Shown piece by piece: positions 1 through 54,772 of a stretch of DNA of 54,772 nt. The stretch is from IMG/VR virus record IMGVR_UViG_3300028430_000584; one strand, given 5' to 3'. Within the stretch, counting starts at the first letter, position 1; each line of letters starts with the position of its first letter. Below the pieces are notes generated by a model, which made no database searches, had not been told where the DNA came from, and saw only the letters and a program-made list of their open reading frames with translations. The position numbers and the translations under genes are program-made. Source of the stretch: a virus.

Positions 1-141
1 GCGGCAAGAGAGGAGAAGGCATGACCGACCGCATGACGTGCCCGCAGTGCCGGTCGGTCAAGATCATCGTTGCCTATTGGAGAGATCCGCCTTCTTCGCT
101 TTGCGCCTGCCGTGACTGTTGTTTAGTATGGAATGAGAGTA
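1..141. repeat. Terminal direct repeat, left copy; identical to 54632-54772 (contig closes on itself)
   Basis: Read directly: gcggcaagagaggagaaggcatgaccgacc...ggaatgagagta occurs at both ends. The repeat starts 20 nt upstream of an ATG and ends inside that ORF. Confidence 0.95.
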
Positions 142-200
142 ACCGACCAAAGAACTTAGACCCGTACACCCGCTGGAAAGAGCATAAGGAGAAGGCATGA
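21..200 (+). CDS. Small zinc-ribbon-like protein (59 aa)
   Basis: ATG preceded by GAGGAGAAGG. Hand translation MTDRMTCPQCRSVKIIVAYWRDPPSSLCACRDCCLVWNES... has two Cys pairs. The stop overlaps the next ATG (ATGA). Confidence 0.6.
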   Translation: MTDRMTCPQCRSVKIIVAYWRDPPSSLCACRDCCLVWNESNRPKNLDPYTRWKEHKEKA

Positions 201-370
201 AGAAGAAGCACCCCAAGCCGCTCACGTCGAAGCAGATCAGAGACAAGGCCGCGAAAAAGTGGAACAACATGGTGGGCCTGTTGCCGACCCACGAGGAAGA
301 GTACAAGGACGGCTACCTCGCGGGCTACCTCGCCGGTCGCAGGGCGGGGCGGAAGGAGGGGAAGAAGTGA
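197..370 (+). CDS. Hypothetical small basic protein (57 aa)
   Basis: ATG preceded by AAGGAGAAGG. Hand translation MKKKHPKPLTSKQIRDKAAKKWNN... ATGA overlap with the upstream gene. Confidence 0.5.
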   Translation: MKKKHPKPLTSKQIRDKAAKKWNNMVGLLPTHEEEYKDGYLAGYLAGRRAGRKEGKK

Positions 371-384
371 AGAACCTCCACACC

Positions 385-765
385 ATGACCACGGCCCAAC
401 TCTGCGACTGGCACGCAGAGCGGGCGGGGTGGTTCGCACCAAAGACCAATCCCGACGCTCCTGCAAACGTCGAATGGACAAAACGGGATCGGCTGGGTCG
501 TCTTCTCTATGGCGGATGGAGCCGTGGACAGGCAACACACCCCTTCCCGCCCACCCTCGACGATGCCGCGTCCGCGATGCCGGAGGGGGTCAGGGCGTGT
601 CTCGTTGAAACTGGGTGCGCATCTGGCATCTGGCTTGAATGGCGAGCCGTGAAGAAAGAGAAATGGGGGTACCGCGTACTTGCCAAGTGCCCCGACACCA
701 ACGACGAAACCCGCGACCGCTACCTTCTGGCAGCGTTGGCGGCGAAGCAGGAGGCTGGCGAATGA
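385..765 (+). CDS. Hypothetical protein (126 aa; alternative GTG start at 367)
   Basis: Part of ORF 259..765 in the track. GGAAGGAGGGG lies upstream of GTG 367. The upstream part of the ORF overlaps 197..370. Confidence 0.55.
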   Translation: MTTAQLCDWHAERAGWFAPKTNPDAPANVEWTKRDRLGRLLYGGWSRGQATHPFPPTLDDAASAMPEGVRACLVETGCASGIWLEWRAVKKEKWGYRVLAKCPDTNDETRDRYLLAALAAKQEAGE

Positions 766-971
766 CCGTCTACACCCGCATCGCTGCGATACTAGACGCA
801 TTCGCCCGTCAGGAGCGGGCAACCGCCACGGACCGCGCCAAGTGCAACCAGCCCGGCCCGTGCGAGGCGTGCGAGCGGGAAACGGTCTACGGCGGCGGCT
901 TGTGTCCGACGTGCTTGGAGTTGGCGGCGGGGGCGTGTAGGAGAGTCGCGTCGATTTCGCCACGAAATTGA
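762..971 (+). CDS. Hypothetical Cys-rich protein (69 aa, CEAC...CPTC)
   Basis: ATG 762 overlaps the previous stop (ATGA). Lies within ORF 639..971. Confidence 0.55.
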   Translation: MTVYTRIAAILDAFARQERATATDRAKCNQPGPCEACERETVYGGGLCPTCLELAAGACRRVASISPRN

Positions 972-1105
972 ACGATGCACGATATCGCCGCGAGTTCGAT
1001 ATATCGTGGCATGAGCAACACACCCAAATCCGACATCGGCCCTCGCATCTCCGACCTCGACGCTCGCATCCGCGAGTGGTTCCACACCCGCCGAAAGGAC
1101 CGCCC

Positions 1106-1540
1106 ATGAACTTCAACGCCCACTTCGTCAGCACCTTCACCTCCCCCAACCCCTTGCTGGCCTGCCACTTTTCCAGCTTCACCCCCGAAGGCGAGTCCCA
1201 GCACTCCTCCATTCACCTCACCCGTTCTTCCCTCGCCGAACTCGCCAGCGTCCTGCCCACCTATCTCGCGTTCATGGACGACGTCGCCTTCCTTCAGACC
1301 CACAAGGCTCTCCTGTGTCCCGAAGACCTCGCCGCCATATCAACGATCCTCAACTACTCGGTCCTCAAGACACCCCGCGACCTCCGTGCCTCCCTGCTAC
1401 CTTTCTTGACGTCGGTGCGTGCTCGCCTCTCGGACACCAACGCGGCCTCTTCCACGCCACCTACGTCATCAACGGAGACTACTACCGTTCCGCCGTCGCC
1501 CCCTGCCCCATCCTCGCCGTTGCCCTCTGCCTCGAACTGA
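1106..1540 (+). CDS. Hypothetical protein (144 aa)
   Basis: ATG 1106 is preceded by GAAAGGA. Within ORF 968..1540. First gene of the C-rich, G-poor domain. Confidence 0.5.
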   Translation: MNFNAHFVSTFTSPNPLLACHFSSFTPEGESQHSSIHLTRSSLAELASVLPTYLAFMDDVAFLQTHKALLCPEDLAAISTILNYSVLKTPRDLRASLLPFLTSVRARLSDTNAASSTPPTSSTETTTVPPSPPAPSSPLPSASN

Positions 1541-1580
1541 CCCTCCTCGAACCCAACCTCCTCTCTCTGCTGGACTTCAC

Positions 1581-3692
1581 ATGGTCCTCTCCATCGACTG
1601 CGAAACCAGCTCAGCCTTTGAGCGAGACGCTTTCAACCGCCCCCTCCCCCATTCCGACCACTTCCACCCCGCCCGCATCCACGGCCAATCCGGCATCAGC
1701 ACCCTCGCCCGTGCCGTCCCCCTCATCTCCGTCACCCTCGTTCGCGCTGATCCAGCCCCCGGCTACGAGTGGCTCGCCAGCATCGAGCCCATCGACACCC
1801 GCCTCTTCCTTCTCCACAATCCCACCCACGTTCGCTGGCTCCGCGAGTGGCTCTCCCGTGCCACCCACCTCCTCGGTCACAACATCAACTACGACCGCTC
1901 CTTCCTCCGCTACTTCGGACTCCGCTCCTGCCTGCCCCTCGGCATTCCCATCATCGACACCACCATCCTCAACTACCTCGACAACGACGCTCGCCCCGAA
2001 CGCTCTCTCAAGGACCTCGGCCCTGTCTTCAACATCTATTCCTACTCCGACTCCACTCTTCGTTCCGGCTCCCGCTTCCCTTCTCCTCACTCGCCTGAAG
2101 CTCAACACTACTGCGCCCAAGACTCCCACAACGTTGTCCTCCTCGCTCGCGCCCTCACCCGTTCCATCATCTCCAAGCATGGCCCCTCTTCCCCCAAACT
2201 CTCAGCATCTGCCGCCTCCTTCTACTCCGCCACCCTCGACATCGCCCTCACCTTCATCGAGTCCGGCATACCCCTCTCTGCCTCCGCCCTCTCCTCCACC
2301 CTCTCCGACCACCTCACTCGGGCCGACGCAGCCGCTGCCGCCACCCTCACCCACGGCCTAACCCTCAATGGCGAAGGCTCTACCGCTTCCCGCCAATCCT
2401 TCATCGACCGAGCCATCGACGAGATCGACTCCTCTCCTGACATCCTTTCCTCTCTCAACCTCCCCACCATCCTCTCTCACCGTCTCATCAACCGCACTGG
2501 CACCGGCAAAGTCTCCACCGACGACAACAACCGCACCCTCCTCCTCTCCCTCCTCTCTCCCACTTCGCCACTCCGTCCCGCTTTCACCGAGTGGACCTCC
2601 TGCTCCCGCCTCAACAAAGTCATCTCCACCTACCTCTACCCCCTCCTCCACGGCTCACGCAACCCACGCTCCGACGGCTCGCGCGACACCACTTCCGTCG
2701 CTATCAAACCCCCCACTCAAGGTGTGTTTGCTGGGGGCTATGACCCGGACGTTCTGCTCGCCTATCCCTCCATCTTCGTCACCCCTTCGCAGGAGGGCAA
2801 AGACTCGACAGCAGGTGACAGCGGCGGTCAGTCCCAAGTCCGGCTCTCCTTCAAGAAGCCCGCCGCCCAGACCTTCCCGCCCGTCGTCAAGAAGTGCCTC
2901 CGCTCCCGCTACCGTGGCGGCTCCATCGTCTCGCACGACCTCTCCCAGATTGAGCTTCGCGTGCCCGGCGTGCTCTCTGGTGAGCCCACCCTCATCACCG
3001 AGTACCAGCTTCCCAAGCCGGACCTCCACACCAAACGCGCGGTCTTCGTCTTCGGCCCTTCCATCCTGTCCTCACCCGACTTCAAGTGCGGCGACATGCG
3101 CAAGGACCCTCGCCAGTGGGCCAAGAAGCTGAACTTCTCCGACCTCTACTGGGCGTTCGCCAAGCGGATGCAAGCCTCCATGCTCAAGGACACAGGCCGT
3201 CTCTTCCCCTTCGACTTCTTCCTCTCCATTGTCCGCTCCCGCCCCACCCTCCGCCCCGTTCTCTACGATTGGCAGTGCCGCCTCATCGCCGACACCCGCC
3301 GTCTTGGCCACATCACCCTGCCCTTCACCGGCGCAGGCCGCTCCTTCACCGACTTCGATCCCACTAACGAAGACCAAGCCTACATCACCTCCGAAGTCCT
3401 AAACTGCCCCATCCAAACGACAGCTGCCACCGTCCAGCGAGCCATCGAACATGCAGCACTCTCATCCAAAGAAGCCCGCTCCCTCCTCTCTCACGGACTC
3501 ATCGCTCCCTTCCTCGATGTCCACGACGCTTGCTACACCGACTGCCACCCCTCAGCCCTCTCGGCCTACCTCGCCCTCTATCAAGATGCGGTTGAACGCA
3601 TTGCGACTACGGGCTATTGGTCCCACATCTGCGAGCACTACGGACACTACGTCCCTCTCGTTGCCGAATGCACCATCCACGCCTCCACCTGA
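1581..3692 (+). CDS. Family A DNA polymerase with N-terminal 3'-5' exonuclease
   Basis: The translation shows Exo I-like LSIDCETS, Exo II-like LLGHNINYD, motif A DLSQIELRV, motif B RQWAKKLNFSDLYW and motif C VHDA. Start placed at ATG 1581, the first ATG after the upstream stop at 1540. Confidence 0.9.
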   Translation: MVLSIDCETSSAFERDAFNRPLPHSDHFHPARIHGQSGISTLARAVPLISVTLVRADPAPGYEWLASIEPIDTRLFLLHNPTHVRWLREWLSRATHLLGHNINYDRSFLRYFGLRSCLPLGIPIIDTTILNYLDNDARPERSLKDLGPVFNIYSYSDSTLRSGSRFPSPHSPEAQHYCAQDSHNVVLLARALTRSIISKHGPSSPKLSASAASFYSATLDIALTFIESGIPLSASALSSTLSDHLTRADAAAAATLTHGLTLNGEGSTASRQSFIDRAIDEIDSSPDILSSLNLPTILSHRLINRTGTGKVSTDDNNRTLLLSLLSPTSPLRPAFTEWTSCSRLNKVISTYLYPLLHGSRNPRSDGSRDTTSVAIKPPTQGVFAGGYDPDVLLAYPSIFVTPSQEGKDSTAGDSGGQSQVRLSFKKPAAQTFPPVVKKCLRSRYRGGSIVSHDLSQIELRVPGVLSGEPTLITEYQLPKPDLHTKRAVFVFGPSILSSPDFKCGDMRKDPRQWAKKLNFSDLYWAFAKRMQASMLKDTGRLFPFDFFLSIVRSRPTLRPVLYDWQCRLIADTRRLGHITLPFTGAGRSFTDFDPTNEDQAYITSEVLNCPIQTTAATVQRAIEHAALSSKEARSLLSHGLIAPFLDVHDACYTDCHPSALSAYLALYQDAVERIATTGYWSHICEHYGHYVPLVAECTIHAST
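2709..2724 (+). repeat. Dispersed repeat copy CCCCCCACTCAAGGTG
   Basis: Inside the DNA polymerase ORF, read as PPTQG. Confidence 0.95.
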
Positions 3693-4515
3693 CTTCTCCC
3701 ACAAGCCCCAGACCACCTACATCAACCAGCAATTCGGTCCCTTCGTCGTTCTCTCTTTCCACGCCCGCCATCTCAACAACAACTTCTTCAACGTCCGGGC
3801 CACCTGCTGCGGCACCATCCTCGTCCGCTCCGCCTCCTCCCTCTGCATCGCACGCCGTAACAACCGGCTCCGCTGCTCCTCCTGCTACGACAACAACCGC
3901 ACCCTCCTCGCCGCCTCCTCCTCAGAAGACCCCGACAGCCCACCTCCTCGCGTCTCTCGCATCACCTCCTCTCGCCGACGTCGCTCCAAGATCCCCCTCA
4001 TCGCCGCCACCCTCTCGCTCAAGGTTCAAGCGGTCTACTATCGGATCAGGCAGTACGGTCTCAAGTTCGTGCTCTCTCAATACGAAGCCGCCCTTGCCAA
4101 CCAGCCGATTCCCCCTATTCCCTACAAGCGACAACGCCCATGCCAGCCGAGCACACCATCCTCATCGACTCGCGTGAGCAGCACCCGCTCCCCCTCCCCT
4201 CCACGATCCACACAATCTCCGGCTCACGCTCGTCCGAAGGTCGGGTCATCCGCATCCACAAACTCGTTCGCACGCTTCCGACCGGGGATTACTCGCTCTC
4301 CTGTGCCGCTCCCCGCTGCATCATCGAGCGAAAAGGCTCCCCCTCCGAACTCTGCAAGAACCTCCTCACTGACGACCGAGCCCGAACCCTCGCCGCTTTC
4401 GACCGTCTCTCCGCCTTTCCCGTCCCCATCCTCCTCCTCGAATGCAACTCTTCCATCCTCTTCAAGCCAGCCGCTCCTTGGACCCACAACCCCGGCCCCG
4501 CCTTCGACCACCTAA
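3586..4515 (+). CDS. Hypothetical protein with a Cys cluster; long low-complexity read-through tail
   Basis: Frame of ORF 3451..4515. The plausible domain is YINQQFGPFVVLSF...CCGTILVRS...RLRCSSCY...LKVQAVYYRIRQYGL, ending near 4140. The nearest in-frame ATG is 3586, inside the polymerase gene. The first stop is at 4515. Confidence 0.35.
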   Translation: MRLNALRLRAIGPTSASTTDTTSLSLPNAPSTPPPDFSHKPQTTYINQQFGPFVVLSFHARHLNNNFFNVRATCCGTILVRSASSLCIARRNNRLRCSSCYDNNRTLLAASSSEDPDSPPPRVSRITSSRRRRSKIPLIAATLSLKVQAVYYRIRQYGLKFVLSQYEAALANQPIPPIPYKRQRPCQPSTPSSSTRVSSTRSPSPPRSTQSPAHARPKVGSSASTNSFARFRPGITRSPVPLPAASSSEKAPPPNSARTSSLTTEPEPSPLSTVSPPFPSPSSSSNATLPSSSSQPLLGPTTPAPPSTT

Positions 4516-4805
4516 TCCATGAACTCTCAACTCGCCGCATCTCCCTCTTCTTCATCGACACCAAGTCCGACGCAGGACGCAAGGCCGCAGGCGAACTCGT
4601 TGTCCGCCTCCTTCTCCTGCACCAGTACCCCCCACTCAAGGAGTTTGTATGCCCAAGCGACGTGCTCGTGACCAGCCCGCTGTCAACCTCGCCTACGCCA
4701 CAACCGCCGAACTCATCCGAGAACTCCGATCCCGGTCTCTCGACTTCGCCTGCTTCGTCAGTTCTCCCTACAAGTTCACCGGCTTCACCACCTCAGATGA
4801 GGTGA
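4140..4805 (+). CDS. ERCC4 (XPF/Mus81)-type nuclease domain protein
   Basis: ILIDSREQ ... LPTGDY ... IIERKGSPSEL matches the D-x-R-E / GDY / ERK pattern of ERCC4-family nucleases. The last ~52 aa are S/P-rich and overlap the next gene. Confidence 0.6.
   Translation: MPAEHTILIDSREQHPLPLPSTIHTISGSRSSEGRVIRIHKLVRTLPTGDYSLSCAAPRCIIERKGSPSELCKNLLTDDRARTLAAFDRLSAFPVPILLLECNSSILFKPAAPWTHNPGPAFDHLIHELSTRRISLFFIDTKSDAGRKAAGELVVRLLLLHQYPPLKEFVCPSDVLVTSPLSTSPTPQPPNSSENSDPGLSTSPASSVLPTSSPASPPQMR
4628..4643 (+). repeat. Dispersed repeat copy CCCCCCACTCAAGGAG
   Basis: 5 nt upstream of ATG 4649. Confidence 0.95.
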
Positions 4806-4918
4806 AGTTTCTCATCCACGTCCCCATCAACCGTCCCAACTTCCTCATCACCGTCCGTTCCCTTCTCGACTCCCACTCCCCCAACCCCGAAAGCACCTCC
4901 AATGACCACCCCCTCTGA
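4649..4918 (+). CDS. Hypothetical protein (89 aa)
   Basis: The ATG lies 5 nt after repeat copy CCCCCCACTCAAGGAG, which supplies the AAGGAG Shine-Dalgarno. Non-repetitive translation. Confidence 0.5.
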   Translation: MPKRRARDQPAVNLAYATTAELIRELRSRSLDFACFVSSPYKFTGFTTSDEVKFLIHVPINRPNFLITVRSLLDSHSPNPESTSNDHPL

Positions 4919-5444
4919 CTCCATCTTCTCCCAGCTCCCCTCTTACCTCCTCGACTCCATCCGCAATCATCGCCTCCACCTCGCTCACAACGAGACCACC
5001 CACTTGAAGGACGCGACTCGCATCCTCCAACTCGCCCTCGCCAGCGACAACTCCCCTGCCTACCGCGCCGCCTTCCTCAACACCATCCTCAACATCCTCC
5101 GTTCAACCCACGATGAGGCCCGAGCGCAAACCAGCAACAGCTACGAACTCGCAGCCTCAATCAAGACCCACCTCCCCTCCGCACCCTCGCATGACACCTA
5201 TGTACCCATCGCTCCCAACTCCAGCGTCCACACCCGCCTCTCGGGTGCTCCTTGCGGCGACTACCTCACATCACCTCGTCTGATCGACAGCTGGTTCAAC
5301 AACCTCGGCGGCGAGCTGTACATCGAGTCCACTCCACCGTCCTGCACAGCGTCCTGTGACTGCGGCCCATCCGGCTCTGCCATCCGCGAGATCAAGCCCG
5401 TCCGCCTCTCCATCCCCAACAACGGCGATGACGACGACCTCTGA
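4902..5444 (+). CDS. Hypothetical protein (180 aa)
   Basis: ORF track. Varied composition. Ends in an acidic DDDDL tail. Confidence 0.5.
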   Translation: MTTPSDSIFSQLPSYLLDSIRNHRLHLAHNETTHLKDATRILQLALASDNSPAYRAAFLNTILNILRSTHDEARAQTSNSYELAASIKTHLPSAPSHDTYVPIAPNSSVHTRLSGAPCGDYLTSPRLIDSWFNNLGGELYIESTPPSCTASCDCGPSGSAIREIKPVRLSIPNNGDDDDL

Positions 5445-5462
5445 TCCCTCCGATCCAACTCG

Positions 5463-5849
5463 ATGCACCCGCACGCCGCACACCGCGTCGCGCGGGCTTC
5501 CCCCCTAGGAACCCCACCCGTGAAGATCACTGACATCTACTTCCACGACGGTACCACTCCCGTAGCCGCCCACGAAGGCCCCGTCTTCCTCATCCGCACC
5601 AACTGGGCGAGCCCCGCAGAAGTTCAGGAGTGCGACGACTGGTACGTCTGCCCCGAGCACGGCTTGATCGCCTACCGCTCTTACAAGGGCGAGGGTGACG
5701 TTATCCTCGGGTTGTGGAACAGCGAAACAGAGGACTTCGAGCCTGTCTTTGAGGCTACCCGGCAGAACGGTCGCCTCATCTGCCTCGGCCTGTGGCCTAC
5801 CCGTCAAGCCGCCCAAACCTACCTCGACACCTGCCAGCCTCGACCTTGA
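5463..5849 (+). CDS. Hypothetical protein (128 aa)
   Basis: ORF track. Its stop codon lies inside a reverse copy of the dispersed repeat. Confidence 0.45.
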   Translation: MHPHAAHRVARASPLGTPPVKITDIYFHDGTTPVAAHEGPVFLIRTNWASPAEVQECDDWYVCPEHGLIAYRSYKGEGDVILGLWNSETEDFEPVFEATRQNGRLICLGLWPTRQAAQTYLDTCQPRP

Positions 5850-5857
5850 GTGGGGGG
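5842..5857 (-). repeat. Dispersed repeat copy (reverse; CCCCCCACTCAAGGTC on the minus strand)
   Basis: Contains the TGA stop of 5463..5849. Confidence 0.95.
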
Positions 5858-5899
5858 TCTGGTGGTGTGCTATGATGAGGCACTCATCGGAGGCAGCAC

Positions 5900-6517
5900 A
5901 TGGCACGCGAACTCTCAAACGTCATCCCCCAGCTCAACGACCAGTTTGCCACCATCAAGTCGGGAACTTCGGGTTCTCCCTTGTTTGTGCTGCACGCTGA
6001 TGCAAAGCAGGTGACGACCCTGCCCCGCAACCCCTACGCCACGATCACCTCCACTGCTGCGGCTGACATGGTGTGCTGCCCCTCCGTCGTGAACACGGGA
6101 GCCAACTTCCTCGACCTCTACCACCTCTACCGGGGTGCGGATGGTACGGCCCCCTTCGTCCGAGTTTACGGCTGGGTGCCCTTCGTCACGTCCCGCGACG
6201 CGAACGCCAACCTCCCCGTCACTCTCTCTTCGGCGTTCCCTGCTCTCAGCGGCATGTGGATTCCCTTGCAAGAGCACCTGACCGACGCGCTGCTCGTGAC
6301 GTTTGATTCGTCCGCTGCTGTCGATCAGGCGATCACGAACAACACGCCTCCTATTGACGTACCTACGCTGCCCACTCCCGGTGCTACGAGCATCGCCTTC
6401 AAGCTCACCGCTCGCCGTTCCTTCTTCCTTTCCGGTGCCACCCGCGTCCTCGTCACCGTTCAGACGGCTTCGACGGTCGGCAACGAGTCGATGGTGGTTG
6501 GCCGCTTCGTCTGCTAA
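5900..6517 (+). CDS. Hypothetical protein (205 aa), possibly virion-associated
   Basis: ORF track. Immediately upstream of the tailspike gene. Confidence 0.45.
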   Translation: MARELSNVIPQLNDQFATIKSGTSGSPLFVLHADAKQVTTLPRNPYATITSTAAADMVCCPSVVNTGANFLDLYHLYRGADGTAPFVRVYGWVPFVTSRDANANLPVTLSSAFPALSGMWIPLQEHLTDALLVTFDSSAAVDQAITNNTPPIDVPTLPTPGATSIAFKLTARRSFFLSGATRVLVTVQTASTVGNESMVVGRFVC

Positions 6518-6538
6518 TCTCCCTACTTGGAGTGTGTC

Positions 6539-8692
6539 ATGGGGTTCATCATCAACTCGCTTGGCCCGAAGCCTGCTCCCCGTTCCGCTGGTGAGAACGA
6601 GTGGGTCGAGTCCAGCATCCAACTCATGCGCAGCGCGGTCGGCTCCACCCGCACTAACCGCTGGTTCATTGCCCAGTCCGGCTCCGGCAGCGCAACCGGC
6701 GGCAGCGGTGCAGGTACATTTGCCAGCCCGTTTCTGGTGCGGCACCTTGCCGACCTCCGCTCGTTGATGGTCAACAACTCCTTTGTTCCGCAAGTGGCGA
6801 ACACCGAGATTCTGCTCCGTTCGGGCGACGTGTTCCGTCCTGACACCGGCAACATCGCCAACTCGTGGCTTGTCTTCCCCTCCCTGCCCAACTGGACACT
6901 CAACACCTACTCCCGAACCTACACCGCAGACACCAGCAGCAACGGCAGACTCGCCCGTTCCGCCCTGTTGCTCGGCTCCATTCAAGTCGGCTCTGGCGGC
7001 TGGACCGCCGACGGGACTTACACCAATCTTCAGTTTCGCGCCGTTACCCAGACCGTCTACCACGTCTGGTACTCGCACCTCGACCCCATCGACGGCCTCG
7101 CCTTCGGCCTCTCGCCCAACACCTTCCGCTGGTATGGGCGGCTGCCTGTCGGTGCCAACCTCACCACCGCACTGACGGCGATGAATAATGCTCCTACTCA
7201 GGACTCCGCCGTTTACGACACGACCAACCAGCGGCTCTATGTGAGGTTCCGCACGGGTCGTACGAACGCCGCTACCGACGCGATCCTCGAAGCCTCTATC
7301 TCTCAGAATGCGGGTGTTGAACTGGGACTTGCGGACAATCACTGCATCCGCAACATCGCCGCCGTCGGCTTCGGTATGGACGCAGACAACGGCGTGAAGC
7401 AGCGGTACTGCATTCACGTCTCGTGCAGCGGCACGCAGAAAGCAGTTGTTGAGAACTGCGTCACTGCCTACTCAGGGCACCACGCTATTGGCCACTTGCA
7501 GACGAGCGGTGGTGGTGGCTCGGTCCTGTTCCACAACTGCGTCATCGGCTTCTGTCAGGGGGATACGGGAGGCAACTCCACGCCTCACGTCTCCTACTCA
7601 AACAACGGCGGGCACGAGGGTATCGTCAGCTACTGCCAGTTTCCCTTCGGCAACATCCGCTCGGTCAATGCAGGGCCTTCCGGTTCCGGCACCTCACTCA
7701 CAACAGGAACCGCGACCGGCCACTGCAACATGATCTACGGCCACTCGGGAGCATCTGGTGCCCCCTTCGACTTGCTCATCGGCTACCGTTGCACCGTAGC
7801 CCAAGACGCGGTGAACGACGGAGGCTCCACGGTCTTCCTCGGAAGTGGTGAGGCTCGCGGTGTGAACGCCCGCCCTGACCACGAGGCCGAAGCTACGTGG
7901 CAACGCTGCGTCTTCATCGAGTGCTCCATCCCGGACGGCCCCCTCTCCTTCGCATCTGGGCTGGGTGTCGATTGCTGCTACAGCGGTTGCGACATCAACA
8001 TCTCCACCAACCCCGCAAACGACCTGCTTTTCAACGCACAGGCTGACGCGGACCCGTTACCTGCCAATACCAACAACATCCTGTTTGTTGGCTCACGACT
8101 TCAGATGAGCAGCCGCCGCCTGTTCACTTCTGCCATCCAAAACAACCGCTTCATCGGCGGCTGTTTTTCTGTGGGCGACAACAAGGCTCAGACCAGCGTG
8201 TTCATCGGTTTTGCGAACTGCGACATCATCCTCGACGGGCGAGCCAATCACTTCTTCGAGTTGTTCGGCAGGTTCCGTACCACGCAAACCACCCGCTCTT
8301 TCCTGCTCAACACCGCCTTTTCTGTCGTCAACCAGCGTGACGAAAACCCCGCCCAGAACATGCTCGGCCTCACCAACCGTAACATCGTCGGGGGCGATAC
8401 GGGCGGTGCCCGAGGCTGCGCCTTCTTCGGCATCCGCGAAATCGACACCGTCGACTTCTTGGGCTACAACCTCACCGGCTCGCCCACTACCCTCTCTGCT
8501 CCCTTCGGTCCCAACACCATCATTCCCGCAGCCGAGCCCCATCTTCCGTGGCTTCGCCCCCAAGTCAACCTTTACGGCGACCCGTTCCCTGTGAACGTGG
8601 TCGGCCCCTACGGCAGCAACTTCCCTTCTCGTCCGAGCACCCGCTTCCGCACCTTCAATCGTCCTACCAACACGCCCTTCTCTCGGAGCTGA
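6539..8692 (+). CDS. Tailspike / depolymerase-like protein with a right-handed beta-helix
   Basis: Repetitive N/G/C-rich turns (NCVTAYSGHHAIGH, FHNCVIGFCQGDTGGN, GIVSYCQFPFGN, CVFIECSIPDG, CCYSGCDINIS) are typical of pectate-lyase-fold spikes. ATG 6539 has GGAG 6 nt upstream. Confidence 0.6.
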   Translation: MGFIINSLGPKPAPRSAGENEWVESSIQLMRSAVGSTRTNRWFIAQSGSGSATGGSGAGTFASPFLVRHLADLRSLMVNNSFVPQVANTEILLRSGDVFRPDTGNIANSWLVFPSLPNWTLNTYSRTYTADTSSNGRLARSALLLGSIQVGSGGWTADGTYTNLQFRAVTQTVYHVWYSHLDPIDGLAFGLSPNTFRWYGRLPVGANLTTALTAMNNAPTQDSAVYDTTNQRLYVRFRTGRTNAATDAILEASISQNAGVELGLADNHCIRNIAAVGFGMDADNGVKQRYCIHVSCSGTQKAVVENCVTAYSGHHAIGHLQTSGGGGSVLFHNCVIGFCQGDTGGNSTPHVSYSNNGGHEGIVSYCQFPFGNIRSVNAGPSGSGTSLTTGTATGHCNMIYGHSGASGAPFDLLIGYRCTVAQDAVNDGGSTVFLGSGEARGVNARPDHEAEATWQRCVFIECSIPDGPLSFASGLGVDCCYSGCDINISTNPANDLLFNAQADADPLPANTNNILFVGSRLQMSSRRLFTSAIQNNRFIGGCFSVGDNKAQTSVFIGFANCDIILDGRANHFFELFGRFRTTQTTRSFLLNTAFSVVNQRDENPAQNMLGLTNRNIVGGDTGGARGCAFFGIREIDTVDFLGYNLTGSPTTLSAPFGPNTIIPAAEPHLPWLRPQVNLYGDPFPVNVVGPYGSNFPSRPSTRFRTFNRPTNTPFSRS

Positions 8693-8695
8693 TCT

Positions 8696-9043
8696 ATGTT
8701 GTTCTTGGCGGCTGACCTCCCTTCCGTCTCTTCCCTCGTCAGTGGGTACGGCCCCTACGGCTTTGGGCTGGCCTGCGTTGTGGTGGTGGTGTTTGTCATG
8801 CTGCACTTCTTCAAGGCAACAATGCTGGCCGTCAAAGAGATCAACCGCGAAGCCCGCGAGCAGCGTGAACGCGACATCGAAACCGCCGTCACCGGAGTCA
8901 TGAACTCCGTACACGACCCGATCAAGCAGATCACCAGCGAACTCCGCCTGATCGCCGAGCTGAACCGTGTCACTGCGACCACACTTGAACGTACCGTGTC
9001 TCGATTGGAGCGTTCCAACGAGACTTCCCGTCCCTCAGAGTGA
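8696..9043 (+). CDS. Membrane-anchored coiled-coil protein (115 aa)
   Basis: N-terminal hydrophobic segment GLACVVVVVFVMLHFF, then a charged helical region. Adjacent to the lysis genes. Confidence 0.45.
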   Translation: MLFLAADLPSVSSLVSGYGPYGFGLACVVVVVFVMLHFFKATMLAVKEINREAREQRERDIETAVTGVMNSVHDPIKQITSELRLIAELNRVTATTLERTVSRLERSNETSRPSE

Positions 9044-9054
9044 AAGGCACTCCC

Positions 9055-9285
9055 ATGAATCGCATCGTCCAAATCCTCTCGTCTCGAACCGTTTGGGCCT
9101 CCATTGCCACCGTTGTCGGCGGCGGACTCACCCTCTTCTTCAAGCTCTCGCCTGAAGCCTCCGACGCGATTCGCACGTCCGTCACCGAGATCGGTGCAGG
9201 GTTGGCTGTCGTCGTGGGTGGCATCTCCGCCATCTACTTCCGCGTCAACTCCCGCGCTGACCTGACGCCACCCTCCAACTCGTGA
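9055..9285 (+). CDS. Holin-like protein with two transmembrane segments (76 aa)
   Basis: Two hydrophobic stretches: VWASIATVVGGGLTLFF and GAGLAVVVGGISAIYF. Small size. Next to the spanin pair. Confidence 0.5.
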   Translation: MNRIVQILSSRTVWASIATVVGGGLTLFFKLSPEASDAIRTSVTEIGAGLAVVVGGISAIYFRVNSRADLTPPSNS

Positions 9286-9288
9286 CCC

Positions 9289-9492
9289 ATGCCAGCCTTC
9301 CTCACATTCCTGCTCAACCTCATAGCCCGGCTCATAGAGTCCGGGCTACGTTGGCGTCAAGAGAACCCCGATGAAGCACGCACCGCGACTCCTACTGCTG
9401 ACGACGCTGCTCGCCATCGCCGCATCCTCGACCGGCTGCGTCAAGACCGAAACAATCTTCGTCCCCCCAACGATCCCAGTCCGCCTCGGTGA
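9289..9492 (+). CDS. i-spanin-like protein (67 aa)
   Basis: N-terminal hydrophobic helix MPAFLTFLLNLIARLI, then a charged region. Overlapped out of frame by a lipoprotein ORF, as in Rz/Rz1. Confidence 0.45.
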   Translation: MPAFLTFLLNLIARLIESGLRWRQENPDEARTATPTADDAARHRRILDRLRQDRNNLRPPNDPSPPR

Positions 9493-9661
9493 AGACCTCC
9501 ACGGTGTCACCGTCTTCACCCCCGATCCCTCCACCGGCAAACTCGTCCGCTCTCGCGCCTCCCTCCGCGCCGGAACATGGATCACTTACGACCCCGCCGA
9601 GTGGATCACCGACTCCGGCCCTACCCCTGCCACCCAATCCCTCACCTTCCCCCCTCCCTGA
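9371..9661 (+). CDS. o-spanin-like lipoprotein (96 aa)
   Basis: Signal peptide plus lipobox-like LLAIAASSTGC. Pro-rich mature part. The start is embedded in 9289..9492. Confidence 0.5.
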   Translation: MKHAPRLLLLTTLLAIAASSTGCVKTETIFVPPTIPVRLGEDLHGVTVFTPDPSTGKLVRSRASLRAGTWITYDPAEWITDSGPTPATQSLTFPPP

Positions 9662-9821
9662 TTCCAATGCAGCGCAGCTCCCTCGCTGTGCGTCACCATC
9701 CTACACCTATGGTGACGCGGACCTCCTGACCAAGAACGAGATTCTGGTTCCCAAGGGGCCACCTGAACTCCAACAGGCGGCGCAAGCAAACTCGTGACAG
9801 CCCGGAGAGCACGGGCACTTC

Positions 9822-9964
9822 CCCTCGGCGGCGTGGACAGTGACACGCAGGCAAGCCAAGAAAGCCAGCCGTGCTGGCCTCCTTCTCGATAGTGTGGGCA
9901 CGTTGTGATGCTATACCACCGGGAAGCCTCATCGAGATAGCCGGTTCGACTCCGGCCCGAGGGA
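9822..9964 (+). ncRNA. tRNA-like structured element (non-canonical, 143 nt)
   Basis: Canonical T-arm gccgg-ttcgact-ccggc at 9940-9956. A 7/7 Watson-Crick acceptor-like stem pairs 9822-9828 (ccctcgg) with 9957-9963 (ccgaggg). A D-arm-like gcgt/acgc sits 2 nt after the 5' strand. The body is about 65 nt too long for a tRNA. Confidence 0.35.
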
Positions 9965-9968
9965 TTGA

Positions 9969-9984
9969 CCCCCCACTCAAGGAG
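9969..9984 (+). repeat. Dispersed repeat copy CCCCCCACTCAAGGAG
   Basis: 5 nt upstream of ATG 9990 and 5 nt after the tRNA-like element. Confidence 0.95.
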
Positions 9985-9989
9985 TTCAC

Positions 9990-10271
9990 ATGGAGAAGAC
10001 CAAGTACAGAGATGATCTGCCTGCTGAGCACTTCTTCGGGCAGCTTGCCGACGAGCTGATCTCGCTCATCCGGTTCAGCTTCCGCGAGAACGGCAGGGAC
10101 GAAGACGTAGACCCGCTCCACCGACGCAAGGTGGCCGAGCGGTGCAAAGACTGGTACGACTCTTTTGACGACGCAGAACGAACCATCCGCTACAGGGAGG
10201 GCTTCGATGATGGCTGGCGTGCAGCCATCCAGACCCTCCGTGAAGGTGCCTCAGCACCAGAAAGCCCCTGA
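9990..10271 (+). CDS. Hypothetical protein (93 aa)
   Basis: The ATG lies 5 nt after repeat copy CCCCCCACTCAAGGAG. ORF track. Confidence 0.55.
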   Translation: MEKTKYRDDLPAEHFFGQLADELISLIRFSFRENGRDEDVDPLHRRKVAERCKDWYDSFDDAERTIRYREGFDDGWRAAIQTLREGASAPESP

Positions 10272-10486
10272 TGACTCGCAAAGATTACGACGTGCTCGTT
10301 GACATCCTCGTAGAGTTCGACCGCAGGATCAGCTCAGACCGCGACATGCCCCTGTCTGTCGCAGACCGCACCCGTGCCGCCATCCTCAACATCACCTGTC
10401 AGAAGGTCCGTGAGGCGAACGCCAACTTCGACAGTGGGAAGTTCCTCGCTGCCTTCGACAAGCGAACCGGAAAGAAGCCCAACTGA
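10271..10486 (+). CDS. Hypothetical protein (71 aa)
   Basis: ATGA-type overlaps at both ends. ORF track. Confidence 0.5.
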   Translation: MTRKDYDVLVDILVEFDRRISSDRDMPLSVADRTRAAILNITCQKVREANANFDSGKFLAAFDKRTGKKPN

Positions 10487-11742
10487 TGCCACCCCCCACC
10501 CCCACTCCCCAGTTCACTTCCCTCTATGACGCGTCCGACTGGCTCGCTCACAACGGCCTCGTCGCTCGCACCCCCCTCATCCGCTCCTCTGACTCCTCCC
10601 TTGTCCGCAACTGTCCCTTCCTCTACTACCTCGTCCGGCGGCTCTCCATCGTGCCTGCCATCAAGAACTCCGAAGCCCTCTCACACGGCTCGTGGTTCCA
10701 CAAGTACATGGAAGGGTGGCAGCCCAACGCCGAGCCCGGCTCCCCCGACGAACTCGACTCGCCCTTCGTCAAGGCGTGTCTCGACCACCGCCTGACCGAA
10801 CTCACCGACTACGGTAAACTGTTCGGCCAATCTCCCGGCTCCATCCAACTCATGCTCGACGACGAGAAGAAGCGATGCCTCGAAGCCTGCGTCTGGGCTC
10901 AGTGCGCACTCGACACCCCCATCTCAACGACCGGCTTCTCCATCCGTCGTTACCTCACGCAGCCCGGCCTTTCCGTCGTGGCCTGCGAACCCGCCATCAC
11001 CGTGAAGCTCAGCGGCGTGACCACCGCCGTACGCATCGTGCCCGACGCCCTTCTCTACGACAGCATCAAGAAGCGGCTCTTCATCATCGACTACAAGACC
11101 ACCACCAAGAAGCCCTCCGAGCGGGCTCAGGTGTGCCCCTTGGAGTTTCAGACCCGCCTCTACAGCATCGCCATCATGGAGGCCCTCCGCACTCAAACCC
11201 TACAGGAAGAGTACGGCCTGCCCTCCGACACCACCTATGGTGGCATGACGCACATCTGCGTCCAGAAGCCGTCCATCCGCTTCAGTGGCAAAGACCGCAA
11301 CACTGTCACCATCGAGAAGACTCTGACTCGTGGACCCGACAAAGGTGTAGTCCGCCTAACCAGCAAGATGTATGGCGACCCCGTGCTCGGCAACTACCTC
11401 AAACGAGTGCGTGACTGGTACACCGCAGAAGGTGAATACGTCACCGAAAAACTTGAACGAGAGACTTGCCCTGTCGTCAACATCTCCTACACTTCTGCCT
11501 CCTACTTCGAGCAGGATCACGTCATCGCCCAGACCTACAAGTCCATTGACCAGATCAACCACTATGCGACGATGCCTGCCGAACCCGCCTTCTTCCCCCA
11601 GTTCCACGACGGCTGCTGGTCTCACCAGTCTGGCCTCTCTCCCTATGCCGCCTTCTACCTCTCATCCCCCATCGCTTGGCCCAAGGTGATGAGCGACAAC
11701 AACCTCATCATCAGCCCACGCGACGCTACCGACGAAAAGTAA
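10486..11742 (+). CDS. PD-(D/E)XK (RecB/Cas4-like) exonuclease
   Basis: IVPDALLYD ... LFIIDYKTT ... FQTRLYSIA matches the D / (D/E)xK / QxxxY motifs of RecB-family nucleases. Confidence 0.7.
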   Translation: MPPPTPTPQFTSLYDASDWLAHNGLVARTPLIRSSDSSLVRNCPFLYYLVRRLSIVPAIKNSEALSHGSWFHKYMEGWQPNAEPGSPDELDSPFVKACLDHRLTELTDYGKLFGQSPGSIQLMLDDEKKRCLEACVWAQCALDTPISTTGFSIRRYLTQPGLSVVACEPAITVKLSGVTTAVRIVPDALLYDSIKKRLFIIDYKTTTKKPSERAQVCPLEFQTRLYSIAIMEALRTQTLQEEYGLPSDTTYGGMTHICVQKPSIRFSGKDRNTVTIEKTLTRGPDKGVVRLTSKMYGDPVLGNYLKRVRDWYTAEGEYVTEKLERETCPVVNISYTSASYFEQDHVIAQTYKSIDQINHYATMPAEPAFFPQFHDGCWSHQSGLSPYAAFYLSSPIAWPKVMSDNNLIISPRDATDEK

Positions 11743-11782
11743 CCCCAGACCCCACGTCTTGAGCCGCTCGGCTCTGTGGATT

Positions 11783-11798
11783 CCCCCCACTCAAGGTG
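11783..11798 (+). repeat. Dispersed repeat copy CCCCCCACTCAAGGTG
   Basis: 21 nt upstream of ATG 11820. Confidence 0.95.
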
Positions 11799-11819
11799 TC
11801 GCAAGACACGGAGAACACC

Positions 11820-12371
11820 ATGCCTCGCAAGAAGATTCGTGCTCGCAAGTCAAACCGCTCTCGCCCCAGCAAGCTGACCGGGCTGCTCCCCGCCAGCCAT
11901 CCTCTGCTCCCCTACATCGAGCACCCCCGCTTCGGCATCATCGACCACCTTCGCGCCGATGTGCTGGCTGCTATCAACAGCGGAGACAACACCTTGAGTG
12001 GGGGGTTGACCCGGTTCAACAAGGCCCTCGCCAATCGGGGCTTCTCCATCCGGGTGAAGCCCACGATGTGGAAGCGGTGGATCGCTGCCCTCGGTATCAC
12101 CACCCGCCGCGCCTTCGTCGCCGAGACCGCCTTCGTCCCCCAGCCTCAGCCTGTTCCCACTCCCCGCTCACCGATCATGCAGCAGGAAGACCCGGTTCAG
12201 CAGCAGTGGCCCGAGCCGCAGACTGCCCTGCCTCTCGACGTGCGGGCTCCGAGCGAGGGAGTTCAGCCTACGTTGCCCGACAACCTCTTCGCCGGTCTCG
12301 ACGGTCAGCCCGATCAGGTGCCGGTCTACGCGACCGCAGGGATCGCGGGCATCAACAACATCACTCACTGA
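11820..12371 (+). CDS. Hypothetical protein (183 aa)
   Basis: ATG 11820 is preceded by GGAG. The basic N-terminus is MPRKKIRARKSNR. Contains a reverse repeat copy read as TLSGG. Confidence 0.5.
   Translation: MPRKKIRARKSNRSRPSKLTGLLPASHPLLPYIEHPRFGIIDHLRADVLAAINSGDNTLSGGLTRFNKALANRGFSIRVKPTMWKRWIAALGITTRRAFVAETAFVPQPQPVPTPRSPIMQQEDPVQQQWPEPQTALPLDVRAPSEGVQPTLPDNLFAGLDGQPDQVPVYATAGIAGINNITH
11990..12005 (-). repeat. Dispersed repeat copy (reverse)
   Basis: Inside 11820..12371, read as TLSGG. Confidence 0.95.
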
Positions 12372-12382
12372 AAGGATGACTC

Positions 12383-13330
12383 GTGAGTCAAGCCACGCAC
12401 ACACTTGCAGCAGGCCAGTCGATCCAGCAGATCTACGGATCGTTCGGGGCGACTGGCACTGCACACTTCAACACGCCGCTCAACTCGATCGTGCTCTATT
12501 GCGGATTGCCTAAGCAGGGCAAGTCCCGCTTCCTTCAGGGTTACGAAGGTGCGCTCATCATCAACTCGGACTTGGGGCCGCAGTACCACCCCCGCTGTCA
12601 GGTGTGGCCGCACATGTCTACCGACCCTGAGCGGCCCGGCCCCATCACATCTACGGGTTCTCCCTTCAACTTTTCGTGGGATTCTATCAGGGAACTCGAA
12701 ACTCAACTGTTGGACGCTGCCAAGAATAAGCGTCCTCGGCCCCGCGTCGTCCACTTCGACTCACTCACCACCTGCTACGAGATGGTCAAGCAGTGGGTCG
12801 CTACCAAGCTCAACTTCCCCACCTTCCAAGACATCACCGAATCTCGTCGCGCCTATGAGGCGGCGTACTCAGAGCTGATTCGCATCTTCAACAGCCTCAA
12901 GAACGCGGGCTACGGTGTGGGGGTGGTGGTCCACCTCACCTACATCAACATCCCCATCGACGACGGCGGCAAGACCGCCCAGCGGCTCGACGTGGCAATC
13001 ACCGACGGCCTCTACAAGCGGCTCTTCCCGCTCGCCGACCTCATGATGGGCATCTCCTGTTTCGACCATTCCACCCCCATCACCCGCGAGATCACGCTGG
13101 CCAACGGCACGAAGATGAAGAAGTCGGACGTGAGGATCGAGTCACGTTTGCGAGTTCAGGCTAGCCAGCCCGGACTCGAAAAGGTGTTCGGTCGTCGCGT
13201 CCAGCTGCCTGATCAGTTCGACGTGCCGAACGACCACACTGCGTTCACCGAGTTCCTCAAGATTTATGACAAGTGCGTTGCAGATACCGTGTCGGCATCT
13301 GCTTCACCCTCACCCGCGTCAGCGACCTGA
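12383..13330 (+). CDS. RecA-fold AAA ATPase (Sak4-like recombination protein)
   Basis: Walker A is GLPKQGKS. Walker-B-like VVHFDS. GTG start preceded by AAAGGA. Sits beside the exonuclease, as in phage recombination modules. Confidence 0.6.
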   Translation: MSQATHTLAAGQSIQQIYGSFGATGTAHFNTPLNSIVLYCGLPKQGKSRFLQGYEGALIINSDLGPQYHPRCQVWPHMSTDPERPGPITSTGSPFNFSWDSIRELETQLLDAAKNKRPRPRVVHFDSLTTCYEMVKQWVATKLNFPTFQDITESRRAYEAAYSELIRIFNSLKNAGYGVGVVVHLTYINIPIDDGGKTAQRLDVAITDGLYKRLFPLADLMMGISCFDHSTPITREITLANGTKMKKSDVRIESRLRVQASQPGLEKVFGRRVQLPDQFDVPNDHTAFTEFLKIYDKCVADTVSASASPSPASAT

Positions 13331-13359
13331 CGCACTTTGCCGCAAGGCACGGAGTTTTT

Positions 13360-13950
13360 ATGTCTTCAGATTCTGCGTTTGCTCAGTTCCAGTCCCAGTT
13401 CAACGCCATCTCTCAGGCGTACGCCGAGGCTAAGGCCGACGCTGGCCGTCGCTTCCCGCCGGACGGCGTGTACACGGTCGTCCTCACCAAGATCGAGACG
13501 GGCATCGACAAGTTCCAGTTGTCCGATCAGAAGGATGGCCCCACCGTCCCCTGCTTCGACATCACCCCCCACTACATCATCCCCGAGCACGCCGACCCCG
13601 CCATCAGCGGCATGGAGTTCACGGGCTCGACGATGCGGCTTCCCGCTCTGGCTCCCGATCAGGTCAAGAAGCTGCCTGACGGTAAGCAGACCAACATCCG
13701 CATCAACCTCAGCCAGTTCAAGGGCTTCTACCAGCACCTCACTGGGCAGGAAGCGTCGGCCTCCCTCCAGAACGACGTGCAGACTGTGCTCGATCTGATG
13801 GACACCGCCAACTCTTCTGGCACCGCCATCCAGCTCGACGTGAGCTGCGCCAGCAAGAAGACCACGGCCAAGAACGGCAAGGAGTACACCAACCGGAACG
13901 TCTACATCAACCGGCTGGTGCAGGGCGTGGCCGTCGCTCCCAAGGCTTGA
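13360..13950 (+). CDS. Hypothetical protein (196 aa); position suggests an ssDNA-binding or accessory recombination protein
   Basis: ATG 13360 is preceded by GGAG. Directly follows the Sak4-like ATPase. The function is inferred from synteny only. Confidence 0.35.
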   Translation: MSSDSAFAQFQSQFNAISQAYAEAKADAGRRFPPDGVYTVVLTKIETGIDKFQLSDQKDGPTVPCFDITPHYIIPEHADPAISGMEFTGSTMRLPALAPDQVKKLPDGKQTNIRINLSQFKGFYQHLTGQEASASLQNDVQTVLDLMDTANSSGTAIQLDVSCASKKTTAKNGKEYTNRNVYINRLVQGVAVAPKA

Positions 13951-13970
13951 TCGTCGGGCCTAGAATCTGA

Positions 13971-13986
13971 CCCCCCACTCAAGGTG
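13971..13986 (+). repeat. Dispersed repeat copy CCCCCCACTCAAGGTG
   Basis: Intergenic. Followed by hairpin gggaggcttgg...ccagcctccc at 13988-14015. Confidence 0.95.
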
Positions 13987-14069
13987 CGGGAGGCTTGGAA
14001 CACCACCAGCCTCCCCACTATTCAGGAAGCTTTGTGGCTCGCACCTCAACTCAGAAAGGAGGTGATCCA

Positions 14070-14111
14070 ATGGCTAAGGGCAAAGGTAAGGGCAAGGGCG
14101 GCAAGTGCTGA
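14070..14111 (+). CDS. 13-codon mini-ORF MAKGKGKGKGGKC behind a 16-nt perfect anti-16S Shine-Dalgarno
   Basis: AGAAAGGAGGTGATCC at 14053-14068 is the exact reverse complement of the common 16S 3' end GGAUCACCUCCUUUCU. The ATG is at 14070. Confidence 0.3.
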   Translation: MAKGKGKGKGGKC

Positions 14112-14169
14112 CCACTCCCCATGATCGCAACAGCACAGGCAAGATGCAGGTTGCTAAGGGGTGTCACCT

Positions 14170-14418
14170 ATGGCTAAGCCGAAGTTCGCGTTCAAGGCCA
14201 AGCACAAGAATCCGAATGGTGGGCTGAACGCCGCTGGGCGTTCAGCCTACAACAAAGCAACTGGTGGCAATCTCAAGGCTCCTCAACCGGGAGGCGGGCC
14301 TCGCAAGGCATCCTTCTGTGCGAGGATGCTTGGCATGAAGAGGAAGCTCACGTCAGCCAAGACAGCCCGAGACCCGAACAGCCGCATCAACAAAGCCCTC
14401 CGCGCTTGGAAGTGCTGA
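14170..14418 (+). CDS. Hypothetical small basic protein (82 aa)
   Basis: MAKPKFAFKAKHKNPNGGLNAAGRSAYNKATGGNLKAP... Followed by an intrinsic terminator. Confidence 0.55.
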   Translation: MAKPKFAFKAKHKNPNGGLNAAGRSAYNKATGGNLKAPQPGGGPRKASFCARMLGMKRKLTSAKTARDPNSRINKALRAWKC

Positions 14419-14461
14419 GGCGATCACACGATCAACGGCAGAACATCTCTCTCTTCCGTGG

Positions 14462-14496
14462 AGCCCGCATCAGGAATGGTGCGGGCTTCTTTGTGT
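14462..14496 (+). terminator. Rho-independent terminator
   Basis: agcccgca / tgcgggct forms an 8-bp stem, followed by tctttgtgt. Confidence 0.7.
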
Positions 14497-14508
14497 CCGG
14501 TGTTCATT

Positions 14509-14524
14509 CCCCCCACTCAAGGTG
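14509..14524 (+). repeat. Dispersed repeat copy CCCCCCACTCAAGGTG
   Basis: Between the terminator at 14462-14496 and ATG 14529. Confidence 0.95.
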
Positions 14525-14528
14525 CTTT

Positions 14529-15092
14529 ATGGACGACAACAATATAAGGTTGAAGATGGCAAGGTTTGAGTCGCTTTCCGATCAAGCTCACTCCCACTTC
14601 ACGGGGAGCGGCGACTTCAAGAAACTGCCCACTGCCTACGTGCAGCCCATCGCTGAGATGTGCGGCATGGGCCTCGGCCTCATGGCTGCTCTCATCCAGA
14701 AGATGCAGGCGACCGTGCTCGACGATCCGCACGACGACAAGACCACCGCATCCGCCATCCGCTGCATGGAGAAGGCTGGAGCCATCATCGAATCAGCGGA
14801 GGGCCTTGTGCTGGAGACAGCTCGAAGCTGGGCCAAGCTGCCCTACAAGGACAGCCCGCTTCGGCACAGCACCACCGAGATGACCTTCGAGAACATGAGC
14901 GATGATGAGAAGCTGCTCAGGGCACTCAGGAGCATCATGCTGGCGATGGTGCAAGTGCATCGCTCGTGGGTCGTACCTGCCCAGCAGCAAACTATGTTGG
15001 AAGCCACAGGTCAACTCATCAAGAGTGAGATGGTCGATCCTGCGTCGTTCCCGCCCGACCCCGATGACGAGGCTGAGGGAGGGTTGTCGTGA
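14529..15092 (+). CDS. Hypothetical protein (187 aa)
   Basis: The ATG lies 4 nt after repeat copy CCCCCCACTCAAGGTG. Within ORF 14406..15092. Confidence 0.55.
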   Translation: MDDNNIRLKMARFESLSDQAHSHFTGSGDFKKLPTAYVQPIAEMCGMGLGLMAALIQKMQATVLDDPHDDKTTASAIRCMEKAGAIIESAEGLVLETARSWAKLPYKDSPLRHSTTEMTFENMSDDEKLLRALRSIMLAMVQVHRSWVVPAQQQTMLEATGQLIKSEMVDPASFPPDPDDEAEGGLS

Positions 15093-15733
15093 GCAAGCGA
15101 CAAGCGATCGGTCAAATGACGGTGACGCTCAGACGCAAGAGCCGCTCACCCGATCTCGTCCCTGTCACCCTCACCTGGCGCAATGGGCCACCACCCGAGG
15201 AGGTGGTGCCGTGGCAGCGTCTGGATGCCGTGAAGACCAAGGGCCTGCTGGGGTGGGCACCATCGCTCGCCCACAACGGCTATCTGGTGTGGTGCGGCCC
15301 GCCCCTCCTCAAGCCGAGTCAACCGATCACTGCCCCTCGTTGTGCCGAGTTGTTTGTGTCGGTGGAAGGGCAAGCGAGGGTGATGTGGTTCAACGAGATG
15401 GTCACGCTCAACATGAGCCAGCGAGACAAAGGCAACGACAAGTGGGTTCGCACCTTGCGGCTTTCCACCACGCCCGAACTCTGCACCAGCTGGACCCGCA
15501 CCTTCGGCACGCAGCAGGCTGACCGCCTCTCCTTTCTGCTCAGGGAGGGGCGGTACCCGGGTGCGTGGCTTCTCACTGACGATGTGCTGGTGCTCTACAT
15601 CAAGATCATGGCTGGCCCGCTCCGCCGTTGGGCTGAGCCCCGTAGGCAGTCATCGCTTCGTACGCCTGATGGGGAGCCATCCCTTGAATCGCAGCCTGAC
15701 GCAGATCTGGGTCAGGATCAGCCTGAAGATTGA
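15089..15733 (+). CDS. Hypothetical protein (214 aa)
   Basis: GTG start preceded by GGAGGG. The 3' end overlaps the convergent minus-strand gene by 128 nt. Confidence 0.4.
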   Translation: MSKRQAIGQMTVTLRRKSRSPDLVPVTLTWRNGPPPEEVVPWQRLDAVKTKGLLGWAPSLAHNGYLVWCGPPLLKPSQPITAPRCAELFVSVEGQARVMWFNEMVTLNMSQRDKGNDKWVRTLRLSTTPELCTSWTRTFGTQQADRLSFLLREGRYPGAWLLTDDVLVLYIKIMAGPLRRWAEPRRQSSLRTPDGEPSLESQPDADLGQDQPED

Positions 15734-18700
15734 GCGGGTTGAGTTGGCTGGCGGCTTGCTGGAACTGTGCTCGGATCTGCGGGTTGACACGTTCGAGTAC
15801 ACGACCAGTACGGGGGGTGGTTCGTGCGTCGATGAAGGATCGCCACTGATCCCTCGTCACAGTGAGCGGCAACCTATAACGCCGCTCGAATTCACGAGCC
15901 ACCCCCTCAGCCCCGCCCGGGTCATTACCCAGCATCTTGCGCATGTACTCGTGCTGATAGCCCACGATCTGATCGCGGTTCTTCACGAGCCAGTTGTCGA
16001 GCTGGCTGGGTTGGTTCCACGCACCCAGATCGACACCCAACGATCGGTACACCATCCGCTTGGGCTCCTCAAACCGGAGCAGCGTTCCATCTTCTCGGTA
16101 GATGGGCACCGACCCATCTGCCGCACGGTTGTTCCAGTCGGCAAATTGCTTCTGGCCCAGCACCGCCTGAAGCGGCCCCGGCAATTCCGGTGCAACGTTG
16201 AACATGCGTTGGAAGCCGATACCACCCGGCACCAGCCTTGGCAACGTCTCCGCGATCGCCGCTCCCGTCCCATCCTCATACAGCTTTTTGATGCCCGCCA
16301 CCGGAATGTCGATGATCGGAGGCAAAGGCAGCACCGAATCTCGCGTGTCCACTCTGCCCTGTGACATGAAGGGCATCGCGTCGGTGGTGGCGGCGAACAT
16401 GCCAGCCCTCGCCAGATCAATGCCCAGCGTCTCCTTACCCACCTCCCACATCAACGCACTCATGGCCATTGCTCGGCCCATGTCGTTGAGGAAGCCCGTG
16501 AACCCCGTCAGTCCCTCACGCCCTCCCAGCCGAGGCACCGTCTCAAACGCCGTCACCAGCGTCCGAGTGGGGAACGACAGCAACTGACGCAGCAGTGGAT
16601 TCTGTGCCAACGACGTGATGCGTGCCACACCCTCAACCTTCTGGCTACCACCCAAGAACGCCAGCGGCTGGTCCATCCAGTGCCCACCAAACTGGGTGGT
16701 CTTCACCACCCTGTCCGCAAACAGCGCAGTGTCCGCCGCACCAAGTCCCTGCCTCTTAGCCAGACGCAAGGCTGCTTCTGCCGTGGTCACGCGGTTGACC
16801 CACTCCGCCTTCTGGAACAGGCTCATGGTCCCGTGAAAGAACTTGTCCCACGTCGTCTCAGCAGCCGCAGACGCACGGCGGCCCATGCCCACGCCCTCGT
16901 ACAACTGAAGCCCTGACTCTCCGATCTCCAGCAGATCGCGGGTCTCGTTGCCCACCCTGAACTTCGTCAGATCGCCAAAGTGCTTCTCGATCAGCTGGTT
17001 ACGCTCAGTCTCGCTGATGACCTTTGCCCCCATCTTCATGCGGTCAGAGAAGTAGCCACCCAGCCGCTTGAACGCCGCGCCGTACCCAGCCAGCACGTCA
17101 CCGTAGCCGACCCACGAGCCCGCAAACAGCATCGGCTGCGTCAGGTTGATGAGGGCTGAACCCACATTAGGGATACCGAGGTGCGACGAGTAGAGCGTCT
17201 GACTCACGCGGTACTGAAGTTCGGAGGCCGTGCGAGCCACGCCCGCCGCATCTGTCGAGTTGCCGTACTGCCCCATCTTCTCCACAAAGCGACGACCCCA
17301 CTCGCCCGTCTTCCTGATCCCATCACCAATCACGCCCTCGCTAAAGTTCCGAGCCAGCTGCTTCGTGAAGAGCACCGCTCCGCGAGCCGCCGTGCTGTGC
17401 GATTCCTGCACACCCATCAGGTGTGGCACCACCACATGCGAGATGAGATCTCTGTTGTACTGACCCTTGGCCAGCACGTACTCCTGACCCAGCAAGTCAG
17501 CGATACTCACTCCGCCCTTGAGCTGCTTCTCCACCTCATCAAGCGGCAACGCATACGACACACCGTCGCCGAACGTCTCCTTCGTCTCAACAACCGCACC
17601 GCTCTTCTTGAGGTTGCCCCACAACTGCTGGTCAGCAGCCCGCACCAGATCACCCACATCTGTCATGTACATCGCCTCATTGTGCGCGTAGTCCTTGACG
17701 TAGCGATCAATGGAGCGAGCCGAGTCGATCCTGTAGACGGCACCCGGCTCACCCTGCAACCCCTTGAGCTGCCGGTTGCCCTCCTTATACATCCGCACCA
17801 ACCGCGCAGGTTTGTCGCCAGCCTGCGATGCGAGCTGTGGCAGATCAACCCCATCAATCAATCGTGCTGCGTACGCCAAGTCTTCGGGGTGGTAGGGAAC
17901 CTTGCTCCTCGACCGCTCAAACACCAGTCCCGACGGCCTGACATTCTTCTCCTGACTGAGTGCTCTACCATCCAGTACCTCCCCGTTCCTGTACAACTCA
18001 CGGGTGTTGCGTGGCATGTAGTGCTTATCTTCGATGAACCGACGCACGAACGTCTCGCTCAACTCCCGCACGTCGTCGGGGTTGTTAGGGTCCATCTGCT
18101 TGATACGAGCAAACAGAGCCTTCGTCAGTTTGTCCTTCGGCTTCACAAGCTGATGGATGTCCTTGAACGCATCGTTCGCACTGCCCGTGCCGCGTGCCAT
18201 GCGGAACAACCACTTCGGATCATCGGTCATTCGTTTGGCCGTCATGTCGAACAGCCCATCGACCGCCTTGATGTACTCGTCAACCCCATACTGCTGAACC
18301 AACCGTCCAAAGTTCTCCTTGTTGGTCAGCAGCGCAGGTACTTCCTTCCTCGTCTCAAGGGCCAGCTTGCCGGTCTGCTTGTCGATCATGAGTCGAGTGG
18401 GCGAGACATTCGTGAGCATCCCGTCCCTGTGTACGTGGAGCAGGGTGCTGATGTCGCGGGCCACAGTCTTCCGCAGATCGCCATCCGTGTACTCCCGCCA
18501 GTTGAGCCCAATCTTGGGGTCGAGGCCGTGCTGCTTGATGAGGGCAGTCTCAGCGTCGAACACCCGCTTGACCTCTGGCCGGTTGAGTACCTCGTCGTGA
18601 ACCGCCCCCACCCGATGGGCCATCTGGTTGACACGCTCACCGAGCTGCGATCGGATGTTGGTGAGACCCAGCATCTTGAACACGGAGAACCGATCGGACA

Positions 18701-19058
18701 CCCAACTCACATACTTGGGAGCCGACCTAAACATCTCACTGGCCGCTCGGCCTCCAATAGGCGACGTAACCGCAAACAGCCACACCCACGGGTTCGTGAC
18801 CACACCCCACAACGCCTTGCTCACCGATGAATCGCCCGTCGTCGCCTCAAGCCGCTGCCTGATCGTGCTGCTACGCTCAGCCGGAGTGAGCCGATCCTGT
18901 GCGAACATCGCAGCCATCCCCCCACTCAAGGTGGCTTCACCTTCGAGCAGCGAGGAGACGATGTTACGGGGTGCCGAGTAGATCGACTCGTAACCGAAGG
19001 GCGACACGTCAAACCCAGCTTGGCCGGGCAACGCACCTTGAGTGGGGGCTTGGCTCAT
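15606..19058 (-). CDS. Large virion-associated protein (1150 aa; putative internal or ejection protein)
   Basis: Longest ORF and last gene of the morphogenesis block. AGGA lies upstream of the ATG. Function assigned by size and position only. Confidence 0.5.
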   Translation of the reverse strand: MSQAPTQGALPGQAGFDVSPFGYESIYSAPRNIVSSLLEGEATLSGGMAAMFAQDRLTPAERSSTIRQRLEATTGDSSVSKALWGVVTNPWVWLFAVTSPIGGRAASEMFRSAPKYVSWVSDRFSVFKMLGLTNIRSQLGERVNQMAHRVGAVHDEVLNRPEVKRVFDAETALIKQHGLDPKIGLNWREYTDGDLRKTVARDISTLLHVHRDGMLTNVSPTRLMIDKQTGKLALETRKEVPALLTNKENFGRLVQQYGVDEYIKAVDGLFDMTAKRMTDDPKWLFRMARGTGSANDAFKDIHQLVKPKDKLTKALFARIKQMDPNNPDDVRELSETFVRRFIEDKHYMPRNTRELYRNGEVLDGRALSQEKNVRPSGLVFERSRSKVPYHPEDLAYAARLIDGVDLPQLASQAGDKPARLVRMYKEGNRQLKGLQGEPGAVYRIDSARSIDRYVKDYAHNEAMYMTDVGDLVRAADQQLWGNLKKSGAVVETKETFGDGVSYALPLDEVEKQLKGGVSIADLLGQEYVLAKGQYNRDLISHVVVPHLMGVQESHSTAARGAVLFTKQLARNFSEGVIGDGIRKTGEWGRRFVEKMGQYGNSTDAAGVARTASELQYRVSQTLYSSHLGIPNVGSALINLTQPMLFAGSWVGYGDVLAGYGAAFKRLGGYFSDRMKMGAKVISETERNQLIEKHFGDLTKFRVGNETRDLLEIGESGLQLYEGVGMGRRASAAAETTWDKFFHGTMSLFQKAEWVNRVTTAEAALRLAKRQGLGAADTALFADRVVKTTQFGGHWMDQPLAFLGGSQKVEGVARITSLAQNPLLRQLLSFPTRTLVTAFETVPRLGGREGLTGFTGFLNDMGRAMAMSALMWEVGKETLGIDLARAGMFAATTDAMPFMSQGRVDTRDSVLPLPPIIDIPVAGIKKLYEDGTGAAIAETLPRLVPGGIGFQRMFNVAPELPGPLQAVLGQKQFADWNNRAADGSVPIYREDGTLLRFEEPKRMVYRSLGVDLGAWNQPSQLDNWLVKNRDQIVGYQHEYMRKMLGNDPGGAEGVAREFERRYRLPLTVTRDQWRSFIDARTTPRTGRVLERVNPQIRAQFQQAASQLNPLNLQADPDPDLRQAAIQGMAPHQAYEAMTAYGAQPNGGAGQP
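18918..18933 (+). repeat. Dispersed repeat copy CCCCCCACTCAAGGTG
   Basis: Antisense within the 1150-aa gene, read there as TLSGG. Confidence 0.95.
19034..19048 (-). repeat. Dispersed repeat copy (reverse; CCCCCACTCAAGGTG on the minus strand)
   Basis: Codons 4-8 of the 1150-aa gene (APTQG). Confidence 0.95.
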
Positions 19059-19066
19059 GGCTCATC

Positions 19067-19098
19067 CTAGTCAAGTAAAAAGCGGGCAGCCGACTTGC
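19067..19098 (-). terminator. Rho-independent terminator (minus strand)
   Basis: On the minus strand gcgggcagtcgcaagtcggctgcccgc is followed by ttttt. Lies between 19173..19652 and the 1150-aa gene. Confidence 0.65.
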
Positions 19099-19172
19099 GA
19101 CTGCCCGCCCCGTGCCCAGCACTCCCCAGTGCTGACCCTCAAGCCATCATGTAGATCGCGTTGTGGTGGGGA

Positions 19173-19652
19173 TCACTTACGCCGCGTCGAGTAGCGAATC
19201 GTCACAACAAGACCGGCCAGATTGGTCAGCGTGCCGCTGGTGTCCAGCAGCAGAATGTCGCCCGGCTCGATCTCGTTCTGGTCAGTCAGCACGGTCACGT
19301 CATAAACGCGGCCCGTCTCCAGCGTACCCGTAGCCGCGCCAAGAGCACCCGTCGCCGGAGTTGCACCCGCCGTAGTCACGGGAAGCCCTGCCGACACCAT
19401 CGCAGCCACGTTCGCGTAGCCGCCAGCCGCGAACGGCACACGCAGGATGCGGAAGTTCGCAGCCGCGTCAGAAGCCCGCGTGTTGATGCTGTAGCTGATC
19501 TGGTCAATAAACGCGCTGATGCCGTTGCTGCGAGGCACCTGCGGGAACGACAAGGGACCGTCGCCAGCCGTCGCAGCAGCCAGGGGGCCGATGGTGGAGA
19601 ACTGGTCGATGCGAGGAAGAACGTCGATGACAGTGATGGGTTGACCGGCCAT
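19173..19652 (-). CDS. Hypothetical virion protein (159 aa)
   Basis: ORF track. Inside the structural block. Confidence 0.5.
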   Translation of the reverse strand: MAGQPITVIDVLPRIDQFSTIGPLAAATAGDGPLSFPQVPRSNGISAFIDQISYSINTRASDAAANFRILRVPFAAGGYANVAAMVSAGLPVTTAGATPATGALGAATGTLETGRVYDVTVLTDQNEIEPGDILLLDTSGTLTNLAGLVVTIRYSTRRK

Positions 19653-19673
19653 GTGAATGCTCCAATGCAGAAG

Positions 19674-20102
19674 TTACTGTGCAACCCCGCTCTGCGCCAA
19701 TGCGAGCAGGGGATCTTTCGGTTGTTCAGTATAGGCACCCTGACTCATCGCGCGTGCCAGCTCCATCAGTGCGTCAGTCCGGGGCTTACCCCCAATGACG
19801 ACAGCCCCTCGGGGCAATCGTCGCCCCGCCAAAATCTGCTTGACCAGTCCGGGGTTGATTCGAGCGAGACGCTCGGCGTTATCCATGTCGGCTCGCATGA
19901 GCCGCTGCTCACGGAGTACAACCGCTCTCGCCATGTCTTCCTGCCTGAACGACTCGCTCAGGCTGGCCAACTCGCTCTCGTCCCGCTTCCAACCCAAGCT
20001 GCGAGCCGCCGCACTCGCAACCGGATCAACGATGTTCTCCCCTAGAAACTGACCCGTAGGCAGTGCAAAAGCGGCAGCAGCCGCAGCAGCAGGTAGCATC
20101 AC
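19674..20102 (-). CDS. Hypothetical protein (142 aa) with a hydrophobic N-terminus
   Basis: ORF track. MMLPAAAAAAAFALP. ATGA-type overlap with the upstream gene. Confidence 0.5.
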   Translation of the reverse strand: MMLPAAAAAAAFALPTGQFLGENIVDPVASAAARSLGWKRDESELASLSESFRQEDMARAVVLREQRLMRADMDNAERLARINPGLVKQILAGRRLPRGAVVIGGKPRTDALMELARAMSQGAYTEQPKDPLLALAQSGVAQ

Positions 20103-21559
20103 ATGCCTCCCTTCATCTGAGCGTAGATCTCAGCGAACCCGGGCCTGCTCGGCACGGCAGCCGCCCTGATTGAACCCTCATTGCGTATGACCACACCAGC
20201 CAGCTCGGTGATCCGTTCCTCACGCTCGCTCATCATGCGGCTCATCATCAAGTCCCGATCGGACTCAATCCGACGAAGCTGGCTGTTGAGCCGCTCAGAG
20301 TTCTGCATCTCCATCTCTTGCCGCGTGTTCTCTTGGTAGTCGCCCAGCGACTGCAACCCTCGCTGCTCGCCCTCTCGCCGGTTGCCCGTCGCCAGCCCAT
20401 ACCCATACCTACCAAGTTCCCACGCCGTCAGCGCGATACCGATCGGCAATGCGACGCGGCCCGCCACCTTTGCAAGTCCCGCCAGTTTGCCACCCTTTCC
20501 CGCAACTTGTGCAGCAGTGCCCGCAGCATCAGCAACCCCAGCCGCCGTTCTCGCACCAGCCGCCGCTCGTGTACTCGCAACCGACCTCGCACCCGAGTAG
20601 CCAGCCGCAGCCTCCTCAGCAGCGTCCGCTGCCTTCGCCCACTGACCCACTGCCTCTTGCGCCTTAGCCGCTGGACGAGAACGGAATGCCGGAGTCTTGG
20701 AGAACCGTTCAGCGTTCGCCGCCTTCGCCGCAGCCCGCCGCGCAGCCCTCTCGTTCAACGCAGCCTCCGGCGACACCGCCACTTCCGGCACACCCGGATT
20801 CGGGCGAGGCGTACGGCTACTCCGAGCCGCTGCTCCAGACGAGCTACGCTGCTGAAACGGCATCTGACCCGGATTGGTAGGCGCACCCCTCGGCCCTTCA
20901 GCCGGAGTAGGAAGCCCCGATCCGGACCTCATCTGCACAATCTCCTCCAGAGCGTAAGGGCGACTTGCACTCACTGCACGGGGACCGAGCGGAGTTTGAG
21001 TGCCCGTCAGCGTGGCGGGCGGGTTGTCGGACACTACCGCAGGCGTAGTCGGGGCCGTCTTGGGCTTACGAGTTCGCTGCACCGCTGCCTTCGGAGCCGT
21101 CTCGGGCTTCGCAGCAGGAGTCGCCGAAGCGGGAACCGTCGGCTTCGTTCGGGCTTTCACTGCCGCAGACTTCGGCTTCGCTGGAGCTTTCGGGGCGGGC
21201 GTGTCAGTCGGAACAACGGCAGGCTTGGCCACCTCTGCAATTGAAGCAGGAGCCGCCACCTTCTTAGGCTTGGCTACCTTCGCAGCAGCCGGAGCAGTCG
21301 CCGGAGCGACTTTGGTCGCGGCAGGGGTCGAAGTTCCAGCGAACTTCTTGATAACGGGATCGGGGTCGTTAGCCACCATCTCAAGTAACTTCTGCTCGTC
21401 ATCACCAGTCTGACCGAATTGCTTGGTGAGCTTATCTAGAAGGGCACGTCCCTCGTTGCTCGCCTGAGCCTCGCTGATCTTCTTGACCTTGGCAAGTCGC
21501 TCAGCCAGCTTTACACGAGCACGCATCTTCAACGCATGGAGATTGTTGAGATCGGCCAT
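20099..21559 (-). CDS. Ala/Pro/Lys-rich virion protein (486 aa) with a C-terminal membrane segment
   Basis: Long low-complexity APAKPK region, then GRVALPIGIALTAWELG. In the structural block. Confidence 0.5.
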   Translation of the reverse strand: MADLNNLHALKMRARVKLAERLAKVKKISEAQASNEGRALLDKLTKQFGQTGDDEQKLLEMVANDPDPVIKKFAGTSTPAATKVAPATAPAAAKVAKPKKVAAPASIAEVAKPAVVPTDTPAPKAPAKPKSAAVKARTKPTVPASATPAAKPETAPKAAVQRTRKPKTAPTTPAVVSDNPPATLTGTQTPLGPRAVSASRPYALEEIVQMRSGSGLPTPAEGPRGAPTNPGQMPFQQRSSSGAAARSSRTPRPNPGVPEVAVSPEAALNERAARRAAAKAANAERFSKTPAFRSRPAAKAQEAVGQWAKAADAAEEAAAGYSGARSVASTRAAAGARTAAGVADAAGTAAQVAGKGGKLAGLAKVAGRVALPIGIALTAWELGRYGYGLATGNRREGEQRGLQSLGDYQENTRQEMEMQNSERLNSQLRRIESDRDLMMSRMMSEREERITELAGVVIRNEGSIRAAAVPSRPGFAEIYAQMKGGM

Positions 21560-21562
21560 TGG

Positions 21563-23116
21563 TTACTTCTCCTTCCGATTGCCGCGATCGCCCATCGCAC
21601 GTCCGAGATTCTTCTCGTTCTGGTCGAGCACTTCGCTCAGGCTCTTGCGGCTCCGCTCATCGAGGTTGGCCAGCCGATCGATCTCGCTCTTCTTCACGCG
21701 GTCGATGTCCTCGCCCGTCGTCTTGATTTCGAGTTCAGCTTGGAGCAGCTTGCCCGCTGCTTTGTTGATCTTCGTGGTGTTAGCGATAACTGCCTGCAAG
21801 AAGGAAGCACCACCCGGCATACCCCTAAACTGCTGAAGCTGGGCGATGATGGGGCCATCGTTGTCTGGGTTGCCGTCAGTGAGCCCCGCCGCAAACGTCG
21901 CCGTCAACATACCGGGCTCAATGACACTCTTGCCATTGAACAACGAGCCGCTGGCCGACCGAAGCCGACCTGCACGCTCGTTCAAGTTCTTGACGTTGTT
22001 GTTCAGAAACTCGTCCGCGAACTGATCGGGTGTACCCGTAATTTGCAGTGCGTCAGTCATCGTATCCCAGAGACCCTTGTTCAGTTCCCTGACCTGTTGC
22101 TGGATTTGCATGTCGGTCTTGGACCCGTCGCTAAAGGACATCGCGCCGGCGGTCGCACGCAGCAACTCACGAGCCTGATACGCATCAACCCGGCCCGTCT
22201 TCAGCAGCTTGCTAAGGGCTTCGCTAGCATTCTTCTGGGCCGTCTTGTCGTCCGGCATGTCAGCCGCCTGAAGAGCCGTGAAGATGTAGTCGCGGACCTG
22301 CTCCTGCACGCCCTCCAATCCCTGCGTGTTACCAATCGAGCTGGCCACCGCATCCGCCACCCTCGACGTAACCAGCCGGTTGCCCATCTCTTGATCCATA
22401 CGAGAACGAGATGCCTCCTGCTCAGGAGTCTCTCGCATACCCGGAAGCATCTTCTTCTTGCGGGCTTCGTAGGCGGCGAGCAAGACAGCGTTTTGAACAG
22501 GCTTGATGAGGCTGTCAGCCATCGCGGCAGTAGCAGTCGAACGACCGGCTTCCATATTGGCTGCCGCACCCATCAACTCGGCAGATCCCTCCCCCTTCAT
22601 GCGATCGTTGGACTCAAAGCGAAGTTTGGCGGCTGCCATCCGTGCTTCGGCCAGCTCGATCTCACGCTGCGTGGCGGCTTGGATAGCCTCACGCTCAGCC
22701 TGCGTAGTAGCGAGGGCCATTGCCTCACGCGACTTGGCGTTGATCTGCTCGATCTCAAACTGACGCATGGTGTAGAACTGCTCGTCGGCCTGCTTGAGCT
22801 GCTGCTCCTGCATCCGTCGATCCAGCTCATTCTGTCCCGCTTGGAACTGCTGTCCCTGCTGCACCTGCTGCATCTGGAACTGGCGGTTCTTCTCAGCCTC
22901 GGCCACGCCAGTCGCCTGCTCCGACTGCCGCTGCGTCATCTCCTGCTGAAACTGATCCTTCATCGCATCCATCTTGGTCCGCTCCAGCGCAAGCTGGGCC
23001 TTCGCCAGATCGTTCTGGGCTCGCATCTGGGCGTAGTCGCTCAAGTTGCGCAGAGAGAAGCTGCCCGTCTCAGAGAACAGGCCGGGGCTGCTGACTTGGC
23101 TGGGCATCTGGCTCAT
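21563..23116 (-). CDS. Gln/Ala-rich coiled-coil virion protein (517 aa)
   Basis: ORF track. Heptad-like Q/E/A/K-rich sequence. Confidence 0.5.
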   Translation of the reverse strand: MSQMPSQVSSPGLFSETGSFSLRNLSDYAQMRAQNDLAKAQLALERTKMDAMKDQFQQEMTQRQSEQATGVAEAEKNRQFQMQQVQQGQQFQAGQNELDRRMQEQQLKQADEQFYTMRQFEIEQINAKSREAMALATTQAEREAIQAATQREIELAEARMAAAKLRFESNDRMKGEGSAELMGAAANMEAGRSTATAAMADSLIKPVQNAVLLAAYEARKKKMLPGMRETPEQEASRSRMDQEMGNRLVTSRVADAVASSIGNTQGLEGVQEQVRDYIFTALQAADMPDDKTAQKNASEALSKLLKTGRVDAYQARELLRATAGAMSFSDGSKTDMQIQQQVRELNKGLWDTMTDALQITGTPDQFADEFLNNNVKNLNERAGRLRSASGSLFNGKSVIEPGMLTATFAAGLTDGNPDNDGPIIAQLQQFRGMPGGASFLQAVIANTTKINKAAGKLLQAELEIKTTGEDIDRVKKSEIDRLANLDERSRKSLSEVLDQNEKNLGRAMGDRGNRKEK

Positions 23117-24141
23117 CGACTGCTCCTCACGCTAAACGCCGAACGATCTCCCCAACCCGCGTCTCGCACGTTCATCGAGGCGAGCAGCCCCTCAGCATAC
23201 GAGAAGATGGACTCGGGATTCTGCTGGATGATATCCGCCATCCGGTCCCGCCCTGACAACCGCATCTGAATAGCATTGGCCTGCGCCGCGTTGAGCACGT
23301 TGCCCCATGCCTGCCTTGACTGAAGCGCGAGCTGGCCCCAGTTCTGCTGCACCTGCGCTCCTGACTGGGCCATGTTGCCCGCCTGAAGCATCGTCTGCGA
23401 CAACTGGTTGGTCAGCCCGGCGACATTCTGCCTGAACGTCGATCGGATCTGATTGAGCCCCTGATTCAACTCAGCACCAAACCCTCGAAGCCGCTCTCGC
23501 TTGACGCTCTCAAACTGCTCGTCGTTGACGGCGAGCGGCCCAAACTCACTCTGGAGTTTGGTCATCTCATCCTGAAACCGGCGGCTCATGGACGTAGCGA
23601 AGTTGCTCTCGTCTTCCAACGTGTTAGCCTGAAACTCATCACGGGCTCGGCGACTCTCGGCCACCGCTTCATCAGCGAACCGATTGGAACGGCCCAACAT
23701 GCTGTTGGGATTCGAGGGGTCCATGTTCGCCGTGAACTGATCGGCCAACATCCCAAGCGGCTGAGCCGTCCGCTCCGCCGTCCCCATTACCGCCGCCGCA
23801 CCGGCATCCGACTCTTGCACGATGCCCTGCCCAGCCTGCATCATGCGATCTCGCTGCCTGTCTGCCGCGGCCTGCTTCTGCCCGATCTCCCCAAACAGCG
23901 TGTTCGTAAACTGACCCAAAGCGTTGGGCTGCCCGTCAGCCAGCGTCTGCGTCGAGTCCCAGTTGAGCACCCGACCGAACCCGTCCGTGTTGGTCGTGCC
24001 CGCCAAAAAGCCCGGGTTGCTGCGGATGTAGGTCCGCTCGTTACCACCCGTCACCCTCGGCTGGCTGGGCGGCTGAAAGGCGGGCGTGTTGCGATTGGGA
24101 CTCGCCAAGTTCGCAAACCAGTTATTGTTGAATGCAGTCAT
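23113..24141 (-). CDS. Hypothetical virion protein (342 aa)
   Basis: ORF track. Overlaps the downstream gene start. Confidence 0.5.
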   Translation of the reverse strand: MTAFNNNWFANLASPNRNTPAFQPPSQPRVTGGNERTYIRSNPGFLAGTTNTDGFGRVLNWDSTQTLADGQPNALGQFTNTLFGEIGQKQAAADRQRDRMMQAGQGIVQESDAGAAAVMGTAERTAQPLGMLADQFTANMDPSNPNSMLGRSNRFADEAVAESRRARDEFQANTLEDESNFATSMSRRFQDEMTKLQSEFGPLAVNDEQFESVKRERLRGFGAELNQGLNQIRSTFRQNVAGLTNQLSQTMLQAGNMAQSGAQVQQNWGQLALQSRQAWGNVLNAAQANAIQMRLSGRDRMADIIQQNPESIFSYAEGLLASMNVRDAGWGDRSAFSVRSSR

Positions 24142-24160
24142 GGCGGCTCCCTACATGCGG

Positions 24161-26785
24161 TCACACCGCGCTGCGATCGTCGGCAACCATCTCGCCTTCG
24201 ACTCGAACGCCCAGCAGAGTATAGTCCGTCTTCGGACAGTACACCTCAAAGCCCGGCACCAGATTGCTGCCCTGCACGCCCTGCCTCGCCCTCACCGACG
24301 TAGCCTGCGTCTGAATGGGAACCGCAGTGTACCCCGCGTCAGCCTCCGCAATTCCCGGTGCATAGCTGCCCGACCGCAAGATGGGCTGGCCCGTCGCATC
24401 AGGAACCTCCTGATCCCCGCGATAAACCACGCCCATGTAGGTAGCGTACGGCTCTCCGATCGACGGGCCAAACAGCGTGTCGAACCCGACTTTGATGCCG
24501 CTCACCCGCTTCTGCGACACGAAGTTGGCTTGCCCCTCCATTCCGTTGTCCATCTGCTCGCTGAGCGGCGGGCCATTCCACACCACCTTCACCGGACTGA
24601 TGCCGACCCACGCCCCCTCACTCAGGGTAAGCCCTGCCGCCGTATCCACTTCAAGCGCACCAAGCCCACTCGTAGCTCCAGTGATGCGAGCACGCTTGCC
24701 TACGTTGGCAGGATTGGTCGGATCGCTCAACACATAGAGATAGCAGTCGGCGTAACGTGGGTTGGAGAAATCCCAACCAGTCGGTGGGTTGCCCGACTGC
24801 CCCATCACCGTAACCACAGTGTCGCCAGCGGACAAGTCTTCGTCGGCCTGCCACACGAGCCGTGAGTAGTCAGGCGGGTGCATGAGAACCGACGCCGTGT
24901 ATTTCGTCGTGCCTTCCGTGTAGCGGGACCGCTGCGAGTCCACCAGATAGATGTTGCCTGAAGCAGTCACAAAAAACAAGCGACGGGTCAGCGAGCCCGT
25001 AGGAGATGCCTCAGTCCAGTCAACCGGAAACGCCCCCTGCTCGATGAACTTGAAGACCGAGGTGTCCTCAAGTTCGGTGATTTTGCCAACTGTCCACAAC
25101 AGCAGCGTGTGCCCCGTCTTGTAGTCAGGGTTGTGGACAACGACCACGCCCAGCGTCGGATCGAAGCCGCAGACCACGTTGGCTCGGGTGTTTCGCCACT
25201 TCACATAGATGGGATCGTCCACACCACGCACGTCATCGAGCTGCCCGGTCGAGTCGATAAACTTCAGCCCCTTGTCGCTGACGAAGTACGCGGAGTTAGC
25301 AAAGACTGCAACCGCATTGGGGTTGATGATGCCGATGCCCTCGTGCATCTCCTGCACCTTGATGAACGTCGATTCCTTCCGCACCATGAACAGCCGGTCA
25401 CGTCCGAACCCCACCGCATTCGGCCCCACCTGCACAATCCGCAGTACCTCAGCACTCGGAATCGACGGCGTGTAGCTCGCCCGCGAGCTGAACAACTCGG
25501 GGCCTTGTCGCACGAGCGACGACCACCGCAACTCGCCCAAATTGCTGTCAAACGACGTGGTGCCCTGCCTCAACGCACCGACCAACATCGACCCCTCATA
25601 AAAGCACGCACATCCGCCTCGCGGCATCTCCGCCTGAAAATCGGGCGAATCGGCGTACACGTCCCCCTTGACGACAAGCTGCTTGTCATCCAGCTCGTAC
25701 CAGTAGATTGCACGATCAAGCCCGCCCTCATTCACACGGCCCGAGCCTGACCCGTACGTCGTACCTGAGCCCGAGCCGAAGCCCGAGATGCCCGACGACG
25801 TGGGCCAGTCATACGCCCGGTACGCTGACAGCGTGATGATCCGATCGAGCAGCAGCAGAGCAGCAGCAGTCGTACCACCCGCGCTCTCCGTGCGAACCGA
25901 CCGATAGACGTAGGCCGTGTCCCACTTGGCCGTGTCATACGCGATCTCGATGGCAGCGAACCGCGACTCTTGAGCAGCCCCTGTCACGCTCGTAATCGCA
26001 TTCACGCCGCCCGACCCCGGAGCACCCGAGCCGACCACCGTGCCCGTCGTCTGATAGCGACCGAACGCCGTCGAATCCGCGACCGCCACCTTCGACAACT
26101 GACCCCACCGCCCACTCCTCGAATCGTAGAGCTGGTACGCAAAGGTGTAGTTGCCCGGCGACAGCGACCGCACCGTTACCACGCTCGCCGCCTGATTCTG
26201 TCCCAGCCCCAGCGGGCTCACAAACGAATCGGGCCGTTGATTCGTCAGGACGATCTGCCCACCCTCACCCGTCAACGTACCCAGCGTCACCGTCTGATCC
26301 GGGCTGTTCAGTGTGGGGTTAGCCCCCGGACCCGTGTCGTACACCACGACCGGCGTAGTTCCATTGAAGTAGAAAAGGAACGGCTCCTCACCCTGCACGA
26401 ACACGTAGACGAGCCGCCCGTAGACCGCCACGTCCATCTGAGCAGTCGCACTCACTCCCGCCTTCAGCTCGACGGCACCAACCGCGACCGTAGGCACAAG
26501 CCGCTTGAAGTAGATCGACGTGCCCTTGCGATAGACAAAGCCACCCGTCAGATCCTGAGCGCCCGTGCGAATTGTGACCGATCGCACAAACGTCAGCGTC
26601 CCGCTGCCCGAATCCAATGCCGCAAAATACTTGAAGCCGTGGAAAGGTCGCATCTCGATCGGATCGACACCCACCAACCTCGACGCGAAGCCGGGCTTGC
26701 ACCCCGTCCTGCTCGACGACAGATCAGCGTTCGCATCCGTCAGCGAGTAGTCCCAAGCCCTGTTGCCCAGCGTGCGAGTCCTCAC
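24161..26785 (-). CDS. Large tail protein (874 aa; nozzle or tubular-B-like by size and position)
   Basis: Beta-rich repetitive sequence. In the structural block. No diagnostic motif was seen. Confidence 0.4.
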   Translation of the reverse strand: MRTRTLGNRAWDYSLTDANADLSSSRTGCKPGFASRLVGVDPIEMRPFHGFKYFAALDSGSGTLTFVRSVTIRTGAQDLTGGFVYRKGTSIYFKRLVPTVAVGAVELKAGVSATAQMDVAVYGRLVYVFVQGEEPFLFYFNGTTPVVVYDTGPGANPTLNSPDQTVTLGTLTGEGGQIVLTNQRPDSFVSPLGLGQNQAASVVTVRSLSPGNYTFAYQLYDSRSGRWGQLSKVAVADSTAFGRYQTTGTVVGSGAPGSGGVNAITSVTGAAQESRFAAIEIAYDTAKWDTAYVYRSVRTESAGGTTAAALLLLDRIITLSAYRAYDWPTSSGISGFGSGSGTTYGSGSGRVNEGGLDRAIYWYELDDKQLVVKGDVYADSPDFQAEMPRGGCACFYEGSMLVGALRQGTTSFDSNLGELRWSSLVRQGPELFSSRASYTPSIPSAEVLRIVQVGPNAVGFGRDRLFMVRKESTFIKVQEMHEGIGIINPNAVAVFANSAYFVSDKGLKFIDSTGQLDDVRGVDDPIYVKWRNTRANVVCGFDPTLGVVVVHNPDYKTGHTLLLWTVGKITELEDTSVFKFIEQGAFPVDWTEASPTGSLTRRLFFVTASGNIYLVDSQRSRYTEGTTKYTASVLMHPPDYSRLVWQADEDLSAGDTVVTVMGQSGNPPTGWDFSNPRYADCYLYVLSDPTNPANVGKRARITGATSGLGALEVDTAAGLTLSEGAWVGISPVKVVWNGPPLSEQMDNGMEGQANFVSQKRVSGIKVGFDTLFGPSIGEPYATYMGVVYRGDQEVPDATGQPILRSGSYAPGIAEADAGYTAVPIQTQATSVRARQGVQGSNLVPGFEVYCPKTDYTLLGVRVEGEMVADDRSAV

Positions 26786-27501
26786 GGCAGATACTCCATG
26801 CGTGGAAACTCAGCGGGATCAGTCTTCTGCCGCTCGTACCACTTCCCATCATAGCGATGGTTGCCGTACGAGCACTCAGGCCACTTGACCACCTTGTCCG
26901 GGTTCTGCATGTAGCAAAGCGGGTTGAACACCCGATGAGGCCAGATCACCGGCTGATACTTCAGCAGTTGCCTGCTCAAGTAGATCGGCCCCGCCAGCCC
27001 CAGCACATCCTTCTGAACTCGACCCCCCTGCTTCATCTGATTGAAGTGCCCCTCCAATTCACGCAGGCACGTCCACATGGCCGGATGGTTAGCCTTCGCT
27101 GCAAAGCAGTAGTTGCCGGGACTCTCACCCCACTCGTTGGCGTACGCCAGCTCCACGCCATCCAGCAGCGGTCCCAACGGCTTGAACAGCTCAACATCCG
27201 TGTCTATGTACACACCCCCGTACCGACAAATCATCTCCATCCTCACGATGTCCGACTGCACCACATAGACGGTGTTGCCCTTGAACAAGGTGGGGATCTC
27301 GTTGAACATCTGCTGGTTGAACAGCTCGGGCACCAGCGACGCCCCCAGATCAGAATAGCGACTGGCGTTGGTCTTCGAGTTGACCCACAAGACGCACTGC
27401 CAATCCTCGCTGTTGCGACGGACAGCCCGCTGGGCCGCTCCAATCCACACCAGATCCCTCTCAGGAATCTCGTTGGGACCAAGCCACACATGATGCAGCA
27501 T
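26782..27501 (-). CDS. DXD-motif glycosyltransferase (GT32 / Gly_transf_sug-like)
   Basis: MLHHVWLGPNEIPE... and QSDIVRMEMICRYGGVYIDTDVE match the family pattern (HxxW start, SD-R-GGxYxDxD). Start placed at ATG 27501 because the longer ORF overlaps 27510..28040 out of frame. Confidence 0.7.
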   Translation of the reverse strand: MLHHVWLGPNEIPERDLVWIGAAQRAVRRNSEDWQCVLWVNSKTNASRYSDLGASLVPELFNQQMFNEIPTLFKGNTVYVVQSDIVRMEMICRYGGVYIDTDVELFKPLGPLLDGVELAYANEWGESPGNYCFAAKANHPAMWTCLRELEGHFNQMKQGGRVQKDVLGLAGPIYLSRQLLKYQPVIWPHRVFNPLCYMQNPDKVVKWPECSYGNHRYDGKWYERQKTDPAEFPRMEYLP

Positions 27502-27509
27502 CTTCTGGA

Positions 27510-28040
27510 TCACTTGCTGTTCCCCCCACTCAAGGTGTTGGTGACGGCAGCGAGTGCTCGCTTGGGGGCGGACAGGCAGCCGCAGCCGGTCGCACGCTTG
27601 GACCACGGCCAGCCCACTCGCCTGACCTCCGCCCACAGCGTCCGCACGCCCTTGACGACTGCCACGCCCAGCAGCCACGGATAGGGCACACCCTCCCACG
27701 TCAGGCCCAGCCACTTCATCTTCTTTGGACCCGCCCGTGTCGGCGTGGGCTTGCTCGCGGCAGCCGCCCGCTCTCCGTCGCTCATGGCCTTGCCCACCAG
27801 ATCGCGTAGGCCGGGGTGCCCGATGTTCGGCCACCTCGGCTTCATCTGGTCCACTGTCAACTGGACCAGCCCGGTCCTCACCTCAAGAGCCTGCTGGGTG
27901 CCCGGTCCCAACTCGTGGCACCGCTCACAGAACACATCGTCCACACCCAGCACAAACCCCAACTGTACATCGAGCAGGCCGCACGACTGGGGCCTGCGCA
28001 TGGGGCACTTGCCCATCATCTCGACCGCTTTCTGATTCAT
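27510..28040 (-). CDS. Cys-rich hypothetical protein (176 aa)
   Basis: ATG 28040 lies 5 nt after a sense-oriented repeat copy. The C-terminus TLSGGNSK is encoded by an antisense repeat copy. Confidence 0.5.
   Translation of the reverse strand: MNQKAVEMMGKCPMRRPQSCGLLDVQLGFVLGVDDVFCERCHELGPGTQQALEVRTGLVQLTVDQMKPRWPNIGHPGLRDLVGKAMSDGERAAAASKPTPTRAGPKKMKWLGLTWEGVPYPWLLGVAVVKGVRTLWAEVRRVGWPWSKRATGCGCLSAPKRALAAVTNTLSGGNSK
27522..27537 (+). repeat. Dispersed repeat copy CCCCCCACTCAAGGTG
   Basis: Encodes TLSGG at the C-terminus of 27510..28040 on the minus strand. Confidence 0.95.
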
Positions 28041-28045
28041 CACAG

Positions 28046-28060
28046 CACCTTGAGTGGGGG
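28046..28060 (-). repeat. Dispersed repeat copy (reverse)
   Basis: 5 nt upstream of the minus-strand ATG at 28040. Confidence 0.95.
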
Positions 28061-28063
28061 AGT

Positions 28064-29059
28064 TCACGGGAACGCGTCGTACACAGGCAAGTCTATACGA
28101 GGAGACGGACAATCTCTCCAACCATCAGCGTAAGAAACTTCCCAAGGAGAGTTGCAGGAGATCCAGCCAGGAACAAAGTCTGTGCAGTCTCCGTTGGGGC
28201 AGTAATACTCTGCTACGTCTCTGAAGAAAGTGGCGATGGCGAGAGGGTCTGGCTCTCCGACGACTGACCACTGAAGATAAACAGGCGGATCTCCGGGCAA
28301 GAAAGTCGGAACCAAAGTAGCGTGCCCAATGACACCCAGTCCTTCATAGCAGCAAAACCCGTATGTGGTTTGTAAAAGACCACCTTCTGCGAATGGCCCC
28401 ACTCTTATCATGCCGTTGAAGCAGTCAATCACATTGCCAGAGTAGTAGTATGCTCTAACTGTCCAGCTCGAACAACCGCACAAAGGGACCGCAGTCGGCG
28501 GAGTAGTTGACGTGTCAAACCGAACCGACGGGCAAACCGGCGTGTTGAATGGATCGGTTGTGCCCATCGGCGGAGGAAAAGTGCTGCACGAGCTATCGCC
28601 GTTGATGTCAAGACACGCCGCGCCGCAGATGGAGGAGAAGGGGCCGCTGCCTGAACAGAAGCTGGTGGGTGCACTGCCGGAGCCAGAGCCGCCGCTGCCC
28701 GAGCCGCCAGAGCCGCCAGAGCCGCCAGAGGGAGGGGGGCTGGTAGGTGCGTCTGGGGGGATGGGCAGGAGCGGGGGGATGGGCGGCTCGGGATTGTTCT
28801 GCTGGATGGGGTTGAAGATGCGACCCGGCACGAGAGCGTTCTGACCGGGGGTGGCAAACACCTGCGAGAGGACTTCGGAGAGGGAGGAGTTGCGGTTGGC
28901 GAACTCGCGGTCGAAGTTGATGCGAACGCCCGGACGCACAGTCTCCTGCTGGAAGCCTTGGCGGAGGTTGGACATGGTGGACGGACCCATGCCCGCCACA
29001 AAGTCTTGCAGCCAGCTCGGGAGCGTTCGATAGCCGAAATTGGAAGAGTCGAAGGGCAT
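28064..29059 (-). CDS. Tail-fibre-like modular protein (331 aa): N-domain, Gly/Ser linker, Cys-rich C-domain
   Basis: SGGSGGSGGSGSGGSGSGS linker is encoded by 9-nt repeats near 28702-28728. The C-terminal part at 28064-28560 is visibly lower in GC and has 16 Cys. Confidence 0.4.
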   Translation of the reverse strand: MPFDSSNFGYRTLPSWLQDFVAGMGPSTMSNLRQGFQQETVRPGVRINFDREFANRNSSLSEVLSQVFATPGQNALVPGRIFNPIQQNNPEPPIPPLLPIPPDAPTSPPPSGGSGGSGGSGSGGSGSGSAPTSFCSGSGPFSSICGAACLDINGDSSCSTFPPPMGTTDPFNTPVCPSVRFDTSTTPPTAVPLCGCSSWTVRAYYYSGNVIDCFNGMIRVGPFAEGGLLQTTYGFCCYEGLGVIGHATLVPTFLPGDPPVYLQWSVVGEPDPLAIATFFRDVAEYYCPNGDCTDFVPGWISCNSPWEVSYADGWRDCPSPRIDLPVYDAFP

Positions 29060-29062
29060 GAT

Positions 29063-29986
29063 TCAGAGCCGCCAAGCAACGCCAGTTGCCATCCGCACAT
29101 CCGGGTTGTCCACGGTATTCCGATCGAAGCGAGGCGGGGTTCGCCCCTGTGCCCCCTGCGCCCGGTCACGCAGCGTCTTGACCGCATCCGCATAGCTGCG
29201 ACGGATCAGTTCGAGCTGGCCTTCGGGCATCCGCGCCCGCGTCCCCATCCCGATCGCAGCCCGATAGGCGACCGCCTGCAAGAAGGCTTGCGAGATGGGC
29301 GGAGCCACCTCGTAAGCGTACTTCGTCACACCATTGAAGGTGCCCGAAAGGGCATCACCCAGAGTGATAGTGGAGGCGGCTGCATCGTGAACAACGATCA
29401 GCCGCTCTTGAATGAGGCCGGATGTTGGGATCATCCTGAACATCTGGCCGACCAGCGAGTTGGGCCGTCGATCGACGTAGCCCAGTTGGGGCGTGCCCAT
29501 CGTCACCGTCTTGCCGTCAGCCGCCACCGTACAACCATGAGAGTGGTGGGCGTAGTGCGGCACAAAATCGCCGCTCGGCACAAACCTCAACACAAACGTC
29601 TTCGCATCTGTAAGCGGTGGATCAAAGACGAGCGTGTTCGCCGACAGCCGCCAACCCGGCCCGCTCGGTGCCGTGAGCGAGCGGGGCATCCAGTCGATGT
29701 ACTCGTTGCCGCTGGTATCCAGCTCGACCAGCCGCAAGACGGTGGCAATGATGGGCGGCAGCACAAAGCTCGCTTGACCTGCGGTGGTCGTGAACTGGAG
29801 ACTGCCCACGTAGTTGAGGGTGCTGATGCCCGTGCAACGTGACACCACCTCCTCCTGAGCAGGCAAGATGAAGTGTCGGATCACGTAGTCATCGGTCAGC
29901 TCGCCCTCGCTGGTGGAGCGATTGATGATGGACCACGCCCGCTCAAGCACCGTCTCAAGATACGACAGACTGGGACTCATGTTCAA
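29063..29986 (-). CDS. Hypothetical virion protein (307 aa)
   Basis: ORF track. In the structural block. Confidence 0.5.
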   Translation of the reverse strand: MNMSPSLSYLETVLERAWSIINRSTSEGELTDDYVIRHFILPAQEEVVSRCTGISTLNYVGSLQFTTTAGQASFVLPPIIATVLRLVELDTSGNEYIDWMPRSLTAPSGPGWRLSANTLVFDPPLTDAKTFVLRFVPSGDFVPHYAHHSHGCTVAADGKTVTMGTPQLGYVDRRPNSLVGQMFRMIPTSGLIQERLIVVHDAAASTITLGDALSGTFNGVTKYAYEVAPPISQAFLQAVAYRAAIGMGTRARMPEGQLELIRRSYADAVKTLRDRAQGAQGRTPPRFDRNTVDNPDVRMATGVAWRL

Positions 29987-30583
29987 TCACTCCACGTCTT
30001 TGGTCACAGAGACCTTGCCCTTGCTGTGCCAATTCTCGTTGATCTGCCGCACTTGATCGCTACCCAGCATGTTGGGGTCCATGTAGACACCCGGCTGCTG
30101 CTCGACCGCTCTCGCGGCCTCGTACATGTTGCGTTGCTTGAGCGATCGCACTTGCTGCTTCCTGAACTCCTCCGACCGCACCAGCGAGTCCAGCTCTTCC
30201 TTCTCCTGCGACTGCAACTTCCGCTCAAGCTGCTCATGAGCACTCGGTCCCCGCATCCGCTCGATCCAGGCCCTGAAGTTGAAGTCTGACCCCTCCTGAA
30301 ACGGATGGCAATCGAAACTGGTCAACTCGCGGAAGAGGCCCGGCCCAAACTCCCCACCCGAATGGTCTATGCCCTGACCCCTCAGATGAGGCGGCAGGAA
30401 CACCCACACCCCGATCGAGAACCGCTTAGCCTTGCGGTGGTACATCAGGAACAACCGGCCCTTTGTGTTGACCGCCCTGTCGAGCGACTCCATCGAAGGG
30501 CTCGTGGGCAGCACCTGATGCCAGTCTGCCCTATACCGAGTGCATGACGACGACTCATAAAGCTGATCGACAATCGCAGACAT
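29987..30583 (-). CDS. Hypothetical virion protein (198 aa)
   Basis: ATG 30583 is preceded by GGAGG. The upstream part of ORF 29987..30805 overlaps the terminator and capsid gene. Confidence 0.5.
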   Translation of the reverse strand: MSAIVDQLYESSSCTRYRADWHQVLPTSPSMESLDRAVNTKGRLFLMYHRKAKRFSIGVWVFLPPHLRGQGIDHSGGEFGPGLFRELTSFDCHPFQEGSDFNFRAWIERMRGPSAHEQLERKLQSQEKEELDSLVRSEEFRKQQVRSLKQRNMYEAARAVEQQPGVYMDPNMLGSDQVRQINENWHSKGKVSVTKDVE

Positions 30584-30601
30584 GACGGCCTCCGGGGAGT
30601 G

Positions 30602-30635
30602 AAAAACAAGGGGCCAGCCATCATAGGCCAGCCCC
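30602..30635 (-). terminator. Strand-specific intrinsic terminator after the capsid gene
   Basis: Minus-strand RNA ggggcuggcc-uaugau-ggcuggcccc forms a 10-bp stem with two G-U pairs, followed by uuguuuuu. The plus-strand version would have C-A mismatches. Confidence 0.55.
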
Positions 30636-30671
30636 TCGTCGTGTGCTTCACTTGTCCAACTCTCACCCGAC

Positions 30672-32318
30672 TTAGCCGCCGACCGGCTCAAGGCGGTACT
30701 CGTCCACACCCTCAAGCCGCATACCGACCGGCTGCGCATCCGGCACAAACTGCGTGCGGAGGATGGCGGGGTGCTCCCACGCATCAGTGATGAGGTTGTC
30801 ACCACCGTTCACACCCTGCGTCACGTTGATCCGATCGCTGCCCGTGCCAGTCAGGAGCGGAGCAACCAGCTCAAACCCAGCCGACGGCTCCGCACCCGGT
30901 GCGATCTGGCTGTTCATCAGGGCAGGCGGCACGTACCGCACAAAGTTACCCTGAATGCGATGGCCGTACACAGTGTTGTTCTCGACCCAGTAGCTGGTCA
31001 CGCCACGGTAGGTCTTGCCCTCGTGCTCGAACGTGAAGCCCGGACGAACGCCCTCGCTGTTGAGGTTCTGCGTCTGACCCGTACGCTCACGAGTGAACGA
31101 GTTGATCTGCTGGTTCGCATAGCTGCGCCACACGCCACGGCTCGCAATAAACGTGTCGAGCATCCAGCCGTGCTGATCGTGCGCCTCATTGAACTTGTCG
31201 AGATATCCCGTCAGCTTCGCCTCAGTCAGCACGCCCACGTTCGTATACCGGAGCGACTTGAACTGCGGGTAGTTGTTGACGTTGATGATGCCGCCGAATG
31301 GCCCACCATCATTCACCGCCTCAGCACCCAGCAACTGATCCCGGTTCGGAACCACGCTAGCCGGATTGACAGCACCGAACTTCATGAAGCTGTTGATACC
31401 CGCGATGCCCATGAACGGCAACCCGGAGTTCGTGCCAGTCGCATTCGCGTTCATCGTGTTGGCCAGCACAACCGCATCACCGTTGGCGATGTTGGCCAGT
31501 GCAGCCTGCGAACCCATGAGCCGGAACGTGCCCGTCACATAGTCCACCGAACTGACGATGATGTTGAGGCGGGTCAGCGGCGTCTGATTCCCCAGCGCAG
31601 CCTGCGAGTCGTTTCGACGAGCGAGAGGCCCCGGCGTTGCAGGGGCGTACACGTCAACCTGCATACCCGGAGCAAGGCGGCGAACCGTCTTGTTGTCCGT
31701 CTCCATCGTGCGGACCCACGTAGTCGTCGCACCAATCTGGGTGTTGGTGCCGACGCTGGCCACGTTGCACAGCCGGTAGTTGTCGTTCTGGCTGGCAATC
31801 AGGTAGAAGGCTAGCGTGCGGCTGATGTTGCGAGCCCAGCCCGTCAACTTGGGAGCGATGATCTGACCGACGAACGCGGGGTTCTGCTCAGCCAGCACCT
31901 CAGCCATGTTGAAGCGGATGTTGCCCGTCATACCACGCATCGGAATCGCCAGCCCGTACGTGGTGTTCTCAGCCTGACCAACCGCCGAGGGGAACGTGTA
32001 CTGGCCCCGGCCACGAGCCCGGATATTGCTGCCCGTATCCACCAGACCCGTCTGATCGGTGTCACCAATCAGACCAAACTGGTTGCGTGCCTGCGCACCC
32101 TCGATCACGCCGCTCAGGCCACCCTGATACAGCTTGCGGATCACAAGGTCACGGCCAAAGCCGCTGATGTCACCCGTCGGCATCCCGTTCAGGATGTCGC
32201 CGAAGATCGGCTCCTGAGCAGGCAGAAAGGTGTCGATGGCCGTGTTGATGATCTCTTGGAACTGAACCCGACGATCAATCAGCGGGTTGCCAGCACCAGT
32301 GTTCGGAAAAGAGGACAT
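30672..32318 (-). CDS. Major capsid protein candidate (548 aa)
   Basis: Follows the portal and a scaffold-like gene. GGAG RBS. Followed by a terminator. No family motif was verified by eye. Confidence 0.5.
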   Translation of the reverse strand: MSSFPNTGAGNPLIDRRVQFQEIINTAIDTFLPAQEPIFGDILNGMPTGDISGFGRDLVIRKLYQGGLSGVIEGAQARNQFGLIGDTDQTGLVDTGSNIRARGRGQYTFPSAVGQAENTTYGLAIPMRGMTGNIRFNMAEVLAEQNPAFVGQIIAPKLTGWARNISRTLAFYLIASQNDNYRLCNVASVGTNTQIGATTTWVRTMETDNKTVRRLAPGMQVDVYAPATPGPLARRNDSQAALGNQTPLTRLNIIVSSVDYVTGTFRLMGSQAALANIANGDAVVLANTMNANATGTNSGLPFMGIAGINSFMKFGAVNPASVVPNRDQLLGAEAVNDGGPFGGIINVNNYPQFKSLRYTNVGVLTEAKLTGYLDKFNEAHDQHGWMLDTFIASRGVWRSYANQQINSFTRERTGQTQNLNSEGVRPGFTFEHEGKTYRGVTSYWVENNTVYGHRIQGNFVRYVPPALMNSQIAPGAEPSAGFELVAPLLTGTGSDRINVTQGVNGGDNLITDAWEHPAILRTQFVPDAQPVGMRLEGVDEYRLEPVGG

Positions 32319-32382
32319 GGTTGTTCTCCATCAAGGTGTCGAAGTTCGAGAAGGGAGTTACTACTCCCCTAGTGTAGGCAAG

Positions 32383-33339
32383 TCAAAGAACCCGTGCGTT
32401 CTCACGCTCAATCATATTCCGAGCCGTCTGCTTCGACAGCACGTCAGCCGCCCACTGATTGAGCTGAGTGGAAACCGTGCCCATGTTGTCGCGGCCCGGG
32501 ACAAACTTCTCCGGCGGCTTGACCGTCGGCTTGTTGAGCACGCTTTCCCAAACCCCGCTGGCCGGGCTCGCACCCAACGACTTCAACGCGGACAACAGCG
32601 GCTTGATCGTGTCCAATTGCTTGGCCGAAGCGTCCTTCACAGCCTTGGCCACCGCAGCCTCAGTCACCACGCCATCCCGGTTCTTGACCTCAAGGAGCGT
32701 CTGAATCGCTTCCTTGCGGATCGACTCCTTCACCCCATCAAGGACCTTGCCTGCGTCCTGTCCGGCTTTGGCCTTCTTGAGCAGCCCCTCGATCTGACCC
32801 AAACCATCCTGCGCCTTGATCGACTGCTCCAGCACACTGTTGAACGTGCTTTCAATCCGCTCAGTTGAGCGAACCATCGCCAGCCGCTTCAACTCAGCCT
32901 GCTCAGCCTTCAACGCCGCAATCTGCTGCATCAGATCAGTAACCGTCACATTCGCATCACCGCTCGATGCCGACGTACCCCCGGCGTTCGACTCAACGCC
33001 CACTCTGCTCTGGTCATCGGCCTCAGCCTGAAAGATGGACGACAGCCTCGCCTCGATCTCAGCCGTGCTCAACCCGGCCATCTTCAACGCACGAGTCGCC
33101 GCGTCCCGCTGCTGGTTCTCCGGCAGCGACCCATCGAGCAACTGCTGAGCCGTCTGCACCGCCTCATCTCGTGCCGCAAGCGCAGCCTGAATGTCCTGAA
33201 TGGACATCGCCTTTCCACCAATCTCGATGGTAGTAGGCTGGCTCGGAGCCGCAGGCTGAGCGGGCGGAGTCGAAGGAGTACCACCAGCACCAGCACCAGC
33301 ACCATCCGCGTCAGGAAACAGCTTGATCTTCAGATTCAT
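32383..33339 (-). CDS. Scaffolding protein candidate (318 aa)
   Basis: Ala/Gln/Lys/Glu-rich helical sequence between the portal-size and capsid-size genes. Confidence 0.5.
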   Translation of the reverse strand: MNLKIKLFPDADGAGAGAGGTPSTPPAQPAAPSQPTTIEIGGKAMSIQDIQAALAARDEAVQTAQQLLDGSLPENQQRDAATRALKMAGLSTAEIEARLSSIFQAEADDQSRVGVESNAGGTSASSGDANVTVTDLMQQIAALKAEQAELKRLAMVRSTERIESTFNSVLEQSIKAQDGLGQIEGLLKKAKAGQDAGKVLDGVKESIRKEAIQTLLEVKNRDGVVTEAAVAKAVKDASAKQLDTIKPLLSALKSLGASPASGVWESVLNKPTVKPPEKFVPGRDNMGTVSTQLNQWAADVLSKQTARNMIERENARVL

Positions 33340-33387
33340 GGTTCACTTTCAGGCTACTTGCGTAGCTCACATGGGGGGAAGGGACGG

Positions 33388-35391
33388 TCACATCTGCATC
33401 GGCGGAGCACCCACGGCCCCGCCAGCCGATTGTAGCGGATTCATCGGACCCTGATTGAGCGTCGCCATGTCCACCGGGCTAGGCACCGCTTCAGGCAGCG
33501 TTCGACCCGAGAACTGAATCAGCGCATCTCGATAATCACCCAGCGCGTTCTGCACATCGGGTGACGCAAACTGCACGACGGGACTCGGCAAGAAGTCACT
33601 GAGCAACGCCAATTCCACATCGGGCCGCGTGTTGTACTGCGTCAGCACCACCTCGCCCGGCGACTTGCCATCGTTGAAAATGGTCAGGATGCGGATCACC
33701 GCTGTCTCCTGTGCCGCCTTTTCACCGTCGATGTCCGCAGCCAAGTCGATGCCCTGCTTGATGCAGTACCGCTTGAACGACTCAGGCGTGTTCACCCCGA
33801 GCTTCAATAGCTCAACCGCCTCCATCTTGGCCACCAGCGGATTCTGGGGAGAACCCTCAGTCAGGTCCACCGTCAACAGATTGACGTTGGGCAGCGGGTT
33901 GTCATTGAACTGCACCTGCATGGTGTCCGTGTCAATGCTCACACCCGCCAGATCAAGCGTCAACCTCGACACCGGGATCGGTCGCGGACTAGTCAACAAC
34001 ATGCTCGCAGCATCAATAAGCATCGAGCGATACACGACCGCACAAGCCGCCGTCAGATTGGTCGTGCCCGTCACAGTGCCCGACTTCAACTTGTCGTCCA
34101 GCATCCGCAACCCAGCTGCACTCTCCACTCGACCCTTCTCTCTGGCCAAGTCAGGATACGGATCGACCGTCTGCATGAGCCCCTGAATAAACGCCGCACC
34201 TCGACCTGCCGCGTCTCCCGTGTTGAACGGCGTGATGGGGAACGGTCTGAAGTTCGACTCGTAAAGGGAGGGATCGGGCGAATGGAACAACGCCTTGAGC
34301 CCCGGACCCACCTGCTTGAGCGTGGCATTCGCGTCCATCGTCTGCGGCAACACCACGCACCCAAACGAGTCCATGTCGCTGATGTTCTGCAACATCAGCT
34401 TGACCATCTTCTCCAGCGACCTCGCGTAGTGAAACACGATGTCAAACGCACCGATACCGTAGAACGACCCGTTCTCGATGAACCGTGCGATGCCGATGCT
34501 GGGATAGAGCGGCACGCCCTCTGCCTTCTGATGCAGCAGAATGGATCGCCCACTGCTGACTACAAAGTCATGGACCAACCCGCCGTGCCCGATGTTCCAC
34601 AACTGCCGCGTAAGAATCACATCCTCAAACATCTCATCTCGCGCCTTGCCCGACCCCCCACTCAAGGTGCTTCCGCTTGAGCGGCTGGGCGAGTGCGGAT
34701 AGGAGTTGGCTTCGTGGTGATCGGGTGCGAGCGTGTCGCCGATTCGCCTTCTGTACTTCTTGCAGCCCTGAAGCTCCTTCTCCGTCAGCTTTCGGTCGAG
34801 CTTCTCTTCGAGCATCTTCAGGGGAAACGCTTGGATGCGGATGAACGACTGCTGCTTGGTGTAGTCGGTCGTGGCGGCAGGGAACGGCAGCAACTCGCGG
34901 GGGTGAATCACCTCAAGATGACCCGTGAGCCCCACGACCGGCAAGTCCTTGACGTGACCCTGAATGCCCACACATCCCAGCGAGGCGAGCACGTGCGCGG
35001 CCATCACCTTGAACGGCCTGATGGTGTTGTCGTTGATGATGTTGTCCACGATCACCTGTGCGCCGGCTCGTTCACGCATCGACCGCAGCGACGAACCTGT
35101 GCGACCCACCCTCGGCCTGAAGTCAAGAGAGGCAAGCAGTCCGGTCACTTGGTCGATCTTGCGGACGACTTCCGGTCCCTGCAACTCCAACCGGCCCTGC
35201 TCGTCCAGCTCGTAGGGCCTGATCGTGTTCGACTTGGGATCGAACACGTCGAAGCGGCGGCACCCGTTCAGGTAGTGGTAAACCAGATTCCAGATGAGAC
35301 GACGGTACGAGAACGCCGTGAGCTGCTGCTGCACATGCTCCTCGATGAGGGCTGCGAGGGCTTCCGGGTTGTCAGGCAACGCAACGTGCAT
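33388..35391 (-). CDS. Portal protein candidate (667 aa)
   Basis: Size and position directly downstream of the large terminase. No motif was verified. Confidence 0.55.
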   Translation of the reverse strand: MHVALPDNPEALAALIEEHVQQQLTAFSYRRLIWNLVYHYLNGCRRFDVFDPKSNTIRPYELDEQGRLELQGPEVVRKIDQVTGLLASLDFRPRVGRTGSSLRSMRERAGAQVIVDNIINDNTIRPFKVMAAHVLASLGCVGIQGHVKDLPVVGLTGHLEVIHPRELLPFPAATTDYTKQQSFIRIQAFPLKMLEEKLDRKLTEKELQGCKKYRRRIGDTLAPDHHEANSYPHSPSRSSGSTLSGGSGKARDEMFEDVILTRQLWNIGHGGLVHDFVVSSGRSILLHQKAEGVPLYPSIGIARFIENGSFYGIGAFDIVFHYARSLEKMVKLMLQNISDMDSFGCVVLPQTMDANATLKQVGPGLKALFHSPDPSLYESNFRPFPITPFNTGDAAGRGAAFIQGLMQTVDPYPDLAREKGRVESAAGLRMLDDKLKSGTVTGTTNLTAACAVVYRSMLIDAASMLLTSPRPIPVSRLTLDLAGVSIDTDTMQVQFNDNPLPNVNLLTVDLTEGSPQNPLVAKMEAVELLKLGVNTPESFKRYCIKQGIDLAADIDGEKAAQETAVIRILTIFNDGKSPGEVVLTQYNTRPDVELALLSDFLPSPVVQFASPDVQNALGDYRDALIQFSGRTLPEAVPSPVDMATLNQGPMNPLQSAGGAVGAPPMQM
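34654..34669 (+). repeat. Dispersed repeat copy CCCCCCACTCAAGGTG
   Basis: Antisense within the portal gene, read as TLSGG. Confidence 0.95.
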
Positions 35392-35531
35392 ACTCGCTCC
35401 CAGCTAATCCGATCACTCTTGATCCGCTCCGCCTTCATCCGCATCCTGCCACAGCATCGGGTTCTGGCTCCGTTGCTCACTATATGCTCGCAGCCAGTCC
35501 GCATCTTCCGGCTTCCTCGCTCCTGTCCCTG

Positions 35532-35547
35532 CACCTTGAGTGGGGGG
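35532..35547 (-). repeat. Dispersed repeat copy (reverse)
   Basis: In the terminase-portal intergenic region, 140 nt upstream of the portal ATG. Confidence 0.95.
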
Positions 35548-35629
35548 CTGCCCTCGGTAGTAGGCTTCGGCAAGCAGTCGGAAGAGAGAGAGGGGGATGA
35601 CGACGTGCGAGGGGTGGATAGTCGGTTGG

Positions 35630-37651
35630 TTAGACGAGAGCGTCTCCAACGCGGGAGGAGTTGGGCTTGTAGCGTTTGGCGGCGTTTGTGAGAACAGCAT
35701 CGAATATCTCCGGGGTCACTTGATCGAGTGACGAGATGAGGGGGAGTCCGGTCTTGGGGTGAAGCATACGCCCCTGCTGAACCATCTTGGTGAGGTCGAT
35801 CGCTTCGGGTGCATCAGCGGGACGAAGAGCACGAACACCCGACTTGATGACGAATGAGGACATCGACACTGCATCGAGTGCGTCGTCGTGTTCCAGCCCG
35901 CCGTCGTCTCGCTCAGGGTTGAAGCCGTCGAGCTGCTCAAAGAGCATGGACCAGTTGGGCTGGCTGCGATAGAAGACGGGAAGCTTGATGAGGTTGTGGT
36001 TGAAGCGGTGTTGGAGCGTCGAGATCTTGGCGTTTTTGGAGGCGGTGCCCATACCGCTGAGTTTGTGGATGGCAGGCAGCGAGCCGAGGTCGGAAGTGGA
36101 GGTGCGGCTGTAGACGTTGACGAGGGAGCGGAGCTGGTTGTAGAGAACCAGCGACTCCTTGATCGCTTCAACGTGGATGGAGCGACAGCCCCACTTCTTG
36201 GCCATAGCAAGGATCTCGACGCAGAACTTGTCGAGTGAGGGCTTGCCGCAGTAGAGGTCGAGGACGTACAACTCGTTGAGCGGGGTATGCGCCATCAAGC
36301 AGCACACCTTGAAGTCCGAGTTGGCGTTCTCGGTGTAGGCGTGATCGACCGTCATGAAGAGGCGGCTGGTCGCCAACAGGTTGGTCAGCGTCATCGAATG
36401 CTCGGTGCCGTCGCGGATGGTGTGGACGCGAGTGAGCGAGCCGCGAGGGTCGGTCTGAAGTTTACCGTCAATGGCCGAGAACCAGTAAGAGAGTGGCGAT
36501 TGGGTTTCAGTGAGGGAGGGGAAGAAGGCACGGGAGCCGGTACCGGGCCGTGCCATGTACTCGGCCTCGAATGAGGGAGTGCCGATCGTGGCTCGGATGC
36601 GCTCAAGTGAGAAGCGGCCACGCAGCTCGGGGTTGGCGAGGATGTCGGCCTCAGAGACGGGCCACATGTCAGGCCATGCCGACACGAGGTTGCCCGCATC
36701 ATCGTTGTAGGCGGCACGGATGACAAGCCGGTTCCAGTAGTTGAAACGGGAGTCGAGAGCGAGTGGGCCGTTGGGCGATTCGATCGTCTGCATCGCGCGC
36801 CAGGCGTAGTGGCGGCGGGAGATGAAGGTGGCAATCCAGCGGATGAATGCGCCGGGGATCTGGATCATGGGCAGGACACGCGAGAAGAGCATGTCCTCGA
36901 AGTTGGCACGACGATCGTACATGGAAGTGGAGGAAGTGCCCTCGTACTCAGCGTCGTCGATGTCGATGGAAATGGGACGACGACCACGCATCCGCGACTC
37001 GACAGAGCCGGAGCGGACGTTGGAACCGTTGGTCAGGAAGAAGAACGCGTCACCCCAAGGACGCTCGCCGCGTTTGGGTTGGATGCGACCGCCAAACTCA
37101 GGCAGCGGAGTGAAGTCGTCGAAAATGCGACGATTCTCGGTACACTGAGCCTTGATGCGAATGCCGTTGTCGATGGCGTTGTCGTTGCTGCTGGTGTAGT
37201 AGGTGTTGGACCAGCCGGGGTATGTGAGGCAGTGCATCAAGTTGGTGATGCGAACCTGCGTGGACTTCGAGAAGCCACGCGGGCACACAATGATGGATGC
37301 TGCCTCCTGCGAGTAGTGGCGGCGATCGAACGCAGAGGGGCGAAAGGTGGAGCGGCCCCACACACGCAGCAGACTGAAGTGGGCCGGAGCGGACTTTACG
37401 AGGCCGTTTTGGTAGAACGACGGATCGAAGTCGTCGGCGGGGTCGGGGTAGAGGTAGTAGCGGTTGAAGAAGTTGACTGAGGCTGCGTAGAGGTCAGACT
37501 GGACGGTAGGGTCGGCTGCGTGGACGAGCCACTGACGGCAGGCGTTGACTCGGGCGAGCCGCTGTCCGTCGTCGTCAAGCTCGGGGTAGTCAGCGGGGAG
37601 TGGGTAGTAGGGATTGTTGAGCCGTGAGACTTGGACGACTGCGGGCGGCAT
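35630..37651 (-). CDS. Terminase large subunit
   Basis: Walker-A-like CPRGFSKST. Size about 670 aa. Upstream of the portal. ATG 37651 has GGAG 8 nt upstream. The ORF track also allows a start at 37729. Confidence 0.75.
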   Translation of the reverse strand: MPPAVVQVSRLNNPYYPLPADYPELDDDGQRLARVNACRQWLVHAADPTVQSDLYAASVNFFNRYYLYPDPADDFDPSFYQNGLVKSAPAHFSLLRVWGRSTFRPSAFDRRHYSQEAASIIVCPRGFSKSTQVRITNLMHCLTYPGWSNTYYTSSNDNAIDNGIRIKAQCTENRRIFDDFTPLPEFGGRIQPKRGERPWGDAFFFLTNGSNVRSGSVESRMRGRRPISIDIDDAEYEGTSSTSMYDRRANFEDMLFSRVLPMIQIPGAFIRWIATFISRRHYAWRAMQTIESPNGPLALDSRFNYWNRLVIRAAYNDDAGNLVSAWPDMWPVSEADILANPELRGRFSLERIRATIGTPSFEAEYMARPGTGSRAFFPSLTETQSPLSYWFSAIDGKLQTDPRGSLTRVHTIRDGTEHSMTLTNLLATSRLFMTVDHAYTENANSDFKVCCLMAHTPLNELYVLDLYCGKPSLDKFCVEILAMAKKWGCRSIHVEAIKESLVLYNQLRSLVNVYSRTSTSDLGSLPAIHKLSGMGTASKNAKISTLQHRFNHNLIKLPVFYRSQPNWSMLFEQLDGFNPERDDGGLEHDDALDAVSMSSFVIKSGVRALRPADAPEAIDLTKMVQQGRMLHPKTGLPLISSLDQVTPEIFDAVLTNAAKRYKPNSSRVGDALV

Positions 37652-38076
37652 GACACGGACTCCGACGTGGCAAGAAGGTTGGGATTGACGTGGATGGCGT
37701 ACGCGGCCATCGCCACCATAACGTGGCACTTGCCAAGGAACGTGCAGGCTTCGTCGATCTGCGACTCACAGACGGCTTCGTTGATGGGGATCTGCCACTC
37801 AAGCGGCAATGCCTGAGCGGTCCACAGATCGACGACCTTCATGAAGAGACCGCCCCAGTACACGTCGTTGTGAGAGGAGCGGTTGCACGGATTCATGAGA
37901 CCAAGGCTCTTGAAACCACGCAACAACCACGTAAAGCAGTCACGCGGTTCGTTCTGAAGAATCACTTTGCGGATGTCGCTGAAGAGCCTCTGCTGATGGG
38001 GCAGCCAAGTCGGCGGACCCGAATGAGGCTGGAAGGAGGTTGCGTTCGCATTGAGGGTCGCGTTGCTGATCGACAT
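37396..38076 (-). CDS. Hypothetical protein (226 aa); the tail overlaps the terminase gene
   Basis: ATG 38076 is preceded by GGAG. The plausible domain ends near 37650, and the S/T/P-rich remainder overlaps TerL by about 256 nt. Confidence 0.4.
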   Translation of the reverse strand: MSISNATLNANATSFQPHSGPPTWLPHQQRLFSDIRKVILQNEPRDCFTWLLRGFKSLGLMNPCNRSSHNDVYWGGLFMKVVDLWTAQALPLEWQIPINEAVCESQIDEACTFLGKCHVMVAMAAYAIHVNPNLLATSESVSCRPQSSKSHGSTIPTTHSPLTTPSLTTTDSGSPESTPAVSGSSTQPTLPSSLTSTQPQSTSSTATTSTPTPPTTSIRRSTKTAS

Positions 38077-38425
38077 CAGGAGACTCCAAAATGATGCGGG
38101 TAGCGGTGAGAGTGGTGACACGACCGTCTGGGGTGCGTGTGGTTTGGGTGGCCTGCTTGACGGCACCAGCGGCCTCAAGCGACTTAGCGGCGGTGCTCAG
38201 GAAGAGGGGGATGGCTCGGAGAGAGACGGCGGGGTCGGGGGAGCGGACGTGGGTGATGAGCGTATTGACGAGTTCCGCTTGGTCGAAGCCGTTTTCGACG
38301 CACGACGTTCCGAACCCGTCGGGGTTGAAGAAGGAGGCTGCGACTTCTGCTCCGCTGGAATGGACCACAGCGTTTCGGCGAGGCCGGGGGAGCTGGGGCA
38401 ATTGTCCTGAAAGTTCGGGTGGCAC
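37940..38425 (-). CDS. Hypothetical protein (161 aa, GTG start)
   Basis: ORF track. Overlaps neighbours at both ends. The start is uncertain. Confidence 0.3.
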   Translation of the reverse strand: MPPELSGQLPQLPRPRRNAVVHSSGAEVAASFFNPDGFGTSCVENGFDQAELVNTLITHVRSPDPAVSLRAIPLFLSTAAKSLEAAGAVKQATQTTRTPDGRVTTLTATRIILESPDVDQQRDPQCERNLLPASFGSADLAAPSAEALQRHPQSDSSERTA

Positions 38426-39096
38426 TGCTGGGCCTCCTCATCCACATCGAAGTAGGTCGTTATCGACTCGGGCTCGTCCTCGAAGAGTATAGCCGCCTGC
38501 TTGCGAGCCTGCATCGCTCGCTCGAAGGTTGCCACATCTCGAATCTGCATGGCGTGAAGAGCGAGTGTGGAGGCTGCGGTGTCAAGCGAGGCTTTCAGGT
38601 CAGCGGGCGCGGGGAGCTGGTTGAGCTTGCGAAGAGCGTACAGCTCACTGACGAGAAGTCGGGCAGTGTCGCGTAGACGGTCGAAGTGAGATGAAGGGGC
38701 AACGTCGGGGAGGGATGCTGGGATGCCGTGACCCCCCGGAGCAACGAGTGATCGAAGTACGAGCTTGAAGGTGTCGAACTCAACGAAGGCGTGTCTTGGG
38801 TGAAAGTAGACAAGGGGAACTCCGTAGAGGGTGCAGAGGTGGGCGAGGGCTTCCACAGTGAAGCCCGTCGGTGCGAGCGTGCGGTGCAGATAGCGGAGCG
38901 AGTAGAAGCGGAGGCCCGGCCCAAACGACACGTAGTCCGCGACAGGCGAGTCGGTCTGGGTCGTGAAGGCGGAGGGGTCTTTGGCGTTGCGATGGTAGAC
39001 ACCGGGCGGTGCATAATGCACCGAGTCATCCCCCCCACTCAAGGCGTTGGGAGGGGGAGGGTCAGAGGACGGGGGGCGTGAAGACGAGGGGGGCAT
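38197..39096 (-). CDS. Hypothetical protein (299 aa)
   Basis: ATG 39096 lies within ORF 38197..39288. The varied central sequence is DDSVHYAPPGVYHRNAKDP...AMQARKQAAILFEDEPES. The tail is low-complexity. Confidence 0.4.
   Translation of the reverse strand: MPPSSSRPPSSDPPPPNALSGGDDSVHYAPPGVYHRNAKDPSAFTTQTDSPVADYVSFGPGLRFYSLRYLHRTLAPTGFTVEALAHLCTLYGVPLVYFHPRHAFVEFDTFKLVLRSLVAPGGHGIPASLPDVAPSSHFDRLRDTARLLVSELYALRKLNQLPAPADLKASLDTAASTLALHAMQIRDVATFERAMQARKQAAILFEDEPESITTYFDVDEEAQQCHPNFQDNCPSSPGLAETLWSIPAEQKSQPPSSTPTGSERRASKTASTKRNSSIRSSPTSAPPTPPSLSEPSPSS
39030..39046 (+). repeat. Dispersed repeat copy CCCCCCCACTCAAGGCG
   Basis: Antisense within 38197..39096, read as ALSGG. Confidence 0.95.
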
Positions 39097-39517
39097 TGGC
39101 TGAGCCGAGCGTGAGGGGGAAATCGGACAGGGGGTTGATGGCGGCGGTACGAGATGATAGGATGGTGGGATCAAGTTGGCGACCACCGCGCACAGGCTTT
39201 TGAACTGGCATAACGGATTGAGTTGAAGCTCTCCTTGCGGCGGTCGCAACAGGCACAACTGAAGATGAAGAGCGGCCTCGGCCCACACCTTGAGTGGGGG
39301 TCATGAGGATGTCGCGGCTGCTCCGGTTGCTCCCGGTGGCTTTGGCCTTCTGGGCGATGTCTTGGGTGATGGCTGCGAAGTCTTGGGCACGGAAGTTGTG
39401 CCGCATGGAGTGCAGGATGGAGAGCTGGGTGGCGGGGGAGAGTTTGGACGAGCCTTCGAGGATTGAGAGGTAGTTGTTGAAGGAGCGGTCGGACAGTGTG
39501 CCGATCGTGGGTTTCAT
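39062..39517 (-). CDS. Hypothetical protein (151 aa), first gene of the minus-strand block
   Basis: ATG 39517 (MKPTIGTLSDRSFNNYLSILEG...). Contains a sense-oriented repeat copy read as TPTQG. Confidence 0.4.
   Translation of the reverse strand: MKPTIGTLSDRSFNNYLSILEGSSKLSPATQLSILHSMRHNFRAQDFAAITQDIAQKAKATGSNRSSRDILMTPTQGVGRGRSSSSVVPVATAARRASTQSVMPVQKPVRGGRQLDPTILSSRTAAINPLSDFPLTLGSANAPLVFTPPVL
39286..39300 (-). repeat. Dispersed repeat copy (reverse)
   Basis: Sense within 39062..39517, read as TPTQG. Confidence 0.95.
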
Positions 39518-39561
39518 GCGGGAACTCCAAAGGGCCAGAGGGTCCAGAGAAGGATAGCACG

Positions 39562-40965
39562 ATGTCCGGGTCAGCACCAGTCAGGGTTGTGGTTGAGAGC
39601 GATGCACCAGCGGATCTGGCGAGGCGGGCGATGGCTGTGGTGTGGGGTTGCACGGCGAGCAAGCGGGGGCTGTTGTGGTGGAAGGGTACGTGGCTGATGT
39701 GGCGCGAGACGAGTCCGGGTGTGGGAAGGTGGGAGGTGGGGGTGAACGAGACGGAGATGAGGGCTGCGTTGTGGGAGTTTCTGAGTGTGTGCGTGACTGA
39801 GGAGCAAGAGGATGAGATGACCACGGTGACGACGCGGGTGAGGGTTGATAAGCGGATGGTGGACGATGTGATGGATGCCGTCAAGGGCTTCAGCTTGTTC
39901 AAGGCGGAGACGCTGCCGGTGTGGCTGAGGAAGCCGCAGGGTGTGGAAGAGTGGGAGTGTGTAGGGTTTGAGGATGTGGTGGTCAATGCGAGGACGGGGG
40001 AGACGTGGGAGCGGACTCAGGATTGGGTGGATGTCGGTGTGCTGCCGGTGGCGTGGGCCAGTGGACGAGCGGAATGCCCCCTGATGGATCGGACGGTGAG
40101 TGAGTGGGGTGAGGGGCAGGAGAGGTGGGTGGAGATGTGGTGGAGGCTGATGGGACTGGCAGTGGGGAATGAGCGGAGGTTAGGGGTTATTGGGGTGCTG
40201 GAGGGTCTGACGAGAGGAGGGAAGGGGGTGACGAGCAGGTTGGTGAAGAAGCTGAAGGGAGCGGGGGCGTTTATGACGGACGTGAAGAGTCTGACGAGCG
40301 AGTATGGGTTGTGGGGTGCGCAGGTGGCGGGAGTGATCGTGGTTGAGGAGGTGAGCAAGCTCGGGAAGAGTCAAGCAGAGACGGCAGGTAGCGTGGTGAA
40401 GAAGGTGGTGGGACGGGACGTGCTGACGCTCAATGGGAAGTGGCAGTTGCCGGTGCGGACGCAGATCAATGCGACTGTGCTGATGGTCGGCAACACGATC
40501 CCTAACTTGCCGGACCATGCGAGGGCCATCAGCAGCAAGCTGAGGGTGCTGCCGTTCAACAGGAGTTGGGCGGGCAAAGAAGATCCGGGGCTGGAAGAGA
40601 AGCTGGAGGCGGAGCTGGCGGGGGTGGCGAGGAAGGCGGTGGAGGCGTTGGGGCGGGTGCTGAGGGAGCCGGACAGTGCGAAGAAGTTTGACGTGGAGCT
40701 GGGACGCGAGGAGGTAGAGGATTTCCAGAGGGAGGTGAATGAGGCGGATGACTTCCTGTGCCAGTGGTTTGTGAAGGTGGGGAGCGGGATGGTGGCCGCT
40801 GCGACGATGTGGGAGGTGTTCAGGAGGGAGAGGGGGCCTGTCATGAGCGAGAACAGGTTCCACAAGGGGTTCATGAAGACAACCAGTTGGGCACTGGGTA
40901 GGAGGAAGGTGAACGGGCGGATGTTCTATGTGGGGCTGGCGATGAAGGCGGATGGGCAGGAGTGA
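39562..40965 (+). CDS. SF3 (D5 / P4-primase C-terminal-like) replicative helicase
   Basis: Walker A is GLTRGGKGVTS. Walker B is GVIVVEEV. ATG 39562 is preceded by GAAGGA. The coding strand is extremely G-rich and C-poor. Confidence 0.65.
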   Translation: MSGSAPVRVVVESDAPADLARRAMAVVWGCTASKRGLLWWKGTWLMWRETSPGVGRWEVGVNETEMRAALWEFLSVCVTEEQEDEMTTVTTRVRVDKRMVDDVMDAVKGFSLFKAETLPVWLRKPQGVEEWECVGFEDVVVNARTGETWERTQDWVDVGVLPVAWASGRAECPLMDRTVSEWGEGQERWVEMWWRLMGLAVGNERRLGVIGVLEGLTRGGKGVTSRLVKKLKGAGAFMTDVKSLTSEYGLWGAQVAGVIVVEEVSKLGKSQAETAGSVVKKVVGRDVLTLNGKWQLPVRTQINATVLMVGNTIPNLPDHARAISSKLRVLPFNRSWAGKEDPGLEEKLEAELAGVARKAVEALGRVLREPDSAKKFDVELGREEVEDFQREVNEADDFLCQWFVKVGSGMVAAATMWEVFRRERGPVMSENRFHKGFMKTTSWALGRRKVNGRMFYVGLAMKADGQE

Positions 40966-40987
40966 GGTGGATTGGTGGATAGGGAGA

Positions 40988-41003
40988 CCCCCCACTCAAG
41001 GTT
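40988..41003 (+). repeat. Dispersed repeat copy CCCCCCACTCAAGGTT
   Basis: Left arm of the terminator hairpin. Confidence 0.95.
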
Positions 41004-41035
41004 TGTTGGTGGCTTGTCTTGTGACAGGCAACCAG

Positions 41036-41050
41036 CACCTTGAGTGGGGG
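41036..41050 (-). repeat. Dispersed repeat copy (reverse)
   Basis: Right arm of the terminator hairpin, followed by TTTTT. Confidence 0.95.
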
Positions 41051-41124
41051 TTTTTCGTTGAGGGCGTTAGGGTGCGGGAGAGGGTGGGGAGGGACGGGGA
41101 GGTGGAAGGCGGGCCACAACTTCC

Positions 41125-41153
41125 TTATATATATTTTTCAGGTGTCAAAAAAA
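41125..41153. promoter_or_regulatory. AT-rich island in a GC-rich non-coding region (candidate promoter or DNA-unwinding element)
   Basis: ttatatatatttttcaggtgtcaaaaaaa is the most AT-rich stretch seen in the window. Confidence 0.3.
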
Positions 41154-41165
41154 CGAGTTGTAGTT

Positions 41166-41184
41166 GGGGAGGGAGTCCCTCCCC
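41166..41184. repeat. Perfect 19-bp palindrome GGGGAGGGA-G-TCCCTCCCC
   Basis: Read directly. It lies 13 nt downstream of the AT-rich island. Confidence 0.85.
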
Positions 41185-41280
41185 AAAGAGAACGTGTGGC
41201 GATTTGTGACGATTGTGGGGGTGTGAGGGGGGTAACTGAGGCGAACGTGGCGGGGAGGGAGTGCGGAAGGAGCGAAAATC

Positions 41281-41321
41281 TGCCTCCCTAAATGGGCTTC
41301 CCTCCCCAAGCCAGGGAGGCA
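41281..41321. repeat. Inverted repeat tgcctccct / agggaggca with a 23-nt spacer
   Basis: Read directly. Shares the GGGAGG / CCTCCC theme with the 41166 palindrome. Confidence 0.7.
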
Positions 41322-41659
41322 CGAAAAGGGAGGAATGGGGAGGCAGGGGTACTAACGGAAGGAGAACGAGTCGTTAGGGTAGGAATTTTGAGAGGGGTGG
41401 GGTGTTTCCGCTCGCCGCAAGGCCGCGAGCCGGGGGGTGTGCCACCCGCCCGGGCCGCCTGCTTGCCCCCACTGTAACCTAGATGGGCTAGGGGTAAGAC
41501 GCATGCAAGTTATACCCTCGCAAACTTGACCCGATCGGACAGAATGCCTATTGTTCTTGGCTTGCCGATCCCCAGCCTACGTTGGCGCGGGGTCCGCTGG
41601 CCGCGACCGCCCCCGCGTGAACGGGGCGCACCGGGTCCGACGGACCCAAGGAAGTTCCC

Positions 41660-42142
41660 ATGAATGCAATCGTCGCCCCCGCCCCCGCCCCCGTGTCTAG
41701 CGCGGCCGCGCCCCCTAAGGCTAAGAGGGAGAGCGCGAAGGAACTTTGCAATCGCTACCTTGCGCAATACTTTGCGCTGGTGGATGCCACATCGTCTCGC
41801 GCGATCAAGCGCGCGGCCGGCATCCCAGAAACGACAAAACTCGCCGATCTTACCGACGAACAAGCCGCGCTCTACGCTGAAACTCGCGCGGCCGTTCAAT
41901 CGGAAGAATGGTGCGCCGCGTTGAACGGTTGGGCGGCAAAACTCCGCGCGGAGCGAGTAGCGGGTGGCGTGCGTCTGACCGATTGCCATGCACCGCTGGT
42001 GAAGAGACTCATCGACGCGGGCGAGTACACCCCGACCGGACGGCCCGTCACTGTGTTGGAATGGATCACCGCGCGTGTGATCGTAAAAACCACCAGCGCG
42101 GCGCGCGTCCGTGCGTCGATGACCCCCCGCAAGCGTAAGTAA
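41660..42142 (+). CDS. Hypothetical protein (160 aa) with atypical CpG- and GCG-rich codon usage
   Basis: ATG preceded by AAGGAAG. GCG and CGC codons dominate, unlike the GCC, CTC and TCC usage of neighbouring genes. Confidence 0.55.
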   Translation: MNAIVAPAPAPVSSAAAPPKAKRESAKELCNRYLAQYFALVDATSSRAIKRAAGIPETTKLADLTDEQAALYAETRAAVQSEEWCAALNGWAAKLRAERVAGGVRLTDCHAPLVKRLIDAGEYTPTGRPVTVLEWITARVIVKTTSAARVRASMTPRKRK

Positions 42143-42840
42143 ACTAATCGGTTCCCCTACCCGATCCGATCCCTAGCGGGATTGTATCGGATTCCGCCCC
42201 TAGGCGCGAAAGCCCCTAGACGTGGACCCGCACCGGGCATACGGTACGTGCGGGTGACTCGGCTATAGGTGCGCGCTGTGAGCCCTGCGCGTACTGAAGT
42301 GGGTACTGGCCCAGTAGGTTCCCCCGTCGGGAATAATGCCTACACCAGACTAGATGCGAACGCCGCATAGGGCACCCCCCTACTGACCACGTTCGCAGCG
42401 TCCCCCGCCCCGCATTGTCCGACTCCATCGGGCCACGCGGTGTAGGGTGCCGGTATCATGCCTCTCCAAGGGCACGGGCCTAATCCCCCGTAGACACCGG
42501 ATCACACGCCGCATTCGCATCTATCCCCGTTGTCGATAACGGGACGTCGCTCTACTGTGGCCCGCCTAGCAAGCGCACCATCCACCGCACCGACCAATCG
42601 ACCGCCGCCCACCCGTTACATGGGCACCCCCCACAAGTTCCGATACGCTCAGGTTCGGTACATGCACCTACTGGCATCACCCGTAGGTCGGTGTTTGCTC
42701 ACCTGCCAACGCATGTAGCACGTTCAGCCCGCATTCGTTAGTGGGGTAACGCCAACTCAATCCGCACCCTCTCTTCACCGGGAGGGTGCGGCTTCCCTGT
42801 GTCCCCTCCCCCATCCCACTCCCCTCATCAGGAGCCACCC

Positions 42841-43209
42841 ATGTCCACTCTGCTGTCCAACCTGCTTGGCTTCCGTTCCGCGTCTGAACTGCTCGCCCGC
42901 ATCGACGCCCGTGCGGCCGACACCACCATCTCCCCCTACCACGCCATGTGCTATCGCCTTGTCCCCACCCTCGTCGATCAGATGATGGGCTCCGCCATCT
43001 GCGGCGACCTCCGCTCCCGCACCTACACCGGCCTCGCTGCCGACTTCCAATCCTCCGGCGTCATGCCCAGCATCGACTACACTCTTCGCACCATCCGAGC
43101 CATTGCCCTCACCCAGCCATCGCTACCCTCCACTCACTGCCCCCTCATCGAGCGTGAACGCATCGCCCTGCTCGCCCTCGTCCTCGTCGCCCTCAACCTC
43201 ACCGTCTAA
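42841..43209 (+). CDS. Hypothetical early protein (122 aa)
   Basis: ATG preceded by CCCCTCATCAGGAGCCACCC. Within ORF 42799..43209. Confidence 0.5.
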   Translation: MSTLLSNLLGFRSASELLARIDARAADTTISPYHAMCYRLVPTLVDQMMGSAICGDLRSRTYTGLAADFQSSGVMPSIDYTLRTIRAIALTQPSLPSTHCPLIERERIALLALVLVALNLTV

Positions 43210-43329
43210 CCCGCCGCCCCTTGTTGCGGCACCATAGAGCCCCTGTGGCTAGCCCCCACTCACATAACGTGCGTGGCGGGCTTTCCGCTGCACCCGTCGT
43301 GTAGCCCCTCCCCATCAGGAGCCGCCCCC

Positions 43330-43617
43330 ATGTACGATCCCTTCGACCGTCGCACCCTCGCCTCCGCCGCGACCCGCTTCGATGCCCGCCTCCGCCACTG
43401 CATCGCCGAGAACATCCGGCCCCGCTCGCTCGTCACCTTCCCCTGCCCCTACAGCGGCAAACGCATCTCCGTCCAGCGTGGCGGTCCCTCTCCCACCCAC
43501 GCCCCCTCCCCGCTCTGCTACACCCTAACTCTCGGCCCTCGCCCCGCCTCCCCGCACCGCGCCGCTCGCAACGCCGCCCGCCGCGTCCGCCGCAACGCCC
43601 GCACCCCTACCCGCTAA
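43330..43617 (+). CDS. Hypothetical early protein (95 aa)
   Basis: ATG preceded by CCCCATCAGGAGCC. Within ORF 43273..43617. Confidence 0.5.
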   Translation: MYDPFDRRTLASAATRFDARLRHCIAENIRPRSLVTFPCPYSGKRISVQRGGPSPTHAPSPLCYTLTLGPRPASPHRAARNAARRVRRNARTPTR

Positions 43618-43861
43618 CCCCATCAACCCGCACCTGCCGATCGGGGGATCACCTTCACCACACTTGCTGCAAAGGAGTATGCATGTGAAGAACACGCTCA
43701 AGCATGTCATCTAATGTGCACTTGTCTCGCCGGCGTTGAGCGATGGGCTTGACATCCCTGTGTACGCTCACTCCTTGAGAGCACCCCTTTTACCGGGCGT
43801 GCTCTCTTTCCCATCGCACTCCGTAACGTGCGCTGTCCCTCCCTCATCAGGAGCCCTGTCC

Positions 43862-44191
43862 ATGCGTCTCTCACCCACCCGCGTCCCCGTCTCTCCCGTC
43901 TCCCCCACCTCCTCTCTTAGCAGTGCCGACTCGCGTGCCATCAACGGCTACCAGTCCCGGCACGCCCGCCTTCTCGATCTCATCAACTGCGGCGACTTCG
44001 CCACGCTCTACTCCGACCTCATCCGCCTGCGTGAGTACGCCCTCACGCACCCCATCCTCGCCGTCCAGTCCAACCTCATCGACTCGCTCGAACGCTTCGC
44101 TGACACCGCGTTCGACACGCTCGACTCCTCCCCCGCCTCCGACGACGCCCGCCCCTTCCTCCGCTCCCTCCACACCCGCACCTCCATCTAA
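43862..44191 (+). CDS. Hypothetical early protein (109 aa)
   Basis: ATG preceded by CCCTCATCAGGAGCC. Within ORF 43736..44191. Confidence 0.5.
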   Translation: MRLSPTRVPVSPVSPTSSLSSADSRAINGYQSRHARLLDLINCGDFATLYSDLIRLREYALTHPILAVQSNLIDSLERFADTAFDTLDSSPASDDARPFLRSLHTRTSI

Positions 44192-44200
44192 GGAGCCCCC

Positions 44201-44572
44201 ATGTCCACCATCCGGTTCGACTTGCGCCGTCAGTCCGGTTCCACCTGCGACCTTGTCGCCACCATCCACATCCCCGAGAACGAGATGGGCGGCGACCCGT
44301 GGCAGTTCGGTGATGCCCTCGTTGCCCGCCTCTCCTGCATCTTCTGCGAGGACGAGTCCGACCTCCTCTACTGGACCTCCCCCAGCATCAACTCTCCCTC
44401 CCAGTTCGACCACGACAACCACTCGCCAGACCCCATCGACCCCGAGATCCTCGACGCCGCCAACAACCACGGCCAGCGTCCCCTCTCCCCCGACGAGCGG
44501 GCTGCATTCGACGAGCATCTCGACTTCACCAAGCCCGACCGCTTCAACTACGACTGGTCCGGCGCAGACTAA
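44201..44572 (+). CDS. Acidic hypothetical protein (123 aa)
   Basis: ATG preceded by TAAGGAGCCCCC. Asp/Glu-rich. Confidence 0.5.
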   Translation: MSTIRFDLRRQSGSTCDLVATIHIPENEMGGDPWQFGDALVARLSCIFCEDESDLLYWTSPSINSPSQFDHDNHSPDPIDPEILDAANNHGQRPLSPDERAAFDEHLDFTKPDRFNYDWSGAD

Positions 44573-44581
44573 GGACACCCC

Positions 44582-44818
44582 ATGATCGTCACCGTCACAC
44601 CCGAAGACATCACCCGTGGTCGCCGTCTCTCCGCTTGTTCATGCCCGATCGCTCTCGCTATCAGACGTCTCGCTCCGCGCTGTGTCGGTGTCACAAATCA
44701 CACCATCCGCATTGATGATCGGCGGTTCGCCACACCCGAACCTGCCTGCAAGTTCATCAACGACTTCGATGCCGCCCGCCCCGTCATGCCCTTCACCTTC
44801 ACCCTCCCCACGGAATAA
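44582..44818 (+). CDS. Small CPIA-motif protein, paralogue 1 (78 aa)
   Basis: Shares about one third identity with the next ORF by hand alignment: SCPIAxAIRR, FIN, PFxFxLP. Confidence 0.55.
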   Translation: MIVTVTPEDITRGRRLSACSCPIALAIRRLAPRCVGVTNHTIRIDDRRFATPEPACKFINDFDAARPVMPFTFTLPTE

Positions 44819-44821
44819 CCC

Positions 44822-45061
44822 ATGCTCATAAACGTCACCGCCCGCGACATCAAACTCGGCATCCCTTGCTCTAAACAGTCGTGCCCCATCGCCCGTGCCA
44901 TCCGCCGTCGCTTCCCCCGCAGCAGAATTAAAGTGCACGCATGGTGCCTTACGATTAATCGTCGTATCATCAGCACCACTCCTCAAGTAACGAGGTTCAT
45001 CAACGCACTCGACGATGGCAAGCGTGTTCGTCCCTTCAAGTTCGACCTCCCCATCAAGTGA
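44822..45061 (+). CDS. Small CPIA-motif protein, paralogue 2 (79 aa)
   Basis: Tandem duplicate of 44582..44818. Confidence 0.55.
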   Translation: MLINVTARDIKLGIPCSKQSCPIARAIRRRFPRSRIKVHAWCLTINRRIISTTPQVTRFINALDDGKRVRPFKFDLPIK

Positions 45062-45069
45062 GCCCACCC

Positions 45070-45294
45070 ATGTTCCTTGACTACTGGCTCCCGCTCCTCC
45101 TCAACTGGCTCGTCGCCACCACCATCCTCTTCTTCAGCACCGCACGCTTCCGTCTCCGTAACTACGGCACCCGTATGCCCACTTCCCCTCTCGACATCAC
45201 CCTCACCGTCGTCGTGCTCCTGCTCTACCTCACCCTTTGCTTTGTCCCGCTCGCCCAGTACCCGCCCGACTTCTGGGTGTGGCTCCTCCACTGA
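45070..45294 (+). CDS. Small membrane protein (74 aa)
   Basis: Two hydrophobic segments: LPLLLNWLVATTILFF and ITLTVVVLLLYLTLCFV. Confidence 0.45.
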   Translation: MFLDYWLPLLLNWLVATTILFFSTARFRLRNYGTRMPTSPLDITLTVVVLLLYLTLCFVPLAQYPPDFWVWLLH

Positions 45295-45315
45295 CCCCCA
45301 CCCAAGGCACCCTGC

Positions 45316-45579
45316 ATGAAGTCGTCGCCTCTCGAAAGACTCATCGTCCTTATCCTCACGTTCGCGTTCATCCCCGTGCTGATAGGCACACCACCGCTCA
45401 TCGTCGCCGTCATCTGGTACTTCGCTCGTGACTCTGTGGCCGCTGTCTTCTCGTGGCCGTCCGCTTCCACAATCACCTTCTCGCAAGCCTTCTGGCTGTC
45501 CCTCCTCGCATACGTAGTGGGCGTCATCATCTTCCGCCTCGTCCGCGCCATCTTCCCGCCCGCACCCCGCACCACCTGA
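45316..45579 (+). CDS. Small membrane protein (87 aa)
   Basis: Hydrophobic segments LIVLILTFAFIPVLIG and FWLSLLAYVVGVIIF. Preceded by a degenerate repeat copy. Confidence 0.5.
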   Translation: MKSSPLERLIVLILTFAFIPVLIGTPPLIVAVIWYFARDSVAAVFSWPSASTITFSQAFWLSLLAYVVGVIIFRLVRAIFPPAPRTT

Positions 45580-45594
45580 CCCCCACTCAAGGAA
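45580..45594 (+). repeat. Dispersed repeat copy CCCCCACTCAAGGAA
   Basis: 5 nt upstream of ATG 45600. Confidence 0.95.
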
Positions 45595-45599
45595 TCCTT

Positions 45600-45926
45600 A
45601 TGTCAACCACCCCGTTCCCCACTCTCATTGTCATGGGTCGTCTCCCCTCCGACACCCGCGACACCCGCGACACCCGCGACACCGCCTCCGCTGTCCTCTC
45701 CTACCAGCTCGGCTCCTACTACGAGAACAGCACCAAGAACACCATCTACGCCGCAGCCAAGCGCATGGCCCGAGAGATCAACGCTCACGGTGCCCCTCGT
45801 ATCCAAGCCCTCATTACTGCCAAGCGCCTCGTCCCCAATGGCACCAACAACCCCGACGCTCGCCCTGCCGCTGGCTTCAGCATCAGCGTCGTCTGGCCGG
45901 GTGGCCGTGTCAGTGTCATTCGCTAA
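45600..45926 (+). CDS. Hypothetical protein (108 aa) containing a (DTR)x3 repeat
   Basis: The ATG lies 5 nt after repeat copy CCCCCACTCAAGGAA. There is a 9-nt tandem repeat at 45651-45677. Confidence 0.5.
   Translation: MSTTPFPTLIVMGRLPSDTRDTRDTRDTASAVLSYQLGSYYENSTKNTIYAAAKRMAREINAHGAPRIQALITAKRLVPNGTNNPDARPAAGFSISVVWPGGRVSVIR
45651..45677 (+). repeat. Tandem repeat (gacacccgc)x3 plus a partial fourth unit
   Basis: Read directly. Encodes DTRDTRDTRDT in 45600..45926. Confidence 0.9.
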
Positions 45927-46081
45927 CTCTCACCGCCCTCCTGATGGCCGGGTGCGTCTCTCACGGGGCGTGCTCGGTTTCGTGTGCCGTGCCATGCACA
46001 CACCCCCACTCCCACTCAGTACGTGCAGCGTGTGCTGCCGCTGTGTGTGATGGGGTCAACCCCTCCAACAAGGAGCAAAAC

Positions 46082-46336
46082 ATGGCTGTTACCAACGTTC
46101 GCGTCACCGACTCTCGCAACAACACCCGCCGCGTCTTTGAGGTTCCCGAGGGCAGCACCGTCGCTGCCGTCCTCACCGCTGCTGGTGTCCCCTTCAGCGA
46201 GTCGGGGTACGCCATCACCTACCGTGCGGCGGGCACCTCCACCATCACCGCCCTCACGCCGGATGGGATCAACAACACGGTCGTCACCGACATGTCCGAC
46301 GTGTTCGCCACCTTCACCCAGCAGAAGGGCAACTGA
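46082..46336 (+). CDS. Ubiquitin-like / ThiS-MoaD-like beta-grasp protein (84 aa), C-terminus ...TQQKGN
   Basis: ATG preceded by AAGGAG. The pattern VRVTD..RRVFEVPEGSTVAAVLTAAGVP...ITYRAAG...VVTDMSDVFATFTQQKG-N parallels ThiS/MoaD topology, with a near-terminal Gly. In an operon with JAB and E1 genes. Confidence 0.55.
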   Translation: MAVTNVRVTDSRNNTRRVFEVPEGSTVAAVLTAAGVPFSESGYAITYRAAGTSTITALTPDGINNTVVTDMSDVFATFTQQKGN

Positions 46337-46337
46337 T

Positions 46338-46353
46338 CCCCCCACTCAAGGTC
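46338..46353 (+). repeat. Dispersed repeat copy CCCCCCACTCAAGGTC
   Basis: Starts 1 nt after the stop codon of the Ubl gene. Confidence 0.95.
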
Positions 46354-46434
46354 AGTGACTCACCGTGCTGACTCGGGCAGGATGGCCTATCGGCTGTCCT
46401 GCTCTTTCCATTCCCCCACTCAGGAGTTCCCATC

Positions 46435-48498
46435 ATGCCCGTCTCCCCGCACGCCACCCTCACCGACCTCTTCCCCCCTCTCCCCTACGAAAGTCCCGAC
46501 CCAATCAACTTCGACGGCTCGACCTTTTCCTACCCCAACTTCACGGCTCCCGGTCCCGTCTTCACCCGCCATTCCAACCTCGTCGCCTACTCCCTCTCCT
46601 CCGACTCTGACATTGCCGCCGCCCGCCGAGTCTTCTCCCGCTACGCCCACCGCGCCCTAGATCCCGCCCCCTCCTTCTCCTCTCGCCGCGAAGCAATCCG
46701 CCTCCTCCTCACTGCCCGCGAACTCTCCTCCCGCGCCTCCACTTTCCTCGCCAGCCCTACCTCCGCTCGCCTCCACCGCTTCCGCGCTTCGCTCACCCGC
46801 CTCTCCCAGGCCGCCACCGCCTCCACCACCATTAGTTACCTCGATTCCCTCGTCCCACCCGTTCCCTTCAACCCTCTCAAGCCCAACCGCAGCCACCCCC
46901 TGCACTGGCTCTCCGTTTTCGACAACCTCGTCTCCGCCGCCCGTCACTTCTTCCCCCTCTCCTACCTCGTACTCAACCACTCCAGTTCTCAGTGGACCCT
47001 CTACTTCCAGACCCACCCTATCAAGATGCGGTTCCTCGAAGGCTTCCTCCCCAACTTCACCTGCGATTCCGACAATCTCGGCCAGTACCTTCTCCTCCCC
47101 GCTGTCCGTGGCATCCTCCCCCTCCATCTCTCCCTCAACGACTTCACCCGCACCACTCCCTACGCCAACTCTCCCGACGCATCTAACTCCTTCTATATGT
47201 CCAACCGCCAGATTGAATTCTTCCAACCCTACTCCATCCGCACCCATTCCACCCGCCCCCGCCCCGGCTCGACCTTCCCTCACTCCTTCCGCCACCCCCA
47301 CATCTCCAGCTCCCGCGTTTCTTCTCCTTACGCCACCATCTGCCACTCCAACCACTACAAAGAAACCTGCGCCTCTCGCTATTACAACGGCGACTACTAC
47401 TCGCTCATCGCCGACACACTCTCCGTCCTCTCCACCTACAACCCCGGCTCCCCCTACTTCCAACTCTCCGACATCTCCGCTTCCGGTCCCATCACCGTCT
47501 GCCCCCATTGCAACGAGTCCTACGACCCCGCCACCTCCGGCATACGCCCCATCTCCCGCGTCACTCCAACCGCCATCCGCAGAGACCCTGACCCTCACCA
47601 CGCCCCCTGCCTTGTCCCTGTCCCCTGCTTCCACACCCACTTCTTACACAACCCCACCACCCTCACCGACTCCTACGAACTACCCTCTCTCCGCATTACA
47701 ACAGCCGATCCCAACTACGGCTACGACGACACCGACAACTGCCCACTCCACATCACCCCTTCTTTCCTTGACGACTACTGTTTCTCGCATCATACCTACA
47801 CCATCAACTCCCACTCCATCTCAGCCTTCGTCCGTTCCGCTATCCGCGACACCATCACCACTCCCGGCCAACACAAGCCGCTCTCCCACCACTTCCAAGC
47901 TCGCTTCGTCCGCACCCTCACCCCTCACCTCTCCGTTCCCACTCCCTCCTTCGGCGATCCTTCCCCGCCCCTTCCCCTCCCCGCCACCCTCATCTCCAAC
48001 CACCTCCCCCTCTACCACCTCTTCACTTGCGACCCCATTACGGAGCAGATTCCAGCTACCCTCTCCGGCTCAACCCACACTCGCTACGCTTTCTCGATTC
48101 CCCTCCACGAACAGATCTACTTTGCCAACGCTGCTGCCATCGACAAGTTTCTCTGGCGATACGACACATTCCTCACTGCCATCACCGCCGCCCGGGCAGG
48201 TCGCACCTTCATGCGGCTCAACGAGCTGCCCCCGCATCTACGCCCCATCCTGTTGCTCGATCCCTCCCCCATAGACAACCCGTCATCTCCCACCGACCTG
48301 CCCACCACCATCTCTCGCCTCTCCGACTTCTTCCGTGTCATCGTCTGCCCTCCCTTCTCTCAGATCGCTGACACCCTCATCGCTCAAGCCAGCACTCAAG
48401 ACGAAGTGGACCGCATCGTTGCAGACCACTTCGCTGCCATCAACTCGCACCCCATCCCGGAGCCGTCCAATGTCGAATCGCAAGCCGCCGTCGTCTGA
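46435..48498 (+). CDS. Large orphan protein (687 aa) in the E2 position of the Ubl operon
   Basis: ATG preceded by CCCCCACTCAGGAG. No family motif was recognised by eye. Several Cys/His clusters: CPHCNESYD, HHAPCLVPVPCFHTHFLH. Confidence 0.55.
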   Translation: MPVSPHATLTDLFPPLPYESPDPINFDGSTFSYPNFTAPGPVFTRHSNLVAYSLSSDSDIAAARRVFSRYAHRALDPAPSFSSRREAIRLLLTARELSSRASTFLASPTSARLHRFRASLTRLSQAATASTTISYLDSLVPPVPFNPLKPNRSHPLHWLSVFDNLVSAARHFFPLSYLVLNHSSSQWTLYFQTHPIKMRFLEGFLPNFTCDSDNLGQYLLLPAVRGILPLHLSLNDFTRTTPYANSPDASNSFYMSNRQIEFFQPYSIRTHSTRPRPGSTFPHSFRHPHISSSRVSSPYATICHSNHYKETCASRYYNGDYYSLIADTLSVLSTYNPGSPYFQLSDISASGPITVCPHCNESYDPATSGIRPISRVTPTAIRRDPDPHHAPCLVPVPCFHTHFLHNPTTLTDSYELPSLRITTADPNYGYDDTDNCPLHITPSFLDDYCFSHHTYTINSHSISAFVRSAIRDTITTPGQHKPLSHHFQARFVRTLTPHLSVPTPSFGDPSPPLPLPATLISNHLPLYHLFTCDPITEQIPATLSGSTHTRYAFSIPLHEQIYFANAAAIDKFLWRYDTFLTAITAARAGRTFMRLNELPPHLRPILLLDPSPIDNPSSPTDLPTTISRLSDFFRVIVCPPFSQIADTLIAQASTQDEVDRIVADHFAAINSHPIPEPSNVESQAAVV

Positions 48499-50044
48499 CC
48501 ATCCCACCGTCCAGCCCACCGTCACCCTCTCCGCTCTCGCCTACCTCAAACTCCACCTGCTCGCCCTTGCTCCCTCCATCTCCAACGACGAGCCCAACCC
48601 GCTCCGCACCCGCGAGACCGCCGCTCTCCTCATACCCGACCCCGCCGATCCCTTCAAGATCATCGACATTTTCGTCCCCCGCCAACAATCCACCGCAGCC
48701 TCCTTCGAGATCGACCCCACCGACTCGCTCTCCGTCTTCGACACCTCCCCCAACGCACTCCCCTGCTGCACCAACCTCATCTTCCACACCCACCCCGGCG
48801 AGTCCGCCACCCCCTCCGGCGGCGACGACTCCAACTGGCGCACCGTCCAATCGACTGGCCCCTTCGCCATGATGCTCATCTTCGGTCGCCCCACCTCACC
48901 CACCGCCTTCCCCGAGTTCTCTCTCCGCGTCCGCTATCCCCTTGGCCCCGCCGTCATCCCCGGCTTCCCCGCTCTCGCCTCCTCCCCTCCCGTCTACGAC
49001 GGCCCGGCCAAGCTCCTCTACTACTGCCCCTTCCGTGCCTTCCTCGAAGATGGCACACCCTTCCCCCTCTCCCCCGCCGATCGTCTCGCTTTCCTCCAGT
49101 CCGCCCTCGCCGCCAATCCCGGCGCACCCACCATCACTCCCGCCACCATCTACTCCCACAACCTCACCACCAACTGGCACACCCAGTCCGAATCCAAGAA
49201 CGAAGCCCTCAAGCGTTCCCTCTACGCCCAGCTCTCCTCCTTCGTTCACCCTCCCTTCCAATCCGTCACCTCTCAGCACGCCCGCTCCCTCGGCTACATC
49301 CCCCTCTCCGAAGCTGTCAACCAGTCGTGGCTCATTCCCGACTCCGAATCCTTCCCCTACCTCGTTCACCCCGACGCTGCCCCCGTCATCCGCAAAGCGT
49401 GGCACGACTTCATCGGCAACATGCAGTCCTTCATGGGCACCCTCCTCACCCCTGTTGCCACATGGCTCGCCTCCTCCCTCACCCCCTACTTCGCTCAATC
49501 CAAGTCTCAATCTGACTCTGGCCCCCTCGTCCAGTACAAGCGTGCCACCTCCTTCTCTAAGTGGCGTGCCATGCTCACCCCCTCCACCTTCCCCACCCTG
49601 CTCCCCATCTTCAACCCCAGCCTCAACCCCACCAACCCCGAGGACACTTGGTACGAAGCCTTCTACGCCATCGAGTGGCGACCCCACTCCTCTCCCATCT
49701 CCGTCTCCGACATCAAGGATTTCATCGCCGACTCCCGCGTCTTCCAGTACGACGAATCCACCGGCGCATTCCGCATCTCGTGGTCTGCTGCCCGTGACGA
49801 GTGGGAGTGGACCCCCTCCGACGTGTCCCGCATCAACACCCTCCTCCTCACTCTCAACCCCGACCAATCCATCCTCGCCGTCGGCTGCCTCCTTCGCTAC
49901 GAACTCGCTTGGTCCCACATCTGCGAGCACAGTACCTTCTCAGAGTCCGACGCTCTCGACACTGCATTCACAGAAGTCTTCGACGAACTCGTCACTTCCC
50001 TCACCGCCCTCAAGACCACCACCCAGCAGGAGTTGTACTCATGA
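48470..50044 (+). CDS. JAMM/JAB (MPN+) metalloprotease domain protein (524 aa)
   Basis: FHTHPGESATPSGGD is an exact H-x-H-x7-S-x2-D JAMM motif, with an upstream Glu (RETAALL). About 380 aa of C-terminal extension have unknown function. The stop overlaps the E1 start (ATGA). Confidence 0.75.
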   Translation: MSNRKPPSSDHPTVQPTVTLSALAYLKLHLLALAPSISNDEPNPLRTRETAALLIPDPADPFKIIDIFVPRQQSTAASFEIDPTDSLSVFDTSPNALPCCTNLIFHTHPGESATPSGGDDSNWRTVQSTGPFAMMLIFGRPTSPTAFPEFSLRVRYPLGPAVIPGFPALASSPPVYDGPAKLLYYCPFRAFLEDGTPFPLSPADRLAFLQSALAANPGAPTITPATIYSHNLTTNWHTQSESKNEALKRSLYAQLSSFVHPPFQSVTSQHARSLGYIPLSEAVNQSWLIPDSESFPYLVHPDAAPVIRKAWHDFIGNMQSFMGTLLTPVATWLASSLTPYFAQSKSQSDSGPLVQYKRATSFSKWRAMLTPSTFPTLLPIFNPSLNPTNPEDTWYEAFYAIEWRPHSSPISVSDIKDFIADSRVFQYDESTGAFRISWSAARDEWEWTPSDVSRINTLLLTLNPDQSILAVGCLLRYELAWSHICEHSTFSESDALDTAFTEVFDELVTSLTALKTTTQQELYS

Positions 50045-51018
50045 CCATCGACGACACCCGCTTCGCCGCCCTCCTCCCTCCCTCCATCCGTTCCCTCCCC
50101 GTCACCATCATCGGTTGCGGCGGCACCGGCGCAGCCTTCGCCCGCCAACTCGCCTACACCGGCTTCACACACCTCACCCTCATCGACTTCGACACCATCG
50201 AGCCGCACAACCTCGGCCCCCAAGGCTGGTCCGCTGCCCAGCTCGGCCTCCTCAAGGTCGAAGCTCTCGCTTCCGAACTCCGCATCGCCCGTCCCTCCAT
50301 CTCCATCACCTACCACGCCCGTCGCTGGTCCGCCGCCCACGACCTCCGCTCCTGTACCCCCATCGTCTGCTCCTGCGTAGACTCACGCGACACCGACGCC
50401 TTCATCGCCTCCAAGCTCATCCCCCACTTGGAAAATCGTCCAGATCCCTACCTCTACCTCTCCCCCCGTGTCCGCGCCATCGACTACGTCCTCCGCTCCA
50501 TCTTCGACGCCCCCTCCTACGCCTCCTACCTCTCCGCTCACTTCCCCGATTCCGCCGTCCCTCCCGAGCCCGGCTCATGCGGCGTGCCCACCACCCTCTA
50601 CGGCAACACCGCTCTCGCCTGCTTGATGCTCGACAATATCCGTCGCCGCTTCACCGGCTTCCCTGTCATCACTTACGCTCAACGCTCCTTCCACACCCCG
50701 CCTGCCTGCTGGCTCCACGAAGAAGCCGACCAAGACACACTACGCTCTCCAGTCACTGTCACCCCGCCCACCCCACCCGCTCGCCGTGACACCATCCCCC
50801 ACGACCCCAACACCGAGCACTACCTTAGTGAAGTGCGGGCCGTCCGCATCACCCCCTCCATCGAAGCCGCAATGTCCCGTGCCAACCCGGCACACAACCT
50901 CCAGTCTCGTCCCAGCATCCTCTCCCGCACGGAGGAGGACGCCTCCAACCCCCACGGCTTCCTCGAACGCACCCGTGGCGGTCCCCTCCCCCAAATCCCC
51001 ACCGACCTCCCCTCCTAA
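50041..51018 (+). CDS. ThiF/MoeB/E1-like adenylating enzyme (325 aa)
   Basis: VTIIGCGGTGAAFARQLAYTGFTHLTLIDFDTIEPHNLGPQ, then PIVCSCVDSRDTDAFI and GSCGVPTTLYGNTALACLMLDNI, follow the E1/ThiF Rossmann and downstream motifs. Confidence 0.8.
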   Translation: MTIDDTRFAALLPPSIRSLPVTIIGCGGTGAAFARQLAYTGFTHLTLIDFDTIEPHNLGPQGWSAAQLGLLKVEALASELRIARPSISITYHARRWSAAHDLRSCTPIVCSCVDSRDTDAFIASKLIPHLENRPDPYLYLSPRVRAIDYVLRSIFDAPSYASYLSAHFPDSAVPPEPGSCGVPTTLYGNTALACLMLDNIRRRFTGFPVITYAQRSFHTPPACWLHEEADQDTLRSPVTVTPPTPPARRDTIPHDPNTEHYLSEVRAVRITPSIEAAMSRANPAHNLQSRPSILSRTEEDASNPHGFLERTRGGPLPQIPTDLPS

Positions 51019-51028
51019 GGAGCACACC

Positions 51029-51268
51029 ATGCGTGAAATCGTACACATCAACAAGTCCGTCACCGGCATCACCCACGCTTCTCGTGAGATCCTCATCGAA
51101 CCCTGTCCTCCCAACACCGCCTGTTCCTACCGTGTCTGGGTACAGATTGAGATCGGCGGCTTCGACACCCCTCTCATAAAGCAGGAAAGTTACATCTCTC
51201 TCAGCCGTGACGAATACCTCTCCCTCCGCTTTGAACTCGACCGTCGCTTCGAGATCACCCATGCGTGA
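51029..51268 (+). CDS. Hypothetical protein (79 aa)
   Basis: ATG preceded by TAAGGAGCACACC. Directly downstream of the E1 gene. Confidence 0.5.
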   Translation: MREIVHINKSVTGITHASREILIEPCPPNTACSYRVWVQIEIGGFDTPLIKQESYISLSRDEYLSLRFELDRRFEITHA

Positions 51269-51929
51269 GCCCACTCCCCTGCCTATCGCACCCTGCACCT
51301 CCTGTCCCCAGCACGAGACCGCCCTCTTCAATCCCGTCCCTCCCATCCTCCCCTCCTCCCTCACTCACCCCCCTCTCATCATCCTGCTCCCCGCCCCCTC
51401 GACCGATTCTCGCTCCGGCTCCATCCTCGCCTCTCGCACCTACCGTCTCGTCTCCTCCGCCTTCATTCCCCTCCTTCCCCCCATCTCACCCATCTTCATC
51501 CCCATCCTCCGCTGCGTCGTCACCGCCCCCTCCCGCGTGAAGCCCGCCTTCTACACCACCTGCTCTCGAACCCACCTCCTCCCCACCCTCCTCTCCCTTC
51601 TCCCTCACCTTCCCCCCACCCCCACCCCCATCCTCTGCATCGGCGCGCCAGCCGTCCGCTCCCTCCACTCTCTCCTCCACTCTCCTTGCTCCCAAGCCGA
51701 AGCCTTCTCCACTCAAGGCTCCGTCTTCCCGCTCCCCTCCACCCCCTTCTCCATCCAACGTTTCGCTACGCTCGACCCCGCCGAGATCCTCCTCCGCCCC
51801 GAGCGCAAGTCCACCGCCTTCTCCCACCTCTCCCTCCTCTCCACCCACCTCTCCGGCTCACCACCCGCCATCTCCACACCCACCATCGTCCCACCCGGCC
51901 CACCCCCCACTCAAGGTGCTTCACAATGA
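51261..51929 (+). CDS. Possible family-4 uracil-DNA-glycosylase-fold protein with a degenerate active site (222 aa)
   Basis: CTSCP...PPLIILLPAPSTDSRSGSILAS...ILRCVV...ILCIGAPAVRSL parallels the order of UDG4 motifs (CxxC, GEAPG..ED..G.PF.G, N.VKCRP, LG..A). The catalytic residues differ. Confidence 0.3.
   Translation: MREPTPLPIAPCTSCPQHETALFNPVPPILPSSLTHPPLIILLPAPSTDSRSGSILASRTYRLVSSAFIPLLPPISPIFIPILRCVVTAPSRVKPAFYTTCSRTHLLPTLLSLLPHLPPTPTPILCIGAPAVRSLHSLLHSPCSQAEAFSTQGSVFPLPSTPFSIQRFATLDPAEILLRPERKSTAFSHLSLLSTHLSGSPPAISTPTIVPPGPPPTQGASQ
51903..51918 (+). repeat. Dispersed repeat copy CCCCCCACTCAAGGTG
   Basis: 7 nt upstream of ATG 51926. Confidence 0.95.
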
Positions 51930-52159
51930 GCGACAAGCCTGCTCCCGATACGCCCTTCTCCCTCTTTCGTGAACTCGCCGAGATGGATGACTGGATGGTA
52001 CCAGTTACTCGCTACGGGAACGTAGAAGGTCACGAGTGCTTCTTCTGCCGGGCCAAGGTGCATTTTGGCTATATCACAGGTATAACCGTAGAGCACGAGC
52101 CCACTTGCCTCTATGTTCGTGCTCGTGCCCTCCTCGCATCCACCCCTCACTCAAGGTAA
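51926..52159 (+). CDS. Hypothetical protein (77 aa)
   Basis: The ATG lies 7 nt after repeat copy CCCCCCACTCAAGGTG. Confidence 0.5.
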   Translation: MSDKPAPDTPFSLFRELAEMDDWMVPVTRYGNVEGHECFFCRAKVHFGYITGITVEHEPTCLYVRARALLASTPHSR

Positions 52160-52166
52160 CTAACCC

Positions 52167-52406
52167 ATGCACATCGTCTGTACCGACCATCGGCCCACCT
52201 CTCCCCACAAGCGCAAGGTCAGCGAACTCCCGCCCAACACCGTCGTCACCGTCGAAGGCAGCCCCTACGTCGTCATGGTGTCCGGCGTTGCACTCATTGA
52301 CCTCGCTGGAGATCTGCGATGCGTCTCCCCCGACCTCAGCGAATACATCATGCGGCAAACCCCCTACGTCATACACGGTTCCTTCCGCATCAACTCCGTC
52401 GGCTAA
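52167..52406 (+). CDS. Hypothetical protein (79 aa)
   Basis: ORF track. Preceded by a degenerate repeat copy, CCCCTCACTCAAGGTA. Confidence 0.5.
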   Translation: MHIVCTDHRPTSPHKRKVSELPPNTVVTVEGSPYVVMVSGVALIDLAGDLRCVSPDLSEYIMRQTPYVIHGSFRINSVG

Positions 52407-52421
52407 CCCCCACTCAAGGCG
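52407..52421 (+). repeat. Dispersed repeat copy CCCCCACTCAAGGCG
   Basis: 6 nt upstream of ATG 52428. Confidence 0.95.
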
Positions 52422-52427
52422 ATTCAC

Positions 52428-52595
52428 ATGGGTAAGACAAGACGCTCACCCCGCCAGAACAAACTTGTCTCAGTCAGGGTCAAAGCTAACGCTGGCGACT
52501 ATCGCACCACCCGCAAGTTCCACGTCCTCAAAGCCATCCCCTTCCGCCAGTTCAAGGCGGAACTCACCGCCCGCGAATCCCTCACCCCGGAGTAA
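52428..52595 (+). CDS. Hypothetical small basic protein (55 aa; below the ORF-track cutoff)
   Basis: Hand translation MGKTRRSPRQNKLVSVRVKANAGDYRTTRKFHVLKAIPFRQFKAELTARESLTPE. The ATG lies 6 nt after repeat copy CCCCCACTCAAGGCG. Confidence 0.45.
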   Translation: MGKTRRSPRQNKLVSVRVKANAGDYRTTRKFHVLKAIPFRQFKAELTARESLTPE

Positions 52596-52598
52596 CCC

Positions 52599-52922
52599 GT
52601 GCCACGCACCCCCACCCCCACCCGTAAGCCCGTCAAGCCCCGCTACTCGCTCTCCGACCTACGCACCCTGTCCGACCAACTCCGCGATGATGTCTCCCGT
52701 GCCACCTCCTTCCTCAGCAGGTCCCGTGTCAAGGGCTACACCCGCTCCATCCGCACCTTGCCTCCCGATCGCCTCCGCTTCTCGTCCTCCCTCCTGAAGT
52801 CCTATCGTTCGCTCCGCTCCGCCCACTCCCTCTCCTTCCGCCCCACCACCTGCCCCACCACCTACGACCGCCGCATCCTCATCGACATGCGTCGCCTCGC
52901 TGCCGACATCCTCTCACGCTGA
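52599..52922 (+). CDS. Hypothetical protein (107 aa, GTG start)
   Basis: ORF track. Confidence 0.4.
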   Translation: MPRTPTPTRKPVKPRYSLSDLRTLSDQLRDDVSRATSFLSRSRVKGYTRSIRTLPPDRLRFSSSLLKSYRSLRSAHSLSFRPTTCPTTYDRRILIDMRRLAADILSR

Positions 52923-52948
52923 GCACTACATCTGACCCCCACCCACCT

Positions 52949-53311
52949 ATGCTCATCCCACCTACTCCACACAACTACCGGCCCCGTCTCACCCAGAAGC
53001 TCCGGCGCAAGATCGGTTGGCTCGTATCCATCTTGCCCGACCCTGATTCGATGCCCACGTCCGCTCAATCTCGTGACCTGAGCGACGTTCTTCGCTATCT
53101 CACCTTCCTCTCCAGCGAGGACACATGCCCAGCCCAGCCCGACGAAAGCCCCGAGTCCACTACTTCTCCCACCCTCGCTGCCCCGTCCTCACTTCCTCAG
53201 TCATCGCTGGACTCCAGCTCCTCCACTCCTCCTACTCCCTCGAATACCGCTCCCGCTCCATCAAACCCCAACCACCCACCCGAGCCGAACTCCGCCACCT
53301 CCACGCCCTGA
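52949..53311 (+). CDS. Hypothetical protein (120 aa); the C-terminal half is probably read-through
   Basis: ORF track. The first ~60 aa are varied. The rest is S/P/T-rich and overlaps 53125..53409. Confidence 0.35.
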   Translation: MLIPPTPHNYRPRLTQKLRRKIGWLVSILPDPDSMPTSAQSRDLSDVLRYLTFLSSEDTCPAQPDESPESTTSPTLAAPSSLPQSSLDSSSSTPPTPSNTAPAPSNPNHPPEPNSATSTP

Positions 53312-53409
53312 CCAACTGGCTCGCTCGCATGTCCGCCTTCTCCGTCTCGCTCGGTCCCCAAACGCCCACCCGCCGCTTCTCCCTCCCTCCCCCCAAGGCC
53401 CACCCATGA
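53125..53409 (+). CDS. Hypothetical protein (94 aa)
   Basis: ORF track. The alternative frame overlaps 52949..53311. Confidence 0.35.
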   Translation: MPSPARRKPRVHYFSHPRCPVLTSSVIAGLQLLHSSYSLEYRSRSIKPQPPTRAELRHLHALTNWLARMSAFSVSLGPQTPTRRFSLPPPKAHP

Positions 53410-53858
53410 AACTCTCCGAAGTCACCCTCGCCTGCGGCACCAAACTCTCCTCCCTCTCCCCCAGCGACCCCCTCTTCTACATCGACAAAGACGAGGTCCG
53501 CAAGATCACGTTCTGGGACATCATCACCCAACCCAGCGGTGACTGGATGATCTCCCACGCCACCACCACCCGCTACGCCATGTCCCGCCTCTACTCCACC
53601 GCAGCCTCGGCATGGGCCGTGCTCGCCGCTGAAAAGCAACGCGAACTCCGTGCCCTCTGCATCAAAGCCCAACCAGTCGGCACCCCCCAGAAATACTACA
53701 TCGGATTAGCACACGCAGAATGCGCAAACTGGATCTGTGACATCTTCACCGCTGGCGACAAGTGCGTCGCTTCTGCGCGCGCAAGCAACAAGGACGCCGC
53801 GACCTTCCGCGCCGCCTGTATCGCCTCTGCCCTCAACACCACCAACGCCGACCTCTAG
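53406..53858 (+). CDS. Hypothetical protein (150 aa)
   Basis: ORF track. ATGA overlap with the previous ORF. Confidence 0.5.
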   Translation: MKLSEVTLACGTKLSSLSPSDPLFYIDKDEVRKITFWDIITQPSGDWMISHATTTRYAMSRLYSTAASAWAVLAAEKQRELRALCIKAQPVGTPQKYYIGLAHAECANWICDIFTAGDKCVASARASNKDAATFRAACIASALNTTNADL

Positions 53859-53879
53859 CCCCCCGCAAGGAGCCCCGCA

Positions 53880-54311
53880 ATGACCGACCCCACCCCCGAG
53901 TACGAACAGATGGACGCGATCATGGTTGATTTCCGGCGGCTGGATTGGACGAACGGCGCAGAAAGCGGCGGCCTACTCGTCGATACTGGCGTCATCTCAG
54001 CCCTCGCCGCCCCGCTCGAAGCCGCGAACGCGAGGATCAGGAAGTTGGAGGCGGAGATTGCACCGCTTCGGCAGTTTGTCGGCCACAGCCTTGTGCTGTC
54101 TGCCTATCGCACCGCCGACGAGATGCGAACCCAGATCACCGAACTCCGCGAGGCCGTGAGGGTGTTGGCGAAGGAATGCCACACTTGGCGAAAGCGGCAC
54201 GATGTCGAGGACGTGAACCGCATGGGCTATTCGGATATTGACGCCGTGAACGCCAACCCCACCGCCCGCGCCGCGATCGAAGCGGCAAGGGCACAGGAGA
54301 ACAGCAAGTGA
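53880..54311 (+). CDS. Hypothetical coiled-coil protein (143 aa)
   Basis: ATG preceded by CAAGGAGCCCCGCA. Balanced base composition. Confidence 0.55.
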   Translation: MTDPTPEYEQMDAIMVDFRRLDWTNGAESGGLLVDTGVISALAAPLEAANARIRKLEAEIAPLRQFVGHSLVLSAYRTADEMRTQITELREAVRVLAKECHTWRKRHDVEDVNRMGYSDIDAVNANPTARAAIEAARAQENSK

Positions 54312-54655
54312 ACAAACTACCCGATCTGATCGAGGAACTGCGGATGCTGCTCGGGCGAAACGTTACGAGCGCGGGGTTCATCCGCGACCGTGCCATCGCG
54401 GAACTCACCCGCCTACGCCAGATCGAGGCCGACGCGAAGGCGGCGGGCCAGATCACGAGGGACGGGAAGTTCGCACGGCTCGGCATGAAGGTCTGGCACC
54501 CGAAGCACGCCAAGCCGAGTGAGTGTTTCATCGAACACCCCGAAGATGGGTTCTCAATCGAGATTGAAGAGGGGGAGAAGTTCTTCTACTGCCCCGTGTC
54601 CGACTGCTACTCCACCCGCGAAGCCGCCGAGGCGGCAAGAGAGGAGAAGGCATGA
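54308..54655 (+). CDS. Hypothetical protein (115 aa)
   Basis: GTGA/ATGA-type overlaps with both neighbours. ORF track. Confidence 0.55.
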   Translation: MNKLPDLIEELRMLLGRNVTSAGFIRDRAIAELTRLRQIEADAKAAGQITRDGKFARLGMKVWHPKHAKPSECFIEHPEDGFSIEIEEGEKFFYCPVSDCYSTREAAEAAREEKA

Positions 54656-54772
54656 CCGACCGCATGACGTGCCCGCAGTGCCGGTCGGTCAAGATCATCG
54701 TTGCCTATTGGAGAGATCCGCCTTCTTCGCTTTGCGCCTGCCGTGACTGTTGTTTAGTATGGAATGAGAGTA
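54632..54772. repeat. Terminal direct repeat, right copy; identical to 1-141
   Basis: Same 141-nt string as the window start. Confidence 0.95.
54652..54772 (+). CDS. 5' part of the zinc-ribbon gene, duplicate of 21..141 (truncated by the window end)
   Basis: Lies inside the 141-nt terminal repeat. Confidence 0.6.
   Translation, partial: MTDRMTCPQCRSVKIIVAYWRDPPSSLCACRDCCLVWNES

Follow-up and report, generated by a model that had tools for sequence, protein, structure and literature searches.

Some phages rely on Chi sites to restrain DNA-degrading enzymes. No octamer is more frequent than Chi in the Chi-rich phages LLS, P1 and MD8, with 23 sites in LLS (1 per 1.86 kb), 50 in P1 (1 per 1.9 kb) and 32 in MD8, and nearly all sites of such phages share one orientation (20/23 in LLS, 32/32 in MD8) (PMC12315714). 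Among lambdoid phages, Chi abundance accompanies the absence of a RecBCD inhibitor (PMC12315714). Stoperators lie predominantly in one orientation relative to transcription, their motifs co-vary with their repressors, and their arrays are modelled as position weight matrices (PMC6550527). The SAS of cluster K mycobacteriophages, which are 13 nt long and contain a Shine-Dalgarno core, occur almost entirely in one orientation and solely upstream of start codons, and SAS sites were scanned with up to two deviations permitted (PMC3203893). Site-specific nicking has been described as well: TACTRTGMC occurs at 14 sites in the 46 kb of phage tf, at positions similar in its relatives, and in the described nick-site systems all sites lie on one strand (PMC3517423).

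Count, positions and extent of the word

The window, meaning the whole 54,772-nt stretch of viral DNA analysed here, consists of a genome of 54,631 bp plus an assembly overlap of 141 bp. The 13-mer CCCCCACTCAAGG matches this genome exactly 22 times, 15 times on the plus strand and seven on the minus strand, and is absent from 100 of 100 dinucleotide-preserving shuffles, reproducing the count that a first-pass annotation had obtained from the window alone. The plus-strand cores start at 2710, 4629, 9970, 11784, 13972, 14510, 18919, 27523, 34655, 39032, 40989, 45580, 46339, 51904 and 52407, and the minus-strand cores at 5844, 11992, 19036, 28048, 35534, 39288 and 41038; the copies listed earlier are thus real, with starts 0-2 nt off where an optional extra C or TG had been included. 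Only two one-mismatch copies occur, CCCCCACCCAAGG at 45295..45307 (+), either a decaying or a nascent copy, and CCCTCACTCAAGG at 52144..52156 (+), and the two-mismatch copies at 24615, 46413 and 51706 are at chance level. The degenerate copies previously placed at about 45296, about 52143 and 46413 were recovered, and the one placed at 51719 is actually at 51706.

Immediately around the core, C stands at -1 in 16 of the 22 copies, T at +1 in 17 and G at +2 in 18, and the sequence farther out is random, so that the unit is 13-16 nt, in agreement with the earlier view that the outer sequence is not conserved. The full word reads CCCCC(C)ACTCAAGG(TG), or (CA)CCTTGAGTGGGGG(G) on the G-rich strand. 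Once the 13-mers are masked, the genome shows no enrichment of the shorter core CCCCCAC, indicating that the whole 13-mer is read. Copies on opposite strands pair up at spacings of 49-256 bp.

Conservation in close relatives

A search of related phages, as the first-pass annotation had suggested, found the same 13-mer in four partial genomes of close relatives (L259, L260, L264 and L265; 75-87% nucleotide identity). The word is exact at 17/17 alignable orthologous positions in these four, with flanks 38-95% identical, which shows that selection acts on the DNA word itself and strongly supports the proposal of a nucleic-acid-level function beyond ribosome binding. The same inference is supported by the shorter words of distant relatives, which have no link to gene junctions, and by the DNA polymerase A gene (1581-3692), where the word occupies indel-rich loops, is encoded with rare codons, and has been gained and lost; the copy in the window (2710..2722, +) lies in the sense direction in an indel-rich variable loop, reads P-T-Q-G and is exact in L259 and L260.

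Identity between the genome and its relatives is discontinuous at copies 5844, 51904, 27523 and 39032. Exactly at copy 5844, identity jumps from 0.69 to 0.92 against L259 and from 0.11 to 0.82 against L260, and a near-identical tract common to the genome and L259 starts right past it. Such discontinuities at word copies are possible recombination junctions.

Copies at gene starts, within genes and in hairpins

The eight start codons that the first-pass annotation had assigned to word copies are all present, 6-9 nt past the core (23 nt for ATG 11820). Copies at 4629..4641 and 9970..9982 (both +) lie 7 nt upstream of ATG 4649 and ATG 9990, that at 14510..14522 (+) lies 6 nt upstream of ATG 14529, and that at 28048..28060 (-) 7 nt upstream of ATG 28040, all four in a putative Shine-Dalgarno role, which at 4629 falls to the AAGGAG end; orthologous copies are exact in L259 and L260 for 4629, in L259 for 9970 and in L264 for 28048, the last being found at 13156 in L265. 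Two copies directly follow a stop codon: 45580..45592 (+) begins after ORF 45316-45579, with ATG 45600 coming 7 nt past the word, and 52407..52419 (+), present in L259, begins after ORF 52167-52406, with ATG 52428 coming 8 nt past the word. ORF 51261-51929 has a copy in its final codons (51904..51916, +), with ATG 51926 following after 9 nt; L259 and L260 match this copy exactly though its flanks are just 0.45-0.46 identical. The intergenic copy at 11784..11796 (+), with the PD-(D/E)XK nuclease gene ending 41 nt earlier and ATG 11820 following 23 nt later, has an equivalent in L259 at 20143. Judged by position, intergenic copies in the window clade have a secondary role, with AAGG(T/A)G at their end acting as the Shine-Dalgarno sequence.

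Three antisense copies previously taken as intragenic may also be start-associated, with a start codon 9-10 nt past the G-run. For the copy at 27523..27535 (+), at the 3' end of ORF 27510-28040 and exact in L264, this codon is GTG 27513, with which a glycosyltransferase gene begins, and the G-run precedes it by 9 nt; for that at 39032..39044 (+), at the junction of ORFs 38197-39096 and 39062-39517 and exact in L264 and L265, it is an in-frame GTG (274 aa), which the G-run precedes by 10 nt. The 1150-aa ORF has a copy close to its 5' end (18919..18931, +) whose G-run, on the gene strand, stands ahead of one ATG at +1 and another at +10, where the true start may lie. The complement GAGUGGGGG may serve as a Shine-Dalgarno sequence at three places. 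A sense copy lies just past ATG 19058 of the 1150-aa ORF (19036..19048, -), forming the 5' arm of a predicted long-range RNA stem with copy 18919 (-73.9 kcal/mol, z = -5.5).

Within the portal gene (33388-35391), the antisense copy at 34655..34667 (+) reads L-S-G-G and is exact in L264 and L265, and the spacer between the large terminase and portal genes holds a further copy (35534..35546, -) with equivalents at 5881 in L264 and 5748 in L265. An antisense L-S-G-G copy also lies in ORF 11796/11820-12371 (11992..12004, -), and none of the copies listed for L259 falls at the apparently corresponding place. The copy at 5844..5856 (-) runs antisense over the stop of ORF 5520-5849, 43 nt before ATG 5900, and that at 39288..39300 (-) lies in the sense direction in ORF 39062-39517, with an equivalent in L264 at 2157. 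In every copy spanned by a called ORF, the word begins at codon position 2, as expected from the near-fixed reading frame reported before, so that such copies read P-T-Q-G in the sense and L-S-G-G in the antisense direction; the earlier 'ERCC4' label for ORF 4140-4805 found no Pfam support. In the window clade, word sites are ~4x enriched near gene ends. A dialect of 13-16 nt would be hard to fit into proteins and would for this reason accumulate at gene junctions, in flexible loops and in one tolerated codon phase.

Past the DUF5906 helicase gene, 23 nt from its stop, copies at 40989..41001 (+) and 41038..41050 (-) form the 5' and 3' arms of an inverted pair that is conserved in L264, with 14-nt arms that are 100% complementary. 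Its predicted hairpin (-53.2 kcal/mol, z = -7.5), followed by UUUUUCGUU, is intrinsic-terminator-like, and from its position the pair is best read as an intrinsic terminator, again a secondary role. The intergenic copy at 13972..13984 (+), 21 nt past the stop of ORF 13360-13950, is followed by a hairpin (predicted fold -30.1 kcal/mol, z = -2.3), and the copy at 46339..46351 (+), 2 nt past the stop of ORF 46082-46336, precedes a terminator-like hairpin at 46375-46404 (-32.7 kcal/mol, z = -3.5).

Clade-specific words across the family

The phage belongs to an uncultured aquatic family with at least 304 IMG/VR relatives and GC contents of 0.40-0.68, whose members carry clade-specific C-run words on both strands, mostly within genes, at ~1 per 1.5-2.5 kb. 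These words are the top 8-11-mers of their genomes. Exact clade words are 15-35x enriched in every clade, whereas their one-mismatch variants stay at 0.9-1.5x background, a gap typical of Chi, restriction or uptake words and not of a graded operator array. The dialects follow the portal tree and keep a common core over the whole GC range, one clade alone spanning GC 0.46-0.68. On the G-rich strand they read (G)AGTGGGGG; AGTGGGGA; AGCGGGGA; (C)GTGGGGGGA(C); AGTGGGGGGA; GCTGGTGGGG; and, in the window clade, CCTTGAGTGGGGG. Each dialect is compact (8-11 nt), G-rich and without weaker extension; that of the window clade is 13-16 nt and pushed toward gene junctions. Among the relatives, 6-8% of the words lie at gene junctions vs 7% of random positions, with no enrichment, and antisense copies equal or outnumber sense ones (63:51, 84:49 and 32:26). 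Strands are split 15:7 in the genome and ~65:35 family-wide.

By these sequence comparisons, we showed that a G-rich signal is scattered on both strands throughout the family and that the word is the dialect of it used in the window clade, and we established the exactness of the word, the selection on it, the family-wide dialects, their independence of orientation and, by position, the secondary Shine-Dalgarno and terminator placements. That the word is such a dialect, and the Chi-like reading this suggests, were beyond the reach of a single-sequence reading.

Alternative readings of the word

Taken as stoperator, SAS or promoter, the word in each case fails a test of orientation or position. 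We consider it unlikely, though deserving of serious weight, that the word is the site of a phage-encoded sequence-specific dsDNA-binding protein, a global silencer, roadblock or genome organiser comparable to P1 C1 or to the monomeric repressors that bind stoperators in cluster A mycobacteriophages, which would co-evolve with its sites and so generate clade dialects. An asymmetric site of 13-16 bp is the typical footprint of a monomeric two-domain DNA binder, here in 22 dispersed copies conserved in relatives, and the tree-following dialects with their constant core across GC 0.40-0.68, the enrichment near gene ends in the window clade and the copies at stop codons or before terminator-like hairpins (13972, 40989 and 46339) point the same way; among the matches listed, no other IMG/VR virus has the 15-mer at more than one copy. 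However, recognition is all-or-none, with one-mismatch variants at background where operator arrays are normally graded, word orientation is independent of transcription, most family copies are intragenic without link to promoters or junctions, and Pfam on the scanned ORFs of the genome found no HTH, repressor or integrase. The stoperator-like operator array of the first-pass annotation is contradicted by the 15 sense and 7 antisense copies, by antisense copies equalling or exceeding sense copies in relatives and by the all-or-none recognition. The same Pfam scan found no HNH, GIY-YIG or other nicking-enzyme domain, one of several points that make a phage-encoded site-specific nickase or strand-specific endonuclease improbable. 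Likened to the systems of T5, phiKMV-like and tf/LUZ24-like phages, such an enzyme would leave localised single-strand interruptions in virion or replicating DNA, and its nicks might start strand-displacement synthesis or recombination. T5, phiKMV-like and LUZ24-like phages encode a family A DNA polymerase, as does this phage; the known nick sites are likewise exact words, similar in length and count, the sharp drop from exact to one-mismatch copies fits enzyme recognition, and identity breakpoints lie at several word copies. A nick, modification or packaging site, as once suggested, is possible, but known nick-site systems use one strand only and here 7/22 copies lie on the other, in opposite-strand pairs 49-256 bp apart, and nicks leave no sign in assembled sequence.

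A primarily RNA-level expression element, start-associated (Shine-Dalgarno plus enhancer) like the SAS, would account for the eight or nine sense copies with ATG 6-9 nt past AAGG and the three antisense copies with a start codon 9-10 nt past the G-run; the word is likewise 13 nt with a Shine-Dalgarno core. Antisense copies in the same transcripts would then pair with their complements, sequestering ribosome-binding sites or forming terminators, and each G-form copy in the genome indeed has a C-form copy earlier in the transcript, with very stable predicted stems (-53 and -74 kcal/mol, z = -7.5 and -5.5). We nevertheless judge this very improbable: there is no start codon for the copies in the DNA polymerase, the portal and ORF 11796-12371, in distant relatives the words lie mostly within genes and away from gene junctions, with half or more in antisense, convergent pairing is inconsistent across clades and marginal here (P = 0.055), and, unlike SAS, the word occurs in both orientations and inside genes. 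An mRNA translation or processing element, also proposed from the window, survives as a secondary role only, because half of the family copies are antisense and intragenic. Hardly credible, finally, is a host-genome repeat, DNA-uptake-sequence-like or REP-like, carried passively or by recombination. DUS/USS are exact 10-13-nt words that occur in both orientations, with a preferred reading frame in genes and an inverted pair as terminator, all of which the word resembles, and CCCCCACTCAAGGGGG units occur in a REP-like array on a Halothiobacillus MAG contig. That array, however, is a palindromic 33-bp tandem unit otherwise unlike the genome, other multi-hit loci are long repeats in unrelated DNA, no genome stretch among the 120 matches listed has dispersed multiple copies, and the dialects follow the phage tree with a common core across the family's GC range.

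Comparison with Chi systems

That the word is a dialect of a family-wide signal suggests a Chi-like reading, and our best model, held tentatively and at less than even confidence, is a Chi-like word controlling a helicase-nuclease. An enzyme of the RecBCD/AddAB type, most simply the host's but conceivably a phage-encoded counterpart, would enter at a double-strand end and read one strand during unwinding, and on meeting the exact word from its 3' side would switch from degradation to a recombination-promoting mode. With one word per 1.5-2.5 kb, oriented both ways, the loss of injected or replicating phage DNA would be limited whichever end the enzyme entered, and the words would also feed recombination-dependent circularisation, replication and exchange. 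Dialects tracking phage phylogeny over a wide GC range would be explained by a phage-encoded reader no less well than by a host enzyme, and MAG bin labels on the host conflict (Acetobacteraceae vs Bacteroidota).

Several comparisons count against this Chi-like model. The word is split 15:7 between strands, unlike the single or nearly single orientation in MD8 and LLS, and at 13-16 nt is far longer than the natural Chi compared (5-8 nt); the phage has recombination-type genes of its own, the PD-(D/E)XK nuclease and an AAA_24-like (Sak4-like) ATPase; and, among the matches listed, no genome or other virus carries multiple copies of the word. On the other hand, two dialects contain an experimentally defined Chi, GCTGGTGG of E. 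coli RecBCD and AGCGG of B. subtilis AddAB. The Chi-containing dialect needs 10 nt (GCTGGTGGGG) and retains the family core GTGGGG, so the overlap with canonical Chi could be a coincidence, for which a rough estimate is 1-3%. In density and rank, as the most frequent 8-9-mer of its genome at ~1 per 1.5-2.5 kb, the word matches the documented Chi-rich phages.

An exact word conserved in diverging sequence

The window carries 22 exact copies of the 13-mer CCCCCACTCAAGG, as read on the C-rich strand, 15 on the + and 7 on the - strand, which reproduces by exact count the number claimed in the first-pass annotation; the copies named there are real, and only their start positions shift, by 0-2 nt, optional flanking bases having been included. 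No copy occurred in 100 dinucleotide-preserving shuffles, and the mismatch count that had been proposed alongside this comparison adds, at up to two mismatches, only 5 sites: two with one mismatch (45295 and 52144) and three with two mismatches, against 2.8 expected by chance. A C precedes 16 of the 22 copies (position -1), 17 have T at +1 and 18 have G at +2, and the bases further out are random, so that the unit spans 13-16 nt, as had been suggested. This word is the top k-mer both in the window and in its relatives.

Searches with the DNA polymerase and portal proteins recovered this phage from other assemblies as well, in one bin labelled 'Acetobacteraceae' and another labelled 'Bacteroidota', conflicting labels that make the bins uninformative on the host, together with close relatives at 75-84% protein identity. 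The contigs of these relatives are colinear with the window at ~70-87% nucleotide identity, and a check of related phages for the 13-mer, recommended earlier, found 9 copies in L259, 6 in L260, 8 in L264 and 5 in L265, each a partial genome. At all 17 alignable positions the word is exact, the 80 flanking bases being 38-95% identical; by our own arithmetic, survival of 13 letters by descent at ~72% identity would be ~1% per site. The claim of a function at the nucleic-acid level is upheld by this exactness where the flanks diverge, and, as judged from these alignments, selection acts on the word itself. Word sites also turn over among the relatives: in L259 and L260 the N-terminal part of the polymerase holds one copy more, at a point where the window encodes R-A-D-P-A, and both polymerase sites lie within indel-rich loops.

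Identity between the window and its relatives changes abruptly at copies 5844, 51904, 27523 and 39032, and a tract nearly identical to L259 begins right after copy 5844. These discontinuities are suggestive of recombination at the copies, a reading confounded by the same positions being gene boundaries as well. Window positions 5865-10214, and especially 6615-8864, are 99-100% identical to L259, with neighbouring DNA at 45-90% identity, a sign that the gene for a 717-aa protein was exchanged recently; the left edge of the stretch of raised identity coincides with copy 5844. Directly upstream of copy 9970, the sequence GGTTCGACTCCGGCCCGAGGGA (9930-9969), conserved in L259, resembles a tRNA over its T-arm and 3' end; neither ARAGORN nor Rfam calls a tRNA at this position, and the element might be what is left of a tRNA, or else an att-like core. 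L259 also holds at 7087-7329 an 18-bp tandem repeat, GGCTCGGCACGGGTCTAC, in 13.4 copies, within a gene that has no such array in the window.

The 717-aa early protein (6539-8692, +) was considered as a primase or as the reader of the word, meaning whatever recognises it, and was set aside, its distant homologues occurring in lambda-like phages that have no such word. Neither Pfam nor PDB offers a match to this protein, whose sequence looked beta-helix-like, and its homologues number just five. The only distant ones (37-38% identity) are encoded between terminase and portal in unrelated lambda-like phages that binning has repeatedly grouped with Phycisphaerales or Planctomyces MAGs.

Genome organization

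Bases 1-141 of the window are identical to bases 54632-54772, which we read as a circular assembly path at k = 141, implying a true genome of 54,631 bp. The window has a GC content of 0.61, and its + strand is strongly C-rich except at 36-42 kb; the GC skew is inverted over 36000-42000 (+0.2 to +0.34) and runs from -0.1 to -0.5 elsewhere. Early and replication genes occupy the + strand from ~41 kb through the map origin to 15 kb, and the structural arm occupies the - strand at 15.6-39.5 kb. Genes assigned on the + strand encode a family A DNA polymerase (1581-3692), a PD-(D/E)XK nuclease (10486-11742), an AAA_24-like ATPase (12383-13330) and a DUF5906 (SF3-type) helicase (39742-40965), the last being alone among the + strand genes in having a coding strand rich in G. 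On the - strand are the large terminase (35630-37651) and a 667-aa ORF (33388-35391) that matches no family; its length and its adjacency to the terminase gene lead us to regard it as the portal. The structural arm also includes a DXD glycosyltransferase (26782-27513, -; Gly_transf_sug, E = 8e-12), directly downstream of a small gene bracketed by copies 28048 and 27523; L264 has the same gene.

A further + strand cluster at 46435-51018 encodes a 687-aa protein without an assigned family, together with proteins that resemble a Prok-JAB deubiquitinase (48470-50044) and ThiF/E1 (50041-51018). The close relative L259 shares the cluster, which is missing at the corresponding place in the distant L261, and it has the look of an accessory module for ubiquitin-like conjugation or anti-defence. 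Most other window ORFs match no family. Among the ORFs scanned, no helix-turn-helix, repressor or integrase family was found, in a phage most of whose proteins match none, and Pfam returned no RNA polymerase family; tRNA and Rfam scans of the window were likewise empty. A megablast search of 50,697 phage records with the window gave no match, and hence no cultured relative at the DNA level, and tblastn of the portal or the large terminase against cultured phages gave none either.

Placement of the copies

Eight sense copies are followed, 6-9 nt after AAGG, by a start codon, serving the ATGs at 4649, 9990, 14529, 28040, 45600, 51926 and 52428 and the TTG of the 1150-aa ORF. The association of eight copies with start codons thus holds at this spacing, except that ATG 11820, which had been counted among them, lies 23 nt after its copy. 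In addition, the nominally antisense copies 18919, 27523 and 39032 present GAGTGGGGG(G) on the gene strand 9-10 nt before a start codon, one of which is the GTG of the glycosyltransferase gene. Start-associated copies therefore number 8-9 sense and possibly 3 antisense, or 8-12 of 22, and the rest are intragenic or follow stop codons. Copies 13972 and 46339 and the pair 40989/41038 come after stop codons, where they precede or form hairpins; the pair is predicted to fold at -53 kcal/mol (z = -7.5), and because a U-run comes after the fold, the hairpin looks like an intrinsic terminator. The gene-poor stretch adjoining this hairpin, at the switch in GC skew sign, holds five copies of TGGGGAGGGA (41083-41308), three direct at ~80-bp spacing and two inverted, which are iteron-like, so that this stretch may be an origin or control region.

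The remaining copies lie inside genes, namely the DNA polymerase, the portal, ORF 11796-12371 and ORF 39062-39517. A near-fixed reading frame had been claimed for such copies, and indeed every copy whose full length overlaps a called ORF uses one codon phase, reading P-T-Q-G in sense and L-S-G-G in antisense, with codons that are rare in this genome of GC3 ~0.77. Relative to genes, 15 copies are sense and 7 antisense, the intragenic ones being 3 sense versus 5 antisense. Across the window clade, the portal-tree group to which the window belongs, 23-25% of copies lie within 40 nt of the stop of a long ORF, compared with 6-7% of random positions. In our reading, a word of 13-16 nt is hard to accommodate in proteins and therefore collects at junctions and loops, where the junction copies are oriented so that AAGG(T/A)G can act as a ribosome-binding site; we therefore regard the Shine-Dalgarno and terminator roles as secondary.

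Clade-specific dialects across the phage family

A portal profile search of IMG/VR identified at least 304 relatives at ~40% portal identity with conserved gene order, of which 80 loci were fetched. In almost every one of these loci, the most frequent 8-11-mer is a C-run word, and its variants, here called dialects, follow the portal tree. On the C-rich strand, the word reads CCCCCACT(C) in clade i (GC 0.40-0.55), (G)TCCCCCCAC(G) in clade ii (GC 0.46-0.68), CCCCACCAGC(C) in clade iii (GC 0.59-0.65), TCCCCGCT in clade iv (L326, L327 and L293), TCCCCCCACT in clade v (GC 0.45-0.57), TCCCCACT in the single locus L344 and CCCCCACTCAAGG in the window clade (GC 0.61-0.64). Read on the other strand, the dialects are (G)AGTGGGGG, AGTGGGGA, AGCGGGGA, GTGGGGGGA, AGTGGGGGGA, GCTGGTGGGG and CCTTGAGTGGGGG, all of them G-rich. 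One clade that first seemed to have no motif proved to have its own dialect, TCCCCGCT. The 3.2-kb contig L263, a relative with 43% DNA polymerase identity, contains within its polymerase gene the inverted pair CCCCCTCAGAT-N8-ATCTGAGGGGG (2252-2281) and a third copy at 981, which may represent yet another dialect.

The dialects of the relatives are compact words of 8-11 nt without a weaker extension and occur on both strands at ~1 per 1.5-2.5 kb. Recognition appears sharp throughout, exact words being enriched 15-35x and one-mismatch variants standing at 0.9-1.5x background. In the structural arm of relatives, antisense copies equal or exceed sense copies (63:51, 84:49 and 32:26); strand splits there are 47:33, 35:16, 28:18 and 12:6, with 38:21 in clade iii, a count that includes the replication-arm locus L261, and the family-wide split is ~65:35. 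The modest bias toward one genome strand, 15:7 in the window, could be purely compositional. Words of the relatives show no enrichment at gene junctions (6-8%, versus 7% of random positions). The window clade differs from the rest of the family in the concentration of its copies near ORF stops, and in the window the short core is not enriched once the 13-mer is masked. A search for the reader by gene content, within 10 kb on either side of the portal gene, found no protein family that separates the clades.

Convergent pairing of copies was discarded as a family property, clades i and iii favouring convergent and clades ii and v divergent arrangements, with an alternation in the window that is marginal (P = 0.055). 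A mobile cassette or invertible segment between inverted copies was also rejected, the relatives being colinear and the DNA between the pairs homologous. Contig ends falling at word copies, taken as a proxy for nicks, amounted to only 2 of ~8 ends, too weak a signal to use.

Occurrence outside the family

The 15-mer form of the word gave 18 matches in IMG/VR, all single, and almost all of the matches listed for GTDB genomes and for JGI metagenomes (at least 120 each) were single as well. Among the matches listed, no genome stretch carried dispersed multiple copies, and of the three loci with more than one match, L028 is a palindromic, REP-like array, and L217 and L226 are long repeats of unrelated DNA. 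L028, at 190-490 of the Halothiobacillus MAG contig DYMR01000024.1, consists of ~33-bp tandem units with the palindromic CCCCC(A)CTCAAGGGGG and was dismissed as a chance match; it has no other similarity to the window. A literature search for the 13-mer sequence returned only unrelated primer sequences.

A Chi-like signal as the proposed role

The density of the word, its top rank, its all-or-none recognition, its indifference to gene structure and its dialects together lead us to propose, tentatively and with less than even confidence, that it is a Chi-like signal for a helicase-nuclease. Such an enzyme would enter at a DNA end and, on meeting the word, would switch from degradation to recombination, which would limit DNA loss and promote recombination-dependent circularisation and replication. 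Experimental definition of Chi is not known to extend past a handful of taxa, and two of the dialects each contain one of the sequences so defined, GCTGGTGG of E. coli RecBCD and AGCGG of B. subtilis AddAB. This overlap could be coincidental, at what we estimate to be a very small probability, because the dialect with Chi inside it requires two Gs beyond Chi and retains the core of the family.

Chi-rich phages (Bobay et al. 2013, as cited in PMC12315714) offer the closest parallel. The E. coli phage LLS has 23 Chi sites, one per 1.86 kb, P1 has 50, one per 1.9 kb, and the Pseudomonas phage MD8 carries the Pseudomonas Chi at 32 sites (Zheng et al. 2025, PMC12315714). As in these phages, an exact G-rich word is the most frequent word at octamer scale, recurs at ~1 per 1.2-1.9 kb within and between genes under positive selection, and is strongly enriched with its one-mismatch variants at background; in the window, 22 copies stand against 0 expected. 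The natural Chi sites cited here, in contrast, are 5-8 nt long, far shorter than the 13-16 nt of the window word and shorter than the 8-11 nt of the relatives. In the Chi-rich phages described so far they are also overwhelmingly in the one orientation that is active relative to the DNA end, at 20:3 in LLS and 32:0 in MD8 (PMC12315714), whereas the window stands at 15:7 and both orientations are used across the family, a contrast whose weight depends on the packaging mode and genome ends of these phages. The present phages further differ from the Chi-rich ones in that the dialects track phage clades with a common core kept, and in that the window phage carries its own PD-(D/E)XK nuclease and AAA_24-like ATPase. 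Length, orientation, the extra Gs, the tracking of phylogeny and the phage's own nuclease and ATPase are what keep our confidence in the Chi-like reading low.

Alternative readings

Dialects that track phage phylogeny over a wide range of GC would fit a phage-encoded reader at least as well as a host enzyme. It is less likely than not, though by no means remote, that the word is no host Chi at all, being instead the target of a family-wide, phage-encoded all-or-none reader (a nuclease regulator or nickase) whose specificity has drifted into dialects, with the GTGGGG core kept and an extension to 13-16 nt in the window clade, and thus a 'self-word' by which the phage marks or manages its own DNA. 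Genome and reader would then co-evolve, ~20-35 sites being rewritten at each change of dialect. A DNA-binding protein of the phage, with sites co-evolving as stoperators do, is unlikely on our assessment, even though the word, like stoperators, is an asymmetric 13-bp sequence in tens of copies genome-wide, with lineage-specific dialects and some copies at stop codons or in short intergenic spacers. Stoperators of the cluster A mycobacteriophages L5 and Bxb1 have a predominant orientation with respect to transcription, and their arrays are modelled with position weight matrices (PMC6550527, PMC9283540). They belong to temperate phages with an identified repressor, and neither a repressor nor an integrase was found in the window ORFs scanned, in a phage most of whose proteins match no family; mixed orientation, all-or-none recognition and many intragenic copies set the present word apart. 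The stoperator-like array suggested in the first-pass annotation is accordingly contradicted by orientation, at 15 sense and 7 antisense in the window and antisense equal to or above sense in relatives. Promoters and start-associated sequences (SAS), too, call for a fixed orientation with respect to genes, and in addition for a place upstream of them (PMC3203893, PMC6550527); the word shows neither, and all three are excluded. A promoter for a phage RNA polymerase or sigma factor faces, besides mixed orientation, many intragenic copies and a window in which Pfam found no RNA polymerase family.

Recognition by a phage nickase or endonuclease, which we hold improbable, has in its favour that the localised nick sites of T5, phiKMV-like and tf/LUZ24-like phages are likewise exact words, with a 9-19-nt consensus in 4-14 copies at similar positions in related phages. 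Those sites, however, are all on one strand (PMC3517423), and the word, known here from assembled sequence, lies 15 times on the + and 7 times on the - strand, so that, of the nick, modification or packaging site once suggested, the nick part would depart from every known nick-site system. Still less probable is a primary role in RNA or at start codons. The SAS/ESAS of cluster K mycobacteriophages resemble the word as 13-nt conserved sequences with a Shine-Dalgarno core upstream of ATG codons; they recur in different subclusters but not in the genome of the host, virtually always precede a start codon by 3-7 nt with a single orientation, and are confined to the non-structural half of the genome (PMC3203893). 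With only 8-12 of 22 window copies start-associated and the words of relatives not start-associated at all, the translation element proposed earlier does not hold as the main role. The DUS of Neisseriaceae and USS of Pasteurellaceae are exact 9-12-nt words in both orientations, with a reading-frame preference in genes, inverted pairs that act as terminators and species-specific dialects, all features that recur here. They are a property of the chromosomes of competent bacteria, whereas the present word belongs to a phage lineage and no word-rich genome appeared among the matches listed, and a host repeat of the uptake-sequence or REP type is the least probable of these readings. What probability remains belongs to something outside them.

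Significance and comparison with known systems

If the Chi-like reading is true, these phage genomes would reveal which Chi sequences uncultured aquatic bacteria use, the window clade would have by far the longest natural Chi-type word, and Chi enrichment would be a general phage strategy reaching well beyond the lambdoid phages of enterics and pseudomonads. If the reader is instead phage-encoded, the family would represent a new kind of genome-wide self-marking system, in which a single protein and its ~20-35 sites per genome co-evolve throughout a group of at least 304 known relatives. On either reading, the dialect words provide a simple sequence signature for classifying members of the family, and the window clade exemplifies a DNA-level word co-opted as a ribosome-binding site and a terminator arm.

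Genome-wide exact words are already known in phages as Chi enrichment, nick sites, stoperators and SAS. What is new here is that an entire family of uncultured aquatic phages shares one G-rich core in clade-specific dialects, which are used on both strands and, in the 13-16-nt form, have been co-opted as a ribosome-binding site and a terminator arm.

Follow-up and report, generated by a model that had tools for sequence, protein, structure and literature searches.

Known Chi words are 5 to 8 nt long and do not need fixed positions. The Chi-rich phages LLS, P1 and MD8 carry one Chi per approximately 1.9 kb, with orientations of 20:3 and 32:0 (PMC12315714). In lambdoid phages, a Rec module accompanies few Chi sites (PMC12315714).

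Here we describe a longer repeated word in a phage genome. The window, the whole stretch of 54,772 nucleotides that was analysed, is a complete genome (54.6 kb) from an uncultured, podophage-like freshwater virus. Opposite strands carry the early and the late genes of this phage, which has its own PD-(D/E)XK exonuclease as well as an annealing protein resembling Sak4. An SF3 helicase/primase-type gene adjoining the late operon is conserved throughout the phage family. No DNA-binding regulator, HNH nickase, integrase or repressor is recognisable by Pfam, PHROGs or PADLOC, and most genes are orphans. Comparison with relatives suggests that the word is mainly a direction-dependent DNA signal that doubles as a ribosome-binding site.

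The word and its inverted pairs

The top 11-mers of the genome all derive from one 15-base word. With up to 2 mismatches CACCTTGAGTGGGGG / CCCCCACTCAAGGTG occurs 23 times, a count reached in 0 of 100 shuffles, and the expectation for the 23 copies of CCCCCACTCAAGG(TG) is 0.29. Sixteen copies are forward (F, C-rich on the + strand) and seven reverse (R, the opposite orientation). The density is one per 2.4 kb. Within the word 13 positions are invariant and approximately 4 more are biased. The original prediction listed 22 copies, apparently missing the 2-mismatch copy at 52144; its reverse starts were exact, and its forward starts, 1 to 2 nt low, are corrected to 4629, 11784, 18919, 27523, 34655, 39032 and 40989.

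Read along the genome, the orientations run F F R F F R F F F R F R F R F R F R F F F F F. As predicted, every reverse copy (7/7) has a forward copy 32 to 1198 nt to its left. The seven gaps given for these pairs, here lettered A to G (1198, 191, 100, 508, 862, 239 and 32 nt), are all exact, and the strict F R alternation from 18.9 to 41.05 kb is correct. Orientation order alone is borderline (p = 0.047, analytic, to 0.067, circular label shuffle). Order and spacing together give lower values, with permutation p = 8e-4 for order plus a maximum gap of at most 1213 nt and p = 3e-4 for order plus geometric-mean gap. When positions and labels are both randomised p = 1.5e-5, and F-to-R gaps differ from all other gaps (Mann-Whitney p = 7e-4). 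The perfect 15-nt complementarity claimed for all partners is found in four pairs, over 15 to 17 nt (11784/11990, 18919/19034, 27523/28046 and 34655/35532); it covers 13 to 15 nt in the remaining three (A, F and G). The window holds no further perfect inverted repeats of at least 14 nt within 1.5 kb.

Placement of the copies

Eight of the 23 copies serve as the Shine-Dalgarno sequence (SD), 4 to 8 nt before an ATG (chance p ~1e-15). The SD-type sequence of early-gene copies is AAGG[T/A]G, 4 to 8 nt 5' of the ATG, and 10 of the 11 early-block forward copies are intergenic. Every in-gene antisense copy is read xLSGG. Unpaired forward copies (+ strand) form the SD at 9970..9984 (93-aa ORF, ATG 9990, spacing 5), 14510..14524 (187-aa gene, ATG 14529, spacing 4), 45580..45594 (..AAGGAA; 108-aa gene, ATG 45600), 51904..51918 (77-aa ORF, ATG 51926), 52144..52158 (CCCTCACTCAAGGTA, 2 mismatches; 79-aa gene, ATG 52167) and 52407..52421 (directly 3' of a TAA stop; 55-aa gene, ATG 52428). 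Two more follow stop codons: 13972..13986 lies 21 nt after one and is followed directly by a GGGAGGC...GCCTCCC hairpin, and 46339..46353 lies 2 nt after another, with a terminator-like hairpin (46375-46404) downstream. The gene at 46435 has a degenerate copy, CCCCCACTCAGGAG at 46413, as its SD. The last unpaired copy (2710..2724) falls between the exonuclease and polymerase domains encoded by the family-A DNA polymerase gene and is read P-P-T-Q-G-V; the relative L038 has it with 1 mismatch.

In pair A the forward copy (4629..4643, +; CCCCCACTCAAGGAG) is the SD of an 89-aa gene (ATG 4649, spacing 5) and is retained in L038. The reverse copy (5842..5856, -) overlaps the stop of an ORF ending at 5849 and is 43 nt 5' of ATG 5900. 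Similarity to L038 is gone from 4786 and is back exactly at this reverse copy (5842). The forward copy of pair B (11784..11798, +) is in a 5' leader, 21 nt 5' of ATG 11820, and the gene there has a separate GGAGA SD of its own. Its partner (11990..12004, -) is within this gene (11820-12371), read N-T-L-S-G-G. Pair C has a forward copy (18919..18933, +) antisense within a 1150-aa tail-type gene, read A-T-L-S-G-G and perfectly conserved in three relative lineages, and a reverse copy (19034..19048, -) at codons 4-8 (A-P-T-Q-G) of the same gene (ATG 19058). The forward copy of pair D (27523..27537, +) forms the last codons (T-L-S-G-G-N-S-K-stop) of a 176-aa gene, 21 nt before the start of a glycosyltransferase gene, and the reverse copy (28046..28060, -) is the SD of the 176-aa gene (ATG 28040, spacing 5).

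The forward copy of pair E (34655..34669, +) lies antisense across codons 241-245 (T-L-S-G-G) of the 667-aa portal-position gene and is a perfect-nucleotide-identity island inside a variable S/G-rich loop. The reverse copy (35532..35546, -) follows the terminase stop (35630) by 84 nt and precedes the portal-position ATG (35391) by 141 nt; it is a conserved island heading an otherwise unalignable spacer, and both copies are retained as islands in three lineages. Pair F has its forward copy (39032..39046, +; CCCCCACTCAAGGCG) 10 nt upstream of a 274-aa gene start at 39021 and its reverse copy (39286..39300, -) within a 151-aa gene (39062-39517). With the alternative start at 39096 (299 aa) the forward copy is in-gene, read A-L-S-G-G. 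Pair G (40989..41055, +) comprises two copies 32 nt apart and then TTTTT, 23 nt after the primase/helicase-type gene (39631-40965). Its hairpin has a free energy of -54.4 kcal/mol (z = -7.45), and the copies at 40989-41050 are a textbook intrinsic terminator.

Six start codons had been proposed as enclosed or abutted by pairs. Those at 4649, 11820, 19058, 28040 and 35391 are credible, and 39096 is one of two candidates, since public gene callers use two starts for its ORF (299 aa vs 274 aa). The 5' copies of pairs A-D lie between -36 and +25 of a start codon, and those of pairs E and F are away from start sites. GC-skew sign changes coincide with pair E, where the + strand switches at the reverse copy, and with pair G; there is no such switch at the other five pairs.

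The word in close and distant relatives

Close relatives of approximately 72-78% nucleotide and 70-85% protein identity were compared. Copies are kept at the homologous place in 21/23 forward and 9/16 reverse cases (Fisher p = 0.019), and the neutral retention expected for a 13-mer is ~0.02. In-gene copies are islands of perfect nucleotide identity amid variable protein loops. Pairs persist in these relatives, and reverse copies among them show loss, gain and relocation, always convergent to a forward copy within 1.6 kb. Strict co-retention of partners, which the original prediction implied, did not survive the comparison: in three partner-loss events the reverse copy was lost each time, whatever its mRNA sense. 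R 11990 is missing from lineage B (L242) and found in lineage C (L245), both of which retain the forward partner. R 19034 is on a 27-nt indel that is missing in lineages B and C, with its partner still perfect there, and in the population variants L024, L026 and L027 an ordinary SD replaces R 28046. In lineages B and C the reverse copy of pair F is instead in the primase-type gene (codon 159, D/N-L-E-W-G), made by the amino-acid change PVAWA -> DLEWG; the tail-type gene copy was made by PGPLQA -> APPLKA. Both reverse copies at new positions keep the F-then-R order seen in 7/7 pairs here. A divergent promoter region or a junction of convergent genes separates them from their forward partners, and the relocated pairs are therefore probably not co-transcribed.

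The distant set comprised 37 related loci of at least 10 kb, or 21 after near-duplicate removal, with terminases approximately 40-44% identical and GC of 38-64%. In each, a G-run 9-mer particular to the lineage is over-represented, at about one per 2 kb (GAGTGGGGG, AGTGGGGGG, GTGGGGGGA/G, TGGGGGGAG/AC, TTGGGGGGA and CTGGTGGGG). These words consist of the 9-nt G-run core only, are inside genes and strand-biased, and show no association with start codons; all contain T-GGGGG across a phage GC range of 38% to 64%. The word of L116 contains the E. coli Chi octamer (GCTGGTGG x15 in 15.5 kb, 13 of them extended by GG), and the exact octamer is found in L107, L115 and L116. The G-rich form is on the terminase-coding strand in 114:46 cases overall (about 70%), and the bias is alike inside genes of either direction (84:31 and 29:15). 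In the window the ratio is 16:7, the G-rich strand of forward copies being the one that encodes the terminase and late genes. Some sites are positionally conserved in distant relatives, for example the ~1.9-kb spacing between sites in the terminase and portal genes.

Interpretation and relationship to known systems

We tentatively favour, at somewhat short of even confidence, a Chi-like, orientation-dependent DNA word in least-cost places, with the reverse copies forming a secondary set that points the other way. The 15-mer would be this clade's 13-15-nt form of a strand-polar G-run word that occurs throughout a large and uncultured family of phages, at about one per 2 kb in each lineage. A host RecBCD/AddAB-type helicase-nuclease, entering DNA ends, would approach the G-rich strand, 5'-CACCTTGAGTGGGGG-3', from the 3' side and then change mode from degradation to one promoting recombination or replication. 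We infer that a nuclease of this end-processing kind reads the word and that it is as DNA that the reverse copies act. Forward copies would be the conserved primary set. Because a 13-15-nt word would be costly, copies may sit at the cheapest sites, namely early-gene SDs, short post-stop spacers and flexible xLSGG or PTQG protein loops; the intergenic and SD placement of early copies fits this. Selection would hold each reverse copy approximately 0.05-1.6 kb to one side of a forward copy, a geometry in which the two G-rich strands point outward. The RNA helices of the pairs would be a by-product, one of them co-opted as the intrinsic terminator, and the helices that cover a start region (pairs A-D) may lower translation, but cis RNA pairing would not maintain the word. 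Chi-like polarity predicts neither the closeness of R to F nor their fixed order. A single-strand DNA bias is also expected from complementary early and late RNAs, because early and late genes are on opposite strands.

A doubtful alternative is that the word is the site of a phage-encoded sequence-specific DNA-binding protein whose specificity drifts by lineage; it could be a regulator of the stoperator type, an initiator of replication, a loader of helicase or a nickase. The inverted pairs would then be stations facing both ways, at which loading or priming could, for example, be bidirectional. The length of the word, with its flanking bias, suits a protein site, as does the drift around a T-GGGGG core across very different GC; a reader encoded by the phage and evolving with it accounts for this shared core no less well than a host-specific Chi does. 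Sites that hold position in distant relatives and reverse copies that turn over beside fixed forward copies are also consistent with it, as is the family-wide SF3 helicase/primase-type gene. The skew changes at pairs E and G favour it, but the other five pairs have no switch. Orientation does not follow transcription, unlike that of stoperators, the spacings (32-1198 nt) vary too much for dimers to bind cooperatively, and the Chi octamer in three distant loci would be coincidence. The searches yielded no candidate protein, which is weak evidence given so many orphan genes.

Cis long-range RNA helices are similarly unlikely as the main function. Here the C-rich copy would be transcribed first and its perfect complement 32-1198 nt later, sequestering a start region (an early translation burst only) or making a double-strand RNase site or a protective end. 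That such duplexes could form was predicted, and folding of the transcripts agrees: on naked RNA each 13-15 bp helix would form, a certainty on thermodynamic grounds (duplex dG -27 to -31 kcal/mol), with all seven in the MFE structure at mean pair probabilities of 0.84-1.0. The convergent order places the SD-type copy 5' on the transcript of either strand (7/7), what this clade adds to the family 9-mer is exactly an SD and its complement, and the start-region placement in pairs A-D, the two islands of pair E, the terminator design of pair G and the persistence of pairs all agree. However, natural partner loss is tolerated, and what survives in every case is the forward DNA copy, irrespective of mRNA sense, and not the SD-type copy. 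Relocated reverse copies would probably lie on other transcripts than their partners. There is no pair-specific covariation, paired and unpaired copies use the identical word, complementarity hardly extends past it, and the nested second helix of pair E is not conserved. Moreover, a helix of 13-17 bp is on the short side for RNase III, pairs E and F have their 5' copies away from start sites, and distant relatives carry 9-mers, which are too short to form long-range helices. Cis RNA duplexes are thus possible and probably secondary.

An RNA switch in trans appears improbable. Because the gene strands are opposite, the forward word is a C-rich SD in early mRNA and a complementary anti-SD in late mRNA; late copies could silence SD-bearing early mRNAs, with cis reverse copies masking or timing the silencing. 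This would explain why forward copies are conserved irrespective of sense, why early copies are on SDs and why late in-gene copies keep the full 15 nt as xLSGG, and it is compatible with the in-gene strand statistics. It leaves the in-gene or post-stop early copies (2710, 13972 and 46339) unaccounted for, a cis partner beside every late copy would quench trans action, and the words of distant relatives are only 9 nt and not start-associated. The other predicted role, as terminal inverted repeats or recombinase sites at the ends of mobile or invertible cassettes, is unsupported and highly improbable: pair D does bracket exactly one gene and the variable segment of pair A ends at the reverse copy, but its left breakpoint is 150 nt inside the first gene rather than at the forward copy, alignments of at least 150 nt in 17 related loci are all colinear with no inversion, no recombinase or transposase gene was found, and cassette ends at pairs B, C and E would disrupt essential genes.

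The Chi-like reading can be set against described systems. The 13 invariant and ~4 biased positions exceed the length of known Chi words, and the conserved site positions in distant relatives count against it. Unlike lambdoid phages with a Rec module, this phage has an exonuclease and a Sak4-like protein yet carries many copies. In density and in orientation relative to the terminase strand, its word matches the Chi of LLS, P1 and MD8.

The repeated word and its inverted pairs

The sequence is identical to JGI contig Ga0114340_1000126. Its ends overlap by 141 nt as an exact direct repeat (1-141 = 54632-54772), so it is a circular assembly of a 54,631-bp genome. The terminase of the window is present on more than 50 freshwater metagenome contigs. 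Neither megablast with 25 kb nor tblastn with the terminase recovered any isolate relatives among 50,697 phage records. This marine/freshwater family has no isolate in INPHARED, the terminase being only about 23% identical to those of cultured phages. The DNA polymerase and the terminase of a relative match cultured phages only partially, at 23-30% identity.

A gene model was made for the whole window and compared with public gene calls over part of the genome. It places an early/replication block of small genes on the plus strand, from 42.8 kb through the map origin to 15.1 kb, including a family-A DNA polymerase (1581-3692), a PD-(D/E)XK exonuclease (10486-11742) and a Sak4-like/AAA_24 protein (12383-13330). 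The late block runs on the minus strand from 39.5 down to 15.6 kb and contains the terminase large subunit (35630-37651), a 667-aa portal-position gene, a weak SU10-adaptor match, a glycosyltransferase and a 1150-aa tail-type gene. An SF3 helicase/primase-type gene (39631-40965) lies on the plus strand. tRNA and Rfam scans of the window found nothing. A T-arm resembling tRNA ahead of the copy of the word at 9970 is not a tRNA.

The glycosyltransferase (26782-27489; DXD motif, PF04488) sits in the structural/late block and is kept in relatives. In region 46435-51018 a 687-aa orphan precedes a JAB/MPN-domain protein (48470-50044), which adjoins a ThiF/E1-like protein (50041-51018) matching the PADLOC 'E1-E2' (Cap2-like) models. 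These two genes are a ubiquitin-like conjugation/deconjugation pair in a lytic-looking phage, possibly serving counter-defence. A homologue of the 717-aa orphan (6539-8692), at 37% identity, is encoded between terminase and portal in loci L039-L041, which stem from an unrelated GpA-terminase phage binned with Phycisphaerales. The 331-aa gene (28064-29059) has a different C-terminal half in the variants L024, L026 and L027 (304-aa allele), and the replacement reaches through the Shine-Dalgarno (SD) sequence of the following gene. From its sequence this swap looks like a receptor-binding-type module exchange.

The repeated word, CCCCCACTCAAGG(TG), also written CACCTTGAGTGGGGG, has GAGTGGGGG as its core. 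It occurs in the window in 23 copies at no more than two mismatches where 0.29 are expected, 16 of them forward (F, C-rich on the plus strand) and seven reverse (R). Thirteen positions are invariant among these copies, positions 14-17 are biased, and all top 11-mers of the genome come from the word. Exact scans for the 15-mer gave 18 matches in IMG/VR, all single, and at least 120 in GTDB genomes, all single as expected by chance. Because there is no multi-copy locus in IMG/VR or among the GTDB matches listed, the word appears to be neither a host repeat nor a known element.

The original prediction grouped the R copies into seven convergent pairs. Its gaps and R coordinates were exact; its F coordinates were 1-2 nt too low and one degenerate F copy had been overlooked. 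Each of the seven R copies does have an F copy as its left neighbour. Orientation order alone is marginal under permutation (p = 0.047 analytic, 0.067 by circular label shuffle). Order and spacing together give p = 8e-4 with the maximum gap and 3e-4 with the geometric mean. The F-to-R gaps are the shorter set when compared with all other gaps (Mann-Whitney p = 7e-4), and under random placement the F/R arrangement has p = 1.5e-5. Besides the seven pairs, no perfect inverted repeat of at least 14 nt within 1.5 kb was found anywhere in the genome.

Eight copies place AAGG(T/A)G 4-8 nt ahead of an ATG as the sole SD there (chance p ~1e-15). Ten of the 11 F copies of the early block are intergenic. 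Across the window seven of the 23 copies have an antisense orientation relative to local transcription; six copies are located within genes and two directly follow stop codons. Antisense copies in ORFs (11990, 18919, 27523 and 34655) share one reading frame, xLSGG, as does the copy at 39032 if the 299-aa start is the one used; sense in-gene copies read PTQG. This placement looks like that of a fixed nucleotide word accommodated at least cost. A promoter reading was rejected, as a phage RNA polymerase was not found and the word is too near the start codons.

Pair A (4629/5842, gap 1198 nt) has its F copy at the SD of gene 4649 and its R copy at the stop codon of the third small ORF, whereas the copies of pair B (11784/11990, 191 nt) lie in a 5' leader and in the gene that this leader precedes. 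Pair C (18919/19034, 100 nt) is contained entirely in codons 1-47 of the 1150-aa gene. Pair D (27523/28046, 508 nt) encloses exactly one gene, with the R copy as its SD (ATG 28040) and the F copy as its final residues, TLSGGNSK-stop. Pair E (34655/35532, 862 nt) has its R copy in the spacer between terminase and portal and its F copy in the portal-position gene, at codon 241. In pair F (39032/39286, 239 nt) the R copy is inside a 151-aa gene and the F copy is in the start region of the gene that follows.

Pair G (40989/41036, 32 nt; whole element 40989-41050) forms a 13-14-bp G+C-rich stem, lengthened by an inner stem and followed by TTTTT. It resembles Rho-independent terminators in its stem and U5, 23 nt past the stop (40965) of the primase-type gene. 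The stable stem, the U5, the folding energy (-54.4 kcal/mol, z = -7.45) and the post-gene position together make it an intrinsic terminator. Pair G alone has these properties; the six others have no U tract and loops of 100-1198 nt.

Other features were observed near the pairs. A hairpin, GCGGGCAG...CTGCCCGC followed by TTTTT (~19075-19107, minus strand), lies directly upstream of the 1150-aa gene start; because it is kept in all four lineages, it is a terminator inside the late block. At 41083-41309 the iteron-like, G-rich GG(T/C)GGGGAGGGA occurs three times, spaced 80-86 nt, with inverted copies TCCCTCCCCA, in the non-coding stretch just right of the pair G terminator. The region is a candidate origin or regulatory region. 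The two strands are extremely asymmetric in composition. Across the early genes the plus-strand GC skew runs at -0.3 to -0.5, giving a C-rich coding strand, and at 35.6-41.3 kb it is +0.2 to +0.58 whatever the gene direction. The switches (~35.5 and ~41.4 kb) coincide with R 35532 and with the terminator pair G. This skew pattern is common to the relatives L029 and L031 and is not seen in marine relatives. Replication origins at all pairs were rejected because the skew switches at pairs E and G only.

Conservation and turnover in relatives

The close relatives comprise three lineages (A: L032, L244; B: L029, L242; C: L031, L038, L245), with 70-85% protein identity and ~72-78% nucleotide identity to the window. 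The word is identical in all three. At two places, the portal-position gene and the spacer that follows the terminase, its 15-mers stand as islands of perfect identity in variable or unalignable surroundings; expected neutral retention of a 13-mer at this divergence is ~0.02. Homologous sites are retained in 21 of 23 cases for F copies and in nine of 16 for R copies (Fisher p = 0.019). The analysis shows the word and its pairs to be real and selected, with the F copies as a stable set and the R copies as a labile set tied to them.

Partners had been expected to be kept or lost together. Pairs are partly kept, but F persists where R has been lost, at 19034, 11990 and 28046. R 19034 lies on a 27-nt indel missing from lineages B and C, where F 18919 is still perfect, and R 11990 is absent from lineage B. 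At R 28046 an ordinary SD is found instead, in population variants with a different allele of the upstream 331-aa gene.

New R sites have also appeared in lineages B and C. One, in the primase-type gene, reads D/N-LEWG where the window has PVAWA; the other, in the tail-type gene, reads PPLK where the window has PGPLQ. Both arose by amino-acid changes, and both again face an F copy convergently, 1.0 and 1.6 kb away. In the first of these new F/R sets a divergent promoter region lies between the members, in the second a convergent block junction, which makes co-transcription doubtful. Because the relocated R copies are again convergent to F, the placement of R shortly to the right of F outlasts site turnover. 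Comparison of the lineages indicates that neither the individual R copies nor the cis RNA context outlasts it. A template switch as the source of R copies was rejected, since there is no homology between partners outside the word. In L031 another palindromic word, ACCCTCTACCA, has six copies (355-577 and 9055), most of them downstream of the primase-type gene, the place that the motif terminator occupies in the window.

A single-protein terminase query of IMG/VR returned no relatives. An alignment-based scan of IMG/VR gave 80 loci, mostly marine, with terminases 40-44% identical and a GC content of 38-64%; TARA and ENA supplied more. A lineage-specific G-run word is among the most enriched 9-mers in 37 loci that are 10 kb or longer. 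In genomes of 40-43% GC it is GAGTGGGGG, the core of the window's word; other words are AGTGGGGGG, GTGGGGGGA/G, TGGGGGGAG/AC, TTGGGGGGA and CTGGTGGGG. They are 9-10 nt long, lack conserved flanks, lie mostly in genes and have 6-14 copies vs 0.05-0.4 expected. CTGGTGGGG is the E. coli Chi sequence plus GG and is the top 9-mer of L107, L115 and L116 (IMG/VR). L116 has the Chi octamer GCTGGTGG 15 times in 15.5 kb, 13 of them extended by GG, and about two thirds are on the terminase strand.

The G-rich form is found on the terminase-coding strand at 114:46 in 21 non-redundant loci, and at 16:7 in the window. This bias is alike in plus-strand genes (84:31) and minus-strand genes (29:15). Minority copies are nearer to majority copies than in label shuffles (p = 6e-4), a test inflated by shared homologous sites. 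Some sites keep their position while the word differs, for example KVGG vs ESGE at one site. Taken together, the comparisons show the 9-nt core to be an ancient, strand-polar trait of the family. The convergent order was rejected as a family-wide rule, as the close partner lies on either side in distant relatives (27 left, 19 right). Start association was likewise rejected there; only 17 of the 299 copies stand ahead of an ORF with an ATG start, a number close to chance.

Candidate functions of the word

We favour, tentatively, the reading of the word as a Chi-like, orientation-dependent DNA signal. Its density, G-richness, terminase-strand orientation and status as top oligomer match those of phages LLS, P1 and MD8 (PMC12315714), and one sub-lineage of relatives uses the Chi octamer itself. 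The reading is weakened by the length of the word (13-15 nt), by the phage's own exonuclease and annealing-protein genes and by the order rule, that every R copy lies just right of an F copy. None of the current Chi, SAS, stoperator or RNA hairpin models accounts for that rule. A plausible history has two layers, in which an old DNA word was lengthened in the window's clade so that the pairs also act on RNA.

The original prediction proposed that the pairs form long-range RNA helices in cis, which we now consider unlikely. Such helices would cover the order rule for co-transcribed pairs and the clade-specific SD/anti-SD extension. All seven do appear in the minimum free energy folds, with mean pair probabilities of 0.84-1.0. 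This outcome is near by construction, because each is a 13-15-bp G+C-rich duplex of -27 to -31 kcal/mol; the modelling holds for naked RNA and is silent on translated mRNA in vivo. The helices are 13-17 bp when perfect and reach 22-25 bp at 84-91% in pairs C and F, with RNase III-type processing needing about 20 bp or more. A nested 13-nt helix in pair E (34833/35434) is treated as chance because it is not conserved in relatives. Against the cis model, partners are lost in relatives, the model is wrong on which partner survives, the family-wide 9-mers are not covered, and there is no pair-specific covariation.

A phage-encoded reader of the word has a similarly low probability in our judgement. 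A T-GGGGG core common to relatives of very different GC content would suit such a reader, and the same observation weakens the Chi-like reading.

We regard as improbable a genome-wide RNA code carried by one DNA word, or a variant at the DNA level. In the code, the F 15-mer would give SD-bearing copies in early mRNAs and exact anti-SD copies in late mRNAs, because early and late genes are on opposite strands. Written as xLSGG codons into late mRNAs, which are abundant, the anti-SD copies would let these transcripts silence a specific set of early genes in trans, and adjacent R copies would be cis masks timing the switch. In the DNA variant each F/R pair would be a two-faced station. Resection from either side would leave a preserved 3' tail ending in the G-rich word and holding its complement 0.05-1.6 kb further in, and the observed order alone would permit fold-back or annealing from both directions. 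Simple complementarity of early and late RNAs in trans, conceivable because of the same opposed strands, is very unlikely. The cassette or inversion alternative of the original prediction can practically be set aside, as 17 related loci are fully colinear, without inversion, and no recombinase gene was found in the window; its sole supporting point is a variable segment that ends exactly at R 5842.

To our knowledge, three things have not been described: the paired architecture and the conservation of its order rule through site turnover; one word serving as polar DNA signal, SD and protein loop; and lineage-specific polar words across a whole uncultured phage family. The literature retrieved describes only the Chi case of lambdoid phages, P1 and MD8 (PMC12315714) and the Cluster K SAS case (PMC3203893). 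If the Chi-like reading is true, a large uncultured marine/freshwater family would rely on polar words that differ by lineage to protect or process the ends of its DNA. The idea of Chi-rich phages would then extend well beyond lambdoid phages, and such words could aid host prediction and the discovery of new Chi-like sequences. The window's clade would exemplify how a long obligatory DNA word is fitted into a compact genome, being reused as a ribosome-binding site and written into tolerant protein loops. It would be a clear case of nucleotide-level selection overriding protein sequence.

Comparison with known systems

Long-range elements of phage mRNAs include the long-distance interactions of MS2, the RNase III sites of T7 and lambda sib. 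As in these, a downstream complement of the word could close a start region or form double-stranded RNA that serves processing or stability. Each of the known elements has its own locus-specific, covarying sequence, whereas the window reuses one invariant word genome-wide, also unpaired.

The gp71 sites of phage L5 reportedly are the stoperators of Cluster A mycobacteriophages (Brown et al. 1997). Stoperators are asymmetric sites of ~13 bp with about 25-30 dispersed genome copies and orientation-dependent action, often in short intergenic spaces by starts and stops. Their orientation follows that of transcription, and the phages that carry them are temperate and have a repressor. The window shares the dispersed, asymmetric ~13-bp site. 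Its majority orientation, however, ignores the direction of transcription, with F copies in both blocks. No repressor or integrase was found in the window by Pfam, PHROGs or PADLOC, most genes being orphans.

The SAS/ESAS of Cluster K mycobacteriophages have 11-19 copies, against 23 in the window, and their word is conserved across related phages (PMC3203893). An asymmetric 13-nt SD-containing word lies a few nucleotides upstream of starts in a subset of mostly non-structural genes (PMC3203893). The SAS-type spacing of 3-8 nt is found in the window in the eight copies at 4-8 nt from an ATG. The SAS sequence is unrelated to the window's word, one third of the window copies are on the other strand, and several are in genes or after stop codons. 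The SAS partner is a separate 17-bp inverted repeat just upstream, 4-13 bp apart (PMC3203893), whereas in the window each partner is the word itself, inverted, at a distance of 32-1198 nt. The window's core is also common to distant relatives, where it is not start-associated. On this comparison the sense copies behave like SAS; the differences are in the sequence, in the kind of inverted partner and in the presence of antisense and intragenic copies.

Bacterial Chi and the Chi-rich phages LLS and P1 (E. coli) and MD8 (Pseudomonas) share with the window a most over-represented oligomer that is G-rich and contains GTGG. The phages also share a lineage-specific word at ~1 copy per 2 kb, in a majority orientation that puts the G-rich form on the terminase/late-gene strand (PMC12315714). 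Chi is 5-8 nt long, compared with 13-15 nt here, and orientation bias is stronger in LLS and MD8 than the approximately 70% of the window. Unlike Chi sites, the minority copies of the window keep a fixed order relative to majority copies, the word also acts as a ribosome-binding site, and the link to RecBCD/AddAB is putative. Chi-richness correlates with the lack of an own recombination module or RecBCD inhibitor (PMC12315714), and the window departs from this with its PD-(D/E)XK exonuclease and Sak4-like/AAA_24 protein. Because SAS, stoperators and Chi each match in part and each differ in some traits, the feature appears to belong to no single known family.

Follow-up and report, generated by a model that had tools for sequence, protein, structure and literature searches.

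Sharp reversal of an extreme G/C strand asymmetry beside a helicase gene and an origin-like element in an uncultured freshwater phage

The GC skew of bacterial chromosomes and plasmids is strand-based, independent of coding sense, strongest at synonymous sites and present also in non-coding DNA, and it changes sign at two sharp switches on the circular map, one of them beside the replication initiator gene. All of these properties recur in the uncultured freshwater phage analyzed here (the window: 54,772 nt, comprising a 54,631-bp circle and a 141-bp assembly overlap). The phage differs in that its arms are very unequal, in that the asymmetry is purely one of G versus C and, if the element adjacent to its helicase gene is the origin, in that the sign is reversed; the classical leading-strand excess of G over C holds if that element is a terminus or a site of joined ends, but not if it is an origin. 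The four-fold skew of the phage, about 0.8, lies greatly above the values known for bacteria. Vertebrate mitochondrial DNA reaches a comparable four-fold amplitude, one strand holding about 5% G. The phage shares with its heavy and light strands a protein composition dragged along by the bias and a family A polymerase, and the AT-rich relatives of the phage have the same G+T versus A+C signature. The phage itself is a dsDNA tailed phage with an SF3 helicase, its polarity flips within the molecule and it shows no simple gradient with distance.

We know of no report of compositional skew in SaPIs. Their origin lies directly downstream of the rep ORF, with iterons on both sides of an AT-rich region, at least two of them opposite, and their helicase tracks the leading-strand template 3'->5' (PMC9371898). 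The phage has a homologous helicase and, directly 3' of its gene, a cis-element in which opposite-orientation iterons, here of lineage-specific sequence, flank an AT-rich core as in the SaPI Rep/PriRep and ori system (PMC9371898); it differs in its 55-kb lytic-type genome, in the candidate status of its origin, in a helicase without a fused primase domain and in a terminator hairpin located between the helicase gene and the iterons. As in N4-like phages (Schitoviridae), early and middle genes occupy one strand and late genes the other, and the late operon starts with the TerL neighborhood beside a few opposite-reading genes. The TerL similarity is remote: the TerL of a marine relative is 21.8% identical to EcP1 gp66, the N4 gp68 homologue (E 2e-5), and the window's own TerL has no match at 1e-5. 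A further similarity is a gene of 3,324 aa that closes the structural operon in a marine relative. Unlike N4-like phages, the window encodes no recognizable virion RNA polymerase, its replication proteins differ, and N4 and EcP1 lack such a skew. R-loop regions (ColE1 RNA II, mitochondrial CSB, immunoglobulin switch regions, CpG-island promoters) likewise pair a G-rich transcript with a C-rich template, and the helicase transcript of the phage also runs into an origin-like AT-rich element in a genome that uses a family A polymerase; in the phage, however, a whole 1.4-kb protein-coding gene is skewed, and the R-loop is putative.

The skew profile of the + strand was computed by region in 1-kb and 300-nt windows. 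One strand is nearly without G over most of the genome and nearly without C over a 6-kb block (Table 1). The skew lies between +0.15 and +0.60 from 35.5 to 41.4 kb, climbing toward 40 kb; it is about 0 from 41.4 to 42.45 kb, -0.3 to -0.62 from 42.45 to 53.9 kb, about 0 again across the circular junction (53.9-1.05 kb), -0.35 to -0.62 from 1.05 to 5.45 kb and -0.25 to +0.12 in the remaining genome. The extremes of the 1-kb windows (+0.52 at 39.5-40.5 kb and -0.62 at 47-48 kb) have a G+C of 0.60-0.65, in a genome where it stays flat at 0.58-0.66 and where C totals 19,542 and G 14,047 (skew -0.164). The amplitude is greatest adjoining the flip, on either side, and no strand-based A/T component was found in the window. 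A preliminary description had proposed such a switch from hand counts of five 60-nt lines; each count was exact on recount, and sliding windows place a sharp sign change near 41-43 kb. The G-rich and C-rich blocks that it delimited exist, but the first ends at 41.40 kb rather than 41.05 kb, the second starts at about 42.45 kb rather than 42.8 kb, and the interval between them, described as non-coding, is partly coding (ORF160).

Table 1. Features of the window (position 1 is its first letter), with the strand and the basis or composition of each
Feature	Position	Strand	Basis or composition
Second strongly C-rich stretch	1051..5450	+	skew -0.35 to -0.62; includes PolA
Family A DNA polymerase (PolA)	1581-3692	+	Pfam DNA_pol_A match
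Middle genes, moderately C-rich	5451..15092	+	four-fold skew -0.14 to -0.70
PD-(D/E)XK exonuclease	10486-11742	+	family match
Sak4-like annealase	12383-13330	+	family match
Head and tail genes	15606..35391	-	sense strand G-rich at four-fold sites; + strand C-rich
Second switch point, portal-TerL gap	35392..35629	.	+ strand four-fold skew shifts from -0.32 to +0.54 within one leftward operon
G-rich + strand domain	35500..41400	.	G-rich whatever the gene direction; 300-nt windows +0.15 to +0.60
Large terminase (TerL) gene	35630..37651	-	phrog_38, E 2.6e-36
SF3 (D5_N/DUF5906, SaPI PriRep-like) replicative helicase gene	39562..40965	+	Pfam DUF5906, D5_N; PHROG primase/helicase families
Predicted intrinsic terminator of helicase transcript	40989..41058	+	two inverted 13-mer motif copies forming a hairpin, then TTTTT
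Origin-like element	41080..41345	.	AT-rich core 41120-41160 and GGGGAGGGA iterons
Neutral strain-variable insert	41401..42450	.	skew about 0; includes ORF160 and sigma-70-like promoter
Sigma-70-like promoter	41526-41554	.	promoter scan
ORF160	41660-42142	+	normal composition
C-rich, G-poor arm with early genes, ORF687, JAB, ThiF/E1-like	42451..53870	+	1-kb skew -0.3 to -0.62
JAB gene	48470-50044	+	Pfam JAB match
ThiF/E1-like gene	50041-51018	+	Pfam ThiF match
Neutral island of small genes, first part	53880..54631	+	four-fold skew 0 to -0.27; continues 1-1050 past circular junction

The bias peaks at four-fold degenerate sites, where it ranges from +0.77 to -0.88. These sites hold 0.70 G and 0.09 C in the helicase gene (skew +0.77), 0.67 C and 0.08 G in PolA, 0.73 C and 0.06 G in ORF687, 65-79% C and 5-10% G across the early genes and PolA, and 0.51-0.79 C and 0.05-0.24 G along the C-rich arm. 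Codon positions 1 and 2 of the helicase (+0.39) and non-coding DNA (+0.43 at 40966-41400, -0.48 at 3693-4139 and -0.42 at 52923-53124) are also skewed. Protein composition follows the bias, as had been suggested: the residues G, V, E, W, K, M, R, A and D make up 0.68 of the helicase versus 0.29-0.39 of ORF687, JAB, ThiF and PolA. The claim of exceptional amplitude also stands, the skew far exceeding that of relatives.

The asymmetry is a property of the DNA strands and not of the mRNA. The helicase gene and the C-rich early genes share a strand and have opposite skew. Every gene between 35.5 and 41.4 kb is G-rich on the + strand at synonymous sites, and nearly every gene in the other 48 kb is C-rich on it, in both cases on either coding strand, and non-coding DNA obeys the same rule. 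A two-domain strand model gives the correct sign in 53 of 55 genes (weighted R2 0.55) versus 43 of 55 for a model in which the sense strand is C-rich (0.25); adding a sense term to the strand model raises R2 to 0.68. The uniform sense bias that a Szybalski-type or transcription-associated asymmetry would produce in all units was not found, the sense-strand four-fold skew running from -0.88 in early genes, through +0.17 to +0.46 in most head and tail genes, to +0.77 in the helicase. The helicase message has an extreme excess of G, and the sense strand is G-rich in 10 of the 11 head and tail genes, so that selection for G-poor mRNAs, which had been put forward as a possible cause, is not the general or sole one. 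The switch behaves as strand-based and of replication type, as first supposed, and not as a turn in transcription: helicase and early genes point the same way, and transcription diverges elsewhere, at 39.3-39.5 kb.

No more than about 0.3 kb separates the fixed flip from a conserved cis-element that directly follows the helicase gene on its 3' side. The family profile of the helicase matches PDB 7OLA/7OM0 (SaPI5 PriRep5; E 1.4e-16, chain residues 428-756), and by this homology it is an SF3 self-loading Rep/PriRep homologue. The gene stops at 40965, and an iteron, an AT core and iterons in both orientations follow; the intervening terminator hairpin has perfect 14-nt arms (folding energy -54.4 kcal/mol, z = -6.25), and the skew persists for about 350 nt beyond it. 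The + strand carries copies of GGGGAGGGA at 41086, 41166, 41252 and (41337), the - strand at 41176 and 41299; they flank the core in both orientations, with only one (41086) to its left. Lineage B has the same layout and positions with a different iteron, GTAGAGGGT, and the helicase C-termini differ; the TATATAT...AAAAAAAC core is invariant between them, and distant relatives combine a CTATATA core with lineage-specific repeats. From homology and anatomy we infer that the element is a candidate SaPI-type origin. Provided that the switch is the origin, its sign is opposite to the classical one, as the preliminary description stated. A flip at an apparent replication origin makes the genome a natural test case for the effect of replication on base composition.

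A second switch, missed by the preliminary description, lies at 35.4-35.6 kb inside a co-oriented operon, as its counterpart in lineage B does. A further copy of the 13-mer motif is located in this gap (35533-35546), and no origin-like features were found there; the switch moves between lineages, its equivalent in lineage B lying about 7 kb further on, at window position ~28 kb. To its right, + strand four-fold skews are +0.54 in TerL, +0.25 at 38197-39021 and +0.60 at 39062-39517, with +0.77 in the helicase gene. TerL, which is identical to P0001, present in >100 metagenome blocks, is C-rich in sense at these sites (C 0.55, G 0.16). Left of the second switch, all head and tail genes but one of 11 have + strand four-fold skews between -0.01 and -0.46, the exception being 28064-29059 at +0.26. 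A line in the capsid gene had been counted as roughly balanced; at synonymous sites the structural genes are unbalanced, with + strand four-fold values of -0.2 to -0.46. Tail genes in lineage B are likewise C-rich on the + strand and G-rich in sense, and sister lineages do not agree in the sense-strand sign of their head genes.

The pattern is common to three lineages with 78-85% protein identity, of which B and C repeat the skew gene by gene at four-fold sites near saturation divergence; the domains measure 6 kb versus 48 kb in the window and 13 kb versus 41 kb in lineage B. The gene neighborhood of the flip has ancient synteny, and weaker versions of the pattern occur across a large uncultured, remotely N4-like family. 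Of 18 GC-rich relatives compared (G+C >=0.58, helicase 25-36% identical), all but one (L085) have a helicase G of 0.45-0.67 followed by early genes with a C of 0.47-0.66. AT-rich relatives oppose a G+T helicase to A+C early genes with G at 0.00-0.08, and their G+T block is the helicase unit alone, about 2 kb. Related loci carry a UDG-like gene in 29 cases; the window, L022 and L023 lack it.

Two regions, likewise overlooked initially, are exchangeable cassettes of normal composition: the central interval and the island at 53.9-1.05 kb. Other strains diverge from the window over 41715 to 44436, and the gene content of the island differs among strains and lineages. A 143-aa island gene has 97% identity at four-fold sites between lineages, which points to its recent exchange between them. 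The island boundary falls between genes, the four-fold skew changing from -0.85 at 53406-53858 to -0.27 at 53880-54311, 22 nt on.

Our best reading, held tentatively and at somewhat less than even confidence, is a mutation pressure linked to replication and specific to the strand, unusual in sign and close to saturation in strength, exerted from a SaPI-type origin at the flip. Left and right of it, G would be lost from the strand that has nascent leading-strand polarity. The SF3 helicase, moving 3'->5' on the leading-strand template, would outrun an uncoupled family A polymerase, leaving that template as a long-lived single strand exposed to C->U and A->hypoxanthine deamination; this account of the sign is speculation. 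The outcome would be G+T versus A+C in AT-rich relatives, and C would be the stable sink in the 62% G+C window genome. Absence of the UDG-like gene may account for near-saturation in the window lineage, where the pressure would also have reshaped proteins, and the recently exchanged cassettes would not yet have ameliorated. This reading is favored by the better fit of the strand model than of the sense model, by the variable or recently exchanged nature of the skew-neutral cassettes, by a second switch within a co-oriented operon, by skew that is largest at four-fold sites and extends to non-coding DNA, by inheritance of the pattern in lineages B and C, by origin anatomy and PriRep5 homology, by the compositions of the GC-rich and AT-rich relatives and by the distribution of the UDG-like gene. 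Against it, an origin at the flip reverses the sign of every well-studied replicon; the domains are very unequal, a simple bidirectional origin placing the terminus near 14.6 kb; the helicase skew exceeds the value of about +0.3 predicted from strand and sense terms fitted on the main domain; the G+T block of AT-rich relatives is limited to the helicase unit; and the pure G/C asymmetry of the window requires an assumed GC pressure in addition to deamination. A bolder version is doubtful: that the family replicates from a SaPI-type origin with the leading-strand rather than the lagging-strand template exposed, as the first dsDNA replicon with a G-poor leading strand, and that in the lineage without the UDG-like gene the pressure reaches a mitochondrial-level saturation that rewrites the amino-acid composition of conserved enzymes.

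The earlier replication-associated interpretation holds in part, as the opposite sign could instead mark fork convergence or joined N4-like linear ends. This alternative, to which we give an appreciable but smaller chance, takes the flip as a convergence of replication or resection polarity, at a terminus or at the joined ends of a linear, terminally repeated genome, where the sign would be classical. The exposed strand, losing C and A, would be the lagging-strand template of end-bound forks, or 3' tails after 5'->3' resection by exonuclease and annealase; the phage does encode a PD-(D/E)XK exonuclease, a Sak4-like annealase and an ERCC4-like nuclease. The signature of the AT-rich relatives is that of textbook deamination, with apparent exposure of the + strand toward the helicase and of the - strand toward the early genes, and amplitude peaks right beside the flip in either direction. 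The N4 late operon, including TerL, occupies one strand, with a few genes reading toward the right end and early genes at the left end; given a similar gene order here and a remote TerL homology to EcP1 in a marine relative, the analogy would put the genome ends exactly at the flip, yet N4 and EcP1 have no end-linked skew and SaPI-type origin anatomy occupies that very site. The second switch would be the real origin or the balance point of two end effects, but it has no origin-like features and shifts between lineages. Contigs of many relatives stop 0.2-2.5 kb beyond the helicase. No terminal repeat could be demonstrated, assemblies of the window species are circular and begin at arbitrary positions, its contig breaks at this site are explained by the strain-variable cassette, and the 99-nt terminal overlap of one relative resembles an assembler k-mer.

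We regard as rather unlikely a selection acting unit by unit, in which early and middle transcripts are kept G-poor (for unstructured RNA, avoidance of R-loops during DNA uptake or transcription, escape from a G-dependent nuclease, or GTP limitation) and the helicase transcript is kept G-rich, entering the origin to form a stable R-loop that opens or primes it for the family A polymerase, in the manner of ColE1, T7 and mitochondrial DNA. Positive GC skew is an established R-loop determinant (PMC3787257). G content is the family-wide common denominator, with A in place of G in AT-rich members and C in GC-rich ones, and the G-rich block of AT-rich relatives matches the helicase transcription unit; in the window, however, at least three regimes would be needed, TerL and its neighbors being C-rich in sense and portal-to-tail genes of the same operon G-rich, and sister lineages differ in head-gene sign. 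The strong terminator directly before the G-runs and AT-rich core agrees with an R-loop, but the skew runs on past it. Boundaries between genes, as at the neutral island, and the improvement brought by the sense term also suit selection on transcripts; the island is nonetheless co-oriented within the C-rich operon, and no RNase, GTP-related or comparable gene was found in family and domain searches.

A mosaic of compositionally different donors, or an inversion, with no current process at work, is highly improbable and largely refuted despite frequent cassette exchange and sharp boundaries between genes: orthologues hold the same extremes in lineages whose four-fold sites are almost randomized to each other, synteny at the flip is ancient yet synonymous sites equilibrate fast, and the exchangeable cassettes are the neutral parts rather than the skewed ones. 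The 5.9-9.7 kb stretch has 91-99% protein identity to lineage B. Strains are nearly identical, with only 7 SNPs within the skewed regions.

Plus-strand GC skew changes sign near 41-43 kb in both 1-kb and 300-nt windows, as the preliminary description had claimed, and its five G and C counts on single 60-nt lines were all exact on recount. The window comprises a 54,631-bp circle and a 141-bp assembly overlap, with G+C between 0.58 and 0.66 throughout and whole-genome counts of 19,542 C and 14,047 G. In 1-kb windows, the skew is +0.19 to +0.52 at 35.5-41.5 kb, about zero at 41.5-42.5 kb, -0.30 to -0.62 at 42.5-53.5 kb, about zero over the circle junction (53.9-1.05 kb), -0.37 to -0.52 at 1-5.5 kb, and between -0.27 and +0.12 in the remaining regions. 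The 300-nt windows place sharp edges at 35.5, 41.4, 42.45, 53.9, 1.05 and 5.45 kb. Non-coding DNA within the blocks carries skew of like sign (+0.43 at 40966-41400, -0.48 at 3693-4139). To our knowledge, this skew is among the strongest for double-stranded DNA; vertebrate mitochondrial DNA shows a comparable amplitude. G-quadruplex-type motifs (four runs of G3 or longer) number 25 on the minus strand, 17 of them in the C-rich arm at 42.8-53.4 kb, and only four on the plus strand (28755, 38696, 39717 and 41062, of which 41062 immediately precedes the origin-like core).

Silent sites show the deepest bias (see table), and codon positions 1 and 2 lean the same way: skews there are +0.39 for the helicase and -0.24 to -0.54 for the large early genes and for the family A DNA polymerase (PolA). 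Protein composition had been said to follow the bias, and it does: G, V, E, W, K, M, R, A and D make up 68% of the helicase versus 29-39% of ORF687 (an early-arm gene product), JAB, ThiF and PolA, and the P+S+T+L+H fraction is 0.42 in PolA of the window's lineage versus 0.29 in unskewed UDG-PolA relatives. The phage also encodes a PD-(D/E)XK exonuclease and a Sak4-like annealase. A PolA on a 3.2-kb JGI contig (protein P0124), 43% identical to that of the window, is likewise rich in S, P, T, H and L; further strongly skewed lineages probably exist.

Positions of the main features of the window, with base fractions at four-fold degenerate sites
Feature	Position	Strand	Four-fold G	Four-fold C	Remarks
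PolA, family A DNA polymerase	1581-3692	+	0.08	0.67	
Large terminase (TerL)	35630-37651	-	0.16	0.55	fractions in sense; phrog_38, E 2.6e-36
D5/DUF5906 SF3 helicase	39562-40965	+	0.70	0.09	
GGGGAGGGA repeat	41086	+			
AT-rich core	41120-41160				CTTATATATATTTTT...AAAAAAAC; just past helicase terminator
GGGGAGGGA repeats	41166 (+), 41176 (-)				palindrome together
GGGGAGGGA repeat	41252	+			
GGGGAGGGA repeat	41299	-			
GGGGAGGGA repeat, degenerate	41337	+			
ORF687			0.06	0.73	
JAB protein (PF14464)	48470-50044	+	0.07	0.74	
ThiF/E1-like protein (PF00899)	50041-51018	+	0.06	0.65	
13-mer copies, examples	2710, 4629, 9970, 14510, 45581, 51905, 52408				
13-mer copies, further examples	19036(-), 28048(-), 35534(-), 39033/39288(-), 40990/41038(-)				

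Three sister lineages repeat the window's pattern gene by gene. These are lineage B (loci L001/L002, L022 and L024; TerL 78% and PolA 79% identical to the window), locus L003 (TerL 78%) and lineage C (L004 and L023; TerL 85%, PolA 84%), with skews of +0.77 to +0.79 in the helicase, -0.49 to -0.84 in TerL in sense and -0.6 to -0.9 in the early genes and PolA. Four-fold identity between lineages in TerL, PolA, helicase and portal is near that expected from composition alone, and the lineages therefore constitute largely independent readings of the pattern. More than 100 metagenome blocks carry an identical terminase, among them several JGI samples from Lake Erie and MAG bins with the label Acetobacteraceae. 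Exact helicase peptides retrieved no close relatives from IMG/VR, and among the GenBank phages searched we found no match to TerL, only 22-24% identity to the helicase and no cultured relative. Strain sequences are about 100% identical over the skewed arms, and a polarised SNP spectrum meant to separate mutation from selection had only seven usable SNPs.

Transcription does not reverse at the 41.4-42.45 kb flip. Its point of divergence is at 39.3-39.5 kb, where the minus-strand TerL operon and the plus-strand helicase face away from each other, and the helicase, ORF160 (41660-42142) and every C-rich early gene lie on the plus strand, so that the flip parts co-oriented genes. Plus-strand skew at four-fold sites, (G-C)/(G+C), is positive in all genes at 35.6-41 kb and negative in genes from 42.8 kb round to 35.4 kb, including the minus-strand head and tail genes, which are G-rich in sense (+0.17 to +0.46); the two exceptions are the gene at 28064-29059 (+0.26) and one gene (0.00) of an island at 53.88-1.05 kb. 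A two-domain strand model gives the correct sign in 53 of 55 genes (weighted R2 0.55), compared with 43 of 55 (0.25) for a model in which the sense strand is C-rich. Strand and sense terms together fit better (0.68), yet this additive model was rejected, as the helicase remains an outlier.

A second switch lies in the 238-bp gap between the portal and TerL genes, where plus-strand four-fold skew passes from -0.32 to +0.54 within a single leftward operon, and it moves between sister lineages. In lineage B it is not at TerL/portal but about 7 kb away from there, where the orthologue of window position ~28 kb lies. Sense-strand skew in lineage B is -0.46 to -0.54 (C-rich) in the portal and three head genes, near zero in scaffold and capsid, and +0.19 to +0.47 (G-rich) in the tail genes, which behave likewise in the window; the window's odd gene at 28064-29059 sits exactly at the lineage B boundary. 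Neither switch, therefore, depends on the direction of transcription. The evidence as a whole excludes a simple sense-strand (mRNA) rule.

A helicase alignment search returned 61 IMG/VR and 17 JGI/Tara loci. Their helicases are 24-39% identical, except for one fragment that belongs to the window phage, and the phages, about 50-55 kb in size, have the same synteny. Helicase sense skew is at least +0.2 in 43 of the 61 IMG/VR loci. In the relatives analysed that have G+C of at least 0.58, bar L085, four-fold G is 0.45-0.67 and C 0.16-0.29 in the helicase, and C is 0.47-0.66 and G 0.14-0.29 in co-oriented genes downstream of it. Some AT-rich members contrast G+T in the helicase (G 0.32-0.40, T 0.31-0.37) with A+C in the early genes (A 0.4-0.7, G 0.00-0.08), and no contrast was seen in other AT-rich members and the marine relatives first examined. 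The flip is thus a long-standing feature of the family that reaches its extreme in the window's clade. The base that varies across the family is G, which gives way to A in AT-rich genomes and to C in GC-rich ones. In 29 related loci a UDG-like gene is encoded 7-9 kb downstream of the helicase; tblastn and Pfam searches revealed none in the window, L022 or L023, and in this clade PolA has no UDG-like gene ahead of it and no such domain attached to it (window 1-1540 and 51-54.6 kb, L022 and L023). This absence is a lead, from a single clade, as to why the window's clade is extreme. The family forms a graded series from no skew through moderate skew to near saturation, at 37-67% G+C and with and without the UDG-like gene, on which one can ask what sets the strength and sign of strand asymmetry.

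The helicase transcript ends in a strong terminator, a hairpin with a T-run at 40989-41058 (-54.4 kcal/mol, z = -6.25), beyond which GGGGAGGGA repeats flank an AT-rich core. In lineage B and L003 the core is invariant and the layout unchanged, and the repeat differs (GTAGAGGGT/ACCCTCTAC); distant relatives carry a CTATATA core with inverted or direct repeats of their own directly after the helicase gene. The helicase profile matches the self-loading replicative helicase PriRep5 of SaPI5 (PDB 7OLA/7OM0, E 1.4e-16). The SaPI origin is described as 6-12 iterons that directly follow the rep ORF and are split equally by an AT-rich region, with both directions represented, and SaPI Rep moves 3'->5' along the leading strand (PMC9371898). 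From helicase homology and anatomy, the element adjacent to the helicase is most likely a replication origin. Both strands of the core were scanned for a sigma-70 promoter, with no convincing match.

Taken together, the data support a strand-specific, replication-linked process anchored at this element. Among specific explanations, the one we place first, tentatively, is that the element is an origin with forks leaving it, the nascent leading strand being G-poor on both sides, in reverse of cellular replicons. The reversed sign would square with ordinary deamination only if the leading-strand template were the exposed strand; we speculate that an SF3 helicase outrunning an uncoupled family A polymerase could expose it. 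The unequal domains (6 and 48 kb in the window, 13 and 41 kb in lineage B) speak against such an origin, as does helicase G above the prediction of any additive model. An appreciably less probable alternative is that forks or resection tracts converge at the flip, which would be a terminus or the place where the ends of an N4-like linear genome are joined. This would make the sign classical, and AT-rich relatives carry the textbook signature; the origin-like element would then need to have some different role, with the second switch acting as a moving origin.

Likeness to N4 shows in gene order. In N4, the N4-like phage EcP1 and the window alike, the late operon occupies one strand and starts beside TerL, a few genes face the right end in the other direction, and the early genes are at the left end; by this order the physical ends of a linear form would fall exactly at the flip. 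TerL of a marine relative weakly matches the N4 gp68 homologue of EcP1 (21.8% identity, E 2e-5). N4 and EcP1, tried as a positive control, show no end-linked skew. Of the relatives' contig ends checked for terminal repeats, one gave a 99-nt overlap resembling an assembler k-mer and one no repeat.

Somewhat more doubtful still is selection on transcript G content or R-loops, in which a helicase transcript rich in G would feed the origin and early transcripts would be kept G-poor; such selection accounts for the local pattern across the family but needs several ad hoc regimes for the late genes. An ancient inversion or mosaic origin was rejected on synteny and synonymous-site saturation, and we give mosaicism hardly any credence; what belief is left goes to explanations that have not occurred to us.

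Origins and termini of phage and plasmid genomes are routinely located by GC skew, the leading strand being assumed to be G-rich. Here the sign of the skew conflicts with where a well-supported origin-like element lies. Either this assumption fails for replisomes combining an SF3 helicase with a family A polymerase or forks start elsewhere. Replication-linked strand asymmetry is already known; what is new is its amplitude, its sign relative to the origin-like element and its effect on conserved enzymes, PolA, terminase, E1-like and JAB proteins showing how far mutation pressure shifts composition with family signatures still recognisable. A full-text literature search found no description of such skew in phages.

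Two regions of neutral composition vary between strains. The flip region at 41.4-42.45 kb carries ORF160 and a sigma-70-like promoter (41526-41554), and in strains L010 and L012-L014, otherwise 99.6-100% identical, 41715-44436 (2.7 kb) is swapped for 2.2 kb of other genes, which already share the C-rich bias. Several public contigs break within this cassette, and a 55,419-bp JGI contig, 788 bp longer than the circle, reflects a walk into the alternative cassette and not a terminal repeat. The island at 53.88-1.05 kb is of normal composition and varies in gene content between strains and lineages. Its single gene shared with lineage B (143 aa) has 97% four-fold identity versus 38% expected from composition, indicating recent exchange; neutral composition fits recent arrival, and the island was therefore dismissed as proof of a gene-specific force. 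A hairpin at 42759-42794 with a 10-bp stem (CCGCACCCTC ... GAGGGTGCGG) and no T-run, which precedes the first early gene (ATG 42841) by about 50 nt, may be a regulatory or promoter hairpin.

Gene callers err in such skewed regions. Public calls for the window phage disagree between assemblies, several of which contain spurious antisense ORFs in skewed blocks (3.7-4.6, 37.7-38.1, 51.5-51.9 kb and others); the C-rich strand has few stop codons, which lets several long ORFs overlap in different reading frames, and annotation of these regions is unreliable. The gap of about 545 nt upstream of TerL (37652-38196; 537 nt in L003, 540 nt in L004, 280 nt in L001) has no convincing ORF, the public call being an antisense ORF with GC3 0.52, and may contain a packaging site, an RNA or a compositionally unusual small terminase. 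Neither Rfam nor tRNA scanning of the window gave any match. The JAB and ThiF/E1-like genes are adjacent in the early arm, forming a ubiquitin-like conjugation or deconjugation pair that possibly serves counter-defence; sister-lineage identity is only 47% for JAB and 75% for ThiF. The last gene of the late operon (15606-19058, minus strand; 1150 aa) shows a weak match to the C-terminal part of a PHROG profile of 3431 positions, with one local DarB-like match among GenBank phages. The structural operon of a marine relative (L005, from 20712 onward) carries, at the equivalent end, a gene of 3,324 aa, recalling the position of the N4 virion RNA polymerase.

An exact 13-mer, CCCCCACTCAAGG (often CCCCCCACTCAAGGTG), occurs in 22 copies on both strands. 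Usually it lies 6-9 nt before an ATG, which makes its AAGG(A/T)G end a ribosome-binding site. Copies in the leftward arm always form convergent inverted pairs 50-880 nt apart, and the second skew switch lies at such an inverted pair in both lineages examined. It may act as a promoter, as an RNA operator or processing site, or as a nick site. The 13-mer is kept exactly at orthologous sites in three sister lineages, and distant relatives, one at 40% G+C, carry akin CCCCCAC repeats.
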